From positions 609,699 to 673,698 of the forward strand of contig CAWEJX010000008.1 in the NCBI GenBank assembly GCA_963809485.1: DNA of 64,000 nt, given 5' to 3'. The position numbers and the translations under genes are program-made. Under the pieces are notes generated by a model. That model had not been told where the DNA came from, did not search any database, and worked only from the letters and a program-made list of their open reading frames with translations. Of the stretch, positions 1-64,000 are shown in pieces. Every line of letters begins with the position of its first letter. Within the stretch, counting starts at the first letter, position 1. Origin of the DNA: an uncultured Acidobacteriota bacterium. Lineage in GTDB: Bacteria; Acidobacteriota; UBA6911.

Positions 1-119
1 CGTTTGCCACAGTGCCGCCGCAGAAAACTGTCCAGCGCGGAGCGCTGGCCCCTGCGGGGATCGGAAGCGCCTCATCGGCTTTTGCCCGCGTAGGTCAGCG
101 TTCAAGACCAGCGTAACTC

Positions 120-181
120 CTCCAACCGCTTTGAGCGGATGCAATCTTTCAAGCCTCCGGCTTTGCCGGAGGTGCCTGACT
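120..181 (+). mobile_element. Probable IS200/IS605-family right-end remnant (subterminal hairpins)
   Basis: CCGCTTTGAGCGG hairpin followed by AAGCCTCCGGCTTTGCCGGAGGT hairpin, resembling the 3' end of IS200-type elements; no tnpA inside window. Confidence 0.5.
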
Positions 182-224
182 AATGATTTGTTCCGCTATT
201 GTCGCGTGCCAGTAATCCTAATCC

Positions 225-1190
225 CTAATCAATCCGGGCGACGACGATGGAGTTGGAGAGCTCATTGACGATATAGGCGGTGCGGTTGTCGGGACCAATT
301 TTGATGTCGGTCGGCCCGCGGTCCACTTCGAATGTCTCAAAAACCAGGCTTTGCAGGTCCGCAGGCAGAAACGCCACATTGCGCGAAGCGTTGTTGACCA
401 CGAAGACCCGCTTCCCGTCCGGACTCACCGTGACGCCGAAAGGCATCTTCCCGATCGGGACCGTGATCATCACCTTCATCAACTGCGTGTCGATCACCGA
501 GAGATCGTTCGTGCGGCTGTTGGCGACAAATACGCGTTTGCCGTCCGGCGTGATGGCCATGCCGTCCGGAGCTTCCCCGACGGCGATCTTATGCTCCACG
601 GTTTTTCTGTTGGGGTCTACCACCCAGACTTCATTGTTTCCCCCAATCACCACAAAGACCATCTCCGTCACCGGCGAAACCACAACCCCGAAGGGCGAGA
701 TCCCGACCTTCATCGTCGCGGTCACCGTGTGATCGCGCAGATCGATGATGTGAAGCTGACCTTCGCGCGTCCGCCCGTAGTTGGTCACATAACCGCGGTA
801 TCCCCGCGGATCCACCGCCACCGAATTCGGATAGCCTCCGACCTTGATATCCTCGAGCACCCGGAATTTCACCAGGTCGACCACCGCAACCGTGCCGGAA
901 TCCTTGCAGGCCACCAGGGCTGTCCTTCCCTGGTCCGCGATCGCCAGGCCCAGCGGCGAGGAACCCACTTTGACGCTCTGGACAACGATTCTCTTGTCCA
1001 GGTCCACGGCCAGAAGCTCGTCCGAGCCGTAGGAAGTCACGTAGAGCGTTTTCCCATCCGGGCTCAAGGCGATGAAGTTGGGAGACTTGCCGACCTTTTT
1101 GATCCGGTAGGCTTCGACCGGGCCGCTGATACCAGGCAGCAGAAGAAACAATGACATCAGCAAAAGGATGACGGATTGCCTTCTCCTCAT
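225..1190 (-). CDS. Secreted YVTN/YncE-family beta-propeller protein
   Basis: Signal peptide plus repeated 'VGxxPxGxAxSPDGKRVFVAN' blades. Confidence 0.9.
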   Translation of the reverse strand: MRRRQSVILLLMSLFLLLPGISGPVEAYRIKKVGKSPNFIALSPDGKTLYVTSYGSDELLAVDLDKRIVVQSVKVGSSPLGLAIADQGRTALVACKDSGTVAVVDLVKFRVLEDIKVGGYPNSVAVDPRGYRGYVTNYGRTREGQLHIIDLRDHTVTATMKVGISPFGVVVSPVTEMVFVVIGGNNEVWVVDPNRKTVEHKIAVGEAPDGMAITPDGKRVFVANSRTNDLSVIDTQLMKVMITVPIGKMPFGVTVSPDGKRVFVVNNASRNVAFLPADLQSLVFETFEVDRGPTDIKIGPDNRTAYIVNELSNSIVVARID

Positions 1191-1200
1191 AGTTTCTTCC

Positions 1201-1944
1201 TCACTTTGTGGCCGCGATCAGGCTGAAAACCCCCGAATGCGGCGACTCCGGGACCTTCAGGCCCTGGATGATGACCTGGCGAAAACCGGCTCTGAAAAAC
1301 AGCTCGATGATCTCATCCCGATCATAGTATACCGCAAGGGCTTCCGTGGGATTCTTTTGCACATATCTGAGGTGCATCTTTTTCAGAAAAGAGGAAACGG
1401 AATTCCTGGCCGACTTCGGCTCCAGCATTTCGGCAAGGATCAGGTAACCGTTAGGGGAGAGAATCCTCAAAACTTCCGCCAGATATTGCTCGGCGGGATG
1501 GCGGTGAAAATCGAAGATGGAAACCGCCAGATCGCCGTAGCCGTCCTGCAGCGGCAGGCGAGGCTCCTGGAACTGCCTGAACTCGATCGATGGACTCAGG
1601 TTCAGATGGGAGGCTCTCTGCTTGGCGCGCTCCAGCAGCGTGATGTTGGTATCGAAGGAATAAATGCGTCCGGGAAACGTCTTCCGCCCCGCCAGCCTCA
1701 GCGCGAACGTCGCCGTGTCGGCTAGCATGTCGATGACGCGCAAACGCCCGGTGTCGACCACGAAGTCCACGATCTGATCGATGGTCAGGTAGTAGTCCAG
1801 CCCCGTCCTCCAGCGGAAAAACCGCGCGACACCTTCCTCGTACGTGTCGATCCTTGCCGGGAGATTTGCCAGAAACGGCCGCGGCTGGGGCGGCGAAAAA
1901 TCGAATTTTTTTTGCTGACTCTGCGGGGGATTTTCCCTTTTCAC
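1201..1944 (-). CDS. Class I SAM-dependent methyltransferase-like protein
   Basis: 'RVIDMLADTATF', 'LPLQDGYGDL', 'LAEVLRILSPNGYLILAE' methyltransferase-fold motifs (glycine-rich motif I degenerate). Confidence 0.7.
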   Translation of the reverse strand: MKRENPPQSQQKKFDFSPPQPRPFLANLPARIDTYEEGVARFFRWRTGLDYYLTIDQIVDFVVDTGRLRVIDMLADTATFALRLAGRKTFPGRIYSFDTNITLLERAKQRASHLNLSPSIEFRQFQEPRLPLQDGYGDLAVSIFDFHRHPAEQYLAEVLRILSPNGYLILAEMLEPKSARNSVSSFLKKMHLRYVQKNPTEALAVYYDRDEIIELFFRAGFRQVIIQGLKVPESPHSGVFSLIAATK

Positions 1945-2020
1945 ATGCCCTGATCCTGGTTCGAGATTCGAAATTCGAGATTATCAGAAAATCCCCAGCT
2001 TGGGAATGCTTGCCTGCATT

Positions 2021-2127
2021 TTAACGCTGACATACGCTGACAGGACGCTGACATACGCTGACAAAAAAATTATATAAATATTTTTATCGGCGTATGTCAG
2101 CGTTCCGTCGGCGTATGTCAGCGTTAA
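2021..2127. repeat. Complete ACGCYGAC palindromic element
   Basis: TTAA-4xACGCTGAC-AT core-4xGTCRGCGT-TAA; its end is the TAA stop of the 2124..3764 gene. Confidence 0.95.
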
Positions 2128-3764
2128 TATTTATTCAGCCGGTAGAGGGAAAAGTAGTCGGTTTTCAGTGCCAGGGTGTATGCGTTGGCCAGGCCGGGAT
2201 CCATGCGCAGGCGCTCCGAAACCGCATCGCCGGTTTCCGCGAACAGCCAGCCCACGGACCGCTGCGGATCGCGAAGCGCCGCATGCCAGAACACGCCTCT
2301 GCCCTCATTATAGATAAACTCCTTCACCGGCAAACCCGAGTCATAAACCAAAGGCGCCTGCCGTCCCATATCGATCAGGATTTTTTTGCCGTCGTAGTTC
2401 CCGCGCAGGTATTCCATCACCGCCCGCCTCTCCGGCTCAATAAAATCGTGCTCGAGAGTTTCCACCATCATGGGGCGGTTCTCCCTCTCCAAAGGCGGCA
2501 CCTGCACACCCAGCACGCACAGAACCAGAAGCGGCCACCGGTAGCAGTTTCGGGACCGGGCAATCATATAAAGCACCAGCGCCGCGGCCGGGACGAGGAG
2601 AAAACCCGGGCCGGGCGCAAGCCTTTCGCGCGGGTTGATCTGGGGAAGGTACCAGCTTATCCAGGGCAGCGCCATGACGGCCAGGGCGAGCAGCAGCATC
2701 GTGCGCTTCCGGGCCGCGTCTGAAGCAAGGACCAGGCTTCCAAAAATGGCGACGGCAGGTAGAAGAAGTACCGAGTAGCGCAGCCGGTAAATCAGCCCCC
2801 AGTAAAGAGCGGAAATATTGATAAGCGAAGGGATCCAGAGCAGCAGGAGCGGCGCGCGCGCCTTCCATTCCCGGCGCTGTGCTGCGAACAACAGGAGGCC
2901 GGCTGCAGCCGCCAGCAGCGGCAGGATCGCCGCCATCTGGGACACCTCTCCGAGGTGATAGAGCGCGGAAAGAAAAGGGCGCTTGTACGTCATGTAGGGA
3001 GACGGGTTCCCTTCGGCGACCCGCAGAAAGAAATTGTCCCCCAGCCGCCACAGGATGTAGCCGAAATGCGCGATGGCGGGCAGGGCAAAAATTCCCAGAT
3101 ACACCGCGCCGGCCTTTACAATCCTTTGACGCGGCAGCAGCTGCGTCCCGTAATCGATGGCCAGCAGCAGCATCACGCCGGCCAGAAAATACCAGCCTTC
3201 GTAGCGGCAGAAAGCGCCCAGGCTCGCCCAGACCGCTGGCATCCAGGGCAAACCGGATCCGCCGCCGGCGCGCCACGCCGCCAGGCTGTCCACGGCCAGC
3301 AGGAAGAGCATCATGTAGACCGGCTCGGTCAGCGGGCAGCTTTGCAGATACTCAAGGTTGGGATTGGCCAGCAAAACGATTGCGGCGAATGCGCCCGCGG
3401 CCTGCGACCCGGTAAAGCGCAGGGAAATTCTGTAAGCCAGAAAAACCGAAACCGCAAAAGAAAATACCGAAATCAGGCTGGGCAGGAAGCCGGACCGGTA
3501 CTGCGATTCAAAAATCACGAACGGCAGATAGAGCAGGTGAATCAGGGGCAGCCAATGCACGCCCATCTGGCTGTAGCCCGGCTCCAGCGAATCCACGAGG
3601 CGCCGCGCCACGAGCAGGTGCGCCTTCGCGTCGTAGTGCGCCGTCGTCAACCCGTGCGCGTAGTAATAAACAAAGCAGACTGCGCCAGCGGCCAGGCCGG
3701 CCAGAAAAATCAGCCGCCCGATCTTCCGGTCCTGCACCGGATCGTTTTCATTCAGAAATTGCAT
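2124..3764 (-). CDS. GT-C (ArnT/GT39-like) membrane glycosyltransferase
   Basis: Polytopic membrane protein with 'HYDAKAHL', 'WLPLIHLL', 'PLTEP', 'RYEGW' motifs; ATG overlaps asnS stop (TGATG). Confidence 0.75.
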   Translation of the reverse strand: MQFLNENDPVQDRKIGRLIFLAGLAAGAVCFVYYYAHGLTTAHYDAKAHLLVARRLVDSLEPGYSQMGVHWLPLIHLLYLPFVIFESQYRSGFLPSLISVFSFAVSVFLAYRISLRFTGSQAAGAFAAIVLLANPNLEYLQSCPLTEPVYMMLFLLAVDSLAAWRAGGGSGLPWMPAVWASLGAFCRYEGWYFLAGVMLLLAIDYGTQLLPRQRIVKAGAVYLGIFALPAIAHFGYILWRLGDNFFLRVAEGNPSPYMTYKRPFLSALYHLGEVSQMAAILPLLAAAAGLLLFAAQRREWKARAPLLLLWIPSLINISALYWGLIYRLRYSVLLLPAVAIFGSLVLASDAARKRTMLLLALAVMALPWISWYLPQINPRERLAPGPGFLLVPAAALVLYMIARSRNCYRWPLLVLCVLGVQVPPLERENRPMMVETLEHDFIEPERRAVMEYLRGNYDGKKILIDMGRQAPLVYDSGLPVKEFIYNEGRGVFWHAALRDPQRSVGWLFAETGDAVSERLRMDPGLANAYTLALKTDYFSLYRLNKY

Positions 3765-5056
3765 CAGGGGTAAATCCTGTAGAGCGTGCGCGGGAAGGCA
3801 ATCGTTTCGCGCAGGTGGCCCAGCTTGCAGAGCCACGACACCATTCTTTCAATCCCCATCCCGAAGCCCGAGTGCGGAACCGTTCCGTATTTGCGCAGGT
3901 CCAGGTACCACTGGAAAGGTTCTATGGAGAGGTTGTGTTCCTTGAGGCGCCTCATCAGCAAATCGTAATCGTGGATGCGCTGCCCCCCGCCGATGATTTC
4001 CCCGTATCCCTCGGGCGCCAGCACGTCCACGCACAGGGCGACTTCCGGCCGATCCGGATCGGGCTGCATGTAAAAAGCCTTAACCTCGGAAGGGTAGCGG
4101 TGCACCATGACCGGGGACGAGTACTGCTCGGAAACGATGGTTTCGTCCGTCCCTCCGAAATCCCCACCCCACCGGATCTCCGATCCCGCAGCCTGCATTT
4201 TTTTGACAGCCTCGTCGTAGCTCAGGCGCGGAAAGGGCTTCCTGATTTTTTCCAGGACGGAAATGTCCCGCTCCAGCACCTCGAGCTGCGCGCGCCGCTT
4301 CGTCAGCACACGCTCGACGATGAAACAGATGAGGCCTTCCGCAAGCTCCATCGTGTCTTCCAGAGTCGCATAGGCGACTTCGGGCTCCACCATCCAGAAT
4401 TCCATCAGGTGCCTGCGCGTCTTGGATTTTTCCGCCCGGAAGGTGGGTCCGAAGCAATAGACCTTCCCGAACGCCGCGGCCGTCGCCTCGTTGTACAGCT
4501 GCCCGCTCTGCGTCAGATAGGCCATTTGATCGAAATACTGCGTCTCAAAAAGCGTCGTGGTCCCCTCGCACGCGTTGGGAGTGAAAATCGGCGTGTCCAC
4601 GAGCGTGAAACCCCGGTCGTCGAAGTAGTCCCGGCACGCCTTGATGATTTCGTGGCGTATCTTCAGGATCGCGTGCTGGCGCGAACTGCGCAGCCACAGG
4701 TGCCGGTTCTCCATCAGAAACGCCGTCCCGTGCTCCTTGGGGGTTATGGGGTAGTTTTCCGCCAGCTGCAGGACACGGAACGCGCTGACGTCCATCTCAT
4801 ACCCGCCGGGCGATCGCGAATCCTTGCGCACCTTCCCGTCGATCTCGAGGCTCGATTCCTGCGTCAGCTTGTCGAGCGCCTCGAACTGCTCCGGCGCGAA
4901 ATTGCCCTTGAAGGCCACGCACTGCATAATCCCGGTTCCGTCGCGGAGCAGAATGAACTGCAGCTTCCCGCTGCTGCGCTTGTTGTACACCCATCCCCGC
5001 AGCGTTACTTCATTCCCCTCATGCGCACCCACATTTTCGATGTAAACAACTTCCAT
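3764..5056 (-). CDS. asnS: Asparagine--tRNA ligase
   Basis: OB-fold 'LRDGTG', 'RHLWLRS', 'YLTQSGQLY', '[12 protein letters not shown]', 'GFGMGIER'. Confidence 0.97.
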
Positions 5057-5071
5057 GTCGATCCTCTAAAT

Positions 5072-5154
5072 TTAACGCTGACGTACGCTGACTCAACGCC
5101 GACACACGCTGAAAAAGAGTTCTATAAATATTTTTTCAGCCTTCGTCAGCGTTA
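5072..5154. repeat. ACGCYGAC palindromic element (right arm shortened)
   Basis: 4 left motifs, AT core, 2 right motifs; overlaps the CYTH 3' end. Confidence 0.9.
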
Positions 5155-5714
5155 CTCAAAGGCTCAGCTTCAAAAACCATGTGGCGGGGAGTGATGCCCC
5201 GGCCCCGGCAATAGTCCAGGTACAGGGCATAATAGCTGGATTTGATGAACTGCGACGGGCCGAAACCCATTTTGGCCGCGAGCGACCGGATCTGTTCCTC
5301 CGATCCCTCGAATTCGACGTAGTTGCCCGCCGGAGTCTCATCCACGGCTACCACGACGCCATCGACCTCGAACTCCCTCCGATATTTCTGATAGCGGAAC
5401 CACAGGCGCAGCCCGATGCGGGCCAGGATGCAATCCATCAACGATCCGTCTTCCAGGCGCGTTTCCAGCTCTTCGCGCGACTTGAAAATCCCCTCCCTGC
5501 GCGGCGGCCCCTTATAGGTGAGCAGGGATTCACCCCGGGCAAAACGTATGCGCACAAGGCACTGCGAGCTGCGGAGCCTCCCGTCGGGAAAGTCGAGCAG
5601 GTGGTTGTCCTCAAAATGCCTGGGCGACAAAATTTTCGCATCCCGGGCGTCCAGCCTGCGGCAGAACTCATCCGGATTGTCGATCTGGATTTTGATCTCG
5701 GTTTCAGTGCTCAA
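5136..5714 (-). CDS. CYTH-domain protein (class IV adenylate cyclase-like)
   Basis: N-terminal ExExK motif 'ETEIKI', 'LTYKGP', 'REELET', 'YQKYRREF'. Confidence 0.9.
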   Translation of the reverse strand: MSTETEIKIQIDNPDEFCRRLDARDAKILSPRHFEDNHLLDFPDGRLRSSQCLVRIRFARGESLLTYKGPPRREGIFKSREELETRLEDGSLMDCILARIGLRLWFRYQKYRREFEVDGVVVAVDETPAGNYVEFEGSEEQIRSLAAKMGFGPSQFIKSSYYALYLDYCRGRGITPRHMVFEAEPLSNADEG

Positions 5715-5748
5715 TGCCCCCGCCCCAGTCTTGAGTTTCGTGTCCTGT

Positions 5749-6747
5749 TCACACCCGGTGCCGGCGCAAAACGACGCCGCACTCGCGCAACAGCTCCAGC
5801 GACGGCTGATTCATCGGATAGTCCTGGTTGTAGACGACTTCAACGATGCCGCTGTTGATGATCATCTTGGTGCATTGCAGGCAGGGGGCCAGGGTGGTGT
5901 AAAGGGTCGACCCTTTCAGGCGCGTCCCGTAATAAGCCGCCTGGGTGATGGCGTTCTCCTCGCCGTGGCTGCAGAGGCATTCGTCCAGGGCCGTGCCGCT
6001 TTCGGCCATGCTGTTGCAGCGGGGGCATCCGCCTTCGTTGCAGTTTTTGGCGCCACGGGGCGTGCCGTTATAGCCGGTCGATATAATCCTTCTTTCGTTC
6101 ACGATGATGGCCGCGACCTTCCGCTTCATGCAGTTGCTGCGCGTCGCGACCACTTTGGCGATGCTCATGAAGTAGTCGTCCCAGGAAGGGCGGTCGAAGC
6201 CCCTCATCAGCGAAGGTATCATGGAATCCAGTTGGCGGTGCAGGCCGTCCAGCATGCCGTTGTTGTCCACGACCAGGTCCGCTTCCCGCCGCGTGGCATC
6301 GAGTTGCTGGCTAGCCGGATCGCCCGACTCGAGTTCGCGGGCCTCTTCGGCGGCAAACTGATCGAGAGTCCCGGCCGCGTTCTCCCTCCCCCGCTCGCGG
6401 CTGCGCTCGAAGCGAACCGCCTGGTCCGCCTCCAGGGCCATCAGCGTGAAATCCTTGCGGCGCCTCAATACCGCGACTTCCTGAGGATTGCGGATCGAGT
6501 CGACGACGTAGTTGCGCTCGTTTCCCAGCTTGCTCAGAATCCTCTCCGCCAGCACCCCGGGACCGAACTGGCGCCTCAGCTCGTTGCCGGTTTGGATGAG
6601 CACATCGCGGCTCATCTCGAGCCCTCTGCTGCGCACTTCCTCGCGTATCTCGTCCGAGAGAGAATAGTACTCGAATCCGCGGCTTTTCAGGTATTCCGCA
6701 ACCGCCGTCTTCCCGGAGCCGTTCTTTCCCGTCAGTCCGATGATCAT
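5749..6747 (-). CDS. P-loop nucleotide kinase / dCMP deaminase fusion
   Basis: Walker A 'GKNGSGKT' N-domain; 'RPSWDDYFM', 'GYNGTP', 'HGEENAI', 'PCLQC' Zn-deaminase motifs. Confidence 0.9.
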   Translation of the reverse strand: MIIGLTGKNGSGKTAVAEYLKSRGFEYYSLSDEIREEVRSRGLEMSRDVLIQTGNELRRQFGPGVLAERILSKLGNERNYVVDSIRNPQEVAVLRRRKDFTLMALEADQAVRFERSRERGRENAAGTLDQFAAEEARELESGDPASQQLDATRREADLVVDNNGMLDGLHRQLDSMIPSLMRGFDRPSWDDYFMSIAKVVATRSNCMKRKVAAIIVNERRIISTGYNGTPRGAKNCNEGGCPRCNSMAESGTALDECLCSHGEENAITQAAYYGTRLKGSTLYTTLAPCLQCTKMIINSGIVEVVYNQDYPMNQPSLELLRECGVVLRRHRV

Positions 6748-6805
6748 AGGGACAGAATGTTAGCATAAATAGGGTAATCGGGGAAAAAAGGTTGAAGGCA
6801 AGGTG

Positions 6806-6872
6806 GAACGTTGCACGTTTGCACGTTTGAACGTTAGAACGTTCAACGTTCAACGTTCTAACGTTCAACGTT
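6806..6872. repeat. AACGTT-based 7-8 bp short tandem repeat tract
   Basis: About 9 units of (A/C)ACGTT plus 1-2 nt, downstream of the namZ stop. Confidence 0.85.
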
Positions 6873-6875
6873 TTT

Positions 6876-8046
6876 TCAATAGATCAGGTATTGGGCGCGC
6901 TGCCGCAGAAACCCGTTGACGTCCTCCTGCCAGCTTTGCCTGATTTGGGAGAGCGGCGCCTGCTGCTCGATCATTTGAGCGATTCCCTTCCCGCCGGACA
7001 AAATGTCGAACGGCAGTTTTTCGTATTCGTACTCGTAGGGCGGCTCGCGCCATTGGAAGGAATCCGGGTAAAGGGCGCGCGCGGCCGAAATCACCGCGAT
7101 GCCGGTCAGATACGGCTCGAACTTCTCCCGGTCGGTGACGTGTATCTGGATCCCCCCGCACATCTGCCCGGCCCATTTTTGAAACGTGGGCTGAAAATAC
7201 GCCGCCCGGAACCATACGCCGGGAAGGCCCTGCGCATTCAGTCGCCCGGCAAAGGCGCGGCTGTCGATAAATGGAGCGCCGATCAGCTCAAATGGCCGCG
7301 TCGTGCCGCGGCCCTCGGACAGACCGGTCCCTTCAACCAAAACCGTTCCGGGATAGACGGTAGCGGAATCCAGCGTGGGCAGATTGGGCGAGGGCTGAAC
7401 CCATGGAAGCCCTGTTTGGTCGAACCAGTGATCTCTCTTCCACCCCTGCATTTCGATCACGGTCAGGCTGCAGCCTATTCCGTATTCCGCATTGAAAAGA
7501 CGGGCCAGTTCGCCCGCCGTCATCCCGTGGCGCATAGGCAGCGGGTAGCGCCCGACAAAGGAACGGAATTCCGGGTCGAGCAGATTCCCTTCCACATCCC
7601 TTCCGTTGACGGGATTGGGCCGGTCGAGCACCACCATCTCTTTCCCGGACCGCGCGCAGGCCTCCATGCAGTAGGCCATCGTATATATAAAGGTATAGAC
7701 ACGCGTGCCAACGTCCTGGAGGTCGTACAGGAGCACGTCAAGCCCCTGGAGCATTTCCTCCGTCGGCCAGCGTGTCTCGCCGTAGAGGCTGTGTACGGGC
7801 AGGCCCGTATGAGGGTCCCGGTAAAACTCCGACTCGACCATGTTGTCCTGCTTTTCGCCCCTGGCGCCGTGTTGCGGGCCGAAAAGTGACGCCAGCCGGA
7901 ACTCCCCGCACTCTATCAGGGCATCCGCCGTATGCCTGAAGTCCGGAAGCACCGAGGCCGGGTGGACCACCGCACCCACTCGCGCCCCGCGTATCCGATC
8001 CCTGCGATCATTCAGAAGAACCTCGATACCCGGCTTCACCGCCATC
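6876..8046 (-). CDS. namZ: Exo-beta-N-acetylmuramidase NamZ (DUF1343) family
   Basis: 'LFGPQHG', 'DLQDVGTRVYTF', 'DRPNP', 'RHGMTAGELA', 'EGRGTTRPFE'; start at MAVKPG. Confidence 0.9.
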
Positions 8047-8100
8047 GCCTCACCTCGTTCCTGGTCATATCTGATGAGCACGGGGCTCATCGGCACATTT

Positions 8101-8178
8101 ATAACGCTGACCCACGCCGATCGGACGCCGACGAACGCTGAAAAATTCTATATTTTTCCCGGCGTGGGTCAGCGTTAA
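8101..8178. repeat. ACGCYGAC palindromic element (right arm shortened)
   Basis: Same motif array in the divergent intergenic region. Confidence 0.9.
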
Positions 8179-8294
8179 TTTTTTCCGATTGGGCTACTAC
8201 TTTATTTTCACCCATCGAACGGGTCCGGAGACCCATCCTCTCATTGCGCTTGACTTGAAAAAACCGTTATATTTCAATTATCAGTACTCGCGCT

Positions 8295-8849
8295 ATGGAA
8301 CATACGCTGGTTTTGAATGCGACCTATGAACCCATCAACATCGTGTCCTGGAAACGCGCGCTCAGACTGCTCTACCAGGGCAAGGTCGAGGTGTTGGCCG
8401 AATACGACCAGGAGATCCGGAGCATCAGCTTCACCATCAAAATGCCCAGCGTCCTGCGCCTCCTGCGCTATGTCAAGATCCGGAAGCGTTATCAGCACGT
8501 GAAGTTCTGCAGGGCGAACATCTACGCGCGCGATCACAATACCTGCCAGTATTGCGGGAAAAAGTGCTCCACGGACGACCTCACCTTCGACCATGTTATC
8601 CCCGTCGTCAAGGAAGGCGAGAAAACCTGGGAGAACATCGTCACCTGCTGCATAGACTGCAACCATAAAAAAGGAGGACGCACGCCGGAAGAAGCCGGTA
8701 TGCGCCTGATACGGCATCCCAAAGAACCGGAGTGGGTCCCCACCATGCTGCACGTCACCATCGGGTTCCGCAGCGCCCCGGAAACATGGCGCGATTACCT
8801 CTATTGGAACGTCGAGCTCGAATCCGATTTGAACGCTGACTCACGCTGA
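8295..8849 (+). CDS. HNH endonuclease (McrA/HNH_5-like, stand-alone)
   Basis: 'TLVLNATYEP', 'RDHNTCQYCG', 'TFDHVIP', 'WENIVTCCIDCNHKKG'. Confidence 0.92.
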   Translation: MEHTLVLNATYEPINIVSWKRALRLLYQGKVEVLAEYDQEIRSISFTIKMPSVLRLLRYVKIRKRYQHVKFCRANIYARDHNTCQYCGKKCSTDDLTFDHVIPVVKEGEKTWENIVTCCIDCNHKKGGRTPEEAGMRLIRHPKEPEWVPTMLHVTIGFRSAPETWRDYLYWNVELESDLNADSR

Positions 8850-9216
8850 CAGGACGCCGACGAACGCTGAAAAAAAATAAACTTTTCAGACTCGGTTGGC
8901 GCTGCCCTGGTGAAATTTGGCATCAGCAATCAGATTTCGGGAAATAAATGGCCTGCTTGCGAAACAATAATACCGGCGGATTATATGTCGGAAGACCCAA
9001 CACTTCACGATTTGGAACGTCGAGCTCGAATCCGATTTGAACGCTGACTCACGCTGACAAGACGCCGACGAACGCTGAAAAAAATTAAACTTTTCAGACT
9101 CGGGTGGCGCTGCCCTGGTGAAATTTGGCATCAGCAATCAGATTTCGGGAAATAAATGGCCTGCTTGCGAAACAATAATACCGGCGGATTATATGTCGGA
9201 AGACCCAACACTTCAC
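8804..9216 (+). repeat. Tandem direct duplication, 208-bp period (HNH 3' end + half element + dprA 5' region)
   Basis: 8804-9008 nearly identical to 9012-9216. Confidence 0.95.
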
Positions 9217-10335
9217 AATCTCGAATCCTTAACAAAGTCCGCCATCGAGGTCACGCTGCTGCCGGGCGTGGGCTACCTCGCGCAAAACCGCATCTGGAAG
9301 GCGTTTCCGGATATTTCCGAGTTTTTTTCGGCGGACGAGCCCTCCCTGGCCGCGCTTGGTATCTCTTCCGAGACGCTCCCGGTGCTACGCTCCAGGGCCT
9401 GCCGGGCCATCGCCGCGGAGATTTTCGACTGGTGCGCCCGCGAGGATTGCCGGCTGCTGGTCCGCGGACAGCCCGGATACCCTTCCCTGCTGGATGAAAT
9501 ATACGATCCGCCGCTGGTCCTGTATGCGCGCGGCTGCCTGGAGATTCCGGCAAATCCCTGCATCGCGATTGTGGGAACACGCAAGCCGACAATTTACGGG
9601 CTGCAAATGGCGCAGGGGATCGCGTCAGACCTGGCCGGCAGAGGCCTTTGCATCGCCAGCGGCCTGGCCCGCGGCATCGATGCCGCCGCGCACCGCGGCT
9701 GCCTGGATGCGAACGGCAAGACCATCGCGGTGCTCGGCTGCGGCATCGACGTCGTCTACCCGAAGGAGCACCGCCAGCTCGTCCGCAAAATTGCGCAAAA
9801 CGGATTGCTGCTTTCGGAATTCGTTCCCGGCACCCCGCCTTCGCCGCAGAATTTCCCGGTGCGCAACCGCATCATCAGCGGCCTGGCTCTGGGCACCCTC
9901 ATCGTCGAAGCCAGCGAATACAGCGGATCGCTGATCACCGCCAGGCTGGCCATGGAGCAGAACCGGGAAGTGTTCGCCTTGCCGGGCAACCTGACGTCGC
10001 CGCAAAGCTTCGGGCCCAATTTTCTGATCAAACAGGGCGCGAAGCTCGTCCAATCCTGGCGCGATGTGGTGGAAGAGCTGCCCTCGGAGCTTCGGCGCGA
10101 AATATTGATCAGGGAAGATACACCTTGCCCAAAACCGGGCCTGGGACTGTTGTCCAGGGACGAAGAAAGCGTCCTGGGCCTTCTGAAAGCGGACGAGGCA
10201 GTGCAATTCGATAAAATATACCGCGCCAGCGGCCTCGGCATCCCCCAGTTGAGCGGATTGATGCTGAGTCTAGAGATGCAGGGGTATATTCGCCAGCTGC
10301 CGGGGAATCTTTATGTGCGGATCGTTAAACGTTGA
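9193..10335 (+). CDS. dprA: DNA-processing protein DprA
   Basis: 'AIVGTRKPT', 'SGLARGIDAAAH', 'FPVRNRIISGL', 'SGSLITA'; adjacent to topA. Confidence 0.95.
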   Translation: MSEDPTLHNLESLTKSAIEVTLLPGVGYLAQNRIWKAFPDISEFFSADEPSLAALGISSETLPVLRSRACRAIAAEIFDWCAREDCRLLVRGQPGYPSLLDEIYDPPLVLYARGCLEIPANPCIAIVGTRKPTIYGLQMAQGIASDLAGRGLCIASGLARGIDAAAHRGCLDANGKTIAVLGCGIDVVYPKEHRQLVRKIAQNGLLLSEFVPGTPPSPQNFPVRNRIISGLALGTLIVEASEYSGSLITARLAMEQNREVFALPGNLTSPQSFGPNFLIKQGAKLVQSWRDVVEELPSELRREILIREDTPCPKPGLGLLSRDEESVLGLLKADEAVQFDKIYRASGLGIPQLSGLMLSLEMQGYIRQLPGNLYVRIVKR

Positions 10336-10394
10336 ACGTTTAAACGTTTGAACGTTGAACGTTGGAACGTGCAAACGTGTTAACGTTCCAACGT
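10323..10394. repeat. AACGTT-based short tandem repeat tract
   Basis: About 9 AACGT(T/G) units overlapping the dprA stop. Confidence 0.85.
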
Positions 10395-10473
10395 GCGATC
10401 CCTGGGCAAAATCTGGAGGTTATGATAATTTTGCTTGGAATTTTCTTAGGGTTAGTATAGCTTGCGCGCTTCT

Positions 10474-12888
10474 ATGGATAAGTCACTCGTAGTCGTTGAA
10501 TCGCCGGCCAAGGCAAAAACCATCGGCAAATACCTTGGCAAAAACTATGTCGTCAAGGCCTCTGTCGGCCACATCAAGGATCTGCCCAAGAGCAAGCTGG
10601 GCGTTGACGTGGAAGACGATTTCACTCCCCACTACGCCGTAATTCCCGCCAAAGCTAAGGTGGTCAAGGAATTACGCGCAGCGGCCAAAGGCATTAAAGA
10701 CATCTACCTCGCGGCCGACCCGGACCGCGAGGGAGAAGCCATCTGCCAGCACCTGTCCGAGGAACTGTCCTCAAAGTCCCGCAACATCTATCGCGTCCTT
10801 TTCCACGAGATCACCAAAAACGCCATCCAGGAGGCGTTCAAGAGGCCCGGCCGCATCAACCAGCACAAGGTGGACGCGCAGCTGACGCGGCGCATCCTGG
10901 ACCGGCTGGTCGGATACAAAATCAGCCCCCTGCTGTGGGACAAGGTGAGGCGCGGCCTCTCCGCCGGCAGGGTTCAAACCGTGGCCCTGCGCCTGATCGT
11001 CGAGCGGGAACAGGAGATACGCGCTTTCAAATCCGAGGAATACTGGACCCTCGCAGCCAGGCTGGCGGGAAAAGCGCCTCCCGAATTTAAGGCCTGGGCG
11101 CGCCTGATCGACGGGAAGAAATGGGAAGTCGGCGACGGCGAAACCGCCAGGGGCATCGCGAGCGAACTCGAGAGCGTGCCCTTTGTGGTCCGCGAGATTC
11201 ACCGGCGGGAAAAGAAAAAATATCCCGTGCCGCCCTTCATCACAAGCAAGCTTCAGCAGGAAGCGGCCAGGAAACTCAACTTTTCGGTCAAACGGACTAT
11301 GCTCCTGGCGCAGAGGCTTTACGAAGGGATTGAAATAGGCCGGGAGGGCTCGGTCGGCCTGATCACCTATATGCGCACCGACAGCAGCCGCGTGGCCGAG
11401 AGCGCCCTCGAGGAAGTGCGCAACCTGATCAAGCGCGATTTCGGCGAGGCCTATCTTCCCCACCATCCCATTTACTACAAATCCAAAAAAACGGCCCAGG
11501 AAGCGCACGAGGCCATCCGGCCCACCTCCGTCGAGCGGACGCCCGAAAGCCTCCGCAACGACCTGGAACCGGACCTCTGGAAGCTGTACGCGCTGATCTG
11601 GACGCGCTTCGTCGCTTCCCAGATGAATCCGGCGGTCTTCGACCAGACCAACGTCAAAATCGACGCCGGAAGAGTGGAGTTCCGGGCCACGGGTTCCGTC
11701 GTCAAGTTCAGCGGGTTTCTCGCCATCTACCAGGAGGCCAGGCCGGATGAAAAGCCGGCCGGCCAGGAAGCGGTCGAGGAAGAGGAAGTCCTGCCGGAAA
11801 TGACCGAGGGCGAAACGCTCGCGCTCAAAGAGCTCCTGCCCGACCAGCATTTCACTCAGCCGCCGCCGCGCTACAACGAAGCCAGCCTGGTCAAGGCCCT
11901 CGAAGCCAAAGGGATCGGGCGGCCAAGCACCTATGCCTCAATTTTGAGCACGCTGCAGGACCGCGAGTACGCCGACAAGCAGGACGGCAAGTTCTACCCG
12001 ACCGAGATCGGCGAGGTGGTCCTCGGGCTTCTTGTCGCCAGCTTCCAGGAGATCTTCGATTACGAGTACACCGCGCGCATGGAGGATCACCTCGACCGCA
12101 TTGAATCGGGCCGCGAGCCCTGGAAACAGGCGCTGCGCGATTTCTACGACCGTTTCGCCAAAAAACTGAAGGTGGCGCAAAAGGAGATGCGCGACGTCAA
12201 GGCCGAGGCCGTTGAGACCGACGTCGTCTGCGAGAAATGCGGCAGCAAAATGGTGATCAAATGGGGCAAGTTCGGGCGCTTCCTGGCCTGCTCGGCATAC
12301 CCCGAATGCCGCAACACGCGCGAAATCTCAAAGGAGCCGAACGGAGCGGAACCGGCGCCGGCCCTGCCCGAAGATATCGAGTGCGACAAATGCGGCAGGC
12401 CGATGGTGCTCAAGCGCGGACGCTTCGGCGAGTTCCTGGCCTGTTCCGGATACCCCGAATGCCGCAACACGAAGAAGATCGTGAAATCGGCCCAAGATGT
12501 CACCGTAAAACACGACATACCCCTGAATGAAGATTGCCCCGTGTGCGGCAAAAAACTGGCGATCAAGCACGGCCGTTACGGGGAATACACCGCCTGCAGC
12601 GATTACCCGGACTGCAAGTACATCAAGCTGAAATCCACCGGCGTGCCCTGCGGCAGAGCCGGTTGCGGCGGGGAGATTGTCGAAAGGAAATCCCGCCGGG
12701 GCAAAACTTTCTACGGCTGCTCCAATTACCCGGACTGCGATTTCGTGCTTTGGAACAAGCCTTTGCCCGATCCCTGCCCGCTGTGCCAGGCGCCGTTTAC
12801 GCTCCTTAAAACCACCAAGCGCTCCGGCGCGGTCCGCATCTGTAATACCGACGGATGCAAATTCAATGAGCCCCTGGAGAGCGATTGA
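10474..12888 (+). CDS. topA: DNA topoisomerase I
   Basis: 'VVESPAKAK', 'DPDREGEAI', 'SAGRVQ', 'ITYMRTDS', C-terminal Zn ribbons. Confidence 0.98.
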   Translation: MDKSLVVVESPAKAKTIGKYLGKNYVVKASVGHIKDLPKSKLGVDVEDDFTPHYAVIPAKAKVVKELRAAAKGIKDIYLAADPDREGEAICQHLSEELSSKSRNIYRVLFHEITKNAIQEAFKRPGRINQHKVDAQLTRRILDRLVGYKISPLLWDKVRRGLSAGRVQTVALRLIVEREQEIRAFKSEEYWTLAARLAGKAPPEFKAWARLIDGKKWEVGDGETARGIASELESVPFVVREIHRREKKKYPVPPFITSKLQQEAARKLNFSVKRTMLLAQRLYEGIEIGREGSVGLITYMRTDSSRVAESALEEVRNLIKRDFGEAYLPHHPIYYKSKKTAQEAHEAIRPTSVERTPESLRNDLEPDLWKLYALIWTRFVASQMNPAVFDQTNVKIDAGRVEFRATGSVVKFSGFLAIYQEARPDEKPAGQEAVEEEEVLPEMTEGETLALKELLPDQHFTQPPPRYNEASLVKALEAKGIGRPSTYASILSTLQDREYADKQDGKFYPTEIGEVVLGLLVASFQEIFDYEYTARMEDHLDRIESGREPWKQALRDFYDRFAKKLKVAQKEMRDVKAEAVETDVVCEKCGSKMVIKWGKFGRFLACSAYPECRNTREISKEPNGAEPAPALPEDIECDKCGRPMVLKRGRFGEFLACSGYPECRNTKKIVKSAQDVTVKHDIPLNEDCPVCGKKLAIKHGRYGEYTACSDYPDCKYIKLKSTGVPCGRAGCGGEIVERKSRRGKTFYGCSNYPDCDFVLWNKPLPDPCPLCQAPFTLLKTTKRSGAVRICNTDGCKFNEPLESD

Positions 12889-12995
12889 TTAACGCTGACG
12901 TACGCCGACAAAACGCTGACTTACGCTGAAAAAAAATATATAAATATATTTTTACAGCGTATGTCGGCGTTTTTGTCAGCGTGAGTCGGCGTTAA
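12889..12995. repeat. Complete ACGCYGAC palindromic element
   Basis: TTAA...TTAA, 4+4 motifs, begins at the base after the topA stop. Confidence 0.95.
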
Positions 12996-13007
12996 ACTGG
13001 AGGGGAG

Positions 13008-13919
13008 ATGCGCATTGCTCTGGCGGTCCTGGGAATTGTTGTGGTGTCGGCATGGGCCTGCGGGCAGTCGCCCAGAGCGTCTTCATCGATTTCCGCTCTC
13101 AGCGGGGAGCGGGCGATGGATTACGTCCGGGCGCAGGTGGCTTTCGGCCCGCGCCCCCCGGGTTCGCCGCAGCTTGAGAAATGCAGGCAATTCATCGAAA
13201 AAGAGCTGCGCAGTTTCGGGTACAGCGTCGAGGACGACGCGTTTACGGCCGAAACGCCCTACGGCCCGATCCGCATGCACAACCTGATCGCGCGCAAAGG
13301 CGACGGCGCCCGCGGAGTGATCGCGCTGGCGAGCCACTACGATACCAAGCTGATGGAGGGGAAAAACTTCGTCGGCGCCAACGACGCCGGCAGCAGCACC
13401 GGCCTGCTGCTGGAACTGGCGAGAGTCCTGGCCGCAAGCAGGGATCCGGTGGACTACTGGTTCCTGTTCCTTGACGGCGAGGAGGCTTTCGTGGAGTGGA
13501 GCACCTTCGACAGCACCTACGGCAGCCGGCACCTTGCGCGCCGCTGGCAGAAGGAAGGGACCGCGAAAAAAATACGCGCCCTGATCCTGCTCGACATGAT
13601 CGGGGACAAGGACCTGGACATATTTTATGAAACCAACTCCACGCGCTGGCTGATGGACCTGGTCTGGGAGACGGCGCAAAAGGCCGGCTTGAAGGACATC
13701 CTTTCCCCAATACGGACGGCCGTGGAGGACGATCATCTGCCCTTCCTCGATGCCGGCATCCCGTCGGTCGACATCATCGACCTCAATTTCGGCCCGCAGA
13801 ATTCCTACCACCACACACTGGCCGACACGCTGGACAAAGTCAGCCCCGAAAGCATGGAGAAGACCGGCAAGCTCGTCCTCGCGCTGCTAAACGCCTTAAA
13901 TAACGCTGACGCACGCTGA
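13008..13919 (+). CDS. M28 family peptidase (glutaminyl cyclase-like)
   Basis: 'SHYDTK', 'GANDAGSS', 'DGEE', 'LDMIG', 'DDHLPF', 'YHHT'. Confidence 0.9.
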   Translation: MRIALAVLGIVVVSAWACGQSPRASSSISALSGERAMDYVRAQVAFGPRPPGSPQLEKCRQFIEKELRSFGYSVEDDAFTAETPYGPIRMHNLIARKGDGARGVIALASHYDTKLMEGKNFVGANDAGSSTGLLLELARVLAASRDPVDYWFLFLDGEEAFVEWSTFDSTYGSRHLARRWQKEGTAKKIRALILLDMIGDKDLDIFYETNSTRWLMDLVWETAQKAGLKDILSPIRTAVEDDHLPFLDAGIPSVDIIDLNFGPQNSYHHTLADTLDKVSPESMEKTGKLVLALLNALNNADAR

Positions 13920-14005
13920 CGAAACGCCGACATACGCTGAAAAATAGATATATATAAATTTTATCTCAGCGTGCGTCGGCGTTATGTCAGCGTATGTCAG
14001 CGTTA
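13901..14005. repeat. Complete ACGCYGAC palindromic element
   Basis: 4+4 motifs; encodes the NADAR* end of the M28 ORF. Confidence 0.95.
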
Positions 14006-14090
14006 CTGAATTGCGGGTTGCGACTCGCTATGATAGTATTCCGTTTTTTTGGTTTCACGCCATGATCATCCCCTCCCGAAAGGAGCTTTT

Positions 14091-16192
14091 ATGAGGGTTT
14101 TTGAGAGCGATTCCATCCGAAATATCTGCCTCGTCGGTCACGGCGCATCGGGAAAGACCTCGCTGACCTCTGCGATGCTGTTCGACGCCGGAGCCGTCAA
14201 CCGGCTGGCACGGGTCGAGGACGGCAATACGGTCACCGACTGGGAAGAGGAGGAAATCGAACGCAAGATCAGCATCAGCTGCGCGCTAGCACACTGCGAG
14301 TGGAACAAGAAAAAGGTCAACATCCTGGACACTCCCGGCTACCGGCCCTTCCTGGCCGAAACACAGCTGGCGATGCGCGCCGCGGATGCGGCGGTCGTGG
14401 TGGTCGATGCGGTCGCCGGCGTGGAAGTGCAGACGGAGAAGGTGTGGGAATTCTGCGACGAGTACTCCCTTCCCCGCATCATCGTGATCAACAAGCTCGA
14501 CCGGGACAACGCCAGCAGCGAGCGCAGCCTGTCGTCGCTGGAGGAGACATTCGGACGCGGCGCGGTTGCCGTCGAGATTCCGATGGGCCTCGAGCGCGAT
14601 TTCGACGGGGTCATCAGCATCGTGACCAACAAGGCATACCGTTACGCGCGCGACGGTTCGGGAAAGTTCCAGGAGGAAGAAGTCCCCGCGGAGTTCAAAG
14701 ACGAAGCCGCCGAAAAGCGCGAGAAGCTGATCGAGATGGTGGCCGAATCGAGCGACACCCTGATGGAAAAGTTCTTCGCCGAGGGCACGCTGGACCAGGC
14801 CGATCTCATGGAAGGCCTGAAAAACGCCGTCCTGCAGCGAAGCGTCTACCCGGTTTTCTATGCCAGCGCAACGCTCTCAATATCGGAATCGCCCAGATCC
14901 TGGATGCCATCGCGGATCTGCTCCCTTCGCCGGCAACGGTCGGCAAAGTCAAGCGGGATCGATCCCAAAACCAATCAGCCGGTTGAGCGCGCCATTTCGA
15001 GCAAGGAACCTTACGCCGCCTATGTTTTCAAAACGATCGCCGATCCGTTTGCGGGCCGCATCAGCCTCATCAAGCTTTATTCCGGGGTCATGCGCTCCGA
15101 CAGCACCTACAATAACCAGACCAAGGGCAAAAGCGAAAAGCTCGGCCCGCTGCAGATCCCGCAGGGCAAGACCATGATTCCGGTCGGCGAGGTCCACGCG
15201 GGAGACTTTTTCGCCGTCACCAAACTCAGGGAAACCACTACGGGAGATACCCTGTGCGATCCGGCCCACGCCATCGTATTTGCGAGCGTGGAAGTGCCGG
15301 AACCTTCCATCACGTTCGCCATCGAGCCCAAGAGCCGCGGCGATGAAGACAAGATCAGCAATGCTCTGGCGCGCATCGCTCGAGGAAGATGCGGCGATCA
15401 AATACACCCGCGATCCCCAAACGAAACAGCTGCTGCTTTCCGGTTCCGGCCAGCTTGCACGTGGAAGTCACGGTGGCCAAATTGCGGAAGCGCTATGGCG
15501 TTGAAGTTATTCTCAAAACGCCCAAGGTCCCCTATCGCGAAACCATTCGGGGCAAAGCGGACGTGCAGGGCCGCCACAAGAAGCAGACCGGCGGCCACGG
15601 CCAGTTTGGAGACTGCTGGATCAAAATGGAACCGCTGCCTCGCGGCGGCGAGTTTTGAGTTTGTCGACGAGATTTTCGGCGGATCCATCCCGCGCAACTT
15701 CATCCCCGCCGTTGAAAAAGGGAATTGTCGATGCGGCTGCGCGAGGATTTCTCGCCGGATACCCTGTGGTCGACTTCAGGGTGATCCTTTACGACGGCAG
15801 CTATCACCCGGTCGATTCTTCCGAAATGGCCTTCAAGATCGCCGGCAGCCTTGCATTCAAAAAGGCGATGGAGGAAGCCAATCCCGTTCTTCTGGAGCCT
15901 ATCATGAACGTCGAGATTTATGCTCCGCAGGAATACGCCGGAGCCCTCACGGGCGATCTCAGCAGCAGGCGCGGCAGGCTGCAGGGGATGGACATCAAGC
16001 GGGACATCCAGATCATCAAGGCGCAGGTTCCCATGTCGGAAATGGTTTCCTATGCTCCGGTTCTCACTTCGGTGACCGGCGGTCGAGGAACCTATCACAT
16101 GGAATTTTCGCACTACGACGAGGTCCCGGCGCATATCAGCCCAGAAGATCATCGAGGAAGCCAACAAGGATAAAAAGCAAGAGGAAGAATAG
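14091..16192 (+). CDS. fusA: Elongation factor G paralog (EF-G2 type), multiple frameshifts
   Basis: 'GHGASGKTSL', 'DTPGY', 'NKLD', 'KQTGGHGQFG', 'DGSYHPVDSSEMAF' spread over several frames (indels near 14875, 14945, 15380, 15450, 15650, 15722, 16140). Confidence 0.9.
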
Positions 16193-16198
16193 CCCCTG

Positions 16199-16995
16199 AT
16201 GTACCCTAAGATACTGGATTTGGGTCCCGTAACGATTCACACCTATGGCCTGTTGCTGGCCGCTGGCTTTCATCGCGGGCATCTGGATGACGAGCCGGAA
16301 CGCCAGAGAAGCAGGGGATCGATCCGGATTCAATCTGGAACATGGGGCTGATCGTCATCTTTGCGGCTCTCGTGGGCGCGAAGGTTATTTTGCTTTTTTC
16401 CAATTCCGATATTACTCCCAGAATTTCCGGGAAATCTTTTCCCTCTCCACCCTTCGTTCCCCGGGGGTCTATTACGGAGGCCTGCTGCTCGCCCTGGGCG
16501 CCGCGGCCTGGTACATGGCGAAGAAAAAGACTCCCCGGCTGGACCGTCGCCGATCTTGCGGCGCCGGGCATCGCGTTGGGACAGGCGATTGGACGCTTCG
16601 GGCTGCCTGTCGGCAGGCTGCTGCTACGGCAAGCCTACTTCGCTGCCGTGGGGCATCACCTTCAGCAATCCATATTCCTACGACAATGTGGGCGTTCCGC
16701 TCAATGTGGCGCTTCACCCGACGCAGATCTATGAATCCATCGGCACCTTGTGCCTTTATCTTTACCTGACGTGGCGTCTCTCCAGGAAACACATGACGGG
16801 ACAGATCATGCTGGAGTACCTGGCTCTTTACGCCTGCTTCGCTTTATCCTCGAGTTCTTCCGCGACGATGACCGCGGCTTTGTGCTTTACGGGCTTCTTT
16901 CGACATCGCAGTTTATCGCTATTCTGACCGTCCTCGGTGCGGGCGTCCTCTACTGGTTTCTCGTCCGCCGTCTCGGGGAAGTTCAGCAAAATTGA
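16199..16995 (+). CDS. lgt: Prolipoprotein diacylglyceryl transferase, frameshifted
   Basis: 'MYPKILDLGPVTIHTYG', 'YYGG', 'GQAIGR', 'GCCYG', 'HPTQIYE', 'RFILEFFRDD' in different frames. Confidence 0.88.
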
Positions 16996-17951
16996 GCAAC
17001 CGAACCGAGTCATGGATTGTGCCGCCCGGCGACGAACGGATCCGCCTGGATCAGTATCTGGCGCGCAAAATCCCCGGAGAAAGCCGTTCCCAGATTCAGA
17101 CTTGGATTCGCAACGGGTACATCCGCGTCAACGGGCAAGAGGTAAAAACCGGGCACCTGACGCGGATCGATGACCTCATCGCCCTCGAAGCGCCCGAACC
17201 TCAGCCTCTGTCGGTTTTTCCCGAAGCCATCCCACTCGACATCCTGTACGAGGACTCCGATCTGGCCGTCATCAACAAACCGGCCGGGCTTGTATGCCAT
17301 ACCGGCGCCGGCGTGCGTTCCGGAACGCTGGTGAATGCCCTGCTGTACCGTTTGGGGCCGCTGGATACCGGAGATCCTTCGAGGCCCGGCATCGTTCATC
17401 GCCTGGATAAGTTCACCAGCGGCGTCATGCTGGTCGCGAAAAACAGACCGTCTCACCGCCAGCTTTCGCAGCAGTTCAAGAACCGGGAGGTGAAAAAGGA
17501 ATACGTGGCTTGCGTTTACGGCAAGCCGTCCCCTGCATCCGGAACCATCGACCTGCCCCTGGGGCGCGATCCCAAAGACAGGAAAAAAATTTCGACGCGG
17601 GCGCACCGGACGCGAACGGCCGTCACTCATTACAGCGTGCGCGAGAGCCTGGGGCCGCTTTCGCTGCTGGCCGTGCGGATCGAGACAGGCAGGACGCACC
17701 AGATACGCGTCCACCTGGCGCACAAGGGGCATCCGGTGGTCGGCGATGCTTTATACGGCGCCAACCGCAGCCGCAACCTTGCGCCCGAACTGCAGGCTGC
17801 CGTAAGGGAACTGCAGAGGCCGTTCCTTCACTCCTTCCGGCTGCAATTCCAGCATCCCCGGACCGGACAGCCCCTTGCATTCGAATGTCCGCTGCCGGCG
17901 GAGCTGGAGGATTTCCGGAGCAAACTGGTGGATAACGCTGACTTACGCTGA
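16992..17951 (+). CDS. RluA/RluD-family pseudouridine synthase
   Basis: S4 domain 'RLDQYLA', 'NKPAGL', 'HRLDKFTSG', 'TGRTHQIRVH'. Confidence 0.95.
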   Translation: MSNRTESWIVPPGDERIRLDQYLARKIPGESRSQIQTWIRNGYIRVNGQEVKTGHLTRIDDLIALEAPEPQPLSVFPEAIPLDILYEDSDLAVINKPAGLVCHTGAGVRSGTLVNALLYRLGPLDTGDPSRPGIVHRLDKFTSGVMLVAKNRPSHRQLSQQFKNREVKKEYVACVYGKPSPASGTIDLPLGRDPKDRKKISTRAHRTRTAVTHYSVRESLGPLSLLAVRIETGRTHQIRVHLAHKGHPVVGDALYGANRSRNLAPELQAAVRELQRPFLHSFRLQFQHPRTGQPLAFECPLPAELEDFRSKLVDNADLR

Positions 17952-18590
17952 CAGGACGCCGACCTACGCCGAAAAAGAATATTTATATAGTTCTTTTGTC
18001 AGCGTGCGTCAGCGTCACGTCAGTCTCCTCTGCCGCCGGAGCTGGAGGATTTCCGGAGGAAACTGGGGGATAACGCTGACTTACGCTGACAGGACGCCGA
18101 CCTACGCCGAAAAAGAATATTTATATAGTTCTTTTGTCAGCGTGCGTCAGCGTCTGTCAGTCTCCTCTGCCGCCGGAGCTGGAGGATTTCCGGAGCAAAC
18201 TGGTGGATAACGCTGACTTACGCTGACAGGACGCCGACCTACGCCGAAAAAGAATATTTATATAGTTCTTTTGTCAGCGTGCGTCAGCGTCACGTCAGTC
18301 TCCTCTGCCGGCGGAGCTGGAGGATTTCCGGAGGAAACTGGGGGATAACGCTGACTTACGCTGACAGGACGCCGACCTACGCCGAAAAAGAATATTTATA
18401 TAGTTCTTTTGTCAGCGTGCGTCAGCGTTCTGTCAGTCTCCTCTGCCGGCGGAGCTGGAGGATTTCCGGAGCAAACTGGTGGATAACGCTGACTTACGCT
18501 GACAGGACGCCGACCTACGCCGAAAAAGAATATTTATATAGTTCTTTTGTCAGCGTGCGTCAGCGTTCTGTCGGCGTACGTCGGCGTTAT
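17886..18590 (+). repeat. Tandem array, 5 units of ~138 bp (rluA 3' end + palindromic element)
   Basis: CTGCCG marker recurs at 17892, 18030, 18167, 18305, 18443. Confidence 0.95.
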
Positions 18591-18598
18591 ACCGCGGC

Positions 18599-18627
18599 TT
18601 GACTCGATTTGCGGGGCTATCTATAAT
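18599..18627 (+). promoter_or_regulatory. Sigma70-type promoter for VWA gene
   Basis: TTGACT-17 nt-TATAAT, about 40 nt upstream of AAGGA RBS/ATG 18670. Confidence 0.65.
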
Positions 18628-18669
18628 CGAGGGGATGGTTTATAAACTCATTTAAGTAAAGGAATTGAA

Positions 18670-19647
18670 ATGGCTTACGTACGTTCCTTTGCGGTGCTGC
18701 TTGCCGGGTTGATTTTTTGCTCGGGCCTCGGCCTGCAGGATGGTTTGCCGGGCCAGGATGCTGCCAGGAAAACGGCTGCGGGGGATACCAAGCTTCCCGA
18801 GAGGATCTCCGACCAGACCTACCGTGTCAGCGTCGACCTGGTGAACATCCTGTGTTCCGTTTTCGATAGAAACACCAAGTCCTTCATCACTACCCTGACG
18901 CGCGAAGACTTCACTATCTACGAAGACCAGCAGCCGCAGCAAATCCGGAATTTCGCCCGTGAAACCAACCTGCCGCTCACGATTGCCCTGTTGATCGACA
19001 CCAGCCAGAGCGTGGCGCCCAAGCTCCGGTTCGAACAGGAAGCCGCCATCAATTTCGTCCAGAGCGTCATGCGCGAAAAAGACCGCGCCCTGCTCGTGGA
19101 ATTCAGCTCCGGCGTGACTTTGCTGCAGGATTTCACCGACGACGCAAACAAGATGACCCGGGAAATACGGAAGCTGACGGCAGCCGGCGGAACGGCCCTC
19201 TACGACGCCATCTATATGACGTGCGACGAAAAGCTGATCCGCGAAGCCGGACGCAAAGCCATTGTCATCGTGTCGGACGGTGAAGACGAGTCGAGCAAAG
19301 TCACACGCAACCAGGCCGTTGAAGTGGCCCTGCGGGCGGAAGCCACCATCTTCGCGCTCAGCGTCAGCAAAGGCGGATTTTTCGGCGTCGGAGGAGCCAC
19401 GGAAGGCGACGCCATCCTGAAGGACCTCACGGCGGAAACCGGCGGACGCCTGTTTTCCCCCTTCAAGATCGACGATCTGGATGAATCCTTCCGGCAGATC
19501 AACCAGGAACTCAGGAGCCAATACAACATCGGCTTCATCTCGAGCAACCCGGCGCGCGACGGAAGATACCGGACCATCGACATAAGAGTCAGCGAAAAAG
19601 GGCTGAAGCTCAATCACCGCAAAGGCTACTACGCACCAGGCCGATAG
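18670..19647 (+). CDS. VWA domain protein (Acidobacterial VWFA-related type)
   Basis: Signal peptide, 'RVSVDLVNI', MIDAS 'DTSQS', 'GTALYDAI', 'SDGED', 'ELRSQY'. Confidence 0.9.
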   Translation: MAYVRSFAVLLAGLIFCSGLGLQDGLPGQDAARKTAAGDTKLPERISDQTYRVSVDLVNILCSVFDRNTKSFITTLTREDFTIYEDQQPQQIRNFARETNLPLTIALLIDTSQSVAPKLRFEQEAAINFVQSVMREKDRALLVEFSSGVTLLQDFTDDANKMTREIRKLTAAGGTALYDAIYMTCDEKLIREAGRKAIVIVSDGEDESSKVTRNQAVEVALRAEATIFALSVSKGGFFGVGGATEGDAILKDLTAETGGRLFSPFKIDDLDESFRQINQELRSQYNIGFISSNPARDGRYRTIDIRVSEKGLKLNHRKGYYAPGR

Positions 19648-19704
19648 TAACGTTGAACGTTTGAACGTTGAACGTTGAAACGTGTAAACGTTCGAACGTT
19701 CAAC
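19648..19704. repeat. AACGTT-based short tandem repeat tract
   Basis: About 7 AACGT(T/G) units directly after the VWA stop. Confidence 0.85.
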
Positions 19705-19812
19705 ATCCCGATATGCCGCCAAAATTCAAAAAACCCCATCCCAGATAGGCGCCGATTCCTTAATGTAATACATTACCATTTTTGCGAAAATTAGCTATAT
19801 CGATAACTTTTA

Positions 19813-20163
19813 TCAGGCGACTCGATTTTGATTTTTGGGGTGACCGTTGAGCAGGTGATCGAGGAGCTTTTCGGGGCTGCCGTCGAAAAAGCGGGAAAGG
19901 GTGTCGTTCACCTGGTTCTGAGTCGCCTGCTGGCGGGAAAGCATCGGCCGGTAGGTATAGGCGCGTCCGGAGCGTACATGGCTAAGGGCGCCCTTGTCCT
20001 CCAGGATGCTCATGAGAGTCAGGACGGTTGTATAGGCGCTTGGTTTGCTTGCAGACAGGGTGCTGCACACATCCCTGACGGTCGCGGCGCCGCGGTCCCA
20101 GACGACCTTCATGATCCGAAGCTCCTGCCGCGTGAGGATGATTGAGTCTAGATCTTTTTTCAT
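19813..20163 (-). CDS. BlaI/MecI/CopY family transcriptional regulator
   Basis: 'LTRQELRIMKVVW', 'AYTTVLTLMSILEDKG', 'GRAYTY'. Confidence 0.92.
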   Translation of the reverse strand: MKKDLDSIILTRQELRIMKVVWDRGAATVRDVCSTLSASKPSAYTTVLTLMSILEDKGALSHVRSGRAYTYRPMLSRQQATQNQVNDTLSRFFDGSPEKLLDHLLNGHPKNQNRVA

Positions 20164-20276
20164 GGCCTTCTAAAATATCAATACGTCTCAATTTCGCAGG
20201 AGTTACTAAAAATACTAAAAAAATCCAGGACGGACTTGCGCTGACATGCGGGCGCTTATGGGTTAAGATAGCAGCC

Positions 20277-21486
20277 GTGAAACAGGCTATTCTCGCTCAT
20301 TATCACGAAATCAATCTCAAGGGCAACAACCGCGGCTGGTTCGAGGCGCACCTGGAGAAAAACGCCCTCTCGATCCTCAAGGGGCTGCCGCACGACGGAG
20401 TGCGGCGTTTCGCGGGGCGTCTGCGCATCGGGCTTTTGCCGGATTCGCCGGTGGATGAAATCGCGCGCCGCCTGCAGATGGTTTTCGGAATTGCCAACCT
20501 GGTGATTGCCCGGGAAGTCGAGGCGGGCATGGATGCGATCCAGGCTGCCCTGTCGGAAATGGTCTCGGCCGCGGATTTCAAGTCCTTCAAAATCGACGCC
20601 CGCCGCGGGAGCAAAAACTTCCCTCTCGATTCCATGGAAATCAACCGCCAGCTGGGCGCGTTCGTGCAGCAGCTCACGGGCGCCGCGGTCCGCATGGAAC
20701 ATCCCGACGCAACCTTTTTCGTGGAGATAGCCGGAGGCCGCGCGTTCCTTTACACCGCCAAAATCCGGGGCGCCGGCGGCCTGCCCTCGGGCACAGGCGG
20801 AAAAGTTCTCTGCCTCCTCTCCGGGGGCATCGACTCGCCGGTCGCGGCCTTCCGGCTCATGAGGCGCGGGTGCCGCGTCCTGCACGTTCATTTCCACAGC
20901 TTCCCGCACACCACGACTGAAGCCCAGGAGAAAGTCCGCCGCATCCTCGGGATCCTGTCGCGCTACCAGGAGGAATCGATCCTGTATCTCATCCCCTTCG
21001 CCGAGGTCCAGCACGAGATCGTGGCCTATGCCCCGGCTCCGCTACGCGTGATTCTCTACCGCCGGTTCATGATGCGCATCGCGCAAGCGGTGGCTCAAAA
21101 AGGAAAACGCTTCGGCGCTGGTAACCGGCGACAGCCTCGGGCAGGTCGCCAGCCAGACGCTGGAAAACCTGCGCACCGTCTCCGGCGCGACCACTCTCCC
21201 CATCTTCCGGCCGCTGATCGGCGACGACAAGGAAGAGATCATGCAGCTCGCGCGGGCGATCGGGACCTATGACCTCAGCATCCAGCCGGACCAGGATTGC
21301 TGTTCTCTCTTCGTCCCCAAACATCCGGAAACAATGTCCAATCCGGAGCAGGTGGCGCGGGCCGAAGAAGGCATGGATATCCCGCGGCTGATCGAGTCGG
21401 CCATGAACGAAGCCTCCCGTGAACTCATTGCAGCCGATTTTTCTTTCACAGGAGAAAAATCCCATGGAGCAGAACGACAGGATTGA
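20277..21486 (+). CDS. thiI: tRNA 4-thiouridine synthase ThiI, one frameshift near 21105-21115
   Basis: 'HYHEINLKG', THUMP domain, '[11 protein letters not shown]', '[12 protein letters not shown]', 'QDCCSLF' after a +1 shift in an A-run. Confidence 0.92.
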
Positions 21487-21973
21487 AGTAGTCCAGGGCG
21501 ACATCACGGACCAGAAGGTCGACGCGATCGTGAATGCCGCCAACAGCAGCCTGCTCGGCGGAGGGGGAGTGGACGGCGCCATTCACAGGGCCGCCGGGCC
21601 TGCCCTGCTCGAGGAATGCCGCGGGCTCGGAGGCTGCCCGACCGGGGCCGCCAAAATGACCCGGGGATACAACCTGCCCGCAAAGCACGTCATCCACACA
21701 GTCGGCCCCGTGTGGCGGGGCGGCAGCCACGACGAGGACCGCCTGCTGGCCGAGTGCTACCGCAACAGCCTCCGGCTGGCCCGGGACAGCGGGCTTCGCT
21801 CGATCGCCTTCCCTTCCATCAGCACCGGCGTCTACGCCTTCCCGGTGGAGCGGGCCTCGAAAATCGCCCTGCACGAAATCCGGGAATTCCTCGCCCAAAA
21901 CGCGCTCCCCGAAAAGGTCGTCATCGTCTGTTTCGACAAGTTCACTTATCAGTCTTACGCCGACTTACGCTGA
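21464..21973 (+). CDS. Macrodomain O-acetyl-ADP-ribose deacetylase (YmdB-like)
   Basis: '[24 protein letters not shown]', '[13 protein letters not shown]'. Confidence 0.95.
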
Positions 21974-22059
21974 TAAAAACGCTGACGCACGCGGAAAAAA
22001 TATATACATATTTTTTTGTCAGCGTATGTCGGCGTCCTGTCAGCGTAAGTCAGCGTTAA
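21956..22059. repeat. Complete ACGCYGAC palindromic element
   Basis: 4+4 motifs; encodes the ADLR* end of the macrodomain ORF. Confidence 0.93.
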
Positions 22060-22149
22060 GGTAGATTGAATTTCGCTTGCCGGAATCCCATAATAGGAGT
22101 GGCCTGCGCAGCAGTATGTGTCGATGGAGAAGGTGGAATAAGGTTTGAT

Positions 22150-25100
22150 ATGAAGGTTTACTCGCTATCCAGCAGCCTCAATGGCTCCCCGCAAATCAGA
22201 GACCCTAAAGAAAATCCGGTTGGCCGTGCGCCCCGCAAGCCGCTTCCGCGATGGGCGAAGCGCACCCTGGTGACGCTGCTGATCGTGGTCCCCATCCTTT
22301 ATGAAGTGCGGACGTCGGCGGTGCAATCGTGGATACTGTCGAGCTTCGCCCGGAAGATGTCCTACCGCGTCGAACCCGGCCCGAGTTCGAGCATCGTTTT
22401 CCCGAAATACGGCCCTTTCAACATCCGCGCCGGCTACGCCCTGATACCCGAGTTCGTGCGGCGATTGCGCGAAGCCGGCTTCGACATCAGCGCCCAGGCT
22501 CGATTTTCGCCCGTTCTCAGGCGCGCGGTGCGCTGGGGCATCCTCCCACCCTACCCGGAACCGGCCTCGACCCGGTTGAACATCTACGGCGTGGACAACC
22601 AGGCGCTTTTCAGGGCTCCCGTGGTCGGCGAATACTTCAACAGCTTTCAGGACATTCCCCCGCTCGCGGTCCGGAGCCTGCTGGTGATCGAAAACCGGGA
22701 ACTGGAAGAGCCCTCCGATTACCGGACCAACCCGGTGGTGGACTGGGAGCGGCTGGCCAAGGCCGCCATCTTTTATGCAGGCAACAAGCTGGGCCTGCCT
22801 CTGCCGGTCCAGGGGGGAAGCACGCTGGCCACCCAAATGGAAAAATACCGGCACTCCTCCGAGGGCCGCACCGACACGGTTCTGGCCAAACTGCGCCAGA
22901 TGACCGACGCAAGCCTCAAGGTCTATCAGAAGGGCCCGGACACGCGCGAGGAGCGCCGCCAGATCGTCCTGGACTACTTCAACACCATCCCGCTGGCGGC
23001 AGCGCCCGGCTACGGCGAACTGCACGGCCTGGGCAACGGCCTGAACGCCTGGTTCGGGCTCACTCTTCACGACGTGCAGAAAAGCCTCGCCCTGCCCGAC
23101 GGCAATCCTGAGAAAACCAGGGCGCTCAAGTGCGTGCTGGCCCTGCTGTGCTCGGTCAAGGCGCCGACCTATTACCTCACCCACAACCGCGAGGCGCTCG
23201 ACGAGCGTGTGAACTTTTTTGTGCGCCTGCTGGCCAAGATCCAGGTCCTTCACCCGGAATTCGCCGGACAGATCGAAGCGCAGCCCATAGTCTTTTCCGT
23301 CCGCCCGCCCCGGATCGTCGTCACCCCATACGCGGAGCGCAAGGCAGTCAACGAAATACGGTCCAAGCTCGTGCATCTCCTGGGACTGCCCAGCCTGTAC
23401 GAACTCGACCGGCTGCACCTGGACGTTGAAAGCACGATCCACCGGGAAACGCAGAACAGCGCCATCAGCCTTTTCAACCGGCTGCATGACCCGAAGTTCC
23501 TCGACACCGCCGGATTCCGCGGCCCGAGGCTGCTGGAATCGGGCGATCCCGAAAAAGTGATTTACGGGATGATCCTGTTCGAAAAAACGCCCCGGGGCAA
23601 CATGCTGCGGGTGGTCACGGACAATCTCAACGCGCCCTTCGACATCAACACGGGCATGAAGATGCAGCTGGGCAGCACCGCCAAACTGCGCGTGCTGGTC
23701 CACTACATGGACATCGTCTCTTCCCTGCACGCCCGCCTCTACGGGCTGGACGCCGAGGAGCTGCGCCGCCAGGCTGAAGCGGCCCGCGACCCGATCACGC
23801 GCTGGGCCGCCGAAACGCTGAGCCAAAACAAAACGGACCTGAGCGCCTTCCTCGGGCTGGCCCTGGACCGGAAATATTCCGCCAATCCCGCCGAGGGATT
23901 TTTCACCGGCGGCGGCATGCACTATTTCGATAATTTCGACCCCAAGCACGCCGGGCGCATCATGACCCTGCGCGAGGCGACCCAGTTTTCGGTCAACCTC
24001 GTGTACATCCGCCTGATGCGCGACATCGTGCGCTACTACGAGGCCCTCCTCCCCTACGACACCCACTCCATCCTTTCGGATATCAATAATCCTATCCGGC
24101 TGAAGATGCTGAGGGAGATCGCCGACGGGGAATCCAGGTATTTCCTCAGCCAGGCTTACAGGGAGATGCGGAAACGCCCGGCGCAGGAAATCATCGCGAA
24201 AGTGCTGGGCCGCAATGCCCGGTCCGACCGGCACCTCTCCATCCTTTTCTATGCCTGGAACGCGGGAGGCAGCGAGGATGCGCTCGGGCGCTATCTGCAA
24301 AAATACCTGGGCGCGGCCACGCCCGAGCAGATAAGCAAAATGGCGAAAGCCTACGGCAATCCCAATCTGAACCTGTCCGATTACGGGTACCTGCTCGGGA
24401 TTCACCCGCTCAGGGTCTGGTGCGCCGGGCGGCTGGCAAAGGATCCCGCGGCGGCCTGGGGTAAGATCTGGAACGACAGCACAGGGGCCAGGCGCATTTC
24501 CGACGCGTGGCTGTTCAAGACGCGCAACCGCGCCGCGCAGGATTTGCGCCTGCACACGCGCTTCGAGCAGGACGCTTTCACGCTCATCACTCCCGAATGG
24601 AAGAAATTCGGGTTCCCCTTCGACAAGCTGGTCCCCTCGCTCGCGACCGCGATCGGAAGCTCCGGGGACCGGCCCGAAGCTCTCGCGCAGCTGATGGGCA
24701 TGCTCGTGAATGAGGGCGAGATGAAACCGACGGTCCGCATCACGCGGCTGCACTTTGCCGGCAACACGCCTTACGAGACCACTCTGGAGCCCCCGGTGGC
24801 GAAGTCCACGAGGGTGCTGGCGCCGGAAGCGGCCCGCGCCATTCTGCCCGCCCTGGCAAAAGTGGTCGAGGGCGGCACCGCCGCGCGGCTCGCCGGAGCA
24901 TTCAAGGTCGGCGACAAGGTCCTGACCGTCGGGGGCAAGACCGGGTCCGGCGACAACCGCCGCGAACAGTACGGCCGGCGGGGCCAGGTGATAGCGTCCC
25001 GTCCGACGGACCGGACGGCCGTATTTGTTTTTTACATCGCGGACAGGTATTACGGGGTGATGACGGTTTTTGTCCCGGGCGAAGAAGCCGGCGATTACAC

Positions 25101-25230
25101 GTTCACCAGCTCATTGCCCGTCGCCATTCTGAGGAGCCTCGCCCCCGACATCCTGCACCTCTGGCCCCAGCCCCCCAAGGCTCCATCCAAAGACGTCGCA
25201 CAGGTAATAATTAACGCTGACGCACGCTGA
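22150..25230 (+). CDS. Large transglycosylase/transpeptidase (class A PBP-like) protein
   Basis: 'IENREL', 'QGGSTLATQMEK', 'LGSTAK' (SxxK), 'SVN', 'GKTGSG'. Confidence 0.85.
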   Translation: MKVYSLSSSLNGSPQIRDPKENPVGRAPRKPLPRWAKRTLVTLLIVVPILYEVRTSAVQSWILSSFARKMSYRVEPGPSSSIVFPKYGPFNIRAGYALIPEFVRRLREAGFDISAQARFSPVLRRAVRWGILPPYPEPASTRLNIYGVDNQALFRAPVVGEYFNSFQDIPPLAVRSLLVIENRELEEPSDYRTNPVVDWERLAKAAIFYAGNKLGLPLPVQGGSTLATQMEKYRHSSEGRTDTVLAKLRQMTDASLKVYQKGPDTREERRQIVLDYFNTIPLAAAPGYGELHGLGNGLNAWFGLTLHDVQKSLALPDGNPEKTRALKCVLALLCSVKAPTYYLTHNREALDERVNFFVRLLAKIQVLHPEFAGQIEAQPIVFSVRPPRIVVTPYAERKAVNEIRSKLVHLLGLPSLYELDRLHLDVESTIHRETQNSAISLFNRLHDPKFLDTAGFRGPRLLESGDPEKVIYGMILFEKTPRGNMLRVVTDNLNAPFDINTGMKMQLGSTAKLRVLVHYMDIVSSLHARLYGLDAEELRRQAEAARDPITRWAAETLSQNKTDLSAFLGLALDRKYSANPAEGFFTGGGMHYFDNFDPKHAGRIMTLREATQFSVNLVYIRLMRDIVRYYEALLPYDTHSILSDINNPIRLKMLREIADGESRYFLSQAYREMRKRPAQEIIAKVLGRNARSDRHLSILFYAWNAGGSEDALGRYLQKYLGAATPEQISKMAKAYGNPNLNLSDYGYLLGIHPLRVWCAGRLAKDPAAAWGKIWNDSTGARRISDAWLFKTRNRAAQDLRLHTRFEQDAFTLITPEWKKFGFPFDKLVPSLATAIGSSGDRPEALAQLMGMLVNEGEMKPTVRITRLHFAGNTPYETTLEPPVAKSTRVLAPEAARAILPALAKVVEGGTAARLAGAFKVGDKVLTVGGKTGSGDNRREQYGRRGQVIASRPTDRTAVFVFYIADRYYGVMTVFVPGEEAGDYTFTSSLPVAILRSLAPDILHLWPQPPKAPSKDVAQVIINADAR

Positions 25231-25296
25231 CAGGACGCCGACGTACGCTGAAAAAATTTATATAAATATTTTTTTATCCGCGTATGTCAGCGTTAA
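25211..25296. repeat. ACGCYGAC palindromic element (right arm shortened)
   Basis: Encodes the NADAR* end of the PBP ORF. Confidence 0.92.
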
Positions 25297-25371
25297 TAAT
25301 AATTTCACTGTTATTACAACCTTCTCGCGTATACAATACGCCCGCTTTTACTGAAACAAGGAGGTGCGGCA

Positions 25372-25500
25372 ATGTCGAATGGCACCGGCCGCTACGCTAA
25401 AAGAACCTGAACCTTAGTCCCGGCTCGCGGGGCTGCGAGCCAACCTTCAGGATCCCCGGAGCGTCAGCGGTTTTTGGAAATCAATTCACCCTCGATGTAA
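25372..25500 (+). CDS. Candidate 42-aa selenopeptide / leader ORF (MSNGTGRYAKRT-U-TLVPARGAASQPSGSPERQRFLEINSPSM)
   Basis: AGGAGG 7 nt before ATG; in-frame TGA 25408-25410; GGCTCGC/GCGAGCC hairpin starting 11 nt after the TGA. Confidence 0.5.
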
Positions 25501-25603
25501 CCCCCTTCCGAATCTCCCGTTGCCCTCCGGATCCCGAAACTAATTCATTCGCCCGCCGCGCGGACGTGTGTTTGCGCGCGCTGTGCGAACCGGAGGAAAT
25601 GCA

Positions 25604-26884
25604 ATGGAAGCAAAAAACTACAATGAAATGTGGAAGAGCCTTGGAATGGACCTCAAAGCCCATGAGGGGCTTTTGGGCGTTCTCGGCAAGGCTTACTCGG
25701 ATACTTTCCTGTCCCAGAAAAACCGTCCCGCCGGCATGGGGTACCTTGATTTCGTCATGAGCGAGATCCACGGCCTGCGCATCGAGGAGCTGGTCGAAGC
25801 CAGGAAGCGGGGGCGCAAAGTGATCGGCACTTTCTGCCTGTACGTTCCGGAAGAGATCATCCTCGCGGCGGACGCCATTTCCGTCGGCCTGTGCGCCGGC
25901 GCCGACTTCGGAACAGACCTGGCCGAACAGGTCCTGCCGCGCAACACCTGCGCCCTGATCAAATCCTTCGTCGGCTTCAAACTGGCCGGCGTGTGCCCCT
26001 ACGTCGAGGCCTGCGACCTCGTCATCGGCGAAACCACCTGCGACGGCAAGACCAAAGCCTATGAGGTCTTCAGCCGGTATGCGCCCACTTTTGTGCTTGA
26101 AGTCCCGCACATGAAAAATCCGCAGGACGCCGTGCTCTGGCGCAGCGAAATCTCGAGGCTGACCGGCAAGATCGAGGAGATCACCGGCAAGAAGATAACC
26201 GCCGAGTCGCTCAAAACCGCCGTTGGGACCGTCAACGCCAAGCGCAAAGCGCTGCACCGTCTGAACCGGCTGCGCGCGGCCGACCCGGCGCCCATCTCGG
26301 GGCTGGACAGCCTGCTCATCAACCAGGTTCAGTTCTACGACGACCCCGTGCGCTTCACGCAAAAAATCAACGAACTCTGCGCCGAACTGGAAGACCGCGT
26401 GGCGCGCAAAGCGGGCGTGGCGCCGGCCGGAACGCCGCGCATTCTCGTCAGCGGCTGCCCGATGGCGGCCCCGAACTGGAAGGTGCCGAACATCATCGAA
26501 AAGAGCGGCGCCGTGATCGTAGGCGAGGAATCGTGCGTCGGCGAGCGGGGCACGCGCGGCCTGGTCGATATCGAGGGCGCCGCGACTCGCGACGAAATCC
26601 TCGACCGCATCGCCCAGCGTTATCTGGGGATCGACTGCGCCATTTTCACCCCCAACAGCGAACGCATCGGCCACATAACGGAAATGGTGGAGAAATACCG
26701 GGCCGACGGCGTGGTGCACTACGAGATACAGTTCTGCACGCCCTACACGATGGAGTCGCTCGGAGTCCGCAACGCCATGAGCGACAAAAACATCAATTTC
26801 CTGCGCCTGGAAACCGATTACGGGCTGGAAGACGCCGCCCAGTTGCGGACGCGCGTCCAGGCCTTTCTCGAGCTGATCAAGTAA
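25604..26884 (+). CDS. Double-cubane cluster protein (DCCP; 2-hydroxyacyl-CoA dehydratase D superfamily)
   Basis: 'GTFCLYVPEE', 'GLCAG', 'RNTCALIKS', 'CPY', 'GETTCDGK', 'SGCP', 'EESC', 'QFC' Cys pattern; GGAGG RBS. Confidence 0.85.
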   Translation: MEAKNYNEMWKSLGMDLKAHEGLLGVLGKAYSDTFLSQKNRPAGMGYLDFVMSEIHGLRIEELVEARKRGRKVIGTFCLYVPEEIILAADAISVGLCAGADFGTDLAEQVLPRNTCALIKSFVGFKLAGVCPYVEACDLVIGETTCDGKTKAYEVFSRYAPTFVLEVPHMKNPQDAVLWRSEISRLTGKIEEITGKKITAESLKTAVGTVNAKRKALHRLNRLRAADPAPISGLDSLLINQVQFYDDPVRFTQKINELCAELEDRVARKAGVAPAGTPRILVSGCPMAAPNWKVPNIIEKSGAVIVGEESCVGERGTRGLVDIEGAATRDEILDRIAQRYLGIDCAIFTPNSERIGHITEMVEKYRADGVVHYEIQFCTPYTMESLGVRNAMSDKNINFLRLETDYGLEDAAQLRTRVQAFLELIK

Positions 26885-26892
26885 ATATTTAT

Positions 26893-27642
26893 ATGCGTAC
26901 CGCAGGACTGGACATAGGCTCCCGGAGCATCGAGCTTGTCGTGGTGGAGAATCCCGCCGGGGAAATCGTGGCCGCGCAGGAAACGGAAACCACGCCCGAA
27001 ATGGAAATCGTCTGCCGCGACATGCTCGCCGGGGTTTCGTTCGACCGCCTCATGGTGACGGGCTATGGCCGGACGATGGCCGAGGTCGCTTTCGGATTCC
27101 CCTCGGTCACCGAAATCAAGGCTTACGCCCGCGGCGCCCAGGCCCTGGTTCCCGGCTGCCGCACGGTGCTCGATATCGGGGGGCAGGACACCAAGGTCAT
27201 CGCACTGGACGGCGCCGGCCGCGTGCTCAATTTCGAAATGAACGACCGGTGCGCGGCCGGCACCGGGCGTTTCCTGGAGATGATCGCCAGGGCTCTCAAC
27301 TACGGGATTGGGAACCTGGGGGCCGGGGCTCTGTCCGGCGACGACGGTGTGCAGATCAGCAGCATGTGCGCCGTCTTCGCCGAATCGGAGGTGGTCGGGC
27401 TGCTGGCGCGCGGCGCCCGCCGGCAGGATATCGCCCTGGCGGTTCACCGAGCCATTGCGGCGCGTGCCGGCAGCATGCTGGCAAGGCTGGGCGTCCAGCT
27501 CCCGGTGGTTTTTGCCGGGGGAGCGGCCCGGAACCGCTGCCTCAAGAAGCTGATAGGAAATTTGGTCGGCGGGAACGTAGTGGTCCCGGGCCAGCCCCAG
27601 ATGCTGGGTGCCCTCGGCGCCGCGCTCATTGCCGGGGATTAA
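26893..27642 (+). CDS. ASKHA ATPase activase (DCCP-R / HgdC-BadG type)
   Basis: 'GLDIGS', 'TGYGR', 'DIGGQDTK', 'MNDRCAAGTGRFLE', 'SMCAVFAESE'. Confidence 0.93.
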   Translation: MRTAGLDIGSRSIELVVVENPAGEIVAAQETETTPEMEIVCRDMLAGVSFDRLMVTGYGRTMAEVAFGFPSVTEIKAYARGAQALVPGCRTVLDIGGQDTKVIALDGAGRVLNFEMNDRCAAGTGRFLEMIARALNYGIGNLGAGALSGDDGVQISSMCAVFAESEVVGLLARGARRQDIALAVHRAIAARAGSMLARLGVQLPVVFAGGAARNRCLKKLIGNLVGGNVVVPGQPQMLGALGAALIAGD

Positions 27643-27746
27643 GGCTGACGTACGCTGACAGAACGCTGACATACGCCGATAAAAAAATATATATATAAAT
27701 TTTTTTCGGCGTGAGTCAGCGTTATGTCAGCGTACGTCAGCGTTAA
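27640..27746. repeat. Complete ACGCYGAC palindromic element between convergent genes
   Basis: Both termini are the TAA stop codons of the two convergent flanking genes. Confidence 0.95.
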
Positions 27747-30130
27747 AAAGCGGGACGTATGTCGCCTTCGGCCGTCTTCCAGTGCGGCAGCCAGACCAGC
27801 GCGACCAGGCGGACGGCGACGTCGGATTTCTTCGGCGTCTGCGTACTCACATCAATCTTCTGCGCCGACGGATCGGCGGACGCTTCCAGGGCTTTCGTCT
27901 CCTCCGCAAACTCCGCCTCCAGCTGCGCGCGCTGCCGGCGCAGCACATCCAGGTTTTCCGAAGCCGATTCGATCTCGGCGCGCTCCTTGGCCGTCTGCAT
28001 GCCCCGGCGCACGGCGGTCCCGGCGCGCCCGATGTTTCCGGTAGAAAGCGTCTTCCTTCCCAGGAAAGCCCCGAGCAGCGTGGCGCCGATGGACACAGCG
28101 GTCTGAACGCCCGCCTGGCGCATGTCCGCCTTTTCCTTGTCCACGCGCTGTTCGGCGCGGCGTATGCGGTCGTCCAAAGCCGAGATTTTCGTCGAGTATT
28201 TCGCCCTCAACGCATCGACCGCCTTGTCGCGCTTCTCGCGCGCCGACTGGCTGACGCGCACCCGGAAATCGCCCTCGGATTCCCCCGGGTTCGAGGTCAG
28301 CCTGAACTCCGGGCTGCGGTACTGGTCCACCTGCGTCGTGCGATAGAGGAAATCCGCGAAATCCCTGGCCCAGGCTTTGTAGTTCTCCGGCTTGAACGCC
28401 GGCGCGGCCGGCGGGGAGAATTCCGCCGGCGAGACCGGCTCCTTCTCCAGGCGCGTGTCGTCGAAAGCGCCGGCCTGCGCTTCATCCCAGTTGACCGAGA
28501 CGGCCGCGTCGGCGATTTCAGCAACGAGGATCCTGTGCAGGTCCTGGCCGGCGCCGAAATGCACGTCGCCCACGCCGCAGGCGGCGGGCTTGTACATGGC
28601 TTTTGCCCCGGACGGTTTGATTCCACGCAGCGGCACGAAGAATTCGGGCACCTGGGGCGGCAGACCGGGCCGTTCGGACGACAGGTTCGCCGCCGGCACC
28701 GGCCGCAGCCGGATACTGCCGCAGGCGCCGGTCCGGCCGGGGCGCTCAAGTTGCTTGATCTGCGCCAGAGTCAGCGGCCCGCGCAGGTACGAAAGGCACC
28801 AGCGCGTCTGAAAGATTTCGGGAGCGTCTTCGTGGATGTTCTTCATCAGGAAAACGCGTTTGCCGAGCGCGGAAAGCGACTTGCGCAAATCAAAGTCCTG
28901 GCCGGCGGCGCCGGAGCCTATTCCCTGCACCAGGCGGTCGATGTCCTGGGCGGTCTGCAGGCGGCCGATGAACCAGGTCCCGGCATTGGAGAGCGCCTTG
29001 TAATCCAGGTCCACGGGATTCTGGGTGGCGAGCAGCACGCCGACGCCGAAGGCGCGCGCCTGCTTGAACAGCAGCATCAAAGGCTTCTTCGAAGGCGGGT
29101 TGGCGACCGGCGGAAGATAGCCGGCCACCTCATCCATGTAAACCAGCGCCCGCAGGCTGGTCGTGCCGGGCTGCGAGCGCATCCAGGCCACGACGTTATT
29201 GAGCAGCAGCGTCACGAAAAACATCCGCTCGGTGTCCGAAAGATGCGCGATGCTGAAAATGGAGACGCGCGGCTTTCCCTCGGGCGTGTACAGCAGGCGG
29301 CCGACATCCATCGGCTCCCCTTCCATCCAGGGCGCGAACCCGGGCGCGGCCAGCAGGTTGTTCAAAGCCATGGCGAGCTCGAAGCGGTCTTTGACGGGGA
29401 AAAACGAATCGGTATCGAAAGCCCCGACGCGCTGAAAGGGCGGCGTTTGAATAGAGCGTATGAGCGAGGCAATGTCCACGTCCTGGCTTTGACCCCAGTG
29501 GTATTGAATGATGTTGGAGATCAGGATGTGCTCGCGGCTCCTGATCGGATCGCCCTCAATGCCGATCAGGCTCAGCAGCGCCGTGGCCGTCGACGTGATG
29601 AGGTCCGCCGTCGCCTCCCGGTCCTCGAGCGCAGCCGCGGACGGGCAGGCGAAGCTGTTGAGCACCGAAATGGATCTCCCGGAAGTGCTGCCGGGAGTGT
29701 AAATGGAAAACTCCGCCGATTCCTTCAGCTTGAGGATGCGCTGCCCGTCCTGTCCCCATTGCTCCAGGCCTTTCTTCCACATCTCCGCCTGGCCGGCGGC
29801 GTACTGCTCCGGCGGCTGGCCGGCGCGCGCGGCGTCGTCGGCGTTTATCCAGGGCAGGAATTCGGCGGCGCTGAGGCCGGGGAAGCCGAGCAGCAGGTTC
29901 CCCATGTCGCCTTTCGGATCGATGACGAGCGCCGGGATCCGGTCGATGGCGGCTTCCTCGAGCAAATCGATGCACAGCCCGGTCTTGCCGCTGCCCGTCA
30001 TGCCCACGCACACGCCGTGGGTCACCAGGTCCTTGGAGTCGTACAGGACCAGGTCTTCCGCCGGCTTGCCCGATGCCAGGTCGAAGCGGCGCCCCAGGTA
30101 AAACTGTCCCAGCTTTTCGAAGTCTTCCAT
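27743..30130 (-). CDS. HerA/DUF87-DUF853-like P-loop ATPase with C-terminal coiled coil
   Basis: 'HGVCVGMTGSGKTG', 'IDPKGD', 'YMDEVAG', 'QARAFG', 'ATQNPVDLDYK'. Confidence 0.85.
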   Translation of the reverse strand: MEDFEKLGQFYLGRRFDLASGKPAEDLVLYDSKDLVTHGVCVGMTGSGKTGLCIDLLEEAAIDRIPALVIDPKGDMGNLLLGFPGLSAAEFLPWINADDAARAGQPPEQYAAGQAEMWKKGLEQWGQDGQRILKLKESAEFSIYTPGSTSGRSISVLNSFACPSAAALEDREATADLITSTATALLSLIGIEGDPIRSREHILISNIIQYHWGQSQDVDIASLIRSIQTPPFQRVGAFDTDSFFPVKDRFELAMALNNLLAAPGFAPWMEGEPMDVGRLLYTPEGKPRVSIFSIAHLSDTERMFFVTLLLNNVVAWMRSQPGTTSLRALVYMDEVAGYLPPVANPPSKKPLMLLFKQARAFGVGVLLATQNPVDLDYKALSNAGTWFIGRLQTAQDIDRLVQGIGSGAAGQDFDLRKSLSALGKRVFLMKNIHEDAPEIFQTRWCLSYLRGPLTLAQIKQLERPGRTGACGSIRLRPVPAANLSSERPGLPPQVPEFFVPLRGIKPSGAKAMYKPAACGVGDVHFGAGQDLHRILVAEIADAAVSVNWDEAQAGAFDDTRLEKEPVSPAEFSPPAAPAFKPENYKAWARDFADFLYRTTQVDQYRSPEFRLTSNPGESEGDFRVRVSQSAREKRDKAVDALRAKYSTKISALDDRIRRAEQRVDKEKADMRQAGVQTAVSIGATLLGAFLGRKTLSTGNIGRAGTAVRRGMQTAKERAEIESASENLDVLRRQRAQLEAEFAEETKALEASADPSAQKIDVSTQTPKKSDVAVRLVALVWLPHWKTAEGDIRPAF

Positions 30131-30143
30131 CGCATCCCCCTAA

Positions 30144-31089
30144 TTAACGCTGACGTACGCTGACATAACGCTGACATACGCTGAAAAAAATATATATAAA
30201 TTTTTTTATCAGCGTAAGTCGGCGTCAGGTCGGCGTACGTCAGCGTTATCTGGCAAACATATACGTAAGCTTCAGGATCACCGCGCGGTCTATCAGATCG
30301 CCGGAAACGGAATTTCGCCGATCACTGACATACGCTGAAAAAATATATATAAATTTTTTTTGTCAGCGTAAGTCGGCGTCAGGTCGGCGTACGTCAGCGT
30401 TATCTGGCAAACATATACGTAACCTTCAGGATCACCGCGCGGTCCATCAGATCGCCGGAAACGGAATTTCGCCGATCACTGACATACGCTGAAAAAATAT
30501 ATATAAATTTTTTTTGTCAGCGTATGTCAGCGTCAGGTCGGCGTACGTCAGCGTTATCTGGCAAACATATACGTAAGCTTCAGGATCACCGCGCGGTCTA
30601 TCAGATCGCCGGAAACGGAATTTCGCCGATCACTGACATACGCTGAAAAAATATATATAAATTTTTTTTGTCAGCGTACGTCGGCGTCAGGTCGGCGTAC
30701 GTCAGCGTTATCTGGCAAACATATACGTAAGCTTCAGGATCACGGCGCGGTCTATCAGATCGCCGGAAACGGAATTTCGCCGATCACTGACACACGCTGA
30801 AAAAATATATATAAATTTTTTTGTCAGCGTAAGTCGGCGTCAGGTCAGCGTACGTCAGCGTTATCTGGCAAACATATACGTAACCTTCAGGATCACCGCG
30901 CGGTCCATCAGATCGCCGGAAACGGAATTTCGCCGATCACTGACATACGCTGAAAAAATATATATAAATTTTTTTTGTCAGCGTATGTCAGCGTCAGGTC
31001 AGCGTACGTCAGCGTTATCTGGCAAACATATACGTAAGCTTCAGGATCACCGCGCGGTCTATCAGGTCGCCGGAAACGGAATTTCGCCG
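30144..31089 (-). repeat. Tandem array, 6 units of ~154 bp (DUF5916 gene 3' end + palindromic element)
   Basis: TTATCTGGCAAAC recurs at 30246, 30400, 30554, 30708, 30861, 31015. Confidence 0.95.
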
Positions 31090-33243
31090 TTCGTTGTAAA
31101 CAACGAACAGGTCGCTCAAAGGCCGATGGATGATATTGAACCGTACATTGGAATTCCACTCGCGCGCGTCGCTGTTGTACTGCACCAGCGCATTCAGGAA
31201 AACCGTGGTCGAGAACGAATAATTAAAGCGCATGGCCAGAAGGTTGTTTTTGAAGTGCCCATCGGGCTGCGGCAGAGAAATATTGTCGTGCATATAGTTG
31301 AGCGAGGCATTCATCTTGTAGCTCGCCCGATAGTTGATCCCCATCTGGTAGGAATGCCTGTACCCGCCGTAAAACTTGCCCAGGCCATAGCGTCCGTTGC
31401 CGGAAACGCTTTTGGAACTGTCGGTCATTCCCAGGATGAAATATTCCTCGTTTTTGTACCAGCCTGCGGGAACCTGGATCTGGTGCGCATTGGAAATGGT
31501 AAAGGGATATGGAATCAGCTCGAGGCCTTGTTCTACGCCGGGCTCGAGAAACGCGCCGTCCTGGAAACGGATGGCATAGTGATAGTTGATTTGCCGCGTG
31601 TCGGTTTTGCCATCCGCATTCAGTATGTAGTCGAAATGCACGTGCGGGCTCATGCTCCGTATCCACTTGCTGACCGACTCGGGGCGCCACGTGTACTCCG
31701 GGTAGCCGGTGAATTTTTTAATTCCCGTTCTGGGGACAAAGCCCATTTCGTCCGTGAAGTTTTCCTGGATATCCAGGTAGGATGCGCGCAGGTTGTAGGT
31801 CCGGTCCTTATATTCGAAACCGGCGCGCGCGGCGAGGTTGTCGTGGTCCATGCCTTCCAGCGGGCTGAAGGACTTCACCGCGTAAGCGTTCAGGGTCACG
31901 GCCTGCCCCAACCGGAAATTGGCGTCGGCGCCGAAGGTGCGGTTGTAATGCGGCCCCGACTCTTCCTTGTTGGTCATCATGACGCCGATATCGGAATTGG
32001 CAAAAATGTTCCGGCGCACGCGGCCCACGGCAAAGTTTGTGGTGCCGATGTCCTCGTAGGCCTGCTGCTGCATATCGAGCAGGCCGAATTCCCATCCGGA
32101 TGCGCGGCCTGTAAGGCGCGTTCCACCATAGATGGGGATGGCGGCGCCGCCATCGGACAGCCCGATACGGCGGCTGAAAAAGAGTATGAGGTCGTTTTCC
32201 ATCATGCCGCCCATCGAGGCGCCGCCGGGAGGAGGTCCCAGGTCCATAAAATTCATGGAATTATCCCCCGGCCCGAACTGGAAAATGCCCGAGTTCTCGA
32301 GGAAGAAATCGCGCTTTTCCGGGAAGAAGAGGTCGAACCGGGTCAGGTTGATCTGCTGCTGGTCGGCTTCGACCTGGGAAAAGTCCGTGTTGTAGGTGAA
32401 ATCCCACGTGGTGCCGCTGGTCAGGCCGTATTTCACGTCGAACCCGACATCCCCGTCCTCGTCGTAGGGCTCCTCCCCGGTCTTGGCAAGGCTGCCCGAG
32501 ACGTAGGGCTTTATCTTCAGATTCACCCCCGGCTTGATGCCTTCCAGTTCTTCAACCGTGCCCGCCAGCGACACGCGGTTCAGGTTGTAGATGCGCGGCA
32601 AGGGCGACCAGAAACTGTCTTCGTTGCGCCCGCTGCTTCGCAGGTTGCGGTGGACATTGATGCCCCAGGTCTGAACGTCCGCGGAGCGGAACTTGAGCGT
32701 CTTGAGCGGAATGGATATCTCGGCGATCCACCCGGCGTCGGTGCGGGAAGTCTTCACGTACCAGACGCCGTCCCAGCTGCTGTTGATCTCGCGGCCCTCG
32801 TTGATCATCTGGGCATCGTACTTGGCTCCCTTCGCGTTGGTCGCAAAGATGTAGCCGTTGCGCTCGTCGTGGAACGTATCAAGGATGATTTCCACGGCGT
32901 CCCCGGCGTTGGTGCCGAAGTCCTTTTTCAGCTCGTTGGTCACGATCGCTTCCGGCAGGCTGTCATGCATGAAAAGGCCGAGATAGATATTGCCGCTGTC
33001 ATACAGCATCTGCACTTCCGTTTGTTCCGACGCGGGCTCGTTCGGGTGCGGCTCATTCTGGATAAAGCCGGTGGCAACGGGGGCTTTGGCCCAGACCGCT
33101 TCGTCGAGCTTGCCGTCGATGTCGATCTTGTCGCTGATCCGGACCGCTTTCAGCTTGTGTTCGAGCCGCGCGCTTTCGTAGTCGATTTCGTTTGTGGACG
33201 GGACCCGTCCGAACATTAGCAGCAGAGATAGCAATAGATACAT
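31015..33243 (-). CDS. CBM9-like / DUF5916 domain secreted protein
   Basis: 'IDGKLDEAVW', 'WIAEISIP', 'NTDFSQVEAD.QQINLTRF.LFFPEKR.FFLE', beta-barrel-like C-terminus. Confidence 0.88.
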   Translation of the reverse strand: MYLLLSLLLMFGRVPSTNEIDYESARLEHKLKAVRISDKIDIDGKLDEAVWAKAPVATGFIQNEPHPNEPASEQTEVQMLYDSGNIYLGLFMHDSLPEAIVTNELKKDFGTNAGDAVEIILDTFHDERNGYIFATNAKGAKYDAQMINEGREINSSWDGVWYVKTSRTDAGWIAEISIPLKTLKFRSADVQTWGINVHRNLRSSGRNEDSFWSPLPRIYNLNRVSLAGTVEELEGIKPGVNLKIKPYVSGSLAKTGEEPYDEDGDVGFDVKYGLTSGTTWDFTYNTDFSQVEADQQQINLTRFDLFFPEKRDFFLENSGIFQFGPGDNSMNFMDLGPPPGGASMGGMMENDLILFFSRRIGLSDGGAAIPIYGGTRLTGRASGWEFGLLDMQQQAYEDIGTTNFAVGRVRRNIFANSDIGVMMTNKEESGPHYNRTFGADANFRLGQAVTLNAYAVKSFSPLEGMDHDNLAARAGFEYKDRTYNLRASYLDIQENFTDEMGFVPRTGIKKFTGYPEYTWRPESVSKWIRSMSPHVHFDYILNADGKTDTRQINYHYAIRFQDGAFLEPGVEQGLELIPYPFTISNAHQIQVPAGWYKNEEYFILGMTDSSKSVSGNGRYGLGKFYGGYRHSYQMGINYRASYKMNASLNYMHDNISLPQPDGHFKNNLLAMRFNYSFSTTVFLNALVQYNSDAREWNSNVRFNIIHRPLSDLFVVYNERRNSVSGDLIDRAVILKLTYMFAR

Positions 33244-33290
33244 TCAGCACCTGCACCTGGTTATGGAAAGGGGTGATTTTACCATGAATT

Positions 33291-33396
33291 TTAACGCCGA
33301 CGAACGCTGATAAACGCTGACGTACGCTGAAAAATTATATATAAATATGTTTTTTTCGGCGTTCGTCAGCGTTATGTCGGCGTAGGTCAGCGTTAA
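33291..33396. repeat. Complete ACGCYGAC palindromic element between divergent genes
   Basis: 4+4 motifs; ATG 33397 follows immediately. Confidence 0.95.
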
Positions 33397-34762
33397 ATGT
33401 ATATAAAGAAGCAGCTTGAGCGGCATCCGGTCGCGTACCTCGTGGCCTTGTACGTTTTCCTGGCTCGCCGTCTACCTTGCGACCGTCCCCATGGCGCGCG
33501 TGGACGGCCAGCTGACGGGGTCGGACGGATCCTTTTATTACGCGTACCTGCCCACGCTGCTGCTGGACCACGACCTGGATTTCAGGGACGAATACGCCGG
33601 CCTGCTTCCGGTAGACGCTTTAAAAGATCAGCCGGTCTCTCCTTCGGGCCATTATTCCAACAAATATGCGATCGGCTGCGCCATCCTCTGGGCGCCCTTT
33701 TTTCTTGCCGGCCACGTCCTGGCCCTGTCACTCCGGGCGCTGGGACACGATGTCGCCCTCGACGGAATAGGCTACATCTATCAGGTACCCACGATGCTCG
33801 GCAGCCTCACCTGCGGATTTGCCGGCGTCCTGCTCGTCTACGGCTCCTGCCGGCGGTTTTTCGGCAGGCCGGCGAGCGCCGCCGCGGCCGCGCTGGCGTG
33901 GCTGGGCACGAACGTGGTCTACTACATGGTCGTCGAGCCCTCCATGTCGCACGCCTGCTCGTTTTTCGCCGTCTCCCTTATGTTGTACCTCTGGCTCAAG
34001 TACCGGCCCGAGCCCTCGCTCGCCGGGTGGGTTTGTCTCGGGGCCGCCGCCGGGCTGATTGCCCTCGTGCGCCTGCCGGATGCGATGTGGGCGGCGCTGC
34101 CGGTGCTGGACGCTTTGCTCGCTCTGCGCACGCGCGCAGTTGCGGCCATCGTCCGCTATTTTAAAGGGCTTGCGGCTTTCGGTTTGACCGCCGCGATAGT
34201 TTTTACGCCGCAGATCGCCGTGTGGCGGGCCCTGCGGGAAATCCATGCCAAAGGGATCTATCCCAACGCCGGGGGTAATTTCGACTGGTTCTCGCCGGAT
34301 CTGTTCAATATTCTTTTTTCGCTCAAGCACGGCTTTTTTCTCTGGCACCCGCTGCTACTGTTTGCCGCCGGCGGGCTTTTCCTGCTGTATCGCCGTAACA
34401 GGATCGTCGCCTGCCTGCCGGGCCTGATTTTCGTTTGCCAGCTTTATGTCCTCGGGTCCTGGTGGGGATGGACGGGCGGCGACGCGTTCGGCGGCAGGCT
34501 CCTCATCAGCTCGATCCCGGCGCTTACGCTGGGGCTGGCGGCCCTCATCGACCGGGCGGACAGCCGCGGAGCCTGGCGCATGGTCTGCCTCGCGGCCGCC
34601 TGCATTCTTGCGTGGAACGCGCTCTTCGCCGCGCAATATTCGCTGGGCTACATTCCCAAAGCGAAGGCGATCACGTGGAACCAGATGACCGTGGGCAAGA
34701 TTTCGATGATGAAGAGCATTTTAACGCCGACGAACGCCGACACCGACGCCGACGAACGCTGA
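33397..34762 (+). CDS. GT-C-like membrane glycosyltransferase, probable frameshift near 33465
   Basis: 'SDGSFYYAYL', 'NKYAIG', 'EPSMSHA', 'GGDAFGGR', many TM segments; N-terminus MYIKK... lies in another frame. Confidence 0.7.
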
Positions 34763-34767
34763 AAAAT

Positions 34768-35784
34768 ATGAAAGATCCGATGGATATATTGCTGAGTGTC
34801 GTTGTGCCGGCGCACCGGGCGGATGAGTCCCTGCACCAATGCCTGTCGAGCATTGCGCATACCTCGCCTTCCCCGGATGAGGTCGTCGTGGTTGCGGACG
34901 GGGCGGCGGAGGGCATCGGCCGGCTGGCGGAGGAATTCGGGTTCCGGCTGATCCGCAATCCCGTTGCCGGCGGACCGGCCCGGGCCAGGAACATCGGGGC
35001 CCGCGAGGCCCGGGGCGATCTTCTGTTCTTCGTCGATTCGGATGTCACGATTGCGCCGGACACAATCGCCCGCATCAAGGACGAGTTCGTCCGGGACCCG
35101 GGATTGTCCGCGGTCTTCGGATCCTACGACGACCGGCCCGCGGCCGCGAATTTTCTCTCGCAGTACCGGAACCTCTTCCATCATTACGTCCACCAGACCT
35201 CCAGCGAAGACGCGTCGACCTTCTGGGGCGCGTGCGGGGCTGTGCGCCGAGAGGTTTTCGCGGACCTGGGGGGATTTAACGAAGTCTACCGGCGTCCCTG
35301 CATCGAGGACATCGAGTTCGGCTACAGGATGAAGCGGGCGGGACACAGGATACGTCTGATAAAAACGCTCCAGTGCAAACATCTGAAAAGCTGGAAAGCC
35401 CTGTCGCTGCTCAAATCGGACATTTTCGACCGGGCGCTTCCCTGGACGGAACTGATCCTGCGCGACCGAAGCCTGATCAACGATCTGAACCTCAGACATT
35501 CGAACCGGCTGAGTACCGTGCTGGTTTTCGCCTTCGTCCTCCTCATCTTCCTTTTCGCCGTTTTCCCCCGGCCGGATGTTCTCTGGGCCGCGGCGGCCGT
35601 TTTCGCCGCCTTTTTTGCGCTGAATTTCAGCCTTTACCGGTTCCTGTTTCACAGGCGCGGATTTTGGTTTATGATGATGGCCGTTCCATGGCATTGTATT
35701 TATTACGTGTGTTGTGGAGCGGCGTTTGCAGTAGGGCTTGTCCGCACTGTGCTTGTCCAATCCCCTGCGATGCCCGGGAAGTAA
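34768..35784 (+). CDS. GT2 family glycosyltransferase with C-terminal TM helices
   Basis: 'SVVVPAH', 'GPARARNIG', 'FVDSD', 'IEDIEFGYR'. Confidence 0.9.
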   Translation: MKDPMDILLSVVVPAHRADESLHQCLSSIAHTSPSPDEVVVVADGAAEGIGRLAEEFGFRLIRNPVAGGPARARNIGAREARGDLLFFVDSDVTIAPDTIARIKDEFVRDPGLSAVFGSYDDRPAAANFLSQYRNLFHHYVHQTSSEDASTFWGACGAVRREVFADLGGFNEVYRRPCIEDIEFGYRMKRAGHRIRLIKTLQCKHLKSWKALSLLKSDIFDRALPWTELILRDRSLINDLNLRHSNRLSTVLVFAFVLLIFLFAVFPRPDVLWAAAAVFAAFFALNFSLYRFLFHRRGFWFMMMAVPWHCIYYVCCGAAFAVGLVRTVLVQSPAMPGK

Positions 35785-35820
35785 ACCAAGCACCACAATC
35801 TGGCGCAGGAAGAGTTGGTA

Positions 35821-37227
35821 ATGGCAGCGGAATCCCAATCACCGGTCGTGATCATCGGCGCAGGCCCGGCGGGCTTGACGGCGGCGTATGAGTCCGTGAA
35901 ACGCAACCTGAGCCCGGTCCTGATCGAAAAGGCCGACAAGGTGGGCGGGATCGCGCGCACGGAATTCTACCGCGGCTACCGCTTCGACATCGGCGGACAC
36001 CGGTTCTTCACGCATTTCGAGGACATCCAGCGCACCTGGGAGGAGATGCTGGCGCGCGATTTTATCGAGGTGCCGCGGATTTCGCGCATTTACTACAAGA
36101 AGCGCTTCTACCACTATCCGCTCAATTTCTTCAACGCGATCTCCAATCTCGGCGTCTGGGAAAGCCTGATGATCATGGCCAGCTACGTCCGGGCGAAACT
36201 GCGGCCCCACGAGCAGGAGGAAAACTTCGAGCAGTGGGTCACCAACCGTTTCGGATGGCGCCTCTACGAGACCTTTTTCAAGACCTACACGGAAAAGGTC
36301 TGGGGAATCTCCTGCCGGGAGATCCAGGCCGACTGGGCGGCCCAGCGCATCAAGGGACTGGACCTCAAGAGCGTGTTGCGCGACGCCATTCTGGGAGAAA
36401 GCAGGCAGAAGGTGAAAACCCTGGTCCGCCAGTTCCATTACCCCGTCGAAGGCCCCGGCATGATGTGGGAAAGCATGCAGAAGCAGGTTGAACGGCGCGG
36501 CGGCCGCGTCCTGCTGAACTCCGAAGCGGTACGCATCCGGCACGACGCCCACGCAGTGGACGCCCTTTCCGTGCGCAATTGCGAGAAGGAGTTCAACCTG
36601 GCCGGCTCGAGTTTCATTTCGAGCATCCCGCTGGACGAGCTTGTCTTCCTGCTGGATCCCCCTCCCCCGGAGCAAGTCCTGGACGCGGCGCGCAACCTCA
36701 CCTACCGCGAGTTCATCCTGGTCGGGCTGATCGTGAACAAGCCGAACCTGTTCCCCGACAACTGGATTTACGTGCACAGCTCCGATGTGAAGGTGGGGCG
36801 CGTCCAGAACTTCAAAAACTGGAGCGCGGCCATGGTGCCCGACCCGAGCCGCACCAGCCTGGGCATGGAGTATTTCTGCTCGGAAGGCGACGAGATCTGG
36901 AATTTGCCCGACGCCGAGCTGATCTCCATCGCGAAGAAAGAGCTCGAGATGCTGGGCCTGGGCCGGGCGTCGGCGGTGGAAGACGGAGTCGTGTACCGGC
37001 AGCCCAAAGCGTACCCGGTGTATAACAACGGCTACCGCCGGCATGTTCAGACCATCCGCGAATACCTCGGGACCTTCGTCAACCTGCAGACGATCGGGCG
37101 CAACGGCCTGCACCGTTACAACAACCAGGACCACTCGATGCTCACCGCCGCGATGGCCGTCGGCAACCTCGCCGGCGAGAAGAACGACCTCTGGTCCGTC
37201 AATACCGAGCCAAGTTACTACGAATAA
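35821..37227 (+). CDS. FAD-dependent oxidoreductase (UDP-galactopyranose mutase/HemY-like)
   Basis: 'IIGAGPAGL', 'DIGGHRFF', 'YTEKVWG', 'GRNGLHRYNNQDHS'. Confidence 0.85.
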   Translation: MAAESQSPVVIIGAGPAGLTAAYESVKRNLSPVLIEKADKVGGIARTEFYRGYRFDIGGHRFFTHFEDIQRTWEEMLARDFIEVPRISRIYYKKRFYHYPLNFFNAISNLGVWESLMIMASYVRAKLRPHEQEENFEQWVTNRFGWRLYETFFKTYTEKVWGISCREIQADWAAQRIKGLDLKSVLRDAILGESRQKVKTLVRQFHYPVEGPGMMWESMQKQVERRGGRVLLNSEAVRIRHDAHAVDALSVRNCEKEFNLAGSSFISSIPLDELVFLLDPPPPEQVLDAARNLTYREFILVGLIVNKPNLFPDNWIYVHSSDVKVGRVQNFKNWSAAMVPDPSRTSLGMEYFCSEGDEIWNLPDAELISIAKKELEMLGLGRASAVEDGVVYRQPKAYPVYNNGYRRHVQTIREYLGTFVNLQTIGRNGLHRYNNQDHSMLTAAMAVGNLAGEKNDLWSVNTEPSYYE

Positions 37228-37534
37228 TAACGCTGACGTACGCTGACCTAACGCTGACATACGCTGAAAAAATATTTATATATTTTTTTTGTCAGCGTAC
37301 GTCAGCGTTATTCCTCCGCGAAACTCGGTTTTCGCGAGGAAGCCGGATTTTTTACCAGTCTATAGGATATTTGACATCACAAAGAAGCCGGAAATGGAAC
37401 CGGGCCGCGTAGCGGCCAGATGAATTTAGCCAGCCTTTAAGGCCTGGATCTAAAGGGGTTAGGTTTTCCGTCGCGTAGCGACGGCTGAATCTCAGGCGTC
37501 GGCGTCACGTCGGCGTAAGTCAGCGTTATTCCTC
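37228..37534. repeat. ACGCYGAC element with nested partial copy of the REP-bearing MITE
   Basis: Element 37228-37310, MITE fragment ~37317-37500 homologous to 42939-43124, extra right arm to 37528. Confidence 0.85.
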
Positions 37535-37598
37535 TCAGGCTCCGCCCCCGATTGCGCTATATTGTAATTAGCATTACTGAGCGCAGTGAGGTGCGGCC

Positions 37599-39341
37599 AT
37601 GCATCCGACAACACTCATCCACAGATCCCCCAATCCCAAAATCGTGGATATGGTCAAAGAACTTGGCGCATCGCGTTCCGAGGTCGTCAAAATTCTGCGA
37701 GCCTTGCAGGCGGAGCACGGCCGCCTGACATCGCCCCTGATCGCCGACGTCGCCCGCGAACTGCGCATGCCCGAGTCGCAGGTCCACGGGATTGCCACCT
37801 TCTATTCCATGCTGACCACGCCGGCGCCGCAGGAAAGGACCATCCGGGTATGCGACGGCCCCTACTGCATGATGAGGGGCGCAGGGGACCTGCTCTGCCA
37901 GATTCAGGCTGAACTGGGAGCCAGCTGGACGATCACGCGCACAAGTTGCCTCGGGCTCTGCGACCGGGCGCCGGCGGCGCTCGTGCGCGACAGCCAGGTA
38001 GGCCCGCTTCAGATCGAGCACATCGACCGGTACCAGATCGGCTGGTGCGGTGAGGTTTCCGACTATCGGGAACCGCGTCCTGCCGAGGTCCGGGCCGTGC
38101 TGCCCGACCCGTCGAAAGCCCGGGAGCCGGTTGAAATGGAATTTGCCAAAGGTCAGTTCCCTGCTCTTAAAAAGGCCCTGCAGATGTCACCCGATAAGAT
38201 CCTGCGCGAGATGGAGGATTCAAAGCTGCGGGGCCGCGGCGGCGCCGGCTTCCCCGCGGCCCGCAAATGGGGTTTTGTCGCCGCACAGCCGCGCAAGCCC
38301 AAATATGTTGTCTGCAATGCCGACGAGTCCGAGCCCCTGAGCTTCAAGGACCGCGTGCTGCTCGAACTCTGTCCGCAGCTGGTGCTCGAAGGGATGGCCG
38401 TCGTTGCCTGTGCCGTGGGTGCAGAAGCCGGGTACGTTTATATCCGCGGCGAATACAGCAGTCAGGTGAGCCGCCTTCTGGGAGCCATTGCGGAGGCCGA
38501 AGAGCGCGGCTGGCTGGGCTCGCGCATCGCCGGGAGCGGATTCTCGTTTTCGGTGCATGTGCATCAGGGAGCCGGAGCGTACATTTGCGGCGAGGAGACG
38601 GCGCTGCTGGAATCGCTGGAAGGGAAACGAGGCGAACCCCGCACCCGGCCGCCGTTCCCGGTTGAGCACGGCTATCACGGCCACCCGACCGTCGTCAGCA
38701 ATGTCGAAACGCTTGCCGCCGTGCCCAAGATCCTTGCTTACGGAGCCGACTGGTACCGCTCGCTCGGCGATCCAAACGCTCCCGGCACCAAGCTCTACAC
38801 CCTGCTGGGCGAAGTCAACCGGCCGGGACTCTTCGAGGCCCCGTTCGGTCTGACGCTGAGGCACATCATCGACACTTACGGCGGCGGCATGCGCGATGGG
38901 TCCACCTTCCGGTTTGCGCTCACGGGAGGCGCGGCAGGAACCATCGTGCCGCCTTCACTCCTGGACGTGCCGATGAATTTTGATTCCGGCGCTCAGGGTG
39001 TTTCCCTGGGAGGCGGCGGGATGCTGATCTGCGACCAGACGGTATCCCCTTTGCGGATGCTGCGCGAACTGCTGCGCTTCTTTGAACTCGAATCCTGCGG
39101 CAAGTGCACCCCCTGCCGTATCGGCACCTACGAATCCAGAAAAATTCTCGACCGGATGCTCGCGGGCGCGGCCTCGCCCGGAGACACCGGGCGCCTGGCA
39201 GACCTGGTGACGCTGATGCGGGAAGCCTCGCTCTGCGGCCTGGGAATGTCCGTGTGCAAGCCCGTTTTATCGGCCCTCAAATATTTCCCGGAGTGCTTTT
39301 CCTCTGACAGCAGCGCCTTGAAACGAGGAGCGGGACAATGA
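37599..39341 (+). CDS. NuoE-NuoF fusion, NADH-binding subunit of formate dehydrogenase
   Basis: 'ATFYS', 'VCDGPYC', 'CLGLC'; 'LRGRGGAGFP', 'NADESEP', 'GAGAYICGEETAL', 'ESCGKCTPCR'. Confidence 0.92.
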   Translation: MHPTTLIHRSPNPKIVDMVKELGASRSEVVKILRALQAEHGRLTSPLIADVARELRMPESQVHGIATFYSMLTTPAPQERTIRVCDGPYCMMRGAGDLLCQIQAELGASWTITRTSCLGLCDRAPAALVRDSQVGPLQIEHIDRYQIGWCGEVSDYREPRPAEVRAVLPDPSKAREPVEMEFAKGQFPALKKALQMSPDKILREMEDSKLRGRGGAGFPAARKWGFVAAQPRKPKYVVCNADESEPLSFKDRVLLELCPQLVLEGMAVVACAVGAEAGYVYIRGEYSSQVSRLLGAIAEAEERGWLGSRIAGSGFSFSVHVHQGAGAYICGEETALLESLEGKRGEPRTRPPFPVEHGYHGHPTVVSNVETLAAVPKILAYGADWYRSLGDPNAPGTKLYTLLGEVNRPGLFEAPFGLTLRHIIDTYGGGMRDGSTFRFALTGGAAGTIVPPSLLDVPMNFDSGAQGVSLGGGGMLICDQTVSPLRMLRELLRFFELESCGKCTPCRIGTYESRKILDRMLAGAASPGDTGRLADLVTLMREASLCGLGMSVCKPVLSALKYFPECFSSDSSALKRGAGQ

Positions 39342-42137
39342 CATTCAAGGTGACGATCAACGGCCGTACCATGGAGGCGCAGGAGGGCATGACGGTCGTT
39401 CAAGCGGCTGAAGCCTGCGGCATTGTCATCCCCACCCTCTGCCATCACCGGGACCTGCGGCCGGCCGGTTCCTGCAGGCTGTGTCTGGTGGAGATTTCGC
39501 CGCCTGCCGGCCTGGCAACGGCCTGCACGCTCGAGGTGCGCGAGGGCCTCACGGTGCAGACCGAAACGCCGCGGCTCGCGGAGATGCGCCGCTCGATCCT
39601 GAGACTGCTCCTGGAAGACTACGCGGATGCGGGCTATGCGGCAGGAGACGGCGAGGATACCGAATTCGAAAGATGGCTCAAATTCTACGGCGTTCAGCGG
39701 CGGCCGGGGCAGCCGCCCCGTCTGCGCTATCCGGTCAACGCCGATCCCAACCCCGTGCTCTGGGTGGATATGAACAAGTGCATCCTGTGCACGCGGTGCG
39801 TCCGCGCGTGCGCGGAAATACAGGGCAGGTTCGTGTGGGGAGTCGGCGAACGGGGCCATCGCGCGCGCATCCTGGCCGGCACCGACACCAGCCTGCTGGA
39901 AGCCCGCTGCGAGTCCTGCGGCACCTGTGTCGCCTACTGCCCGACCGGCGCCCTGGACGACAGGATGTCCGTCGGGTCCGGCCGGCCCGACAAAACGGTC
40001 GAGACCATCTGCAGCTACTGCGGCGTAGGCTGTCACCTGGACCTGAATGTACGCAAGGAACGCATCACCCGCGTTACGACGCGCCCGCAGTTTCCGGTCA
40101 ATGGGCTGCAGCTTTGCGTCAAAGGCCGTTACGGCTTCGATTTTGTGAATCACCCCGACCGGCTGCTGCGGCCTCAGGTGCGCCGCTATCTTCTTGAAAA
40201 TCGCGAAAGACCGGCAGGGGGGCGGGATGAATTTGTTCCGGTCGACTGGGAGACGGCTCTGGACCTGATCGCGTCGAAGCTCTGCCGGATCAAGGCAGAT
40301 GCGGGACCGGACGCCATCGCGGTGCTCGCCTCGGCCAAGTGCACCAACGAAGAAAATTATCTGATCCAGAAGTTCACCCGGCAGGTGATCGGCACCAACA
40401 ACATCGACCACTGCGCGCGCCTCTGCCACTCATCCACCGTCGACGGCCTGGCGCTCTGCTATGGTTCGGGCGCCATGAGCAACACCATGGAGGACGTGGC
40501 GCAACACGCACAGGCGCTGTTCATCATCGGCTCAAACACGACCGAGCAGCACCCGGTTTTCGGCACAATGCTCAGGCAGGCTGTCCTGCGCCGCGGGATT
40601 CCGCTGGTGGTCGCGGACCCGCGCCGTATCGACATCACCGAGTTCGCCGCGCTTCATCTGAAACAGCGCCCGGGAACGGATGTCGCCCTGATCAATGGCA
40701 TTATGCAGATCGTGCTGGCCAACGGCTGGCAGGACCAGTCTTTTATCGACCGGCGCTGCGAAGGATTCGAGCAGTTCCGCGCTGCCGTGGAGTCCTACAC
40801 GCCGGAGCGCGTGGCGGAAATAACCGGAGTCCCGGCCGGACAGCTGCGCCAGGCGGCTGAAATTCTTTCCCGGCATCATCCGATGGCCACCCTGTGGTCC
40901 ATGGGCATCACCCAACATACCACCGGCGTGCTGAACGTGCTCGCGCTGGGCAACCTGCAGATGCTTTTGGGAAACATGGGGATCCCGGGCGGCGGGGTGA
41001 ATCCGCTGCGCGGGCAAAACAACGTGCAGGGGGCCTGCGACATGGGAGCCCTGCCCAATGTCTTTCCCGGCTATCAACCGGTGACCAGTCCGGAGGCGAG
41101 CTCCAAATTCGCCGAAGCGTGGCAGCTGGAAGCATCGGACTGGAAACCGGAAGAGCCGTCATCGTTTCGGATGAGTGGCACTCCCGGGCTGACGGTGACG
41201 GAAATGATTGCGCAGGCCGGCGCCGGAAAAATCAAAGGCCTGTATATCGTGGGCGAGAATCCCGCCATGACCGATCCGGACGTCACTCATGCGCAGAAAT
41301 GCCTGGCCGCCTGCGAGTTTGTCGTCCTGCAGGAGATATTCCCTTCCGAAACGGCGGTGATAGCGGACGTGCTGCTGCCCGGAACTTCATGGGCGGAGAA
41401 AGAGGGGACGTACACCAACACCGAGCGCCGCATTCAGCTCGGACGCCGGGCGATTCAGCCATTGGGCGAAGCCCGGCCGGACTGGATCATCATGGCGGAC
41501 CTGGCACGCCGCGTCATGGATCGGGAAAAGCGGGTTCCCGTGGGGTCCATGGCTGCCTGGCAGTACGGCTCTCCGTCGCAGATCATGGAAGAGATCGCCG
41601 CGCTGACGCCGGACTACGGAGGCGTCCGCCACCAGCGGCTGGAGCGCGGGGAACAGCTGCACTGGCCCGTCCCGACCGTCGATCACCCGGGCACGCCGAT
41701 ACTGCACGTCGGGACAGTTCGCACGCGGCAAGGGCAGGTTTCATGTGGTGGAGCATCTGCCGCCGCAGGAAATGACGGACAGCGAATATCCGCTGGTGCT
41801 GACGACGGGCCGCGTCCTCTACCACTGGCATGGAGCGGAGATGACGCGCCGGGCGCAGGCGCTGCGGGACCTGTATCCGGAGACGGTGGTGGAAATCAGC
41901 CCGGAAGATGCGGCAAAGATCGGGCTGAACGGGCGCAAGACAGTGCGCATCCGGTCGCGCCGCGGTGAAATGATTGCGCAGGCTTTGATAACGGATCGCG
42001 TCTGCGCGGGCCTGGTCTTCGGCAACTTTCACTTCCCCGGCCTGCAGAACGTCAATAACCTCACGATCGCCGCGCTGGACCCCGTCTCGAAAATACCGGA
42101 ATACAAAGTCTGCGCCGTCCGCCTCGAGCCGGTCTAA
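39338..42137 (+). CDS. fdhF: Formate dehydrogenase alpha subunit (Mo/W-bisPGD, Cys-type), frameshift near 41715
   Basis: 2Fe-2S and 4Fe-4S motifs, 'CSYCGVGC', 'CARLCHSS', 'LRGQNNVQG'; C-terminal 'LTTGRVLYHWH...KIPEYKVCAV' in ORF 41745..42137. Confidence 0.92.
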
Positions 42138-42277
42138 GACATCGCCTCCTCCGGGATTCCGGGGGGTCCATCAAGCCAGGTGGAATCAAGAGAGTTTGGC
42201 TAGCGTCTTTTTGCATGCGACACCCTTCTGCGGACTGCGTATAATATGATCGTGGCAACGGATGCAGCCGCTGCCTA

Positions 42278-42583
42278 ATGACAGGCGAATACGACATGGA
42301 TCCAGGAGTGGTTGAGTTCCGAGTTCATGCTCTCAAACGAATGTTTCAGCGCCGGATAAGCACCGCAGCGGTCTTGCAGGCGCTGGAAACAGGGGCTACG
42401 ATTGAGCGCTATCCAGACGATTTTCCATACCCAAGCAGGCTTGTCCTCGGCTGGTGGGAATCGCAACCAATCCACGTGGTGGTTGCAGATAATATCGAGG
42501 AAGGAATTAGAATTGTCGTTACAGCATATCAGCCCGATTTGGAAGAATGGGAGCCTGGCTTCACAAGGAGAAGGAAACCATGA
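42278..42583 (+). CDS. DUF4258-family putative toxin
   Basis: 'HALKRMFQRRI', 'YPDDFPYPSRLVLG', 'PIHVVVA', 'VVTAYQPD'. Confidence 0.85.
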   Translation: MTGEYDMDPGVVEFRVHALKRMFQRRISTAAVLQALETGATIERYPDDFPYPSRLVLGWWESQPIHVVVADNIEEGIRIVVTAYQPDLEEWEPGFTRRRKP

Positions 42584-42807
42584 AATGCGTGATCTGCAAG
42601 ATGGGTGAGACGCAATCGGGGAAAGCCACAGTGACCCTGGAGCGGGATGGCACGACTCTCGTGATCAAAAATGTTCCCGCGGAAATCTGTGCCAACTGCG
42701 GCGAAGAATATGTCAATTCCAAGACGACCGAGCTTCTACTCGTGATTGCAGAGGAATCCGTACGTTCAGGTATCCAGGTCTCTATCCGCGATTATGCCGC
42801 CGCGTAA
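42580..42807 (+). CDS. YgiT-type zinc finger (MqsA-like) antitoxin
   Basis: 'MKCVICK', 'KNVPAEICANCGEEY'; ATGA overlap with DUF4258 gene. Confidence 0.88.
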   Translation: MKCVICKMGETQSGKATVTLERDGTTLVIKNVPAEICANCGEEYVNSKTTELLLVIAEESVRSGIQVSIRDYAAA

Positions 42808-42928
42808 TCTCTATGCATGAACCCCTGGCGGAGAAGAAATCCTGCCCGGTTCCTCAGGGTTCGAAGTATTTGGGAAAGGACTCAATCCAACCCTTAACGA
42901 TTTGCCGCGGCAAGAAATCCACTTAATA

Positions 42929-43230
42929 TAGTTTCTGTCGCGAAACTCGGGCTATGTGCGGAAACCGGATTTGTTAACAGTCGATAGGATATTTGATATT
43001 ACATAGAAGCCGGAAATTGGAGCCGGGCCGCGTAGCGGCCAGCTGAATTTAGCCAGGCCTTTTAAGGCCTGGATCTAAAGATATTAGTTTTTCCGTCGCG
43101 TAGCGACGGTTGAATCTCAGGCGTCGCTACGCGACGCGCTGTTCCCAATACCACGGCCCCCGGCCTTGAAAGGCCGGGCTAAAATCATAGCGCCGCTACG
43201 CGGCTCAAACCAGTTTCGCGACAGAAACTA
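42929..43230. mobile_element. ~300-bp MITE with 17-bp TIRs, TA flanks and internal REP-like hairpins
   Basis: TA-GTTTCTGTCGCGAAACT ... AGTTTCGCGACAGAAAC-TA perfect inverted repeat. Confidence 0.8.
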
Positions 43231-43839
43231 AAACAGGTGTTTCGCTATTTGGCGGGCTTTTGCCAGTTCTGCTTCGTTATTGATATTGAAGAAACTGTAA
43301 CGCTGCGGATCCGACGCCAATAGTTCCTCCGGAGTCAGATACCTGGTTTTCACCAGGCCGGCGATCTCGATGATGCGCACGTTGTCCCGGCCCATCAGTT
43401 CCAGGATAGCGTCCATGCATGCTTTCGAGTAGACCGCGTGCAGCGGTTCGAACCGTTCTCCTTCACGATAAGCAACGAGGTCCGAACCTTCGGCAATATC
43501 GAGCATAAATCGAATCAGGCCGGCATTTAAAAACGGCATGTCGGAAGCGGATACGAAATTATAAACCGATTCCGAAGCCGCCAGCCCAGCATATATCCCC
43601 CCCAGCAGACCCTTATTTTGCGTAAAATCGGCCACGACCCTGGTCCGGGCATACATGGAAATATCAGGCAGGCTGGAAGGTCTTGAAGTGACGATGATGG
43701 TCTCGCGTCCAAGAGGCGACAGCACATCCAGGACCCGGTGCAAAAGGATCTTCCCGCCGACAGTCTCGGCAAGTTTATTCCTTCCCAAACGGGTGCTTTT
43801 ACCGCCGGCAAGCGTGATGCAGCTGACGTCCAATGCCAC
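43228..43839 (-). CDS. mobA: Molybdenum cofactor guanylyltransferase
   Basis: 'LAGGKSTRLGRNK', 'GLLGGIYAGL', 'SDMPFL', 'EPLHAVY', 'FFNINN'; near fdh genes. Confidence 0.92.
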   Translation of the reverse strand: MALDVSCITLAGGKSTRLGRNKLAETVGGKILLHRVLDVLSPLGRETIIVTSRPSSLPDISMYARTRVVADFTQNKGLLGGIYAGLAASESVYNFVSASDMPFLNAGLIRFMLDIAEGSDLVAYREGERFEPLHAVYSKACMDAILELMGRDNVRIIEIAGLVKTRYLTPEELLASDPQRYSFFNINNEAELAKARQIAKHLF

Positions 43840-43921
43840 CCCGGGCTCCTCAAAGTGTTGGTTTTCTAGAGAAAAAATTTTATTTCGGCGTATGTCGGCG
43901 TTTTGTCGGCGTAAGTCCGCG

Positions 43922-44560
43922 TTATCTCCTGTCAGCTTCGCCCGCGCGGAAGCCGGCGGCCGCGTAAGGCAGGATCTGCACGAGAGTGGCTTCCAGGTCG
44001 CGCGGGTCGCATTTTCCGCGGGAGAGCCCAAGCAGCGAATTGGGCGCGCGCACGCCGAAGGCGATCGCGCCCACGATGAAATGCAGGCGCCACATCAGGG
44101 TTTCTTTGGAAAGATGAGGCAGGCGGGAGCGCAGAGCTTTGATGAACGCGTAGTGCGTGCGCTGCAGGTAGGGGGAGCCTTTTTTCAGCCTCTCCCATCT
44201 CTCCACGGACAGGTTGGCCGTCAGCCGGAGCTGCAGCGCCCTGTCCTTCGGATTCGATCCCGGCTGCAGCCAGGGAAGGATCCAAGCTTTCAAAATTTCT
44301 TCCAGGGACGGCCTGTTCCCGTTGCGCATCGCGGCAGAAAGCATTTTCATGCGCTCCCGCGCGAGCGGGATAGTGTGTATGCGGTAGACCTGGTTGAACA
44401 GCTGCTGTTTGCTTCGGAAGTAATACGCGACCAGCGCGGAATTCACTCCGGCGTGCGACGCAATCTCGCGCACCGACACTTCCCGGTACCCTTTCGAAGC
44501 GAACAGCGCTTCCGCCGATCTTAGAAGCTTTTCTCGTGAACTTATATTCTGCCTTTTCAC
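43922..44560 (-). CDS. TetR/AcrR family regulator
   Basis: 'REKLLRSAEALFASKGY..VSVREIASHAGVNSALVAYYFRSKQQL'. Confidence 0.92.
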   Translation of the reverse strand: MKRQNISSREKLLRSAEALFASKGYREVSVREIASHAGVNSALVAYYFRSKQQLFNQVYRIHTIPLARERMKMLSAAMRNGNRPSLEEILKAWILPWLQPGSNPKDRALQLRLTANLSVERWERLKKGSPYLQRTHYAFIKALRSRLPHLSKETLMWRLHFIVGAIAFGVRAPNSLLGLSRGKCDPRDLEATLVQILPYAAAGFRAGEADRR

Positions 44561-44669
44561 CTGTCTCGTCCTCTTTTGAATTGGAAATGACACCGACAAA
44601 AAATATATATTTTTTATCAGCGTATGTCAGCGATTTTATCAGCGTATGTCAGCGTTACAGGAGGAAAAC

Positions 44670-45218
44670 ATGGAAATCGGGTATCTGCAAATCTTTATTC
44701 TTATTCCGCTTCTTTCATGGATGGCCGGCCCGGGGCAGGCGGAACGCTTCGATCCTCCCAAGCCCGAACTGGAATTCCTGGCGCGCTTCGAAGGATTGCT
44801 GGAATCCCCGGTGCTGGAAGTGGGCAAGGTGCCGGGCGTGGGAAACCGGCGCATCATTCCGATCACGGGCGGCAAGTTCGAGGGCCCGCGCCTGAAGGGG
44901 CAGATTCTCAATAACGGCGCCGACTGGCAGGTGATCCAGGAGGACGGCGTGGCCCGGCTGGATACAAGGTACGCGCTGAAGACGGATGACGGGGCGCTGA
45001 TATACATCCAGACGCGCGGATTCCGTTACGGGCCCGACGACGTGATTGCGCAGGTAGCCCGCGGGGAAGCGGTAGACCCGAACAAATATTTCTTCCGGAT
45101 CTTCATTCAATTTGAAACCGGGGATCCCAGGTACGCGTGGCTGAACCGCGCCATGGCCATCGGCGCCGCCATGCGCCTGCGCAATTCGGTTATCTACGAC
45201 GCTTACCTGATTAAATAA
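44670..45218 (+). CDS. DUF3237 family protein
   Basis: 'RRIIPITGGKFEG', 'GADWQ', 'LDTRYALKTDDGALIY', 'YAWLN'. Confidence 0.9.
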   Translation: MEIGYLQIFILIPLLSWMAGPGQAERFDPPKPELEFLARFEGLLESPVLEVGKVPGVGNRRIIPITGGKFEGPRLKGQILNNGADWQVIQEDGVARLDTRYALKTDDGALIYIQTRGFRYGPDDVIAQVARGEAVDPNKYFFRIFIQFETGDPRYAWLNRAMAIGAAMRLRNSVIYDAYLIK

Positions 45219-45322
45219 CGCTGACGTACGCTGACAGGACGCCGACGCACGCTGAAAAAAATATATATATAAATTTTTTCAGCGTGAGTCAGCGGTTTTT
45301 TCGGCGTTCGTCGGCGTTTGAC
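45216..45322. repeat. ACGCYGAC element between convergent genes
   Basis: Starts at the DUF3237 TAA; right arm encodes the tannase C-terminus (…ADSR*). Confidence 0.9.
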
Positions 45323-46868
45323 ACGTGAAATTGCCGTCGGTCGCTTGTTTCGCATAGGCGGGATACGGGCACAGGGGGCGGGTGATGCCGGGGTAACCGG
45401 CGCCGGTGGCGGGCAACTGGGCGGGCGCCTCTCCTTTCTCCACCCAATTCACGATCGCCGTCAATGCATCGAAATTGTCCAGGCCGCCGCCCGCGCAATG
45501 CGTCATGCCGGGGACGAGGAAGAGCCTCGCCCATTCCGGTCCCGGCCGGACGTCGGCATTGTCTTTCACCAGGGCGTTGTAATAGCGGACCGTGTCGTTG
45601 GCCGAGAAAAACGGGTCGGCCATCCCGTGGTACAGGATCAGCTTCCCTCCCCTTTCGATGAAGGTCGACAGTTGGGTCCCCGTCGGGTCCTGCAGCGCGG
45701 CGGTTTCCTCGACGCGCGCCGGATCGCGGTCGAAATCGTATTTCATCGGATCGAAGTCCGGGTCATACGGAGTCATGAAGTAGCCCTTCAGTCCGCTGAG
45801 CATCAGCGTGACTCCGGCGGAGTCGGGCACGGCGGTCTTCGATGTCCCCAGCTTGAGCATCCTCCATCCCGCCGAGGCGATGCCGGGGTCCCAGGGCCAG
45901 TCGGAATAAAGCTCTTCCCCTTTGGAATTCCTCGGCCCGTCGAACACCATTTTGAGGATGGCGACCTGCGCCGGCGTAAGGCAGGCGGGGGTCTTATCGC
46001 CGCCGCACGAGAGCCCGACCGGATCGAAATTGCATGCGGCGGTGTTCATCACCAGCCCGTCTTTGGCGCCGTCGAACCCGTCGCACTGTTTGAGAATGGC
46101 GTCGGCGACCAGCTTGAGGTCGGCGTCGGAATATGCCCGGCTCAGTATGGGTTTGCCTTCGGCGTCGGTCGGGGCGATGCGCGAAAACAGGATGGTCTCC
46201 CAGGCGTTGCCGATAGCGGCGCGGGTGACGCGGAAAGCCGGCGCGCCCGAGACGACGCCGTCGAAGTCCCTCGGGAAGCGCTGGGCCGCCATCAGTCCCT
46301 GGCGGCCGCCGTTGGAGCATCCGGCGATGTAGGAGTGCTTCCACGCCTGGCCGTAAAACTGCCGGGCCAGTTCTTTGGACACTTCGGTGACGCGCTCGAT
46401 CGAGCGGTAGGCGTTGTCGATGCGCGCCTGCTGGTCGCGTCCGAAGCTTGCGTCGGCCATCGGATTGGGGCCGGAGCCCTGGTGGCCGGCGTCGGTGGCG
46501 GCCACGGCGAAGCCGCGCGCGAGTCCGGGAGTCTTGTCGGCGCCTGAGGAGGAGCCCAGCGCCGGGCGGATCATGCCGTCCATGCCCCCGCCTCCCTGGA
46601 AGAGGAAGCGCTGCTCCCACTTTTCGGGCATGCGCAGCTCGAAGCCGATGCCGTAGGGGCGGCCGTCGCGCCCGGTCCGTTTTTCGATGGTGCCGCGCAC
46701 CATGCAGTGGGCGGGCAGCCCGTCGGCCGAGGCCGGGTTCATGGTCGACTCGGTGATGGCGACATCGGCGATGCCGGCCTTCGCGAGGCCGGCGCACTTC
46801 GTCTCCACCGACTGCGCGCAGAGCATCCCCGGCACAACCAGCGCAAAAAACACCACGCAACTCTTCAT
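45279..46868 (-). CDS. Tannase/feruloyl esterase family hydrolase
   Basis: 'FQGGGG', 'GCSNGGRQ', 'YHGMAD', 'PGMTHCAGG', 'RPLCPYP'. Confidence 0.93.
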   Translation of the reverse strand: MKSCVVFFALVVPGMLCAQSVETKCAGLAKAGIADVAITESTMNPASADGLPAHCMVRGTIEKRTGRDGRPYGIGFELRMPEKWEQRFLFQGGGGMDGMIRPALGSSSGADKTPGLARGFAVAATDAGHQGSGPNPMADASFGRDQQARIDNAYRSIERVTEVSKELARQFYGQAWKHSYIAGCSNGGRQGLMAAQRFPRDFDGVVSGAPAFRVTRAAIGNAWETILFSRIAPTDAEGKPILSRAYSDADLKLVADAILKQCDGFDGAKDGLVMNTAACNFDPVGLSCGGDKTPACLTPAQVAILKMVFDGPRNSKGEELYSDWPWDPGIASAGWRMLKLGTSKTAVPDSAGVTLMLSGLKGYFMTPYDPDFDPMKYDFDRDPARVEETAALQDPTGTQLSTFIERGGKLILYHGMADPFFSANDTVRYYNALVKDNADVRPGPEWARLFLVPGMTHCAGGGLDNFDALTAIVNWVEKGEAPAQLPATGAGYPGITRPLCPYPAYAKQATDGNFTCQTPTNAEKTADSR

Positions 46869-46913
46869 ATTCTTCTCCTCACCTAACTCAACTCATCATA
46901 CAATAGCGCCTTT

Positions 46914-47018
46914 TTAACGCTGACGTACGCTGACATTCGCTGACGAACGCTGAAAAAATAAATATATATATTTTTTTATCGGCGTTCATCAGCGATTGTC
47001 AGCGTAGGTCAGCGTTAA
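46914..47018. repeat. Complete ACGCYGAC element between divergent genes
   Basis: TTAA...TTAA, 4+4 motifs. Confidence 0.93.
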
Positions 47019-47027
47019 GAGGAGTGT

Positions 47028-49188
47028 ATGAAAATCAGGACCCTGGCTGTTATTTACATATGTTTCTTCGGCGCTGGCTGGCTGGGCACAGGAAGTAACG
47101 CTCACGCCCAAGGCTTACGAGATACGCAAGCTGGCCGCCGGCGATTCGATCAAGCTGGACGGGCAGCTGTCGGAGCCGGCCTGGGCTGCGGCGGAAGTGG
47201 CCACGGACTTCCTTCAGCAGGTGCCGGACGAAGGAAAGCTGGCCACGCAAAAGACCGAGGTGCGGCTGCTTTACGACGACAAGAACCTGTACGTAGGCTT
47301 CCACTGCTGGCAGACGGATAAAATCGTCGTGACCGACCTGCACCGCGACTTTTCGGTGCTCGACAACGACATCGTCGAAATCGTTTTCGACACTTTCAAA
47401 GATCACCGCAACGCCTTCGCCTTCATGACCAACCCGATGGGCGCCCTGAACGACCTGCAGTTCAGCACGGACGGCCGGGACTCCAACATCAACTGGAACG
47501 CCGTCTGGGACGTCAAGACACGCATCCATCCCGGCTACTGGACGGCGGAGCTCGTCATCCCGTTCAAATCGCTGCGCTTCACGCGGGCGGAGATCCAGGA
47601 CTGGGGCATCAACATCATGCGGCGGGCGCGCTACATCAACGAAGGCAGCTGCTGGTCGTTCGTGCCGCGCCGGTTCAAGCTCGGGATGGTGTCGCTGGCG
47701 GGGACGATGTCGGGACTGGAGGATGTGAAGCCCGGCCGCAATCTGAAAGTCAAACCGTTCGTGCTGGGCAGCGCGAACGAAATCCCCTCCCGGCCCGGCG
47801 ACACGGATTATTACCTGGGCAAGATCGGTTTGGATCTCAAATACGGCTTGACCCCGGGCCTGACGCTCGACTTCACGGCCAACACGGATTTCAGCCAGGT
47901 GGAAGCCGACGTGCAGCAGATCAACCTCACCCGCTACAACCTGTTTTATCCCGAAAAGCGCGAGTTCTTCCTGGAGAACAGCAATCTCTTCCATTTGGGA
48001 GAGGTGCTGGAGAACGGCAGCAGCGACGTGATGCTTTTTTACAGCCGCCGCATCGGCCTGGACGACAAGGGCAATCAGATCCCTCTGCTGGGCGGGGTGA
48101 GATTGAGCGGGCACGCGGACAGATACGAACTGGGCTTGCTGAACATGCAGGCCAAGGAATTCGGCGACACGCCCGCGAACAACTTCACGGTCGCGCGCTT
48201 ACGCCGCAGCATCGGGAAAAATTCGGATATCGGGGCGATATTCGTCGACCGCGAAGCGACGAGCGAAGACAACAATTACAACCGGGTCGTGGGCGCGGAC
48301 GCGAACCTGCGTTTCACCCAGGACCTGGTCTTCAACAGCTACATTGCCAAAAGCCAGACGCCGGGCACTTCCGGCAAGGACTGGGCGGGCGGCGCCTACC
48401 TCGGCCTGACGAAGAGGCGCTACATGCTCATCGGAAAGTATCGGGAGGTTCAGCCGAACTTCAACGCCGAGGTCGGCTTTGTCCGGCGCACGGATGTCCG
48501 CCTGTTCAGCGGCGGCGGCGCGCTTAATTTTTACCCGGAGGACTTCTGGAGCATCCGGGAAATCCGGATGATGATGAGGATGGACACTTTCCTGACCACG
48601 GACAACGACCTGGACACGCGCAAATACATGCCGGGGTTCAGCATGGAGTTCGACTCAGGCGCAATGTTCGAAGTGTTTGGGAATCACACGCGCGAGATTT
48701 TGAAGGAAGAATTCGTGCCCTTCCCCGGCCGGCCCATTCCGGCGGGGGATTACAGCTACGGGACCTATCATTTGGAATACACGCACAACACGAGCGCGGT
48801 TATTTCGCCGTTCGCGTCGTTTGAACAGGGCGGCTATTACGACGGGCACCGCAGGATGTGGGGCGGAGGGCTGCTTATCCATCCCAATGCGAAGCTGAGC
48901 TTCAAAGCCAGCATCGAGCGCAACGACGTGGACATCGAGTCCGGGACGTACGGGATGAACCTGATGCTGTTTCGGATAAACTACAGTTTCACGACGCGGA
49001 TGTTTTTGGATGCGCTGGTGCAGTACAACAGCGTGACGGGGCTGGTGAGTTCGAACATACGGTTCAACCTGATCCACCGCCCGCTCAGCGATTTATTCGT
49101 TGTCTACAACGACAACCACGATTACCGCAACGGCAATCTGGTCAACCGCGTCTTCAGCGTAAAATTCACGCGAATGTTCGATTTTTAG
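47028..49188 (+). CDS. CBM9-like / DUF5916 secreted protein, probable frameshift near 47080
   Basis: Signal-peptide start 47028; 'IKLDGQLSEPAW', 'NTDFSQVEAD', 'FYPEKREFFLE'; paralog of 31015..33243. Confidence 0.85.
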
Positions 49189-49302
49189 GATTCACAATTT
49201 ATAAATATTTTTTTCAGCGTGTGTCGGCGTCCTGTCGGCGTGAGTCAGCGTTAAAATTTATGGACGGGCCTCCAGAGCCGGTCTCGAAACGAATTGTGGG
49301 CG

Positions 49303-49899
49303 CTATTTTTTCGCGCGGCGGACCGCCAATGCCATTCCGGCCAATCCGGCGGCAAGGAGGAGCAAGGAAGCAGGTTCAGGCACGATGGACTCAGGCGTCC
49401 GATAGGCCCAGATACCCATATCTATCGACCCTGGATACTCGAAGTTTTGGATTATGCCGGCATCTGCGACATCATAGGCAAAACTCCACTCGGTATCTGC
49501 ATCAAGAGCCCATGCCCATCCATAATAGTTGTCGTTGCCATCGTCGAACATACCCCAGATCAAATCCCTGGGAATGCCGGATCCCATGATGTAGGCGTAA
49601 TAAAACCACTTGCTGCCGGTCAATGGCAAACTGTTCAGAAGGGGATATACGTCATCGTAAGTCGCAAAAGTAAATCCGGCGCCATTGGCGGCCGCAATCA
49701 TATCGTATCCGCTTGTCCCGACCGTTGAATCATCATTGAAGAAACTGTCGACCTTCAGCCAGATCCGCCCGGTGTTGGTATCCTGGAATGTGGCAAATCC
49801 GGCTATATCCGCGAATTCGATAACGTTTGCGTTTGCGGCTGAAACACTGAATAGGCACAAAACAAAGCCCAGCAGCCCAAGAAGCTGGATTTTTCTCAT
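49303..49899 (-). CDS. PEP-CTERM sorting-domain protein
   Basis: Signal peptide; C-terminal 'VPEPASLLLLAAGLAGMALAVRRAKK'. Confidence 0.92.
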   Translation of the reverse strand: MRKIQLLGLLGFVLCLFSVSAANANVIEFADIAGFATFQDTNTGRIWLKVDSFFNDDSTVGTSGYDMIAAANGAGFTFATYDDVYPLLNSLPLTGSKWFYYAYIMGSGIPRDLIWGMFDDGNDNYYGWAWALDADTEWSFAYDVADAGIIQNFEYPGSIDMGIWAYRTPESIVPEPASLLLLAAGLAGMALAVRRAKK

Positions 49900-50119
49900 T
49901 GCATGGCCTCCCGGCATTGTAGCTGATATGAGATACAATGACGCTTATAATTCAGAAAGCAACTTGAATACCATTTCGGTTCATAGCCTTGCTTCCTGCG
50001 CTCATTAATAAATAAATCATTGATTCTATTGAGGATAAAATTTTCGCATAAGAACCGCGCGATAGAATACACCGGACTCCCATAATCATTGCGGTGCGAA
50101 ATCTGTAAGAAAATCCGAC

Positions 50120-50261
50120 ATCCGATTGTAAGCATTTCCGACATACTCTCCAGGCCAGCCCGATTAGGCTATTAATTTGCATTCACTTTTCCAACGCTGA
50201 CCCACGCCGACCGGACGCCGACGAACGCCGAAAAATCTATATATATTTTTTTGTCGGCGTT
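50120..50261 (+). repeat. ~140-bp direct repeat copy 1 (unique flank + palindromic element)
   Basis: Near-identical to 51313-51454. Confidence 0.9.
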
Positions 50262-50392
50262 CGTCGGCGTTTTTGTCGGCGTAGGTCGCAGCTTCCGGTT
50301 CTATAGGGCCGGAGGCCCGGCAGAAATCAGCCAGAGGTGGAGCGAACCCCTGGTAATCTGGCCTTCACCAGGCCCGATGGTCCTGCAAATTA

Positions 50393-50995
50393 TTATGGTT
50401 CCGGATAATTGTCAGGAGCGGGAAGTGATTTGAGCAATGGCACGGCCTCAGAGAGGTGACGGGACGTATAGGAGTTTGCGATTGGACCTTCCAACTGGTA
50501 ATCAGGCAGACCGTCCCCATCCAAATCTAGAAACAAGTACATGCTGACATTTAGCTTCATTGTTTTGGCATCAATAATTATCCCTTTCCCTCTGCTGATC
50601 AATATGTAAGCAATAGATCCATCAATGTACTTAACTCGCTGCATCTGTACATTCTCGAGCTTTCCGGGCCCGGTCATCCTACCTTCGCCGTATGCCAGTT
50701 CCTGTACGGGCGCAATGTTTCGAAAAAATCCACCTATAGACCAATCAATGCCGCCACTCTCACCAACCATATTCCATGTACGACTATTGGGGTTAGTATA
50801 GAACGCCGTTGATATGACTATCTGTCCCGAAGCATCGGTGGTTATCCAGGTGCCGGCCTCCGGCGTCCCCGCAAAATGGCCTGAATCTCCGGATTCCCTG
50901 TTTTTTTCTCCAGCAACAAGAGTTGATGGAATACTTAATGCCAATGCCAGCACACAAACAAAGCTGAAGAGTGTAATGGTCCTTTTACTTCTCAT
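50393..50995 (-). CDS. Hypothetical secreted protein (lower GC)
   Basis: GAGGAGG RBS, signal peptide MRSKRTITLFSFVCVLALAL; no recognised domain. Confidence 0.7.
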   Translation of the reverse strand: MRSKRTITLFSFVCVLALALSIPSTLVAGEKNRESGDSGHFAGTPEAGTWITTDASGQIVISTAFYTNPNSRTWNMVGESGGIDWSIGGFFRNIAPVQELAYGEGRMTGPGKLENVQMQRVKYIDGSIAYILISRGKGIIIDAKTMKLNVSMYLFLDLDGDGLPDYQLEGPIANSYTSRHLSEAVPLLKSLPAPDNYPEP

Positions 50996-51312
50996 GGTCT
51001 CCTCCTCAAATGGAATGCTTTCTATTTCCTTAATGCGCGAAACTGGGGTCAAAAGCTTAAGACAATCTTGGAAAAGCTATCGGAGGTTTTTCGCTGTGGT
51101 AGGGGGTATCTTCAAAAGACCAAATGGAACCAGGCAAACCTAGTCTCCGACCTACAATGCAAATATGCTATTGCCGGTCCTCCATTTACACTTCTGATTG
51201 TTAATACTTTCCACTACTTATTGACAAGATGTAAATAGCACTTTGGTACGGCCGGAGGTTACCCTTCGGTATCGATCTGGGAAGCAGCATGATTCTTCCA
51301 ATCCGCTTCAAG

Positions 51313-51454
51313 ATCCGATTGCAAGCATTTCCGACATACTCTCCGGGCCCGCCCGATTAGGCTATTAATTTACATTCACTCTCCCAACGCTGACTCACGC
51401 CGACCGGACGCCGACCAACGCTGAACAAATTTATATATATTTTTTTGTCGGCGT
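51313..51454 (+). repeat. ~140-bp direct repeat copy 2
   Basis: Near-identical to 50120-50261. Confidence 0.9.
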
Positions 51455-51607
51455 TTGTCCGCGTAAGTCAGCGTTTAAAATTCAACGTGCCAATCTTCAT
51501 CCGATCTGTTTTATTGCCCTTGTTTCAAAGCCTTGTCTGTGTTATTGGATTTCAACAGCATTTACCAATTTACCAATGCAAGCCTAAAAACGCAGCGAGG
51601 TGAGACC

Positions 51608-52075
51608 ATGCCATTTTGCGGAAAGTGCGGGGCAAGTTTAAGCGAAGGAACGACTTTTTGCGGCAATTGCGGCGCACCGGTCACGTCTTCCCCGGGAGTT
51701 GTACAGACCCGGAGTACGGGGACGTCTCTGGCACCCAATATTGCGGGGCTGCTGAGCTATGTGCTGGGTTTCATAACCGGGATTATTTTCCTTGTATTGG
51801 AACCTTACAAGAATGATAAATTCGTCCGATTTCATGCCTTCCAATCCATCTTCTTCAGCGTTGCCCTCACGGCCTTCTGGATTCTCTGGAACGGCATTCT
51901 TGGCGCATTGTTTTGGAACGTGTCTTTTCTCTTGCTCATCCTGGGCCCGATCAGCGCTTTAGTCTCACTTGCCGCATTTTTGCTTTGGATTTTCCTGATG
52001 TACAAGGCCTATAACAATGAAAGATTCATGATTCCTATCATCGGAGAATTCGCAGCCAAGCAGGCAGCCGGCTAA
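51608..52075 (+). CDS. Zinc-ribbon + DUF4870 membrane protein
   Basis: 'FCGKCG...FCGNCG', 'NIAGLLSYV', 'FVRFHAFQS', 'PIIGEFA'. Confidence 0.88.
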   Translation: MPFCGKCGASLSEGTTFCGNCGAPVTSSPGVVQTRSTGTSLAPNIAGLLSYVLGFITGIIFLVLEPYKNDKFVRFHAFQSIFFSVALTAFWILWNGILGALFWNVSFLLLILGPISALVSLAAFLLWIFLMYKAYNNERFMIPIIGEFAAKQAAG

Positions 52076-52250
52076 CGGCGGAGCATGAACGCGCGCTGAA
52101 ACGCTCTGTGCAGCGTCGGCGCACATGGCTTGCTGTGCTTGCGTCTGCTCCGGGCCTGACGCGTTGAACTGAGTTACGGCTCAAGGACCCCGTCAAACTC
52201 ATTGATGAATTTTGAGCGGTTCCCGATAACACAGCCTCAAGGAGGTTCCT

Positions 52251-53132
52251 ATGGCTTTTTGTAAGAGTTGTGGCGCCCCTGTCGAGGGCACTTTTTGCAC
52301 GAAGTGCGGAACTCAGGTTAGCTCTCCCGGAATATCGAGCGCTCAAGCTGAGCAATCCGCAACGCCCATTTCTCCTCCCCCTCAGCCTTCCCCTGTTGCT
52401 CCGGCGTCCAAAAAGCGAAGCCCACTTTTTTGGATTCTCGCAGGTGGTCTCGGGCTTATGGTGGTTGCGGGTATCATTGCTTTCTCCACCGGTGTCTTTG
52501 TTGCCCGTAAGGCAGGATTGGATCCCGCGCTTATGAAGCAGAATCCCGGGCTTGCCGTTGCGAAAATGATGGCGACTATGAATCCGGATGTGGAAGTCCT
52601 CTCGGTTGACGAAGACCGTGGCATCATCCAAGTGCGAGAAAAGAAGACCGGCAAGATAATGACGATGAATCTTAAAGATGCCCAAAAGGGCAAAATCGTC
52701 TTTACGGATGACCAGAACAAGAACGTGGAAATTCAATCTCAAGGGGAAGGAGAAAAAGCCTCCGTGGAGATCCGTTCATCGGAGGGGACCATGCGGATGG
52801 GCGCGAGCGCCGCAGGACAGCTGCCGGACTGGCTGCCCACCTATCCCGGCGCTGAAAGTGCAGGAACGTTTGGCTTCAGCGCTGAGAATGGCAAGTCCGG
52901 ATCCTGCGCCTTCAAGACCGGAGATTCTGTGGAGAATGTGGCTTCGTTCTATGAAGGCGCTCTGAAAAATGCGGGATTCGTAGTCCAAAAAACCACGACT
53001 CAAATTCCCGGAAAAGGATCCTTCATCATGCTCATGGCTGAGGATGGCAATACTCAGCGCAATGCTCATGTGACAGTCGCGAGCTCAGAGGAAGGCACGA
53101 CCATCAACCTGGTGTTCGAAATAAAAAAATAA
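52251..53132 (+). CDS. Zinc-ribbon membrane-anchored hypothetical protein
   Basis: 'FCKSCG...FCTKCG', Pro-rich linker, one TM, 'LPDWLPTYPGA'. Confidence 0.8.
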   Translation: MAFCKSCGAPVEGTFCTKCGTQVSSPGISSAQAEQSATPISPPPQPSPVAPASKKRSPLFWILAGGLGLMVVAGIIAFSTGVFVARKAGLDPALMKQNPGLAVAKMMATMNPDVEVLSVDEDRGIIQVREKKTGKIMTMNLKDAQKGKIVFTDDQNKNVEIQSQGEGEKASVEIRSSEGTMRMGASAAGQLPDWLPTYPGAESAGTFGFSAENGKSGSCAFKTGDSVENVASFYEGALKNAGFVVQKTTTQIPGKGSFIMLMAEDGNTQRNAHVTVASSEEGTTINLVFEIKK

Positions 53133-53413
53133 CATGGGATGAGACGTGAGGAAATCCGCAGCAGGAATGTTTCCAAATCCCGTCCTATGAAAGCGGATGT
53201 CAAGCCTAAAAGGCTTATCGCAAAATTGCAGATTGGGACCAATCATTTCCGGGAATTGGGCATTTTTTTGCAGCGTCCGTCAGCGCTTTTGTCAGCGTAA
53301 GTCAGCTTTTAATATTCAACGTGCCAATCTTCAGCCGTTGACGGCAAGCAGCTTTTCTTGTTCGCCGCCCTCCCCTGGCAGCAAGCCCAAGTTTTCATCA
53401 GCGTGCGGCCGGA

Positions 53414-53626
53414 TTACAAAAACTTCCGGAAAACCTGGATTGACAGACCTGCATCCTTGACGATCCCGGCCATCGTAAAAGCATTGACCGGGTTTTCCCG
53501 GGGAATAGTAAGAAATCGGCTGCCGTTTGACATTACGATGTGTTTGCCCTCTCGGACGATACGGAAGCCGGCTTTCTCCAATGCGCGCACCGCGCGCAGG
53601 TGGGAAATACCGGGGATACGGTTCAT
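53414..53626 (-). CDS. hicA: HicA-family toxin
   Basis: 'VRALEKAGF...REGKHIVM', 'LTIPR', 'GIVKDAGL'. Confidence 0.88.
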   Translation of the reverse strand: MNRIPGISHLRAVRALEKAGFRIVREGKHIVMSNGSRFLTIPRENPVNAFTMAGIVKDAGLSIQVFRKFL

Positions 53627-53629
53627 GGG

Positions 53630-53827
53630 CTATGCGGTTATCTCGACCTCGCGCACATCTGCGCCCTTAAGGGTATCGTTCACGGCGGCGAGGTATTCAA
53701 TAATGGCGGAGCGGATATTATCGATTGCTTCCGCTTCCGTTTCCCCCTGCGACCAGCAGCCGGGCAGGCCGGGACAGGAAGCGCTATATCCTTCAGCCGT
53801 TTGATTCAGTACTACCTTATATTTCAT
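53630..53827 (-). CDS. hicB: HicB-family antitoxin
   Basis: 'GYSASCPGLPGCWSQGETEAEAIDNIRSAI'. Confidence 0.9.
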   Translation of the reverse strand: MKYKVVLNQTAEGYSASCPGLPGCWSQGETEAEAIDNIRSAIIEYLAAVNDTLKGADVREVEITA

Positions 53828-54165
53828 GTTCCTAATTTGTCCCGATTGATGAAATTGTAGCATAAGGTTCTCCTCTTTGGTTAGTCTTTGAACCGCAATC
53901 GCTCCTCAAAAACAATGTTTCCCGAATCCCGCTTTTATTTCAAAAAATCGTAAGATTAATGCGTCGCGTCAGCGACGGCTGAATACAGGCGGCGCTGACG
54001 CGACGCAGCTACCCTCCGGCCCCTAAACGGATTCCTGCCGCAACTTTTGTCACAACAAAATCCTGCAACCGATTTTCTGAAATAAAAACAGAAGTTGTGA
54101 AACATTACACATGGGACTTATGCAAGTTGTCTTGACCACAGCCGGTTCTTTGATAAGCTGATACT

Positions 54166-54417
54166 ATGAAAGTCAGAAGCCGCAGCAACCCAGGAAGCAT
54201 AGTGGTTCCCAGCAGAATCGGTCAGCGGCGACAGCATGACGTCGCAATCGTCAAGACCGGCAAACTGGCAGATCTTGATGATGTTTTGACTCCCGGTGAA
54301 GCAGAACAGGTGCGTGAAGGCGAAGCCCAGCTTCGGCAGGGGCTGTATGTCACCCTCGAACGGCTCGAACAAAACCTGGAACGTAAGGCTCGCAAAGCAA
54401 GCCGTAAAGCAGTTTAA
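54166..54417 (+). CDS. Small putative antitoxin
   Basis: 'LTPGEAEQVREGEAQLRQGLYVTLERL' antitoxin-like C-terminus overlapping a RelE-like start. Confidence 0.55.
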   Translation: MKVRSRSNPGSIVVPSRIGQRRQHDVAIVKTGKLADLDDVLTPGEAEQVREGEAQLRQGLYVTLERLEQNLERKARKASRKAV

Positions 54418-54490
54418 GAGGCTCTCTCCCGACCGCCAAGAACTCATCCTCACCCATCTGCACAAGATGCGCTCAGATCCCTTTCAATTG
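54347..54490 (+). pseudogene. RelE/ParE toxin N-terminal fragment
   Basis: 'WNVRLAKQAVKQFKRLSPDRQELILTHLHKMRSDPF' then runs into an element right arm. Confidence 0.6.
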
Positions 54491-54709
54491 GGCATTCTTT
54501 GTCAGCGTTCGTCCGCGCTTTGTCAGCGTTCGTCCGCGTTACATCCTTACAATTGATGTTTGGGCTTTTCTCGCACACCAGGAAGCCTGCTCTGCATTTC
54601 ATGGCCGGGCTGTAAAGATCCCCGGGCATACGGGAATCGCTTTTCGCCATGGAAGGGCTCAAGTAAACTGGAGCGGAGCCCGAAGAGAACTATTGTTATG
54701 GGAGTGTAT

Positions 54710-54768
54710 ATGCAGATTCTTCACGTGGTTGGGGCGCGGCCGAATTTCATGAAAGTGGCGCCGGTCTG
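54710..54768 (+). pseudogene. UDP-GlcNAc 2-epimerase N-terminal remnant
   Basis: GGAG RBS + 'MQILHVVGARPNFMKVAPV', then similarity stops. Confidence 0.7.
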
Positions 54769-54852
54769 TGCGTGGCCGCAAGGCCGCCCGTTGGTGAATA
54801 TAAAGAATTTCGCGGGCGGCCTTCCGGCCGCTCCAGCCGGCCACCTCAATCG

Positions 54853-54888
54853 CCGTTCAACGTTCCAACATTCCAACGTTCAACGTTT
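54853..54888. repeat. AACGTT-based short tandem repeat tract
   Basis: CGTTCAACGTTCCAACATTCCAACGTTCAACGTT. Confidence 0.75.
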
Positions 54889-54928
54889 TTCTTGATCATA
54901 CTCCATATTCGGCGTACATTTATGGAGT

Positions 54929-56085
54929 ATGATCCAGCGATTAGTTCATCCGTTGAAGACCAGCAGCTTTTTCCTGTTCGGCGCACGGGGCACGGGAAAG
55001 TCCACATTTCTCAAAGCCTTTTTCCCGTCGGACAAATCGGTCCTGTGGGTGGATCTTCTGAATCCGGAGGAAGAGGATCGTTTTTCCAGAAACCCGCGGG
55101 AGCTCGAGGAACGATTGGACGCGATGGAGAAGATCCGATGGGTGGTTCTGGATGAAATCCAGAAGGTCCCGAAGCTGCTGGACGTAGTTCACGGAAGGAT
55201 CGAGCAGCACGGGACAAAGTTTGCCATGACCGGCTCCAGCGCCAGAAAACTGAAACGTGAGGGCACGAACCTGTTGGCGGGCCGGGCGTTCGTTTACAAC
55301 CTGTTCCCCTTTACGCACCGTGAGCTTGGATCGGCGTTCGATCTCAACTCGGCGCTGATGTACGGGACGCTGCCGGGATTGCTGAAATTTGAAAGCCGCG
55401 AAGAAAAGTCGGCTTTTCTGCGGGCCTATGCACTGACCTATCTCAAGGAGGAGGTCTGGAGCGAGCACCTGGTGCGCAAACTGGATCCCTTCCGGAAGTT
55501 CATGGAGATTGCGGCCCAATGCAGCGGCGAAATCGTCAATTTTGCGAACATAGCGAGGGATGTGGGCGCGGATATCAAGACGGTGCAGTCTTATTTTGAA
55601 ATCCTGGAAGACACGCTGCTCGGATTTCTTCTGGAACCTTTTCATATGTCCGTTCGCAAACGGCAGCGCCAGGCGCCGAAGTTTTACCTGTTTGATCCGG
55701 GAGTGCGGCGGGCGCTGGACCGGACTCTGACCGTTGATTTGAGGCCCGGGACCTATGCATACGGCCGGGCGTTTGAACACCTGGTGATCGTGGAAGCTCT
55801 GCGTTTGAGTGCTTACAGCGGGAACGATTTTCGTTTTTCCTATTTGCGCACGAAGGATGACGCGGAGATCGATCTGATTGTCGAACGCCCGGGTGCGCCG
55901 GCAGCGCTGGTGGAAATCAAGTCGTCGGACCGCGTGGACGAACGGGACGTGAAATCTCTGGAAAGATTTGCTGCGGACATGCCGAAGGCGGAATCTTTCT
56001 TCTTTCGCGCGATCCAGTGCCGAAAAGGATCGGTCGGGTGCTCGCTCCTCCCTGGCAGCAGGGCCTGACCGAAATCGGCATTTAA
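54929..56085 (+). CDS. AAA_14 + DUF4143 ATP-binding protein (likely frameshift near 56000)
   Basis: 'GARGTGKST', 'LDEIQK', 'TGSSA', 'LAGRA', 'PKFYLFDPG', 'EIDLIVE', 'VEIK'. Confidence 0.9.
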
Positions 56086-56093
56086 ACCGTTAA

Positions 56094-56192
56094 AACGCTG
56101 ACCCACGCCGACCGGACGCCGACGAACGCTGAACAAATTTATATTTTTTTGTCAGCGTTCGTCGGCGTTTTGTCGGCGTAAGTCAGCGTTAA
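56094..56192. repeat. Complete ACGCYGAC element
   Basis: 4+4 motifs after the AAA gene; another partial copy at 56341-56419. Confidence 0.92.
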
Positions 56193-56530
56193 ATATTCAA
56201 CGTGGCAACCTGCATCCGTTGCGCGTGATGAAGAGAGTGTCTTGCGTGCAGCACGATGCTCTCGTCACCGATTCACGTCGATTGCCGGATGGACCTACAG
56301 GATGTCTCCCCGCCAGAGCGCGGGTCATTCACAGTCACAATTAACGCTGACATACGCTGACCCAACGCTGACCCACGCTGAAAAAATCTGTCTATTTTTT
56401 TCGGCGTGCGTCGGCGTTATTTTTTTAACATTTCATTAACACTCACCCTAATGGGAGCTCTCTTGATAGGCCAATGTGTAAAGGACTTTTAGACATAATG
56501 GGGGTAGAATAGAAACAGCCGGAGGCGAAA

Positions 56531-56731
56531 ATGGTCAGGAAGTTTAGCGTAATCATCGAGCGTGACGCTGAGGGATACTATGTTGGCACAATACCTGAAT
56601 TAAGAGGTTGTCATTCGCAGGCCCGTTCCTTGGACGACCTTATGATCAGGATTCGTGAAGCGGCCGAACTGTGCCTGGAAACCCAGATGGACGGGTCACG
56701 GTCATTGCTGTTCATTCAGGCGAAATTATAG
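56531..56731 (+). CDS. Orphan HicB-family antitoxin
   Basis: 'FSVIIERDAEGYYVGTIPELRGCHSQARSLDDL'; GGAGG RBS; no hicA follows. Confidence 0.85.
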   Translation: MVRKFSVIIERDAEGYYVGTIPELRGCHSQARSLDDLMIRIREAAELCLETQMDGSRSLLFIQAKL

Positions 56732-56879
56732 GTCCTGGTCTTATGGCCAAAATTCTTCTCGATTGCGACCTAAGCCGCCAGGAATTCCAGAAACTCCTCT
56801 AATCCAGCTAACTCGGACATACGCTGACCCGACGCCGACCCGGATCGTGTCCCCTTCGCCGGGCGTATTGGCAATCGCT

Positions 56880-57210
56880 GCGCCGCTGCCGCCAAGATAG
56901 GTGGAGTATAAAAGGGCGCTGCCTGACGCATTCAGCTTCGCCACAAAAGCCTCACCGCCGCCCCCTGAAGCCGGCTGGAGGGAATCCACCTTGAGACCGG
57001 TTTTGCCCTCAACCGCGAACCTGATAGCCCCAGGGTCGGCGCCGGGACTCACGATCCAGTCATACTCCAGTTGCCGCCGGTTGCCGTAGTAGACCAGGTC
57101 AATTCCGGGATAAACATCCTCGATCTTTACCTTCGCGTAAGAGGAGACATTCGTGCGCCACTTCGCCGGATCATTTCCGATGAAGTAGCTGCTTTTGCCC
57201 GGATGTTCAT
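56880..57210 (-). pseudogene. Fragment of SBBP beta-propeller surface protein
   Basis: '[14 protein letters not shown]', '[11 protein letters not shown]', 'LEYDWIV' joined to '[23 protein letters not shown]'; no proper start. Confidence 0.75.
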
Positions 57211-57222
57211 CAGCGCCAATAA

Positions 57223-57319
57223 AACGCTGACCTACGCTGACCGGACGCTGACCTACGCTGAAAAAATCCATAGTTTTTTCAGCGTGGGTCGGCGCTTTGT
57301 CGGCGTACGTCCGCGTTAA
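57223..57319. repeat. Complete ACGCYGAC element
   Basis: 4+4 motifs upstream of the EPS locus. Confidence 0.9.
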
Positions 57320-57459
57320 TTTTTTACAATTGTTGACATTTAGTTGCTTGACATTTGTCTGACAATACGCGAGATAGTAGTGGCTCTACTTCTCTGCGAT
57401 AGCCCTCAAATGGATGTTTTCATTTCAAGGTTATGCGAGGCGGTCTGATGGGCTATATC

Positions 57460-57482
57460 TGTGACTGAATTGGCGGTAGCAT
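57460..57482 (+). promoter_or_regulatory. ops-like element copy 1
   Basis: TGTGACTGAATTGGCGGTAGCAT, 25 nt upstream of the NusG paralog start. Confidence 0.7.
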
Positions 57483-57507
57483 ATCTACACGCACATGAAG
57501 GAAATAT

Positions 57508-58023
57508 ATGGCAATTCTCCCCTGGTATGCACTTCGAGTCCGCCCGCGTTTCGAAAAAATGGTAGCCTCGACGCTTCTCTCGAAAGGCTACGAAGGCTTC
57601 CTGCCTCTCTACCGCCACAGGAGCAAATGGTCGGACCGCGTCAAGGAAGTGGATCTGCCGCTTTTTTCCGGGTATCTCTTCTGCCGTATCGACCTGAACA
57701 ACCGTCTTCCCTTGCTGATCACTCCCGGTGTCATACAAATCGTAGGCATCGGCAAAACCCCGCACCCCGTGGACGAAGCGGAGGTCGCGGCGCTTCAGTC
57801 GATCGTGTTATCGGGCCTGCAGGCCAATCCCCGGTCGTATCTGAACGTCGGCGAGCGGGTGCGCATCGAGGTGGGTCCGCTGGCGGGTCTGGAAGGGATA
57901 CTGGTGGCGATGAAGGGATCCAGCCGCCTGGTGGTTTCGGTGAGCCTGCTGCAGCGATCAGTCGCGGTGGAAATCGACGAATCCTGGGTAGTCCCGGTCA
58001 AGCCGAAGTATCCCATCTCCTGA
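57508..58023 (+). CDS. UpxY/RfaH-like NusG-paralog antiterminator
   Basis: 'WYALRVRPRFEK', 'PLFSGYLF', KOW 'GERVRIEVGPLAGLEG'. Confidence 0.92.
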   Translation: MAILPWYALRVRPRFEKMVASTLLSKGYEGFLPLYRHRSKWSDRVKEVDLPLFSGYLFCRIDLNNRLPLLITPGVIQIVGIGKTPHPVDEAEVAALQSIVLSGLQANPRSYLNVGERVRIEVGPLAGLEGILVAMKGSSRLVVSVSLLQRSVAVEIDESWVVPVKPKYPIS

Positions 58024-58096
58024 AGCAAATTTTCCCTGAAATAATTTGTATGGTCTTTGTCATACCTGCCGATACATACACGGGCATTGAAGACAG

Positions 58097-58120
58097 TGTG
58101 ACTGAATTGGCGGTAGCATG
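58097..58120 (+). promoter_or_regulatory. ops-like element copy 2
   Basis: Same 23-mer; GGCGGTAGCATG matches ops consensus GGCGGTAGnnTG. Confidence 0.75.
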
Positions 58121-58296
58121 CCAACGTATGACATCCCCAAAATCCCGTAACTATCTGAACCTAATTCCTTAAACTCTCCACTCCCATCCTCGTGTCATAC
58201 GCTATGTCAATCCAGTAAACCCCTATCGCGACTCTGCGTTTTACAAAAATTCGTAATTCGTAATTCGTCAATCGTAATTTGAGAAGGGTATGAACC

Positions 58297-58620
58297 ATGC
58301 CAGTACTAAAGCGTAGATCAAGAATGGTCAGTTTCCGTCTCTCGGAGCAGGAATACGAGGCCATGATGGCGGGCTGCATCAACGAAGGAGCGCGCAGCCT
58401 GTCGGACTTCGCGCGTTCGGCCGCGTGCGAGCGCGCCATGGGCGCCCGGGACCCGGCGATACAGACCCTGAAGGACCGCGTCGAGGAAATGGAGCGCAAG
58501 TTCCGCGACCTGGTCCTGCAGGTCGCCGAATCCGACCGCGGCAACGGCAAGACATCATCCGGCGAGCGTTCAGGCCCGGTAGCGGCATCGCTGGCCGCCA
58601 TGTACAGGAAGGAGGGGTAA
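58297..58620 (+). CDS. Ribbon-helix-helix (MobC/CopG-like) small protein
   Basis: 'RSRMVSFRLSEQEY...GARSLSDFARSA'. Confidence 0.7.
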   Translation: MPVLKRRSRMVSFRLSEQEYEAMMAGCINEGARSLSDFARSAACERAMGARDPAIQTLKDRVEEMERKFRDLVLQVAESDRGNGKTSSGERSGPVAASLAAMYRKEG

Positions 58621-59597
58621 TGCGTCCCATCCTTCATACAGTCTTCTGGCTGCTGCTCAGCGCCGGAATGGCGGTGGCGCAGCAGCCGGCGCCGGAGGTT
58701 GCGCCTCTGCCCCTGACGATGGACTTCGCAATCGGCGTCGCCGACCTGCTGGAGGTCAACGTCCTGGGCGTAGCGGACTTCACGCGCGAGCTGCGTGTCA
58801 GCGGCAACGGGACGATACGCATGCCGTTCCTTGGAGACCTGCAGGTCGAGGGTCTGACGTGCCGCCAGCTGGAGGACAGGCTGGCGAACCTCCTGGACCC
58901 GGAGTATGTGAAGGACCCGCAGGTATCGGTAAACATCAAGGAGCCGCGCAGCCGCATGTTTTCGCTGATGGGCGCGGTGATGAAGCCGGGCCAGTACCAG
59001 ATCCTGGAGCAGGTGACGCTGGTCTCGGCGATCGCGGGCGCCGGCGGGCTGGACTTCGCCAGGGCGGGCGACAAAGCCACGATCCAGCGCAGCTACGGGG
59101 TAAAACCCGTCCAGTCTGCAACCGCCCAGGTCACGGCGGACGACACGAAGCCGGCGTCGACCTATCAGATTGAGGTAGATCTCAAGAAGCTCCTCATGGC
59201 CGGCGACATGTCACTGGACGTCCCGATCATGCCCGGAGACGTGATTGCCATCCCTCAGCGCGACAAAAAGGCGGTCTATGTAATCGGCGACGTCACCCGG
59301 CCGGGGGCGTTCGACTACCCGCCTGACGGGGGCATAAGTCTCTCGCGCACCGTAGCGCTTGCCGGCGGCCCGACAAAAACCTCGAAACAAAGCAAGTCGA
59401 TACTGGTCCGCCAGTCCCCCGACGGTTCCGTCGAGCGCATTGCCGTGAACCTGGGAAAGATCCTGAAAGGCGAGGACCCCGACATGCAGCTGCGTCCCGA
59501 AGACATGCTTTATGTCCCCGGCAGCGTAGGAAAAAGCATGGCCTGGAGCTTCATCAATTACACCCCCACCATGCTAGGCTGGGCCCTGATCTATTAA
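58620..59597 (+). CDS. wza: Polysaccharide export protein (Wza/Poly_export + SLBB)
   Basis: 'IGVADLLEVNV', 'GTIRMPFLGDL', 'DPQVSV', 'GAVMKPGQY', repeated SLBB domains. Confidence 0.88.
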   Translation: MRPILHTVFWLLLSAGMAVAQQPAPEVAPLPLTMDFAIGVADLLEVNVLGVADFTRELRVSGNGTIRMPFLGDLQVEGLTCRQLEDRLANLLDPEYVKDPQVSVNIKEPRSRMFSLMGAVMKPGQYQILEQVTLVSAIAGAGGLDFARAGDKATIQRSYGVKPVQSATAQVTADDTKPASTYQIEVDLKKLLMAGDMSLDVPIMPGDVIAIPQRDKKAVYVIGDVTRPGAFDYPPDGGISLSRTVALAGGPTKTSKQSKSILVRQSPDGSVERIAVNLGKILKGEDPDMQLRPEDMLYVPGSVGKSMAWSFINYTPTMLGWALIY

Positions 59598-59763
59598 ATC
59601 CAATCTTTCAGCGTACGTCAGCGTCATTCAGCGTTCGTCAGCGTTCAAAGTCATTTCGTGCTTAATGCCATGCATCGGCTTCGGAGAATGCTATTGACGG
59701 CGTTTGGTATCCCTTGCGCCCAGCGAGGCAGCAAGTCCGGTAGACCGGGATGGTCAGCGCATA

Positions 59764-60168
59764 TTACGGGCTGATAGATCTTGCCCACAACACGCTCCGG
59801 CCACGGCATGCACGTCCATGGATGCCGAAGCTCGACGATCTTGTCGCTGAGATTCCGGAGTTGTCTAGACTTCGCAGCCGTGGTGAATCAGCCTGCCCGT
59901 GGATTTTCCACTCCGGGGTGTATTTGCGCGCTGAGATAATCTGACGATGCCTTCGCGCTTCGTCTTCGTGGTAAGTATGGGCTACAAGCAGAATAACGAG
60001 CCGGATCCAGGCCAAGGGTACGCCAAACGGGATCTGCATCTTCGGTTCCGCGTCAGGCCAGCTTACGGCGTGCGGATCGTTGAACACCAGTTTGTGGCAA
60101 TGCATCGTGGCTGACATTACGCTCGGCAACACTGCGTCGGATTTATCTTCAGCCGGCAAAATACGCAT
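59764..60168 (-). CDS. Hypothetical ORF / remnant, antisense within EPS locus
   Basis: 134-aa ORF in a lower-GC insert; no recognised motif. Confidence 0.3.
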   Translation of the reverse strand: MRILPAEDKSDAVLPSVMSATMHCHKLVFNDPHAVSWPDAEPKMQIPFGVPLAWIRLVILLVAHTYHEDEARRHRQIISARKYTPEWKIHGQADSPRLRSLDNSGISATRSSSFGIHGRACRGRSVLWARSISP

Positions 60169-60409
60169 TCGAAGCTACATTCAGAGGCATTTACAGCCGA
60201 TCCACGTCAATGGCTATGTTGTTGCACTTTTCCTCAGACAATATTTCCCAACCCCCGTTTTTATTTCAGATATTTTTCCGCGTTCGTCAGCGTCATTCCG
60301 CGTTCGTCAGCGTTCAACCTTCCAGGTTCGGCGTTCAATATTGCATGATTTCTCCAGCCTGTCTTATTGTCAGCTTGCGGCAGGTTTTTTGAATTAGTAG
60401 AATATTGGA

Positions 60410-60652
60410 ATGAGCAAGATTGAGGCGGTTCATGAAGCGGCAGGGGGCCTGGTGGTGAGTGACCAGAGAATTATGGGAGGCACGCCGGTCTTTAAGGGAA
60501 CTCGGGTTCCCGCTTCCTCACTATTTGAATATCTCTCAGATGGGCTTTCCTTGGATTATTTCCTCGAAACCTTTCCATCGGTCAGTCGAGAACAGGCCAT
60601 AGGAGTGCTGCGTTACGGTCAGCATCGTATCGAGGAAGAGCTGGCAGCATGA
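60410..60652 (+). CDS. DUF433 antitoxin-like protein
   Basis: 'IMGGTPVFKGTRVP', 'FLETFPSVSREQA'. Confidence 0.9.
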   Translation: MSKIEAVHEAAGGLVVSDQRIMGGTPVFKGTRVPASSLFEYLSDGLSLDYFLETFPSVSREQAIGVLRYGQHRIEEELAA

Positions 60653-60690
60653 GGATCCTCCTCGAAAATCCGAATCCTGGCAAGAGTTGA
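60649..60690 (+). pseudogene. DUF5615 PIN-toxin start remnant
   Basis: ATGA-coupled 'MRILLEN' (cf. MRILLDE of DUF433 partners), stops after 13 codons. Confidence 0.5.
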
Positions 60691-60844
60691 AGCCTCTCCA
60701 TCCAGCTATAGTCTTGAAAACGAGTTTCACTCTTTTGTTTCCCAACTCCGCCTTTTATTTCATATTTTTTTCAGCGTAAGTCAGCGTCATTCAGCGTTCG
60801 TCAGCGTTAAACATTCACCTTAACTAATCCCATAAAGTAACGTT

Positions 60845-63337
60845 ATGTCAGACACAAACGGCAACAACGGCAACAACGGTGCTTTAATCCGTCCCAATAA
60901 CGGTCAAGACGGTCAGCCTCGCGTAGTGCCCTACGAGACCTACGACCCGTACGCCTATCCGGCGGAATACGTCTTCCCCGGCACTCACGCAAAGCACCTG
61001 CGTGACTACTGGCGCGTCATCATGCGCCGGAAATGGATCGTCCTCGCCATCGTAGTGGCGGCAGTAGCCTGCGCGGCAATCTACACGATGCGCCAGACCC
61101 CGCTCTACCAGGCCACCGCCCAGCTCGAGATCGACCAGGCGTCGGACAATGTGCTCCCGTATCAGCAGGTAACCGGCCAGAACGATTACAGCTACTACTA
61201 CGAAGAGTACCTGCAGACGCAGATCAAGCACCTGACCAGCCGCAGTCTGGCAAGCAGAGTTGCAGTAGCCGCCGGTCTCGACAAAGAGGACGCGTCAAAT
61301 CCCGTAGGCGCAAACGAAAAATCCGGACTGCTTTCCCGCTGGGCATGGCTGACAAGCCCCAAAAAGCCCAACGTACCCGCTCGCCCGCTGACCAAAGAGG
61401 AGAGACTCGATCAAGGCATCGGCCTGGTGCTCGGAGGCCTCAGTGTTACGCCAATCAAGAACTCGCGCGTAGTGGATGTCAGCTACAGCTCCCCGGACCC
61501 GGCGCTGGCAGCCAGGATAGTGAATGTGATCTGCCAGGAGTACATCGAGTACAACTTCCAGGCCAAATTTGACGCTACTTCGCGTGCAACCGATTTCCTG
61601 CAGAAGCAGCTGGTGGATTTGAAAGCAAAGGTGGAGAAGTCCGACAACGACCTGATCGATTATGCCCGGACGCACAGCATCACGACCGTTGGTGAAAAAG
61701 AGGACGTCGTATCGCAGACGCTCACCGACATCAACGGCAAGCTCACGGAAGCGAAGGCTGCGCGCATGGAGAAGGAGTCGGTGTACCGCACGCTGTCGCT
61801 GGCCACGCCGGAGGACTTCCCCCAGGCTCTTCGTACGCCCTTAATCACAACAATCGAAACCAACCTGCTGAACGACGAGCAGGAAATGGCCAAACTCACG
61901 TCGCAGTTCGGTCCGGGAATGCCCCAGGTGAAGCAGCTGGAAAGCCGTGTGCGCCGGGCGAAGGAGCAGTTAAAGCGCGAACGCCAGCTGGCGATCGACA
62001 ATGCCCGCATGGAATTTGAAACCGCGACGGCAAGGGAAAAGCTCCTGGCGCAGGCTTTCGACAAGCAGAAGGGCCTTGCGAACCAGTTAAACGAGTCGAA
62101 CATCCACTACAACATCCTGAAGCGCGAAGTGGAAACCAACAAGCAGCTCTATGACGGATTGCTGCAGCGCATGAAGGAAGCGGGCGTGGCGGCGGGATTG
62201 AAATCCAGCAACATAAGGATTGTTGACAAGGCAGAGGTGCCGGGTGGTCCGTACAGCCCGGATTTGCGCAAAAATCTCGCGATGGGATTGCTTGTAGGGC
62301 TGATGGGCGGCTTGGGTCTCGCATTTTTCCTGAATTACCTGGACAACACGGTGAAAACCCCGGAGGACGTCGAGGAAATGATCGGCCTGCCGTCTTTGGG
62401 TCTGATTCCCAGCCTGCAGTCTTCGCATGGCAGCTACGGTTACAGGTATAGCAAAAGCGGGCGGAAGCACAGAGCCGGAGCGGAAGCTCTGGCCAAGCAG
62501 GGAGTGGAACTGGCTTCGCTGACGGCGAGCAGTTCGCTGATCGCGGAGGCGTACCGCGGCGTACGGACGGCGCTGCTGCTTTCGACGCCGGAGAATCCCC
62601 CCAAGGTCATCATGGTTACGTCCTCGAAAGCCGCGGAGGGCAAGACAACGACGGTATGCAACACGGCCCTGAGCCTGGCGCAAACCGGGAAGAGCGTGCT
62701 GATCCTGGACTGCGACATGCGCCGTCCCAAGATCCGCAAGATTTTCAGCGGAAATGGGAATGCGGGCCTGAGCGAGTATCTGACCGGCCAGGTGGATTTT
62801 GCGGATGTTGTGCAGGAAAGCACCATCCCAAATCTTTACATCGCGCATTCCGGCACGATCCCGCCCAATCCGGGCGAACTGCTCGGCTCGCTGAAAATGG
62901 AGGAGGCCATTGACGCCGCCGCCGCCACTTTCGACTTCATCCTGATCGACACGCCGCCGTTGATGTCGGTAACGGATCCGCTGATTATCGCGCCAATGAC
63001 GGACGGGGTTATTCTGGTGACTAAGGGCGGCGGCAGTCCGCCGGAAGTATTGCGGAAAGCGAAGAAAAGCCTGGAACTGGTCCACGCCCGCATTCTGGGA
63101 GTGCTATGCAACAGCGTCGACCTCCACTCCACCGCCTATCATTATTACTACCACCAATATTACGACTATCATTCCTACGTATCCAACGAAGACAAAATCC
63201 CCCCAGTTCCCCCAGCTAACCAAAGGGGCTTCCCAACCTTCAACGGAAACGAGCCCCTGAGCGACGACCAGAGCAAAGGACTGACCAAATTGGCTTGGAT
63301 AGCAGATAAAAAGATAACAGGCGTTGATATCATGTAG
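60845..63337 (+). CDS. wzc: Polysaccharide co-polymerase / BY-kinase
   Basis: Wzz N-terminus, 'AEAYRGVRT', Walker A 'EGKTT', 'DCDMRRP', 'IDTPP', Tyr cluster 'YHYYYHQYYDYHSY'. Confidence 0.95.
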   Translation: MSDTNGNNGNNGALIRPNNGQDGQPRVVPYETYDPYAYPAEYVFPGTHAKHLRDYWRVIMRRKWIVLAIVVAAVACAAIYTMRQTPLYQATAQLEIDQASDNVLPYQQVTGQNDYSYYYEEYLQTQIKHLTSRSLASRVAVAAGLDKEDASNPVGANEKSGLLSRWAWLTSPKKPNVPARPLTKEERLDQGIGLVLGGLSVTPIKNSRVVDVSYSSPDPALAARIVNVICQEYIEYNFQAKFDATSRATDFLQKQLVDLKAKVEKSDNDLIDYARTHSITTVGEKEDVVSQTLTDINGKLTEAKAARMEKESVYRTLSLATPEDFPQALRTPLITTIETNLLNDEQEMAKLTSQFGPGMPQVKQLESRVRRAKEQLKRERQLAIDNARMEFETATAREKLLAQAFDKQKGLANQLNESNIHYNILKREVETNKQLYDGLLQRMKEAGVAAGLKSSNIRIVDKAEVPGGPYSPDLRKNLAMGLLVGLMGGLGLAFFLNYLDNTVKTPEDVEEMIGLPSLGLIPSLQSSHGSYGYRYSKSGRKHRAGAEALAKQGVELASLTASSSLIAEAYRGVRTALLLSTPENPPKVIMVTSSKAAEGKTTTVCNTALSLAQTGKSVLILDCDMRRPKIRKIFSGNGNAGLSEYLTGQVDFADVVQESTIPNLYIAHSGTIPPNPGELLGSLKMEEAIDAAAATFDFILIDTPPLMSVTDPLIIAPMTDGVILVTKGGGSPPEVLRKAKKSLELVHARILGVLCNSVDLHSTAYHYYYHQYYDYHSYVSNEDKIPPVPPANQRGFPTFNGNEPLSDDQSKGLTKLAWIADKKITGVDIM

Positions 63338-63555
63338 CTTGCCATCGCCAGATATTCAATGGAGAAATCAGGAAGCCTGTCCCGCCCTTGAAAGCAGCAC
63401 AAAATAGCACGCAGCTAATGAGCTGTTCCCTATAGAAGAAGTCCCGGCAGGGGCGAAAGGTTTTTGCCTTATCGAACCATTATGTAGATTTCAACCTGAA
63501 ACCTTCAAACATTCAGCGGTTTTACTGAATTTGGAATTGCATCCACAGATTTGCC

Positions 63556-64000
63556 GTGAAAACTAAAACCAAAAGAATATCGTTCATATTCGGTACCCGC
63601 CCGGAAGCGATAAAGCTTTGTCCGCTAATACTCTCAACGAAAAAACGGCGAGGCTTCTCAGCCAAAATATGTGTGACAGCCCAGCATCGATCGATGCTCG
63701 ATCAAGTTCTTAATGTTTTTGGAGTAATCCCCGACGTAGATCTGAATCTGATGGAGGAAGGCCAAACGCTGGGTAGATTTGCCTCCCGAGCCTTGGCTGC
63801 GATTGATGCTTATCTCGCGGAAACCAAACCTGACATGGTGATTGTTCAGGGAGACACAACGACCGTATTTTGTGCTGCATTGGCCGCGTTTTATCGGCGA
63901 ATTCCTGTCGGACATGTTGAGGCAGGCCTGCGGACGTGGAACAAATACCTACCCTACCCAGAGGAAGTCAACCGGGTTTTGACAACCCGTTTAGGCGACC
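63556..64000 (+). CDS. wecB: UDP-N-acetylglucosamine 2-epimerase (runs off window)
   Basis: 'FGTRPEAIK', 'TAQHR', 'VQGDTTT', 'HVEAGLRT', 'PYPEEVNR'. Confidence 0.93.
   Translation, partial: MKTKTKRISFIFGTRPEAIKLCPLILSTKKRRGFSAKICVTAQHRSMLDQVLNVFGVIPDVDLNLMEEGQTLGRFASRALAAIDAYLAETKPDMVIVQGDTTTVFCAALAAFYRRIPVGHVEAGLRTWNKYLPYPEEVNRVLTTRLGD

Follow-up and report, generated by a model that had tools for sequence, protein, structure and literature searches.

The window, the whole 64-kb stretch of DNA analysed here, carries housekeeping genes in both orientations. It also holds a family of palindromes about 100 bases in size that are built from a single 8-base motif, ACGCYGAC, and laid out as TA, four iterons at 10/11/10 bp spacing, an A-run/TATA/T-run, four inverted iterons and TA. 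On both strands together the motif occurs 173 times versus 5.5 expected (100 dinucleotide-preserving shuffles: mean 5.46, sd 2.42, maximum 12); 165 of the 173 fall within 40 loci defined with nhmmer (3,353 bases covered) and 8 lie outside. The family had been reported at about 30 loci in a preliminary description of this DNA and is confirmed as real: all 30 starts given there lie in, or no more than 40 nt from, an nhmmer locus, the 10 further loci being extra units of two tandem arrays and the half copy 37496-37528. The consensus and the placement in tandem, convergent and divergent gaps were borne out, and the A/T core, put at 25-30 nt, is present but slightly shorter (16-27 nt in 29 complete copies). 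No window copy contains an ORF, and the elements fold into hairpins of very high stability (-56 to -73 kcal/mol; z between -8.7 and -16.6). The copies, none assigned a strand, are:

2022..2126, complete 4+4 palindrome, the right TTA serving minus-strand gene 2124-3764 as stop codon
5073..5155, copy with 4+1 iterons
8102..8179, copy with 4+1 iterons, divergent gap
8831..8902, half copy, left arm, overlapping the 3' end of an HNH endonuclease gene
9039..9098, half copy, left arm, upstream of dprA
12890..12994, complete copy, filling the topA / M28 peptidase gap; one border of an inverted gene
13901..14005, complete 4+4 copy, bordering the inverted M28 peptidase gene on its other side
17933..18589, tandem array of five units, period ~138
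21957..22058, copy with 3+4 iterons, filling the gap ahead of the PBP1 gene
25212..25295, 4+1 copy; left border of a 2.3-kb segment missing in the relative G006
27640..27745, 3+4 copy; right border of the 2.3-kb segment missing in G006
30145..31017, array of six units, one complete copy then five units of period ~154
33292..33395, complete 4+4 copy, divergent gap
34722..34812, left-arm copy
37228..37326, 4+2 copy, beginning immediately 3' of a stop codon
37496..37528, right-arm fragment, 3 iterons, missing from the preliminary description
43870..43924, half copy, right arm
44590..44657, half copy, right arm, divergent gap
45216..45319, 4+3 copy, convergent gap
46915..47017, 3+3 copy, divergent gap
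49195..49253, half copy, right arm, convergent gap
50193..50287, 4+3 copy
51386..51475, 4+2 copy
53261..53309, degenerate fragment
54494..54541, degenerate fragment
56093..56191, complete 4+4 copy
56342..56421, 4+2 copy
57222..57318, 4+2 copy
59597..59646, half copy, right arm, abutting a stop codon
60267..60315, degenerate fragment
60762..60809, half copy, right arm

Each unit of the array at 17933-18589 comprises the last ~45 nt of gene 17019-17951 and an element without part of its distal arm, the final unit being complete, and each of the five repeated units at 30145-31017 comprises the last ~75 nt of gene 31015-33216 and a partial element. At 27640..27745 both termini supply the stop codons of convergent genes. 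Iteron elements lie at the borders of one inversion and three indels. The HNH endonuclease gene (8295-8849) lies between copies, and no link between it and the iteron element was found. Element arms formed 0 of the 79 intrinsic-terminator-like sites in window positions 1-40000 (G+C-rich hairpin, short loop, then a T run), and one of 13 sigma-70 promoter-like sites (-35/-10 hexamers at 16-18 nt) lay in an element, with no excess over shuffles. No Rfam family matched the element at or above the gathering score; the sole match in the window, Acido-Lenti-1 (43159-43205), is to something other than the element.

The whole genome (G000) contains ~494 iteron-element loci, 245 of them standalone; about half of the nhmmer loci lie within a larger repeat with strand bias, one end of which is similar to sequence found upstream of a Y1 gene. 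One chromosomal stretch, of which the window is part, is enriched about 10-fold in standalone copies: clustered around the PF13366 gene of G000, 78 of the 245 lie in C7:680-790 kb and C8:600-674 kb (~3% of the genome), two segments joined by synteny with G006. Gene starts are avoided by these copies, of which 101 lie near a gene 3' end and 29 near a 5' end, random placement giving 37% and 35%. Plus-arm/minus-arm pairs split by <600 bp number only 3 genome-wide. The full form of the element (574 bp, contig C7:765011-765584, outside the window) has 4+4 ACGCYGAC arms around one ORF, a predicted 142-aa GxxExxY/PDDEXK_3 (PF13366) PD-(D/E)XK nuclease gene, and a second split element (C7:784597-785134) holds an unrelated ORF. 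Exactly one PF13366 gene is present in G000 (hmmsearch, all six-frame ORFs of at least 40 aa, 1 match), 25-90 kb from the window and exactly inside the 4+4 arm pair. The lack of a mobilising enzyme noted earlier holds for the window, which has no PF13366 or Y1 transposase gene; the full-length nuclease copy lies elsewhere in the genome. Its ORF scores 116.7 bits against PF13366 and 108.9 bits against TIGR04256, and the AF2 model (pLDDT 85.7) has a PD-(D/E)XK fold with weak fold matches (best E 4e-4); all 34 of 34 PF13366 domains share D68, E78, K80 and the G/E/Y motif without variation. For a full copy in L032, the Rfam matches were all to hairpins and below threshold.

Across lineages, the same 7-mer is repeated upstream and, inverted, downstream at 30 of 34 PF13366 genes (22 from the genus and 12 from small CPR-type genomes), and in a separate phylum sample 22/30 loci scored at least 3 and 15/30 at least 4, against 8/57 and 1/57 shifted control windows. 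Iteron motif and protein clade go together: 10 changes suffice to place the iteron classes on a tree of the 34 domains (minimum 9; shuffled mean 21.4, 0/200 as low), and the loci with ACGCNGA arms belong to two clades (SH-aLRT 96, 94). A second iteron family, AAGACCGC, behaves likewise, with 26 and 13 matches in two genomes with the cognate PF13366 type and 0 matches in three genomes without it. PF13366 genes have arms also where the genome contains no ORF-less copies of the corresponding type. Besides the hundreds of loci in G000, the 8-mer with 10/11/10 spacing is found in CPR genomes, where palindromic copies lie in frame within LeuRS, GyrA, LepA, SecA, IleRS and GatB. An arms-plus-ORF unit of ~505 bp sits in frame within lepA of one such genome (G196) and is absent from 12/12 family relatives, and an ORF-less copy in frame within LeuRS of another (G044) is absent from G223, G214 and G227; insertion of both forms as blocks into conserved genes is thus shown.

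Orthologous copies in G000 and a second relative, G046, differ at 1/212 core positions, at 67/282 positions of spacers and core region and at 1,427/17,894 flanking positions; in G006, cores have decayed at 29/156, faster than flanks. Spacers are near random between copies (mode 11/22 identical). At variable positions the paired arms show 129 complementary matches, against 155.4 +/- 9.7 when the two arms are taken from different copies. Without covariation between arms, it is the 8-mer sequence that is conserved and not pairing, which points to recognition by a protein. Of 22 G000 sites alignable in G006, 6 hold the same element, 12 a different repeat and 4 are unclear; G006 copies mappable to G000 are filled in 12/12 cases, and a three-way alignment including G046 has the same sites occupied. 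Iteron number differs between orthologous copies by units of two (21 bp), and other repeat families are nested into iteron elements in G006. Among sampled genomes of the same genus, 23/24 are without the element yet have the same genes. In other genus members the same gaps are occupied by other 7-8-mer palindromes.

We consider that the window palindromes are probably ORF-less, MITE-like, non-autonomous derivatives of a small nuclease-encoding iteron-TIR element. They are short, have no ORF, carry terminal inverted repeats and occur in many copies, and an ORF-bearing element with the same ends is present in the same genome (C7:765011-765584). A MITE-like element and a protein-binding array had been offered as alternatives; as the conservation pattern fits protein-recognised iterons, the two merge into one. 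The ORF-less copies and a nuclease full copy agree with the earlier proposal, but mobility of these copies and a TA/TAA target duplication found no support: orthologous sites in G006 and G046 gave no clean filled/empty polymorphism of window-type copies and no clean empty site from which to define a duplication, the end TAs themselves being palindromic. Several nuclease protomers would bind the 8-bp iterons on one helix face per arm, given the 10/11/10-bp spacing, and the nuclease would join the two arms or act on the extruded hairpin. Cleavage at or near the TTAAC/GTTAA ends could then lead to the unit and its gene-less copies being copied or moved, with a preference for AT-rich intergenic DNA close by, where genes end. 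More tentatively, GxxExxY (PF13366) proteins, which are widespread and have no assigned function, may be the enzymes of an undescribed superfamily of very small (0.5-0.6 kb) mobile elements whose end iteron arrays co-evolve with the protein; these elements and their gene-less derivatives would populate Acidobacteriota intergenic DNA with lineage-specific palindromes, insert in frame in CPR essential genes and seed inversions, indels and minisatellite-like arrays.

Rickettsia palindromic elements are palindromic repeats in frame inside conserved protein genes, as are the CPR copies, but the sequence differs, and the arms of the present element are accompanied by a candidate enzyme. Homing endonuclease genes and inteins place a small nuclease ORF in conserved genes with presence/absence among relatives, as in lepA; unlike them, the unit has no intron or intein for splicing out, and there are inverted iteron arms and hundreds of ORF-less non-allelic copies. 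Eukaryotic Foldback elements have arms of short tandem units, variable in number, round a centre, and plasmid iteron arrays (ParR-parC) have protein-binding repeats about one helical turn apart flanking an A/T-rich core; as these are generally described the iteron palindrome resembles both, but is chromosomal and present in hundreds of copies. Like bacterial MITEs (Correia/NEMIS, RUP, MITEAba12), the palindromes are small, ORF-less, multi-copy and intergenic, with terminal inverted repeats and a longer gene-carrying relative that shares the ends; unlike them, each arm consists of four helically phased 8-bp iterons, a gene for a lone PD-(D/E)XK nuclease takes the place of a DDE, serine or HUH transposase gene as partner, and copies lie at conserved sites with constrained cores and no definable target duplication. 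REP/BIME/REPIN elements with RAYT are likewise high-copy extragenic palindromes at gene ends with species-specific sequence at shared intergenic sites, but measure 20-40 bp and not ~100 bp, and the iteron element has no association with the four Y1 genes (comparison with the cited part of PMC3733652, which also mentions the Rickettsia elements RPE-4 and RPE-6). In an integron attC array, promoterless cassettes would be co-oriented beside an integrase; the window genes are housekeeping genes in both orientations.

Against derivation from a nuclease-encoding element, besides the missing filled/empty polymorphism, cores this well conserved at fixed orthologous sites are not expected of neutral dead copies. 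Element-bearing G006 (98% complete) and G046 (a fragmented MAG) yielded no PF13366 gene, and the strict three-iteron pattern had 0 matches in five genus members with ACGC-type PF13366 genes. Co-occurrence in a CPR family is only moderate (of 20 genomes, 6 with gene and pattern, 4 with the gene alone, 2 with the pattern alone and 8 with neither), arm polarity is reversed in three orthologous ORF copies (L095, L098, L099), and the repeats on either side of a Fusobacteria plasmid copy are direct instead of inverted. Nor is a lone PD-(D/E)XK nuclease known to act as a transposase. The sites, kept across three species, could instead be host-domesticated binding or structural elements, immobile now and with a historical nuclease link, acting between genes as roadblocks or insulators, for instance, providing sites for recombination or organisation, or forming mRNA 3'-end hairpins. 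The G046 cores, far better conserved than flanking coding DNA (1/212 vs 8%), the avoidance of gene starts (29/245 near a 5' end vs 101 near a 3' end), the very stable hairpins and the bordered inversion and three indels agree with this. We nevertheless find it unlikely: the arms do not covary, canonical terminator and sigma-70 features are lacking, 23/24 sampled same-genus genomes have the same genes but not the element, G006 cores decay (29/156) faster than flanks, and the in-frame CPR copies are left unexplained.

It is less probable still that the GxxExxY gene is a secondary invader, a homing-type selfish ORF that entered the A/T core of existing palindromes themselves spread by another route. 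Just one of ~245 standalone copies has the ORF, G006 and G046 hold copies with no gene found, the split element C7:784597-785134 carries an unrelated ORF and other repeats nest into elements in G006, but arms and ORF reached lepA together as one block, the motif follows the protein clade over 34 loci, and PF13366 genes possess arms even where a genome lacks ORF-less copies of the type in question. In-situ slippage and template switching with no dedicated protein, short tandem units expanding and folding back at gene ends, would account for the two-unit (21 bp) shifts in iteron number, the tandem arrays and the other 7-8-mer palindromes at the same gaps; with an identical 8-mer and 10/11/10 spacing at hundreds of loci, CPR genomes included, and cores conserved while spacers are randomised, it is very improbable. 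Mobilisation as REP/REPIN-type elements by a RAYT (Y1/HUH) transposase, for which the high copy number of intergenic palindromes, four Y1_Tnp loci and the larger repeat resembling sequence upstream of a Y1 gene might speak, is hardly credible. A RAYT gene flanked by ACGCYGAC arms, as envisaged earlier, did not emerge: 0/4 Y1_Tnp loci have an iteron element within 3 kb, and one is flanked by a different REP-like repeat. The element, not recognised as REP in the preliminary description, is without a GTAG or CGTC tag and much longer than a REP (against REPs in the cited part of PMC3733652).

Iteron repeats mark breakpoints of a gene inversion and of gene gain and loss. If the nuclease-element origin is true, a large protein family whose sole annotation is 'GxxExxY protein' would gain a function and a DNA target, and one class of prokaryotic palindromic repeats would gain its missing enzyme. 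Peptide and domain insertions into conserved proteins encoded by tiny CPR genomes would be explained as well, and the pairing of protein clade with iteron motif would make available small natural nucleases whose DNA specificities are modular and can be read.

The source genome (G000) is a 6.04 Mb assembly in 21 contigs (55.6% GC, 95.7% completeness, 7.3% contamination), and the window is a contig end. ACGCYGAC occurs in the window 173 times against 5.5 expected, 165 of the 173 8-mers fall within 40 nhmmer loci, and all 30 positions listed in the preliminary description proved to be copies of the element. A complete copy consists, in order, of TA, four iterons at 10, 11 and 10 bp spacing, an A/T core of 16-27 nt in all (an A-run followed by (TA)n and a T-run), four inverted iterons and TA; numerous window copies are incomplete. 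When single-stranded the element is predicted to fold into a ~50-bp hairpin (-56 to -73 kcal/mol, z -8.7 to -16.6). Minisatellite-like tandem arrays are present at two places:

Tandem arrays in the window
17933-18589: array with a period of about 138
30145-31017: array with a period of about 154

In both arrays each unit pairs a 3'-terminal piece of the neighbouring gene, 45-75 nt long, with an element missing part of its distal arm.

The family extends through the genome: an HMM built on 20 complete copies returned 937 hits, which merged to 494 loci. Of these, 249 lie no more than 450 bp from the arms of another, larger repeat and the remaining 245 are standalone, with concentrations on three contigs (C7:680-790 kb, 37; C8:600-674 kb, 41; C5, 14). 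Synteny with two contigs of the related genome G006 unites the iteron-rich pieces of these three contigs into one chromosomal region. By the rough gene calls made for this analysis, a single one of the 245 standalone loci falls within a called gene, a gene 3' end falls within -45 to +30 nt of 101 (random intergenic placement, 37%) and a gene 5' end of 29 (random, 35%), 46 overlap a stop codon, and in the window the element often occupies the whole gap from stop codon to next ribosome-binding site. A consensus scan of 40 kb placed 1 of 13 promoter-like and 0 of 79 terminator-like sites on element arms; that the host puts the elements to use appears to us rather unlikely.

The larger repeat is palindromic and nested, covers window 1-100 (G000:C8:609490-609800) and hundreds of genome sites in copies 90-97% identical, and carries a degenerate iteron palindrome in its centre; its orientation tracks replication direction and switches near dnaA (C7:454.5 kb). 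Because its left end is similar to DNA on the 5' side of a Y1 transposase gene (C6:298547), the comparison suggests an IS200/IS605-type non-autonomous element with a central iteron palindrome. Complete iteron copies that are nearly identical to one another (19-21 of 22 variable positions) occur only within this repeat; the spacers of standalone copies are about random to one another (mode 11 of 22 identical).

Twenty-nine distinct complete copies were compared at their variable positions (spacers and Y): complementary matches between the two arms of one copy numbered 129, no excess over the 155.4 +/- 9.7 for arms drawn from different copies. The iterons themselves were compared with those of two related genomes:

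Differences from G000 at orthologous copies, core positions being set on G000, which at most halves the apparent rate
G046 (92-95% identical MAG): iteron core 1/212; Y 6/35; spacers and A/T core 67/282; flanks 1,427/17,894
G006: iteron core 29/156; Y 11/24; spacers and A/T core 77/224; flanks 1,169/10,454

The 8-mer has been kept at many loci where the sequence between iterons has drifted, which points to recognition of the 8-mer sequence itself.

The strict three-iteron pattern, present 71 times in G000, was found in one of 24 sampled genomes of the same genus (G006, 9 hits) and in none of 16 from other families of the class; G034, with 0 hits, is counted in these tallies, and no conclusion depends on that genome alone. 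With one genome per species scanned, two Acidobacteriota MAG records showed the full architecture, as did, unexpectedly, several genomes of very small size. G000, G046 and G006 mostly have occupied sites in common, with iteron number shifting by two. Of 22 sites alignable between G000 and G006, six carry the same element, twelve another kind of short-unit palindrome (GTGGAA-, AACGTT- or GACCGGTC-type, once with an ACGCYGAC arm remnant alongside) and four are unclear. The preliminary description had proposed a mobile element or a protein-binding array and looked to empty sites in relatives; a clean one was seen at none of these 22, nor in metagenome contigs from four DNA runs covering window 1500-17800, which are short and end inside elements. 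The window itself has, at 6827-6868, a palindrome of the AACGTT type, which in G006 takes the place of ACGCYGAC elements at several orthologous sites. In the gap 5' of an EF-G-like gene, same-genus genomes (L050-L071) carry lineage-specific tandem 7-mer palindromes of ATTCCAG, GGTTACA, AGGTTGC and GGAACGG types.

Elements border three segments in G000 (about 2.5, 3.2 and 8.8 kb), and G006 has a single element in the place of each. A 2.3 kb stretch between two elements (window 25296-27639) holds a 2-hydroxyglutaryl-CoA dehydratase D-component gene and a BcrAD/BadFG ATPase gene; its G006 counterpart has one element and neither gene. An M28 peptidase gene (13008-13919), with two elements as borders (12890-14005), is inverted relative to the other genus members found to have the gene, which carry other 7-8-mer palindromes in the corresponding gaps. 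An HNH endonuclease gene (HNH_5, 8295-8849) lies between copies, upstream of dprA; G006 has one by synteny, and no connection of the gene with the element was found.

In G000, 13 arm pairs within 6 kb are split by an insert, only three with a gap below 600 bp. One of these arm pairs encloses a nuclease gene:

Full copy of the element
C7:765011-765584: 142-aa ORF between the same arms; PF13366 (PDDEXK_3) 116.7 bits, TIGR04256 (GxxExxY) 108.9 bits

It is the only PF13366 gene of G000 and belongs to the iteron-rich region described above; synteny with G006 puts it 25-90 kb from the window. The catalytic D...ExK and GxxExxY residues are invariant across the 34 PF13366 domains compared, and an AF2 model (pLDDT 85.7) matched, weakly, PD-(D/E)XK folds only: Cas4 SSO0001 (E 4e-4), a restriction-endonuclease-like protein, lambda exonuclease and Hjc. 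No match in the PDB was obtained by sequence. In the full copy, the sequence from left arm to ORF corresponds to the A-run and TATA of short copies, and the sequence before the right arm to their T-run; this match of the short-copy core to the ORF borders fits an origin of the short copies by internal deletion of the full copy. A PF13366 gene, predicted for G046, was not found in that fragmented MAG. A second split element (C7:784597-785134) holds between its arms an AACGTT-type array and an ORF of about 129 aa on the minus strand (C7:784608-784997); the ORF matched no Pfam family.

The association of ORF and arms was followed into other genomes:

Presence of PF13366
Same genus: 12/30 genomes, none in G006
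Five small genomes with ACGCNGAC pairs (8-23 each; controls 0): 4/5
G196, a small CPR-type genome: 5 hits
Phylum sample: 57/151 genomes, including G034 with one match

A 7-mer is repeated 5' of the gene and, inverted, 3' of it for 30 of 34 PF13366 genes, and 30 further loci from other genera scored at least 3 in 22 cases and at least 4 in 15 (shifted control windows, 8/57 and 1/57). The usual arrangement is AACC-[iteron]x3-ORF-[inverted iteron]x3-GGTT, with iterons differing by paralogue group (CACAGAG, CACGGAT, CACGAAT, AAGACCGC, GACTCRAA, nACGAAT, ACGCNGA). On a tree of the 34 domains iteron type requires 10 changes (minimum 9; shuffled mean 21.4, 0 of 200 shuffles as low). Related copies are alike in ORF and iteron, so the tree shows ORF and arms travelling together; alone it is no proof of binding specificity. 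The AAGACCGC family was hit 26 and 13 times in the two genomes that have its cognate gene and 0 times in three that lack the gene; in genome G012 it also forms arrays of 250-bp period.

In small CPR-type genomes elements lie inside long open frames with no stop codons, in LeuRS (two genomes), GyrA, LepA, SecA, IleRS and GatB. Their sense-strand left-arm iterons read ACGC[G/A]GA, whereby an in-frame TGA is avoided. LepA of G196 contains left arm, PF13366 domain and right arm in frame, and the lepA halves are adjacent in 12 of 12 family relatives. LeuRS of G044 has an ORF-less copy that is missing from its relatives G223, G214 and G227. Among 20 genomes of the G044 family, six have gene and pattern, four the gene only, two the pattern only and eight neither, an only moderate co-occurrence. 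Element-bearing host proteins of three CPR-type genomes (L004, L025, L009) also have in-frame extra domains, NUDIX in LeuRS, His_Phos_1 in IleRS and an intein in GyrA; by eye no iteron arms surround the NUDIX or His_Phos_1 domains.

Several other identities were weighed. The preliminary description did not recognise the element as REP, ERIC, BOX or Correia, and Rfam has no family for it; the sole Rfam match in the window is Acido-Lenti-1 RNA (43159-43205, 39.3 bits), a sequence type that forms tandem repeats flanking a Y1_Tnp (RAYT-like) gene (C15:225627-225971); the 'sRNA' motif could itself be a REP unit. A RAYT gene with the same arms, one of the suggested mobilisers, did not emerge: none of four Y1 (RAYT-type) transposase loci has an element within 3 kb, and a RAYT/REP identity is rejected. 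A DNA-uptake sequence is rejected because 165 of the 173 8-mers sit in arrays, and hundreds of palindromic copies speak against response-regulator (Pho-box-like) sites. The 106-bp element had no match in a plasmid collection, where the nuclease protein matched eight records, each unannotated or named 'GxxExxY protein' only; a phage collection gave no matches and viral contigs two pattern matches. PMC3424549 enters PF13366 as 'Unknown', and in the searchable open-access main texts no account of the element or of a GxxExxY-iteron link was found. That the nuclease ORF was a later invader of existing palindromes seems to us improbable. On the reading we favour, the window copies derive from a GxxExxY-nuclease element by loss of its gene, with the iterons as the putative recognition sites of its protein.
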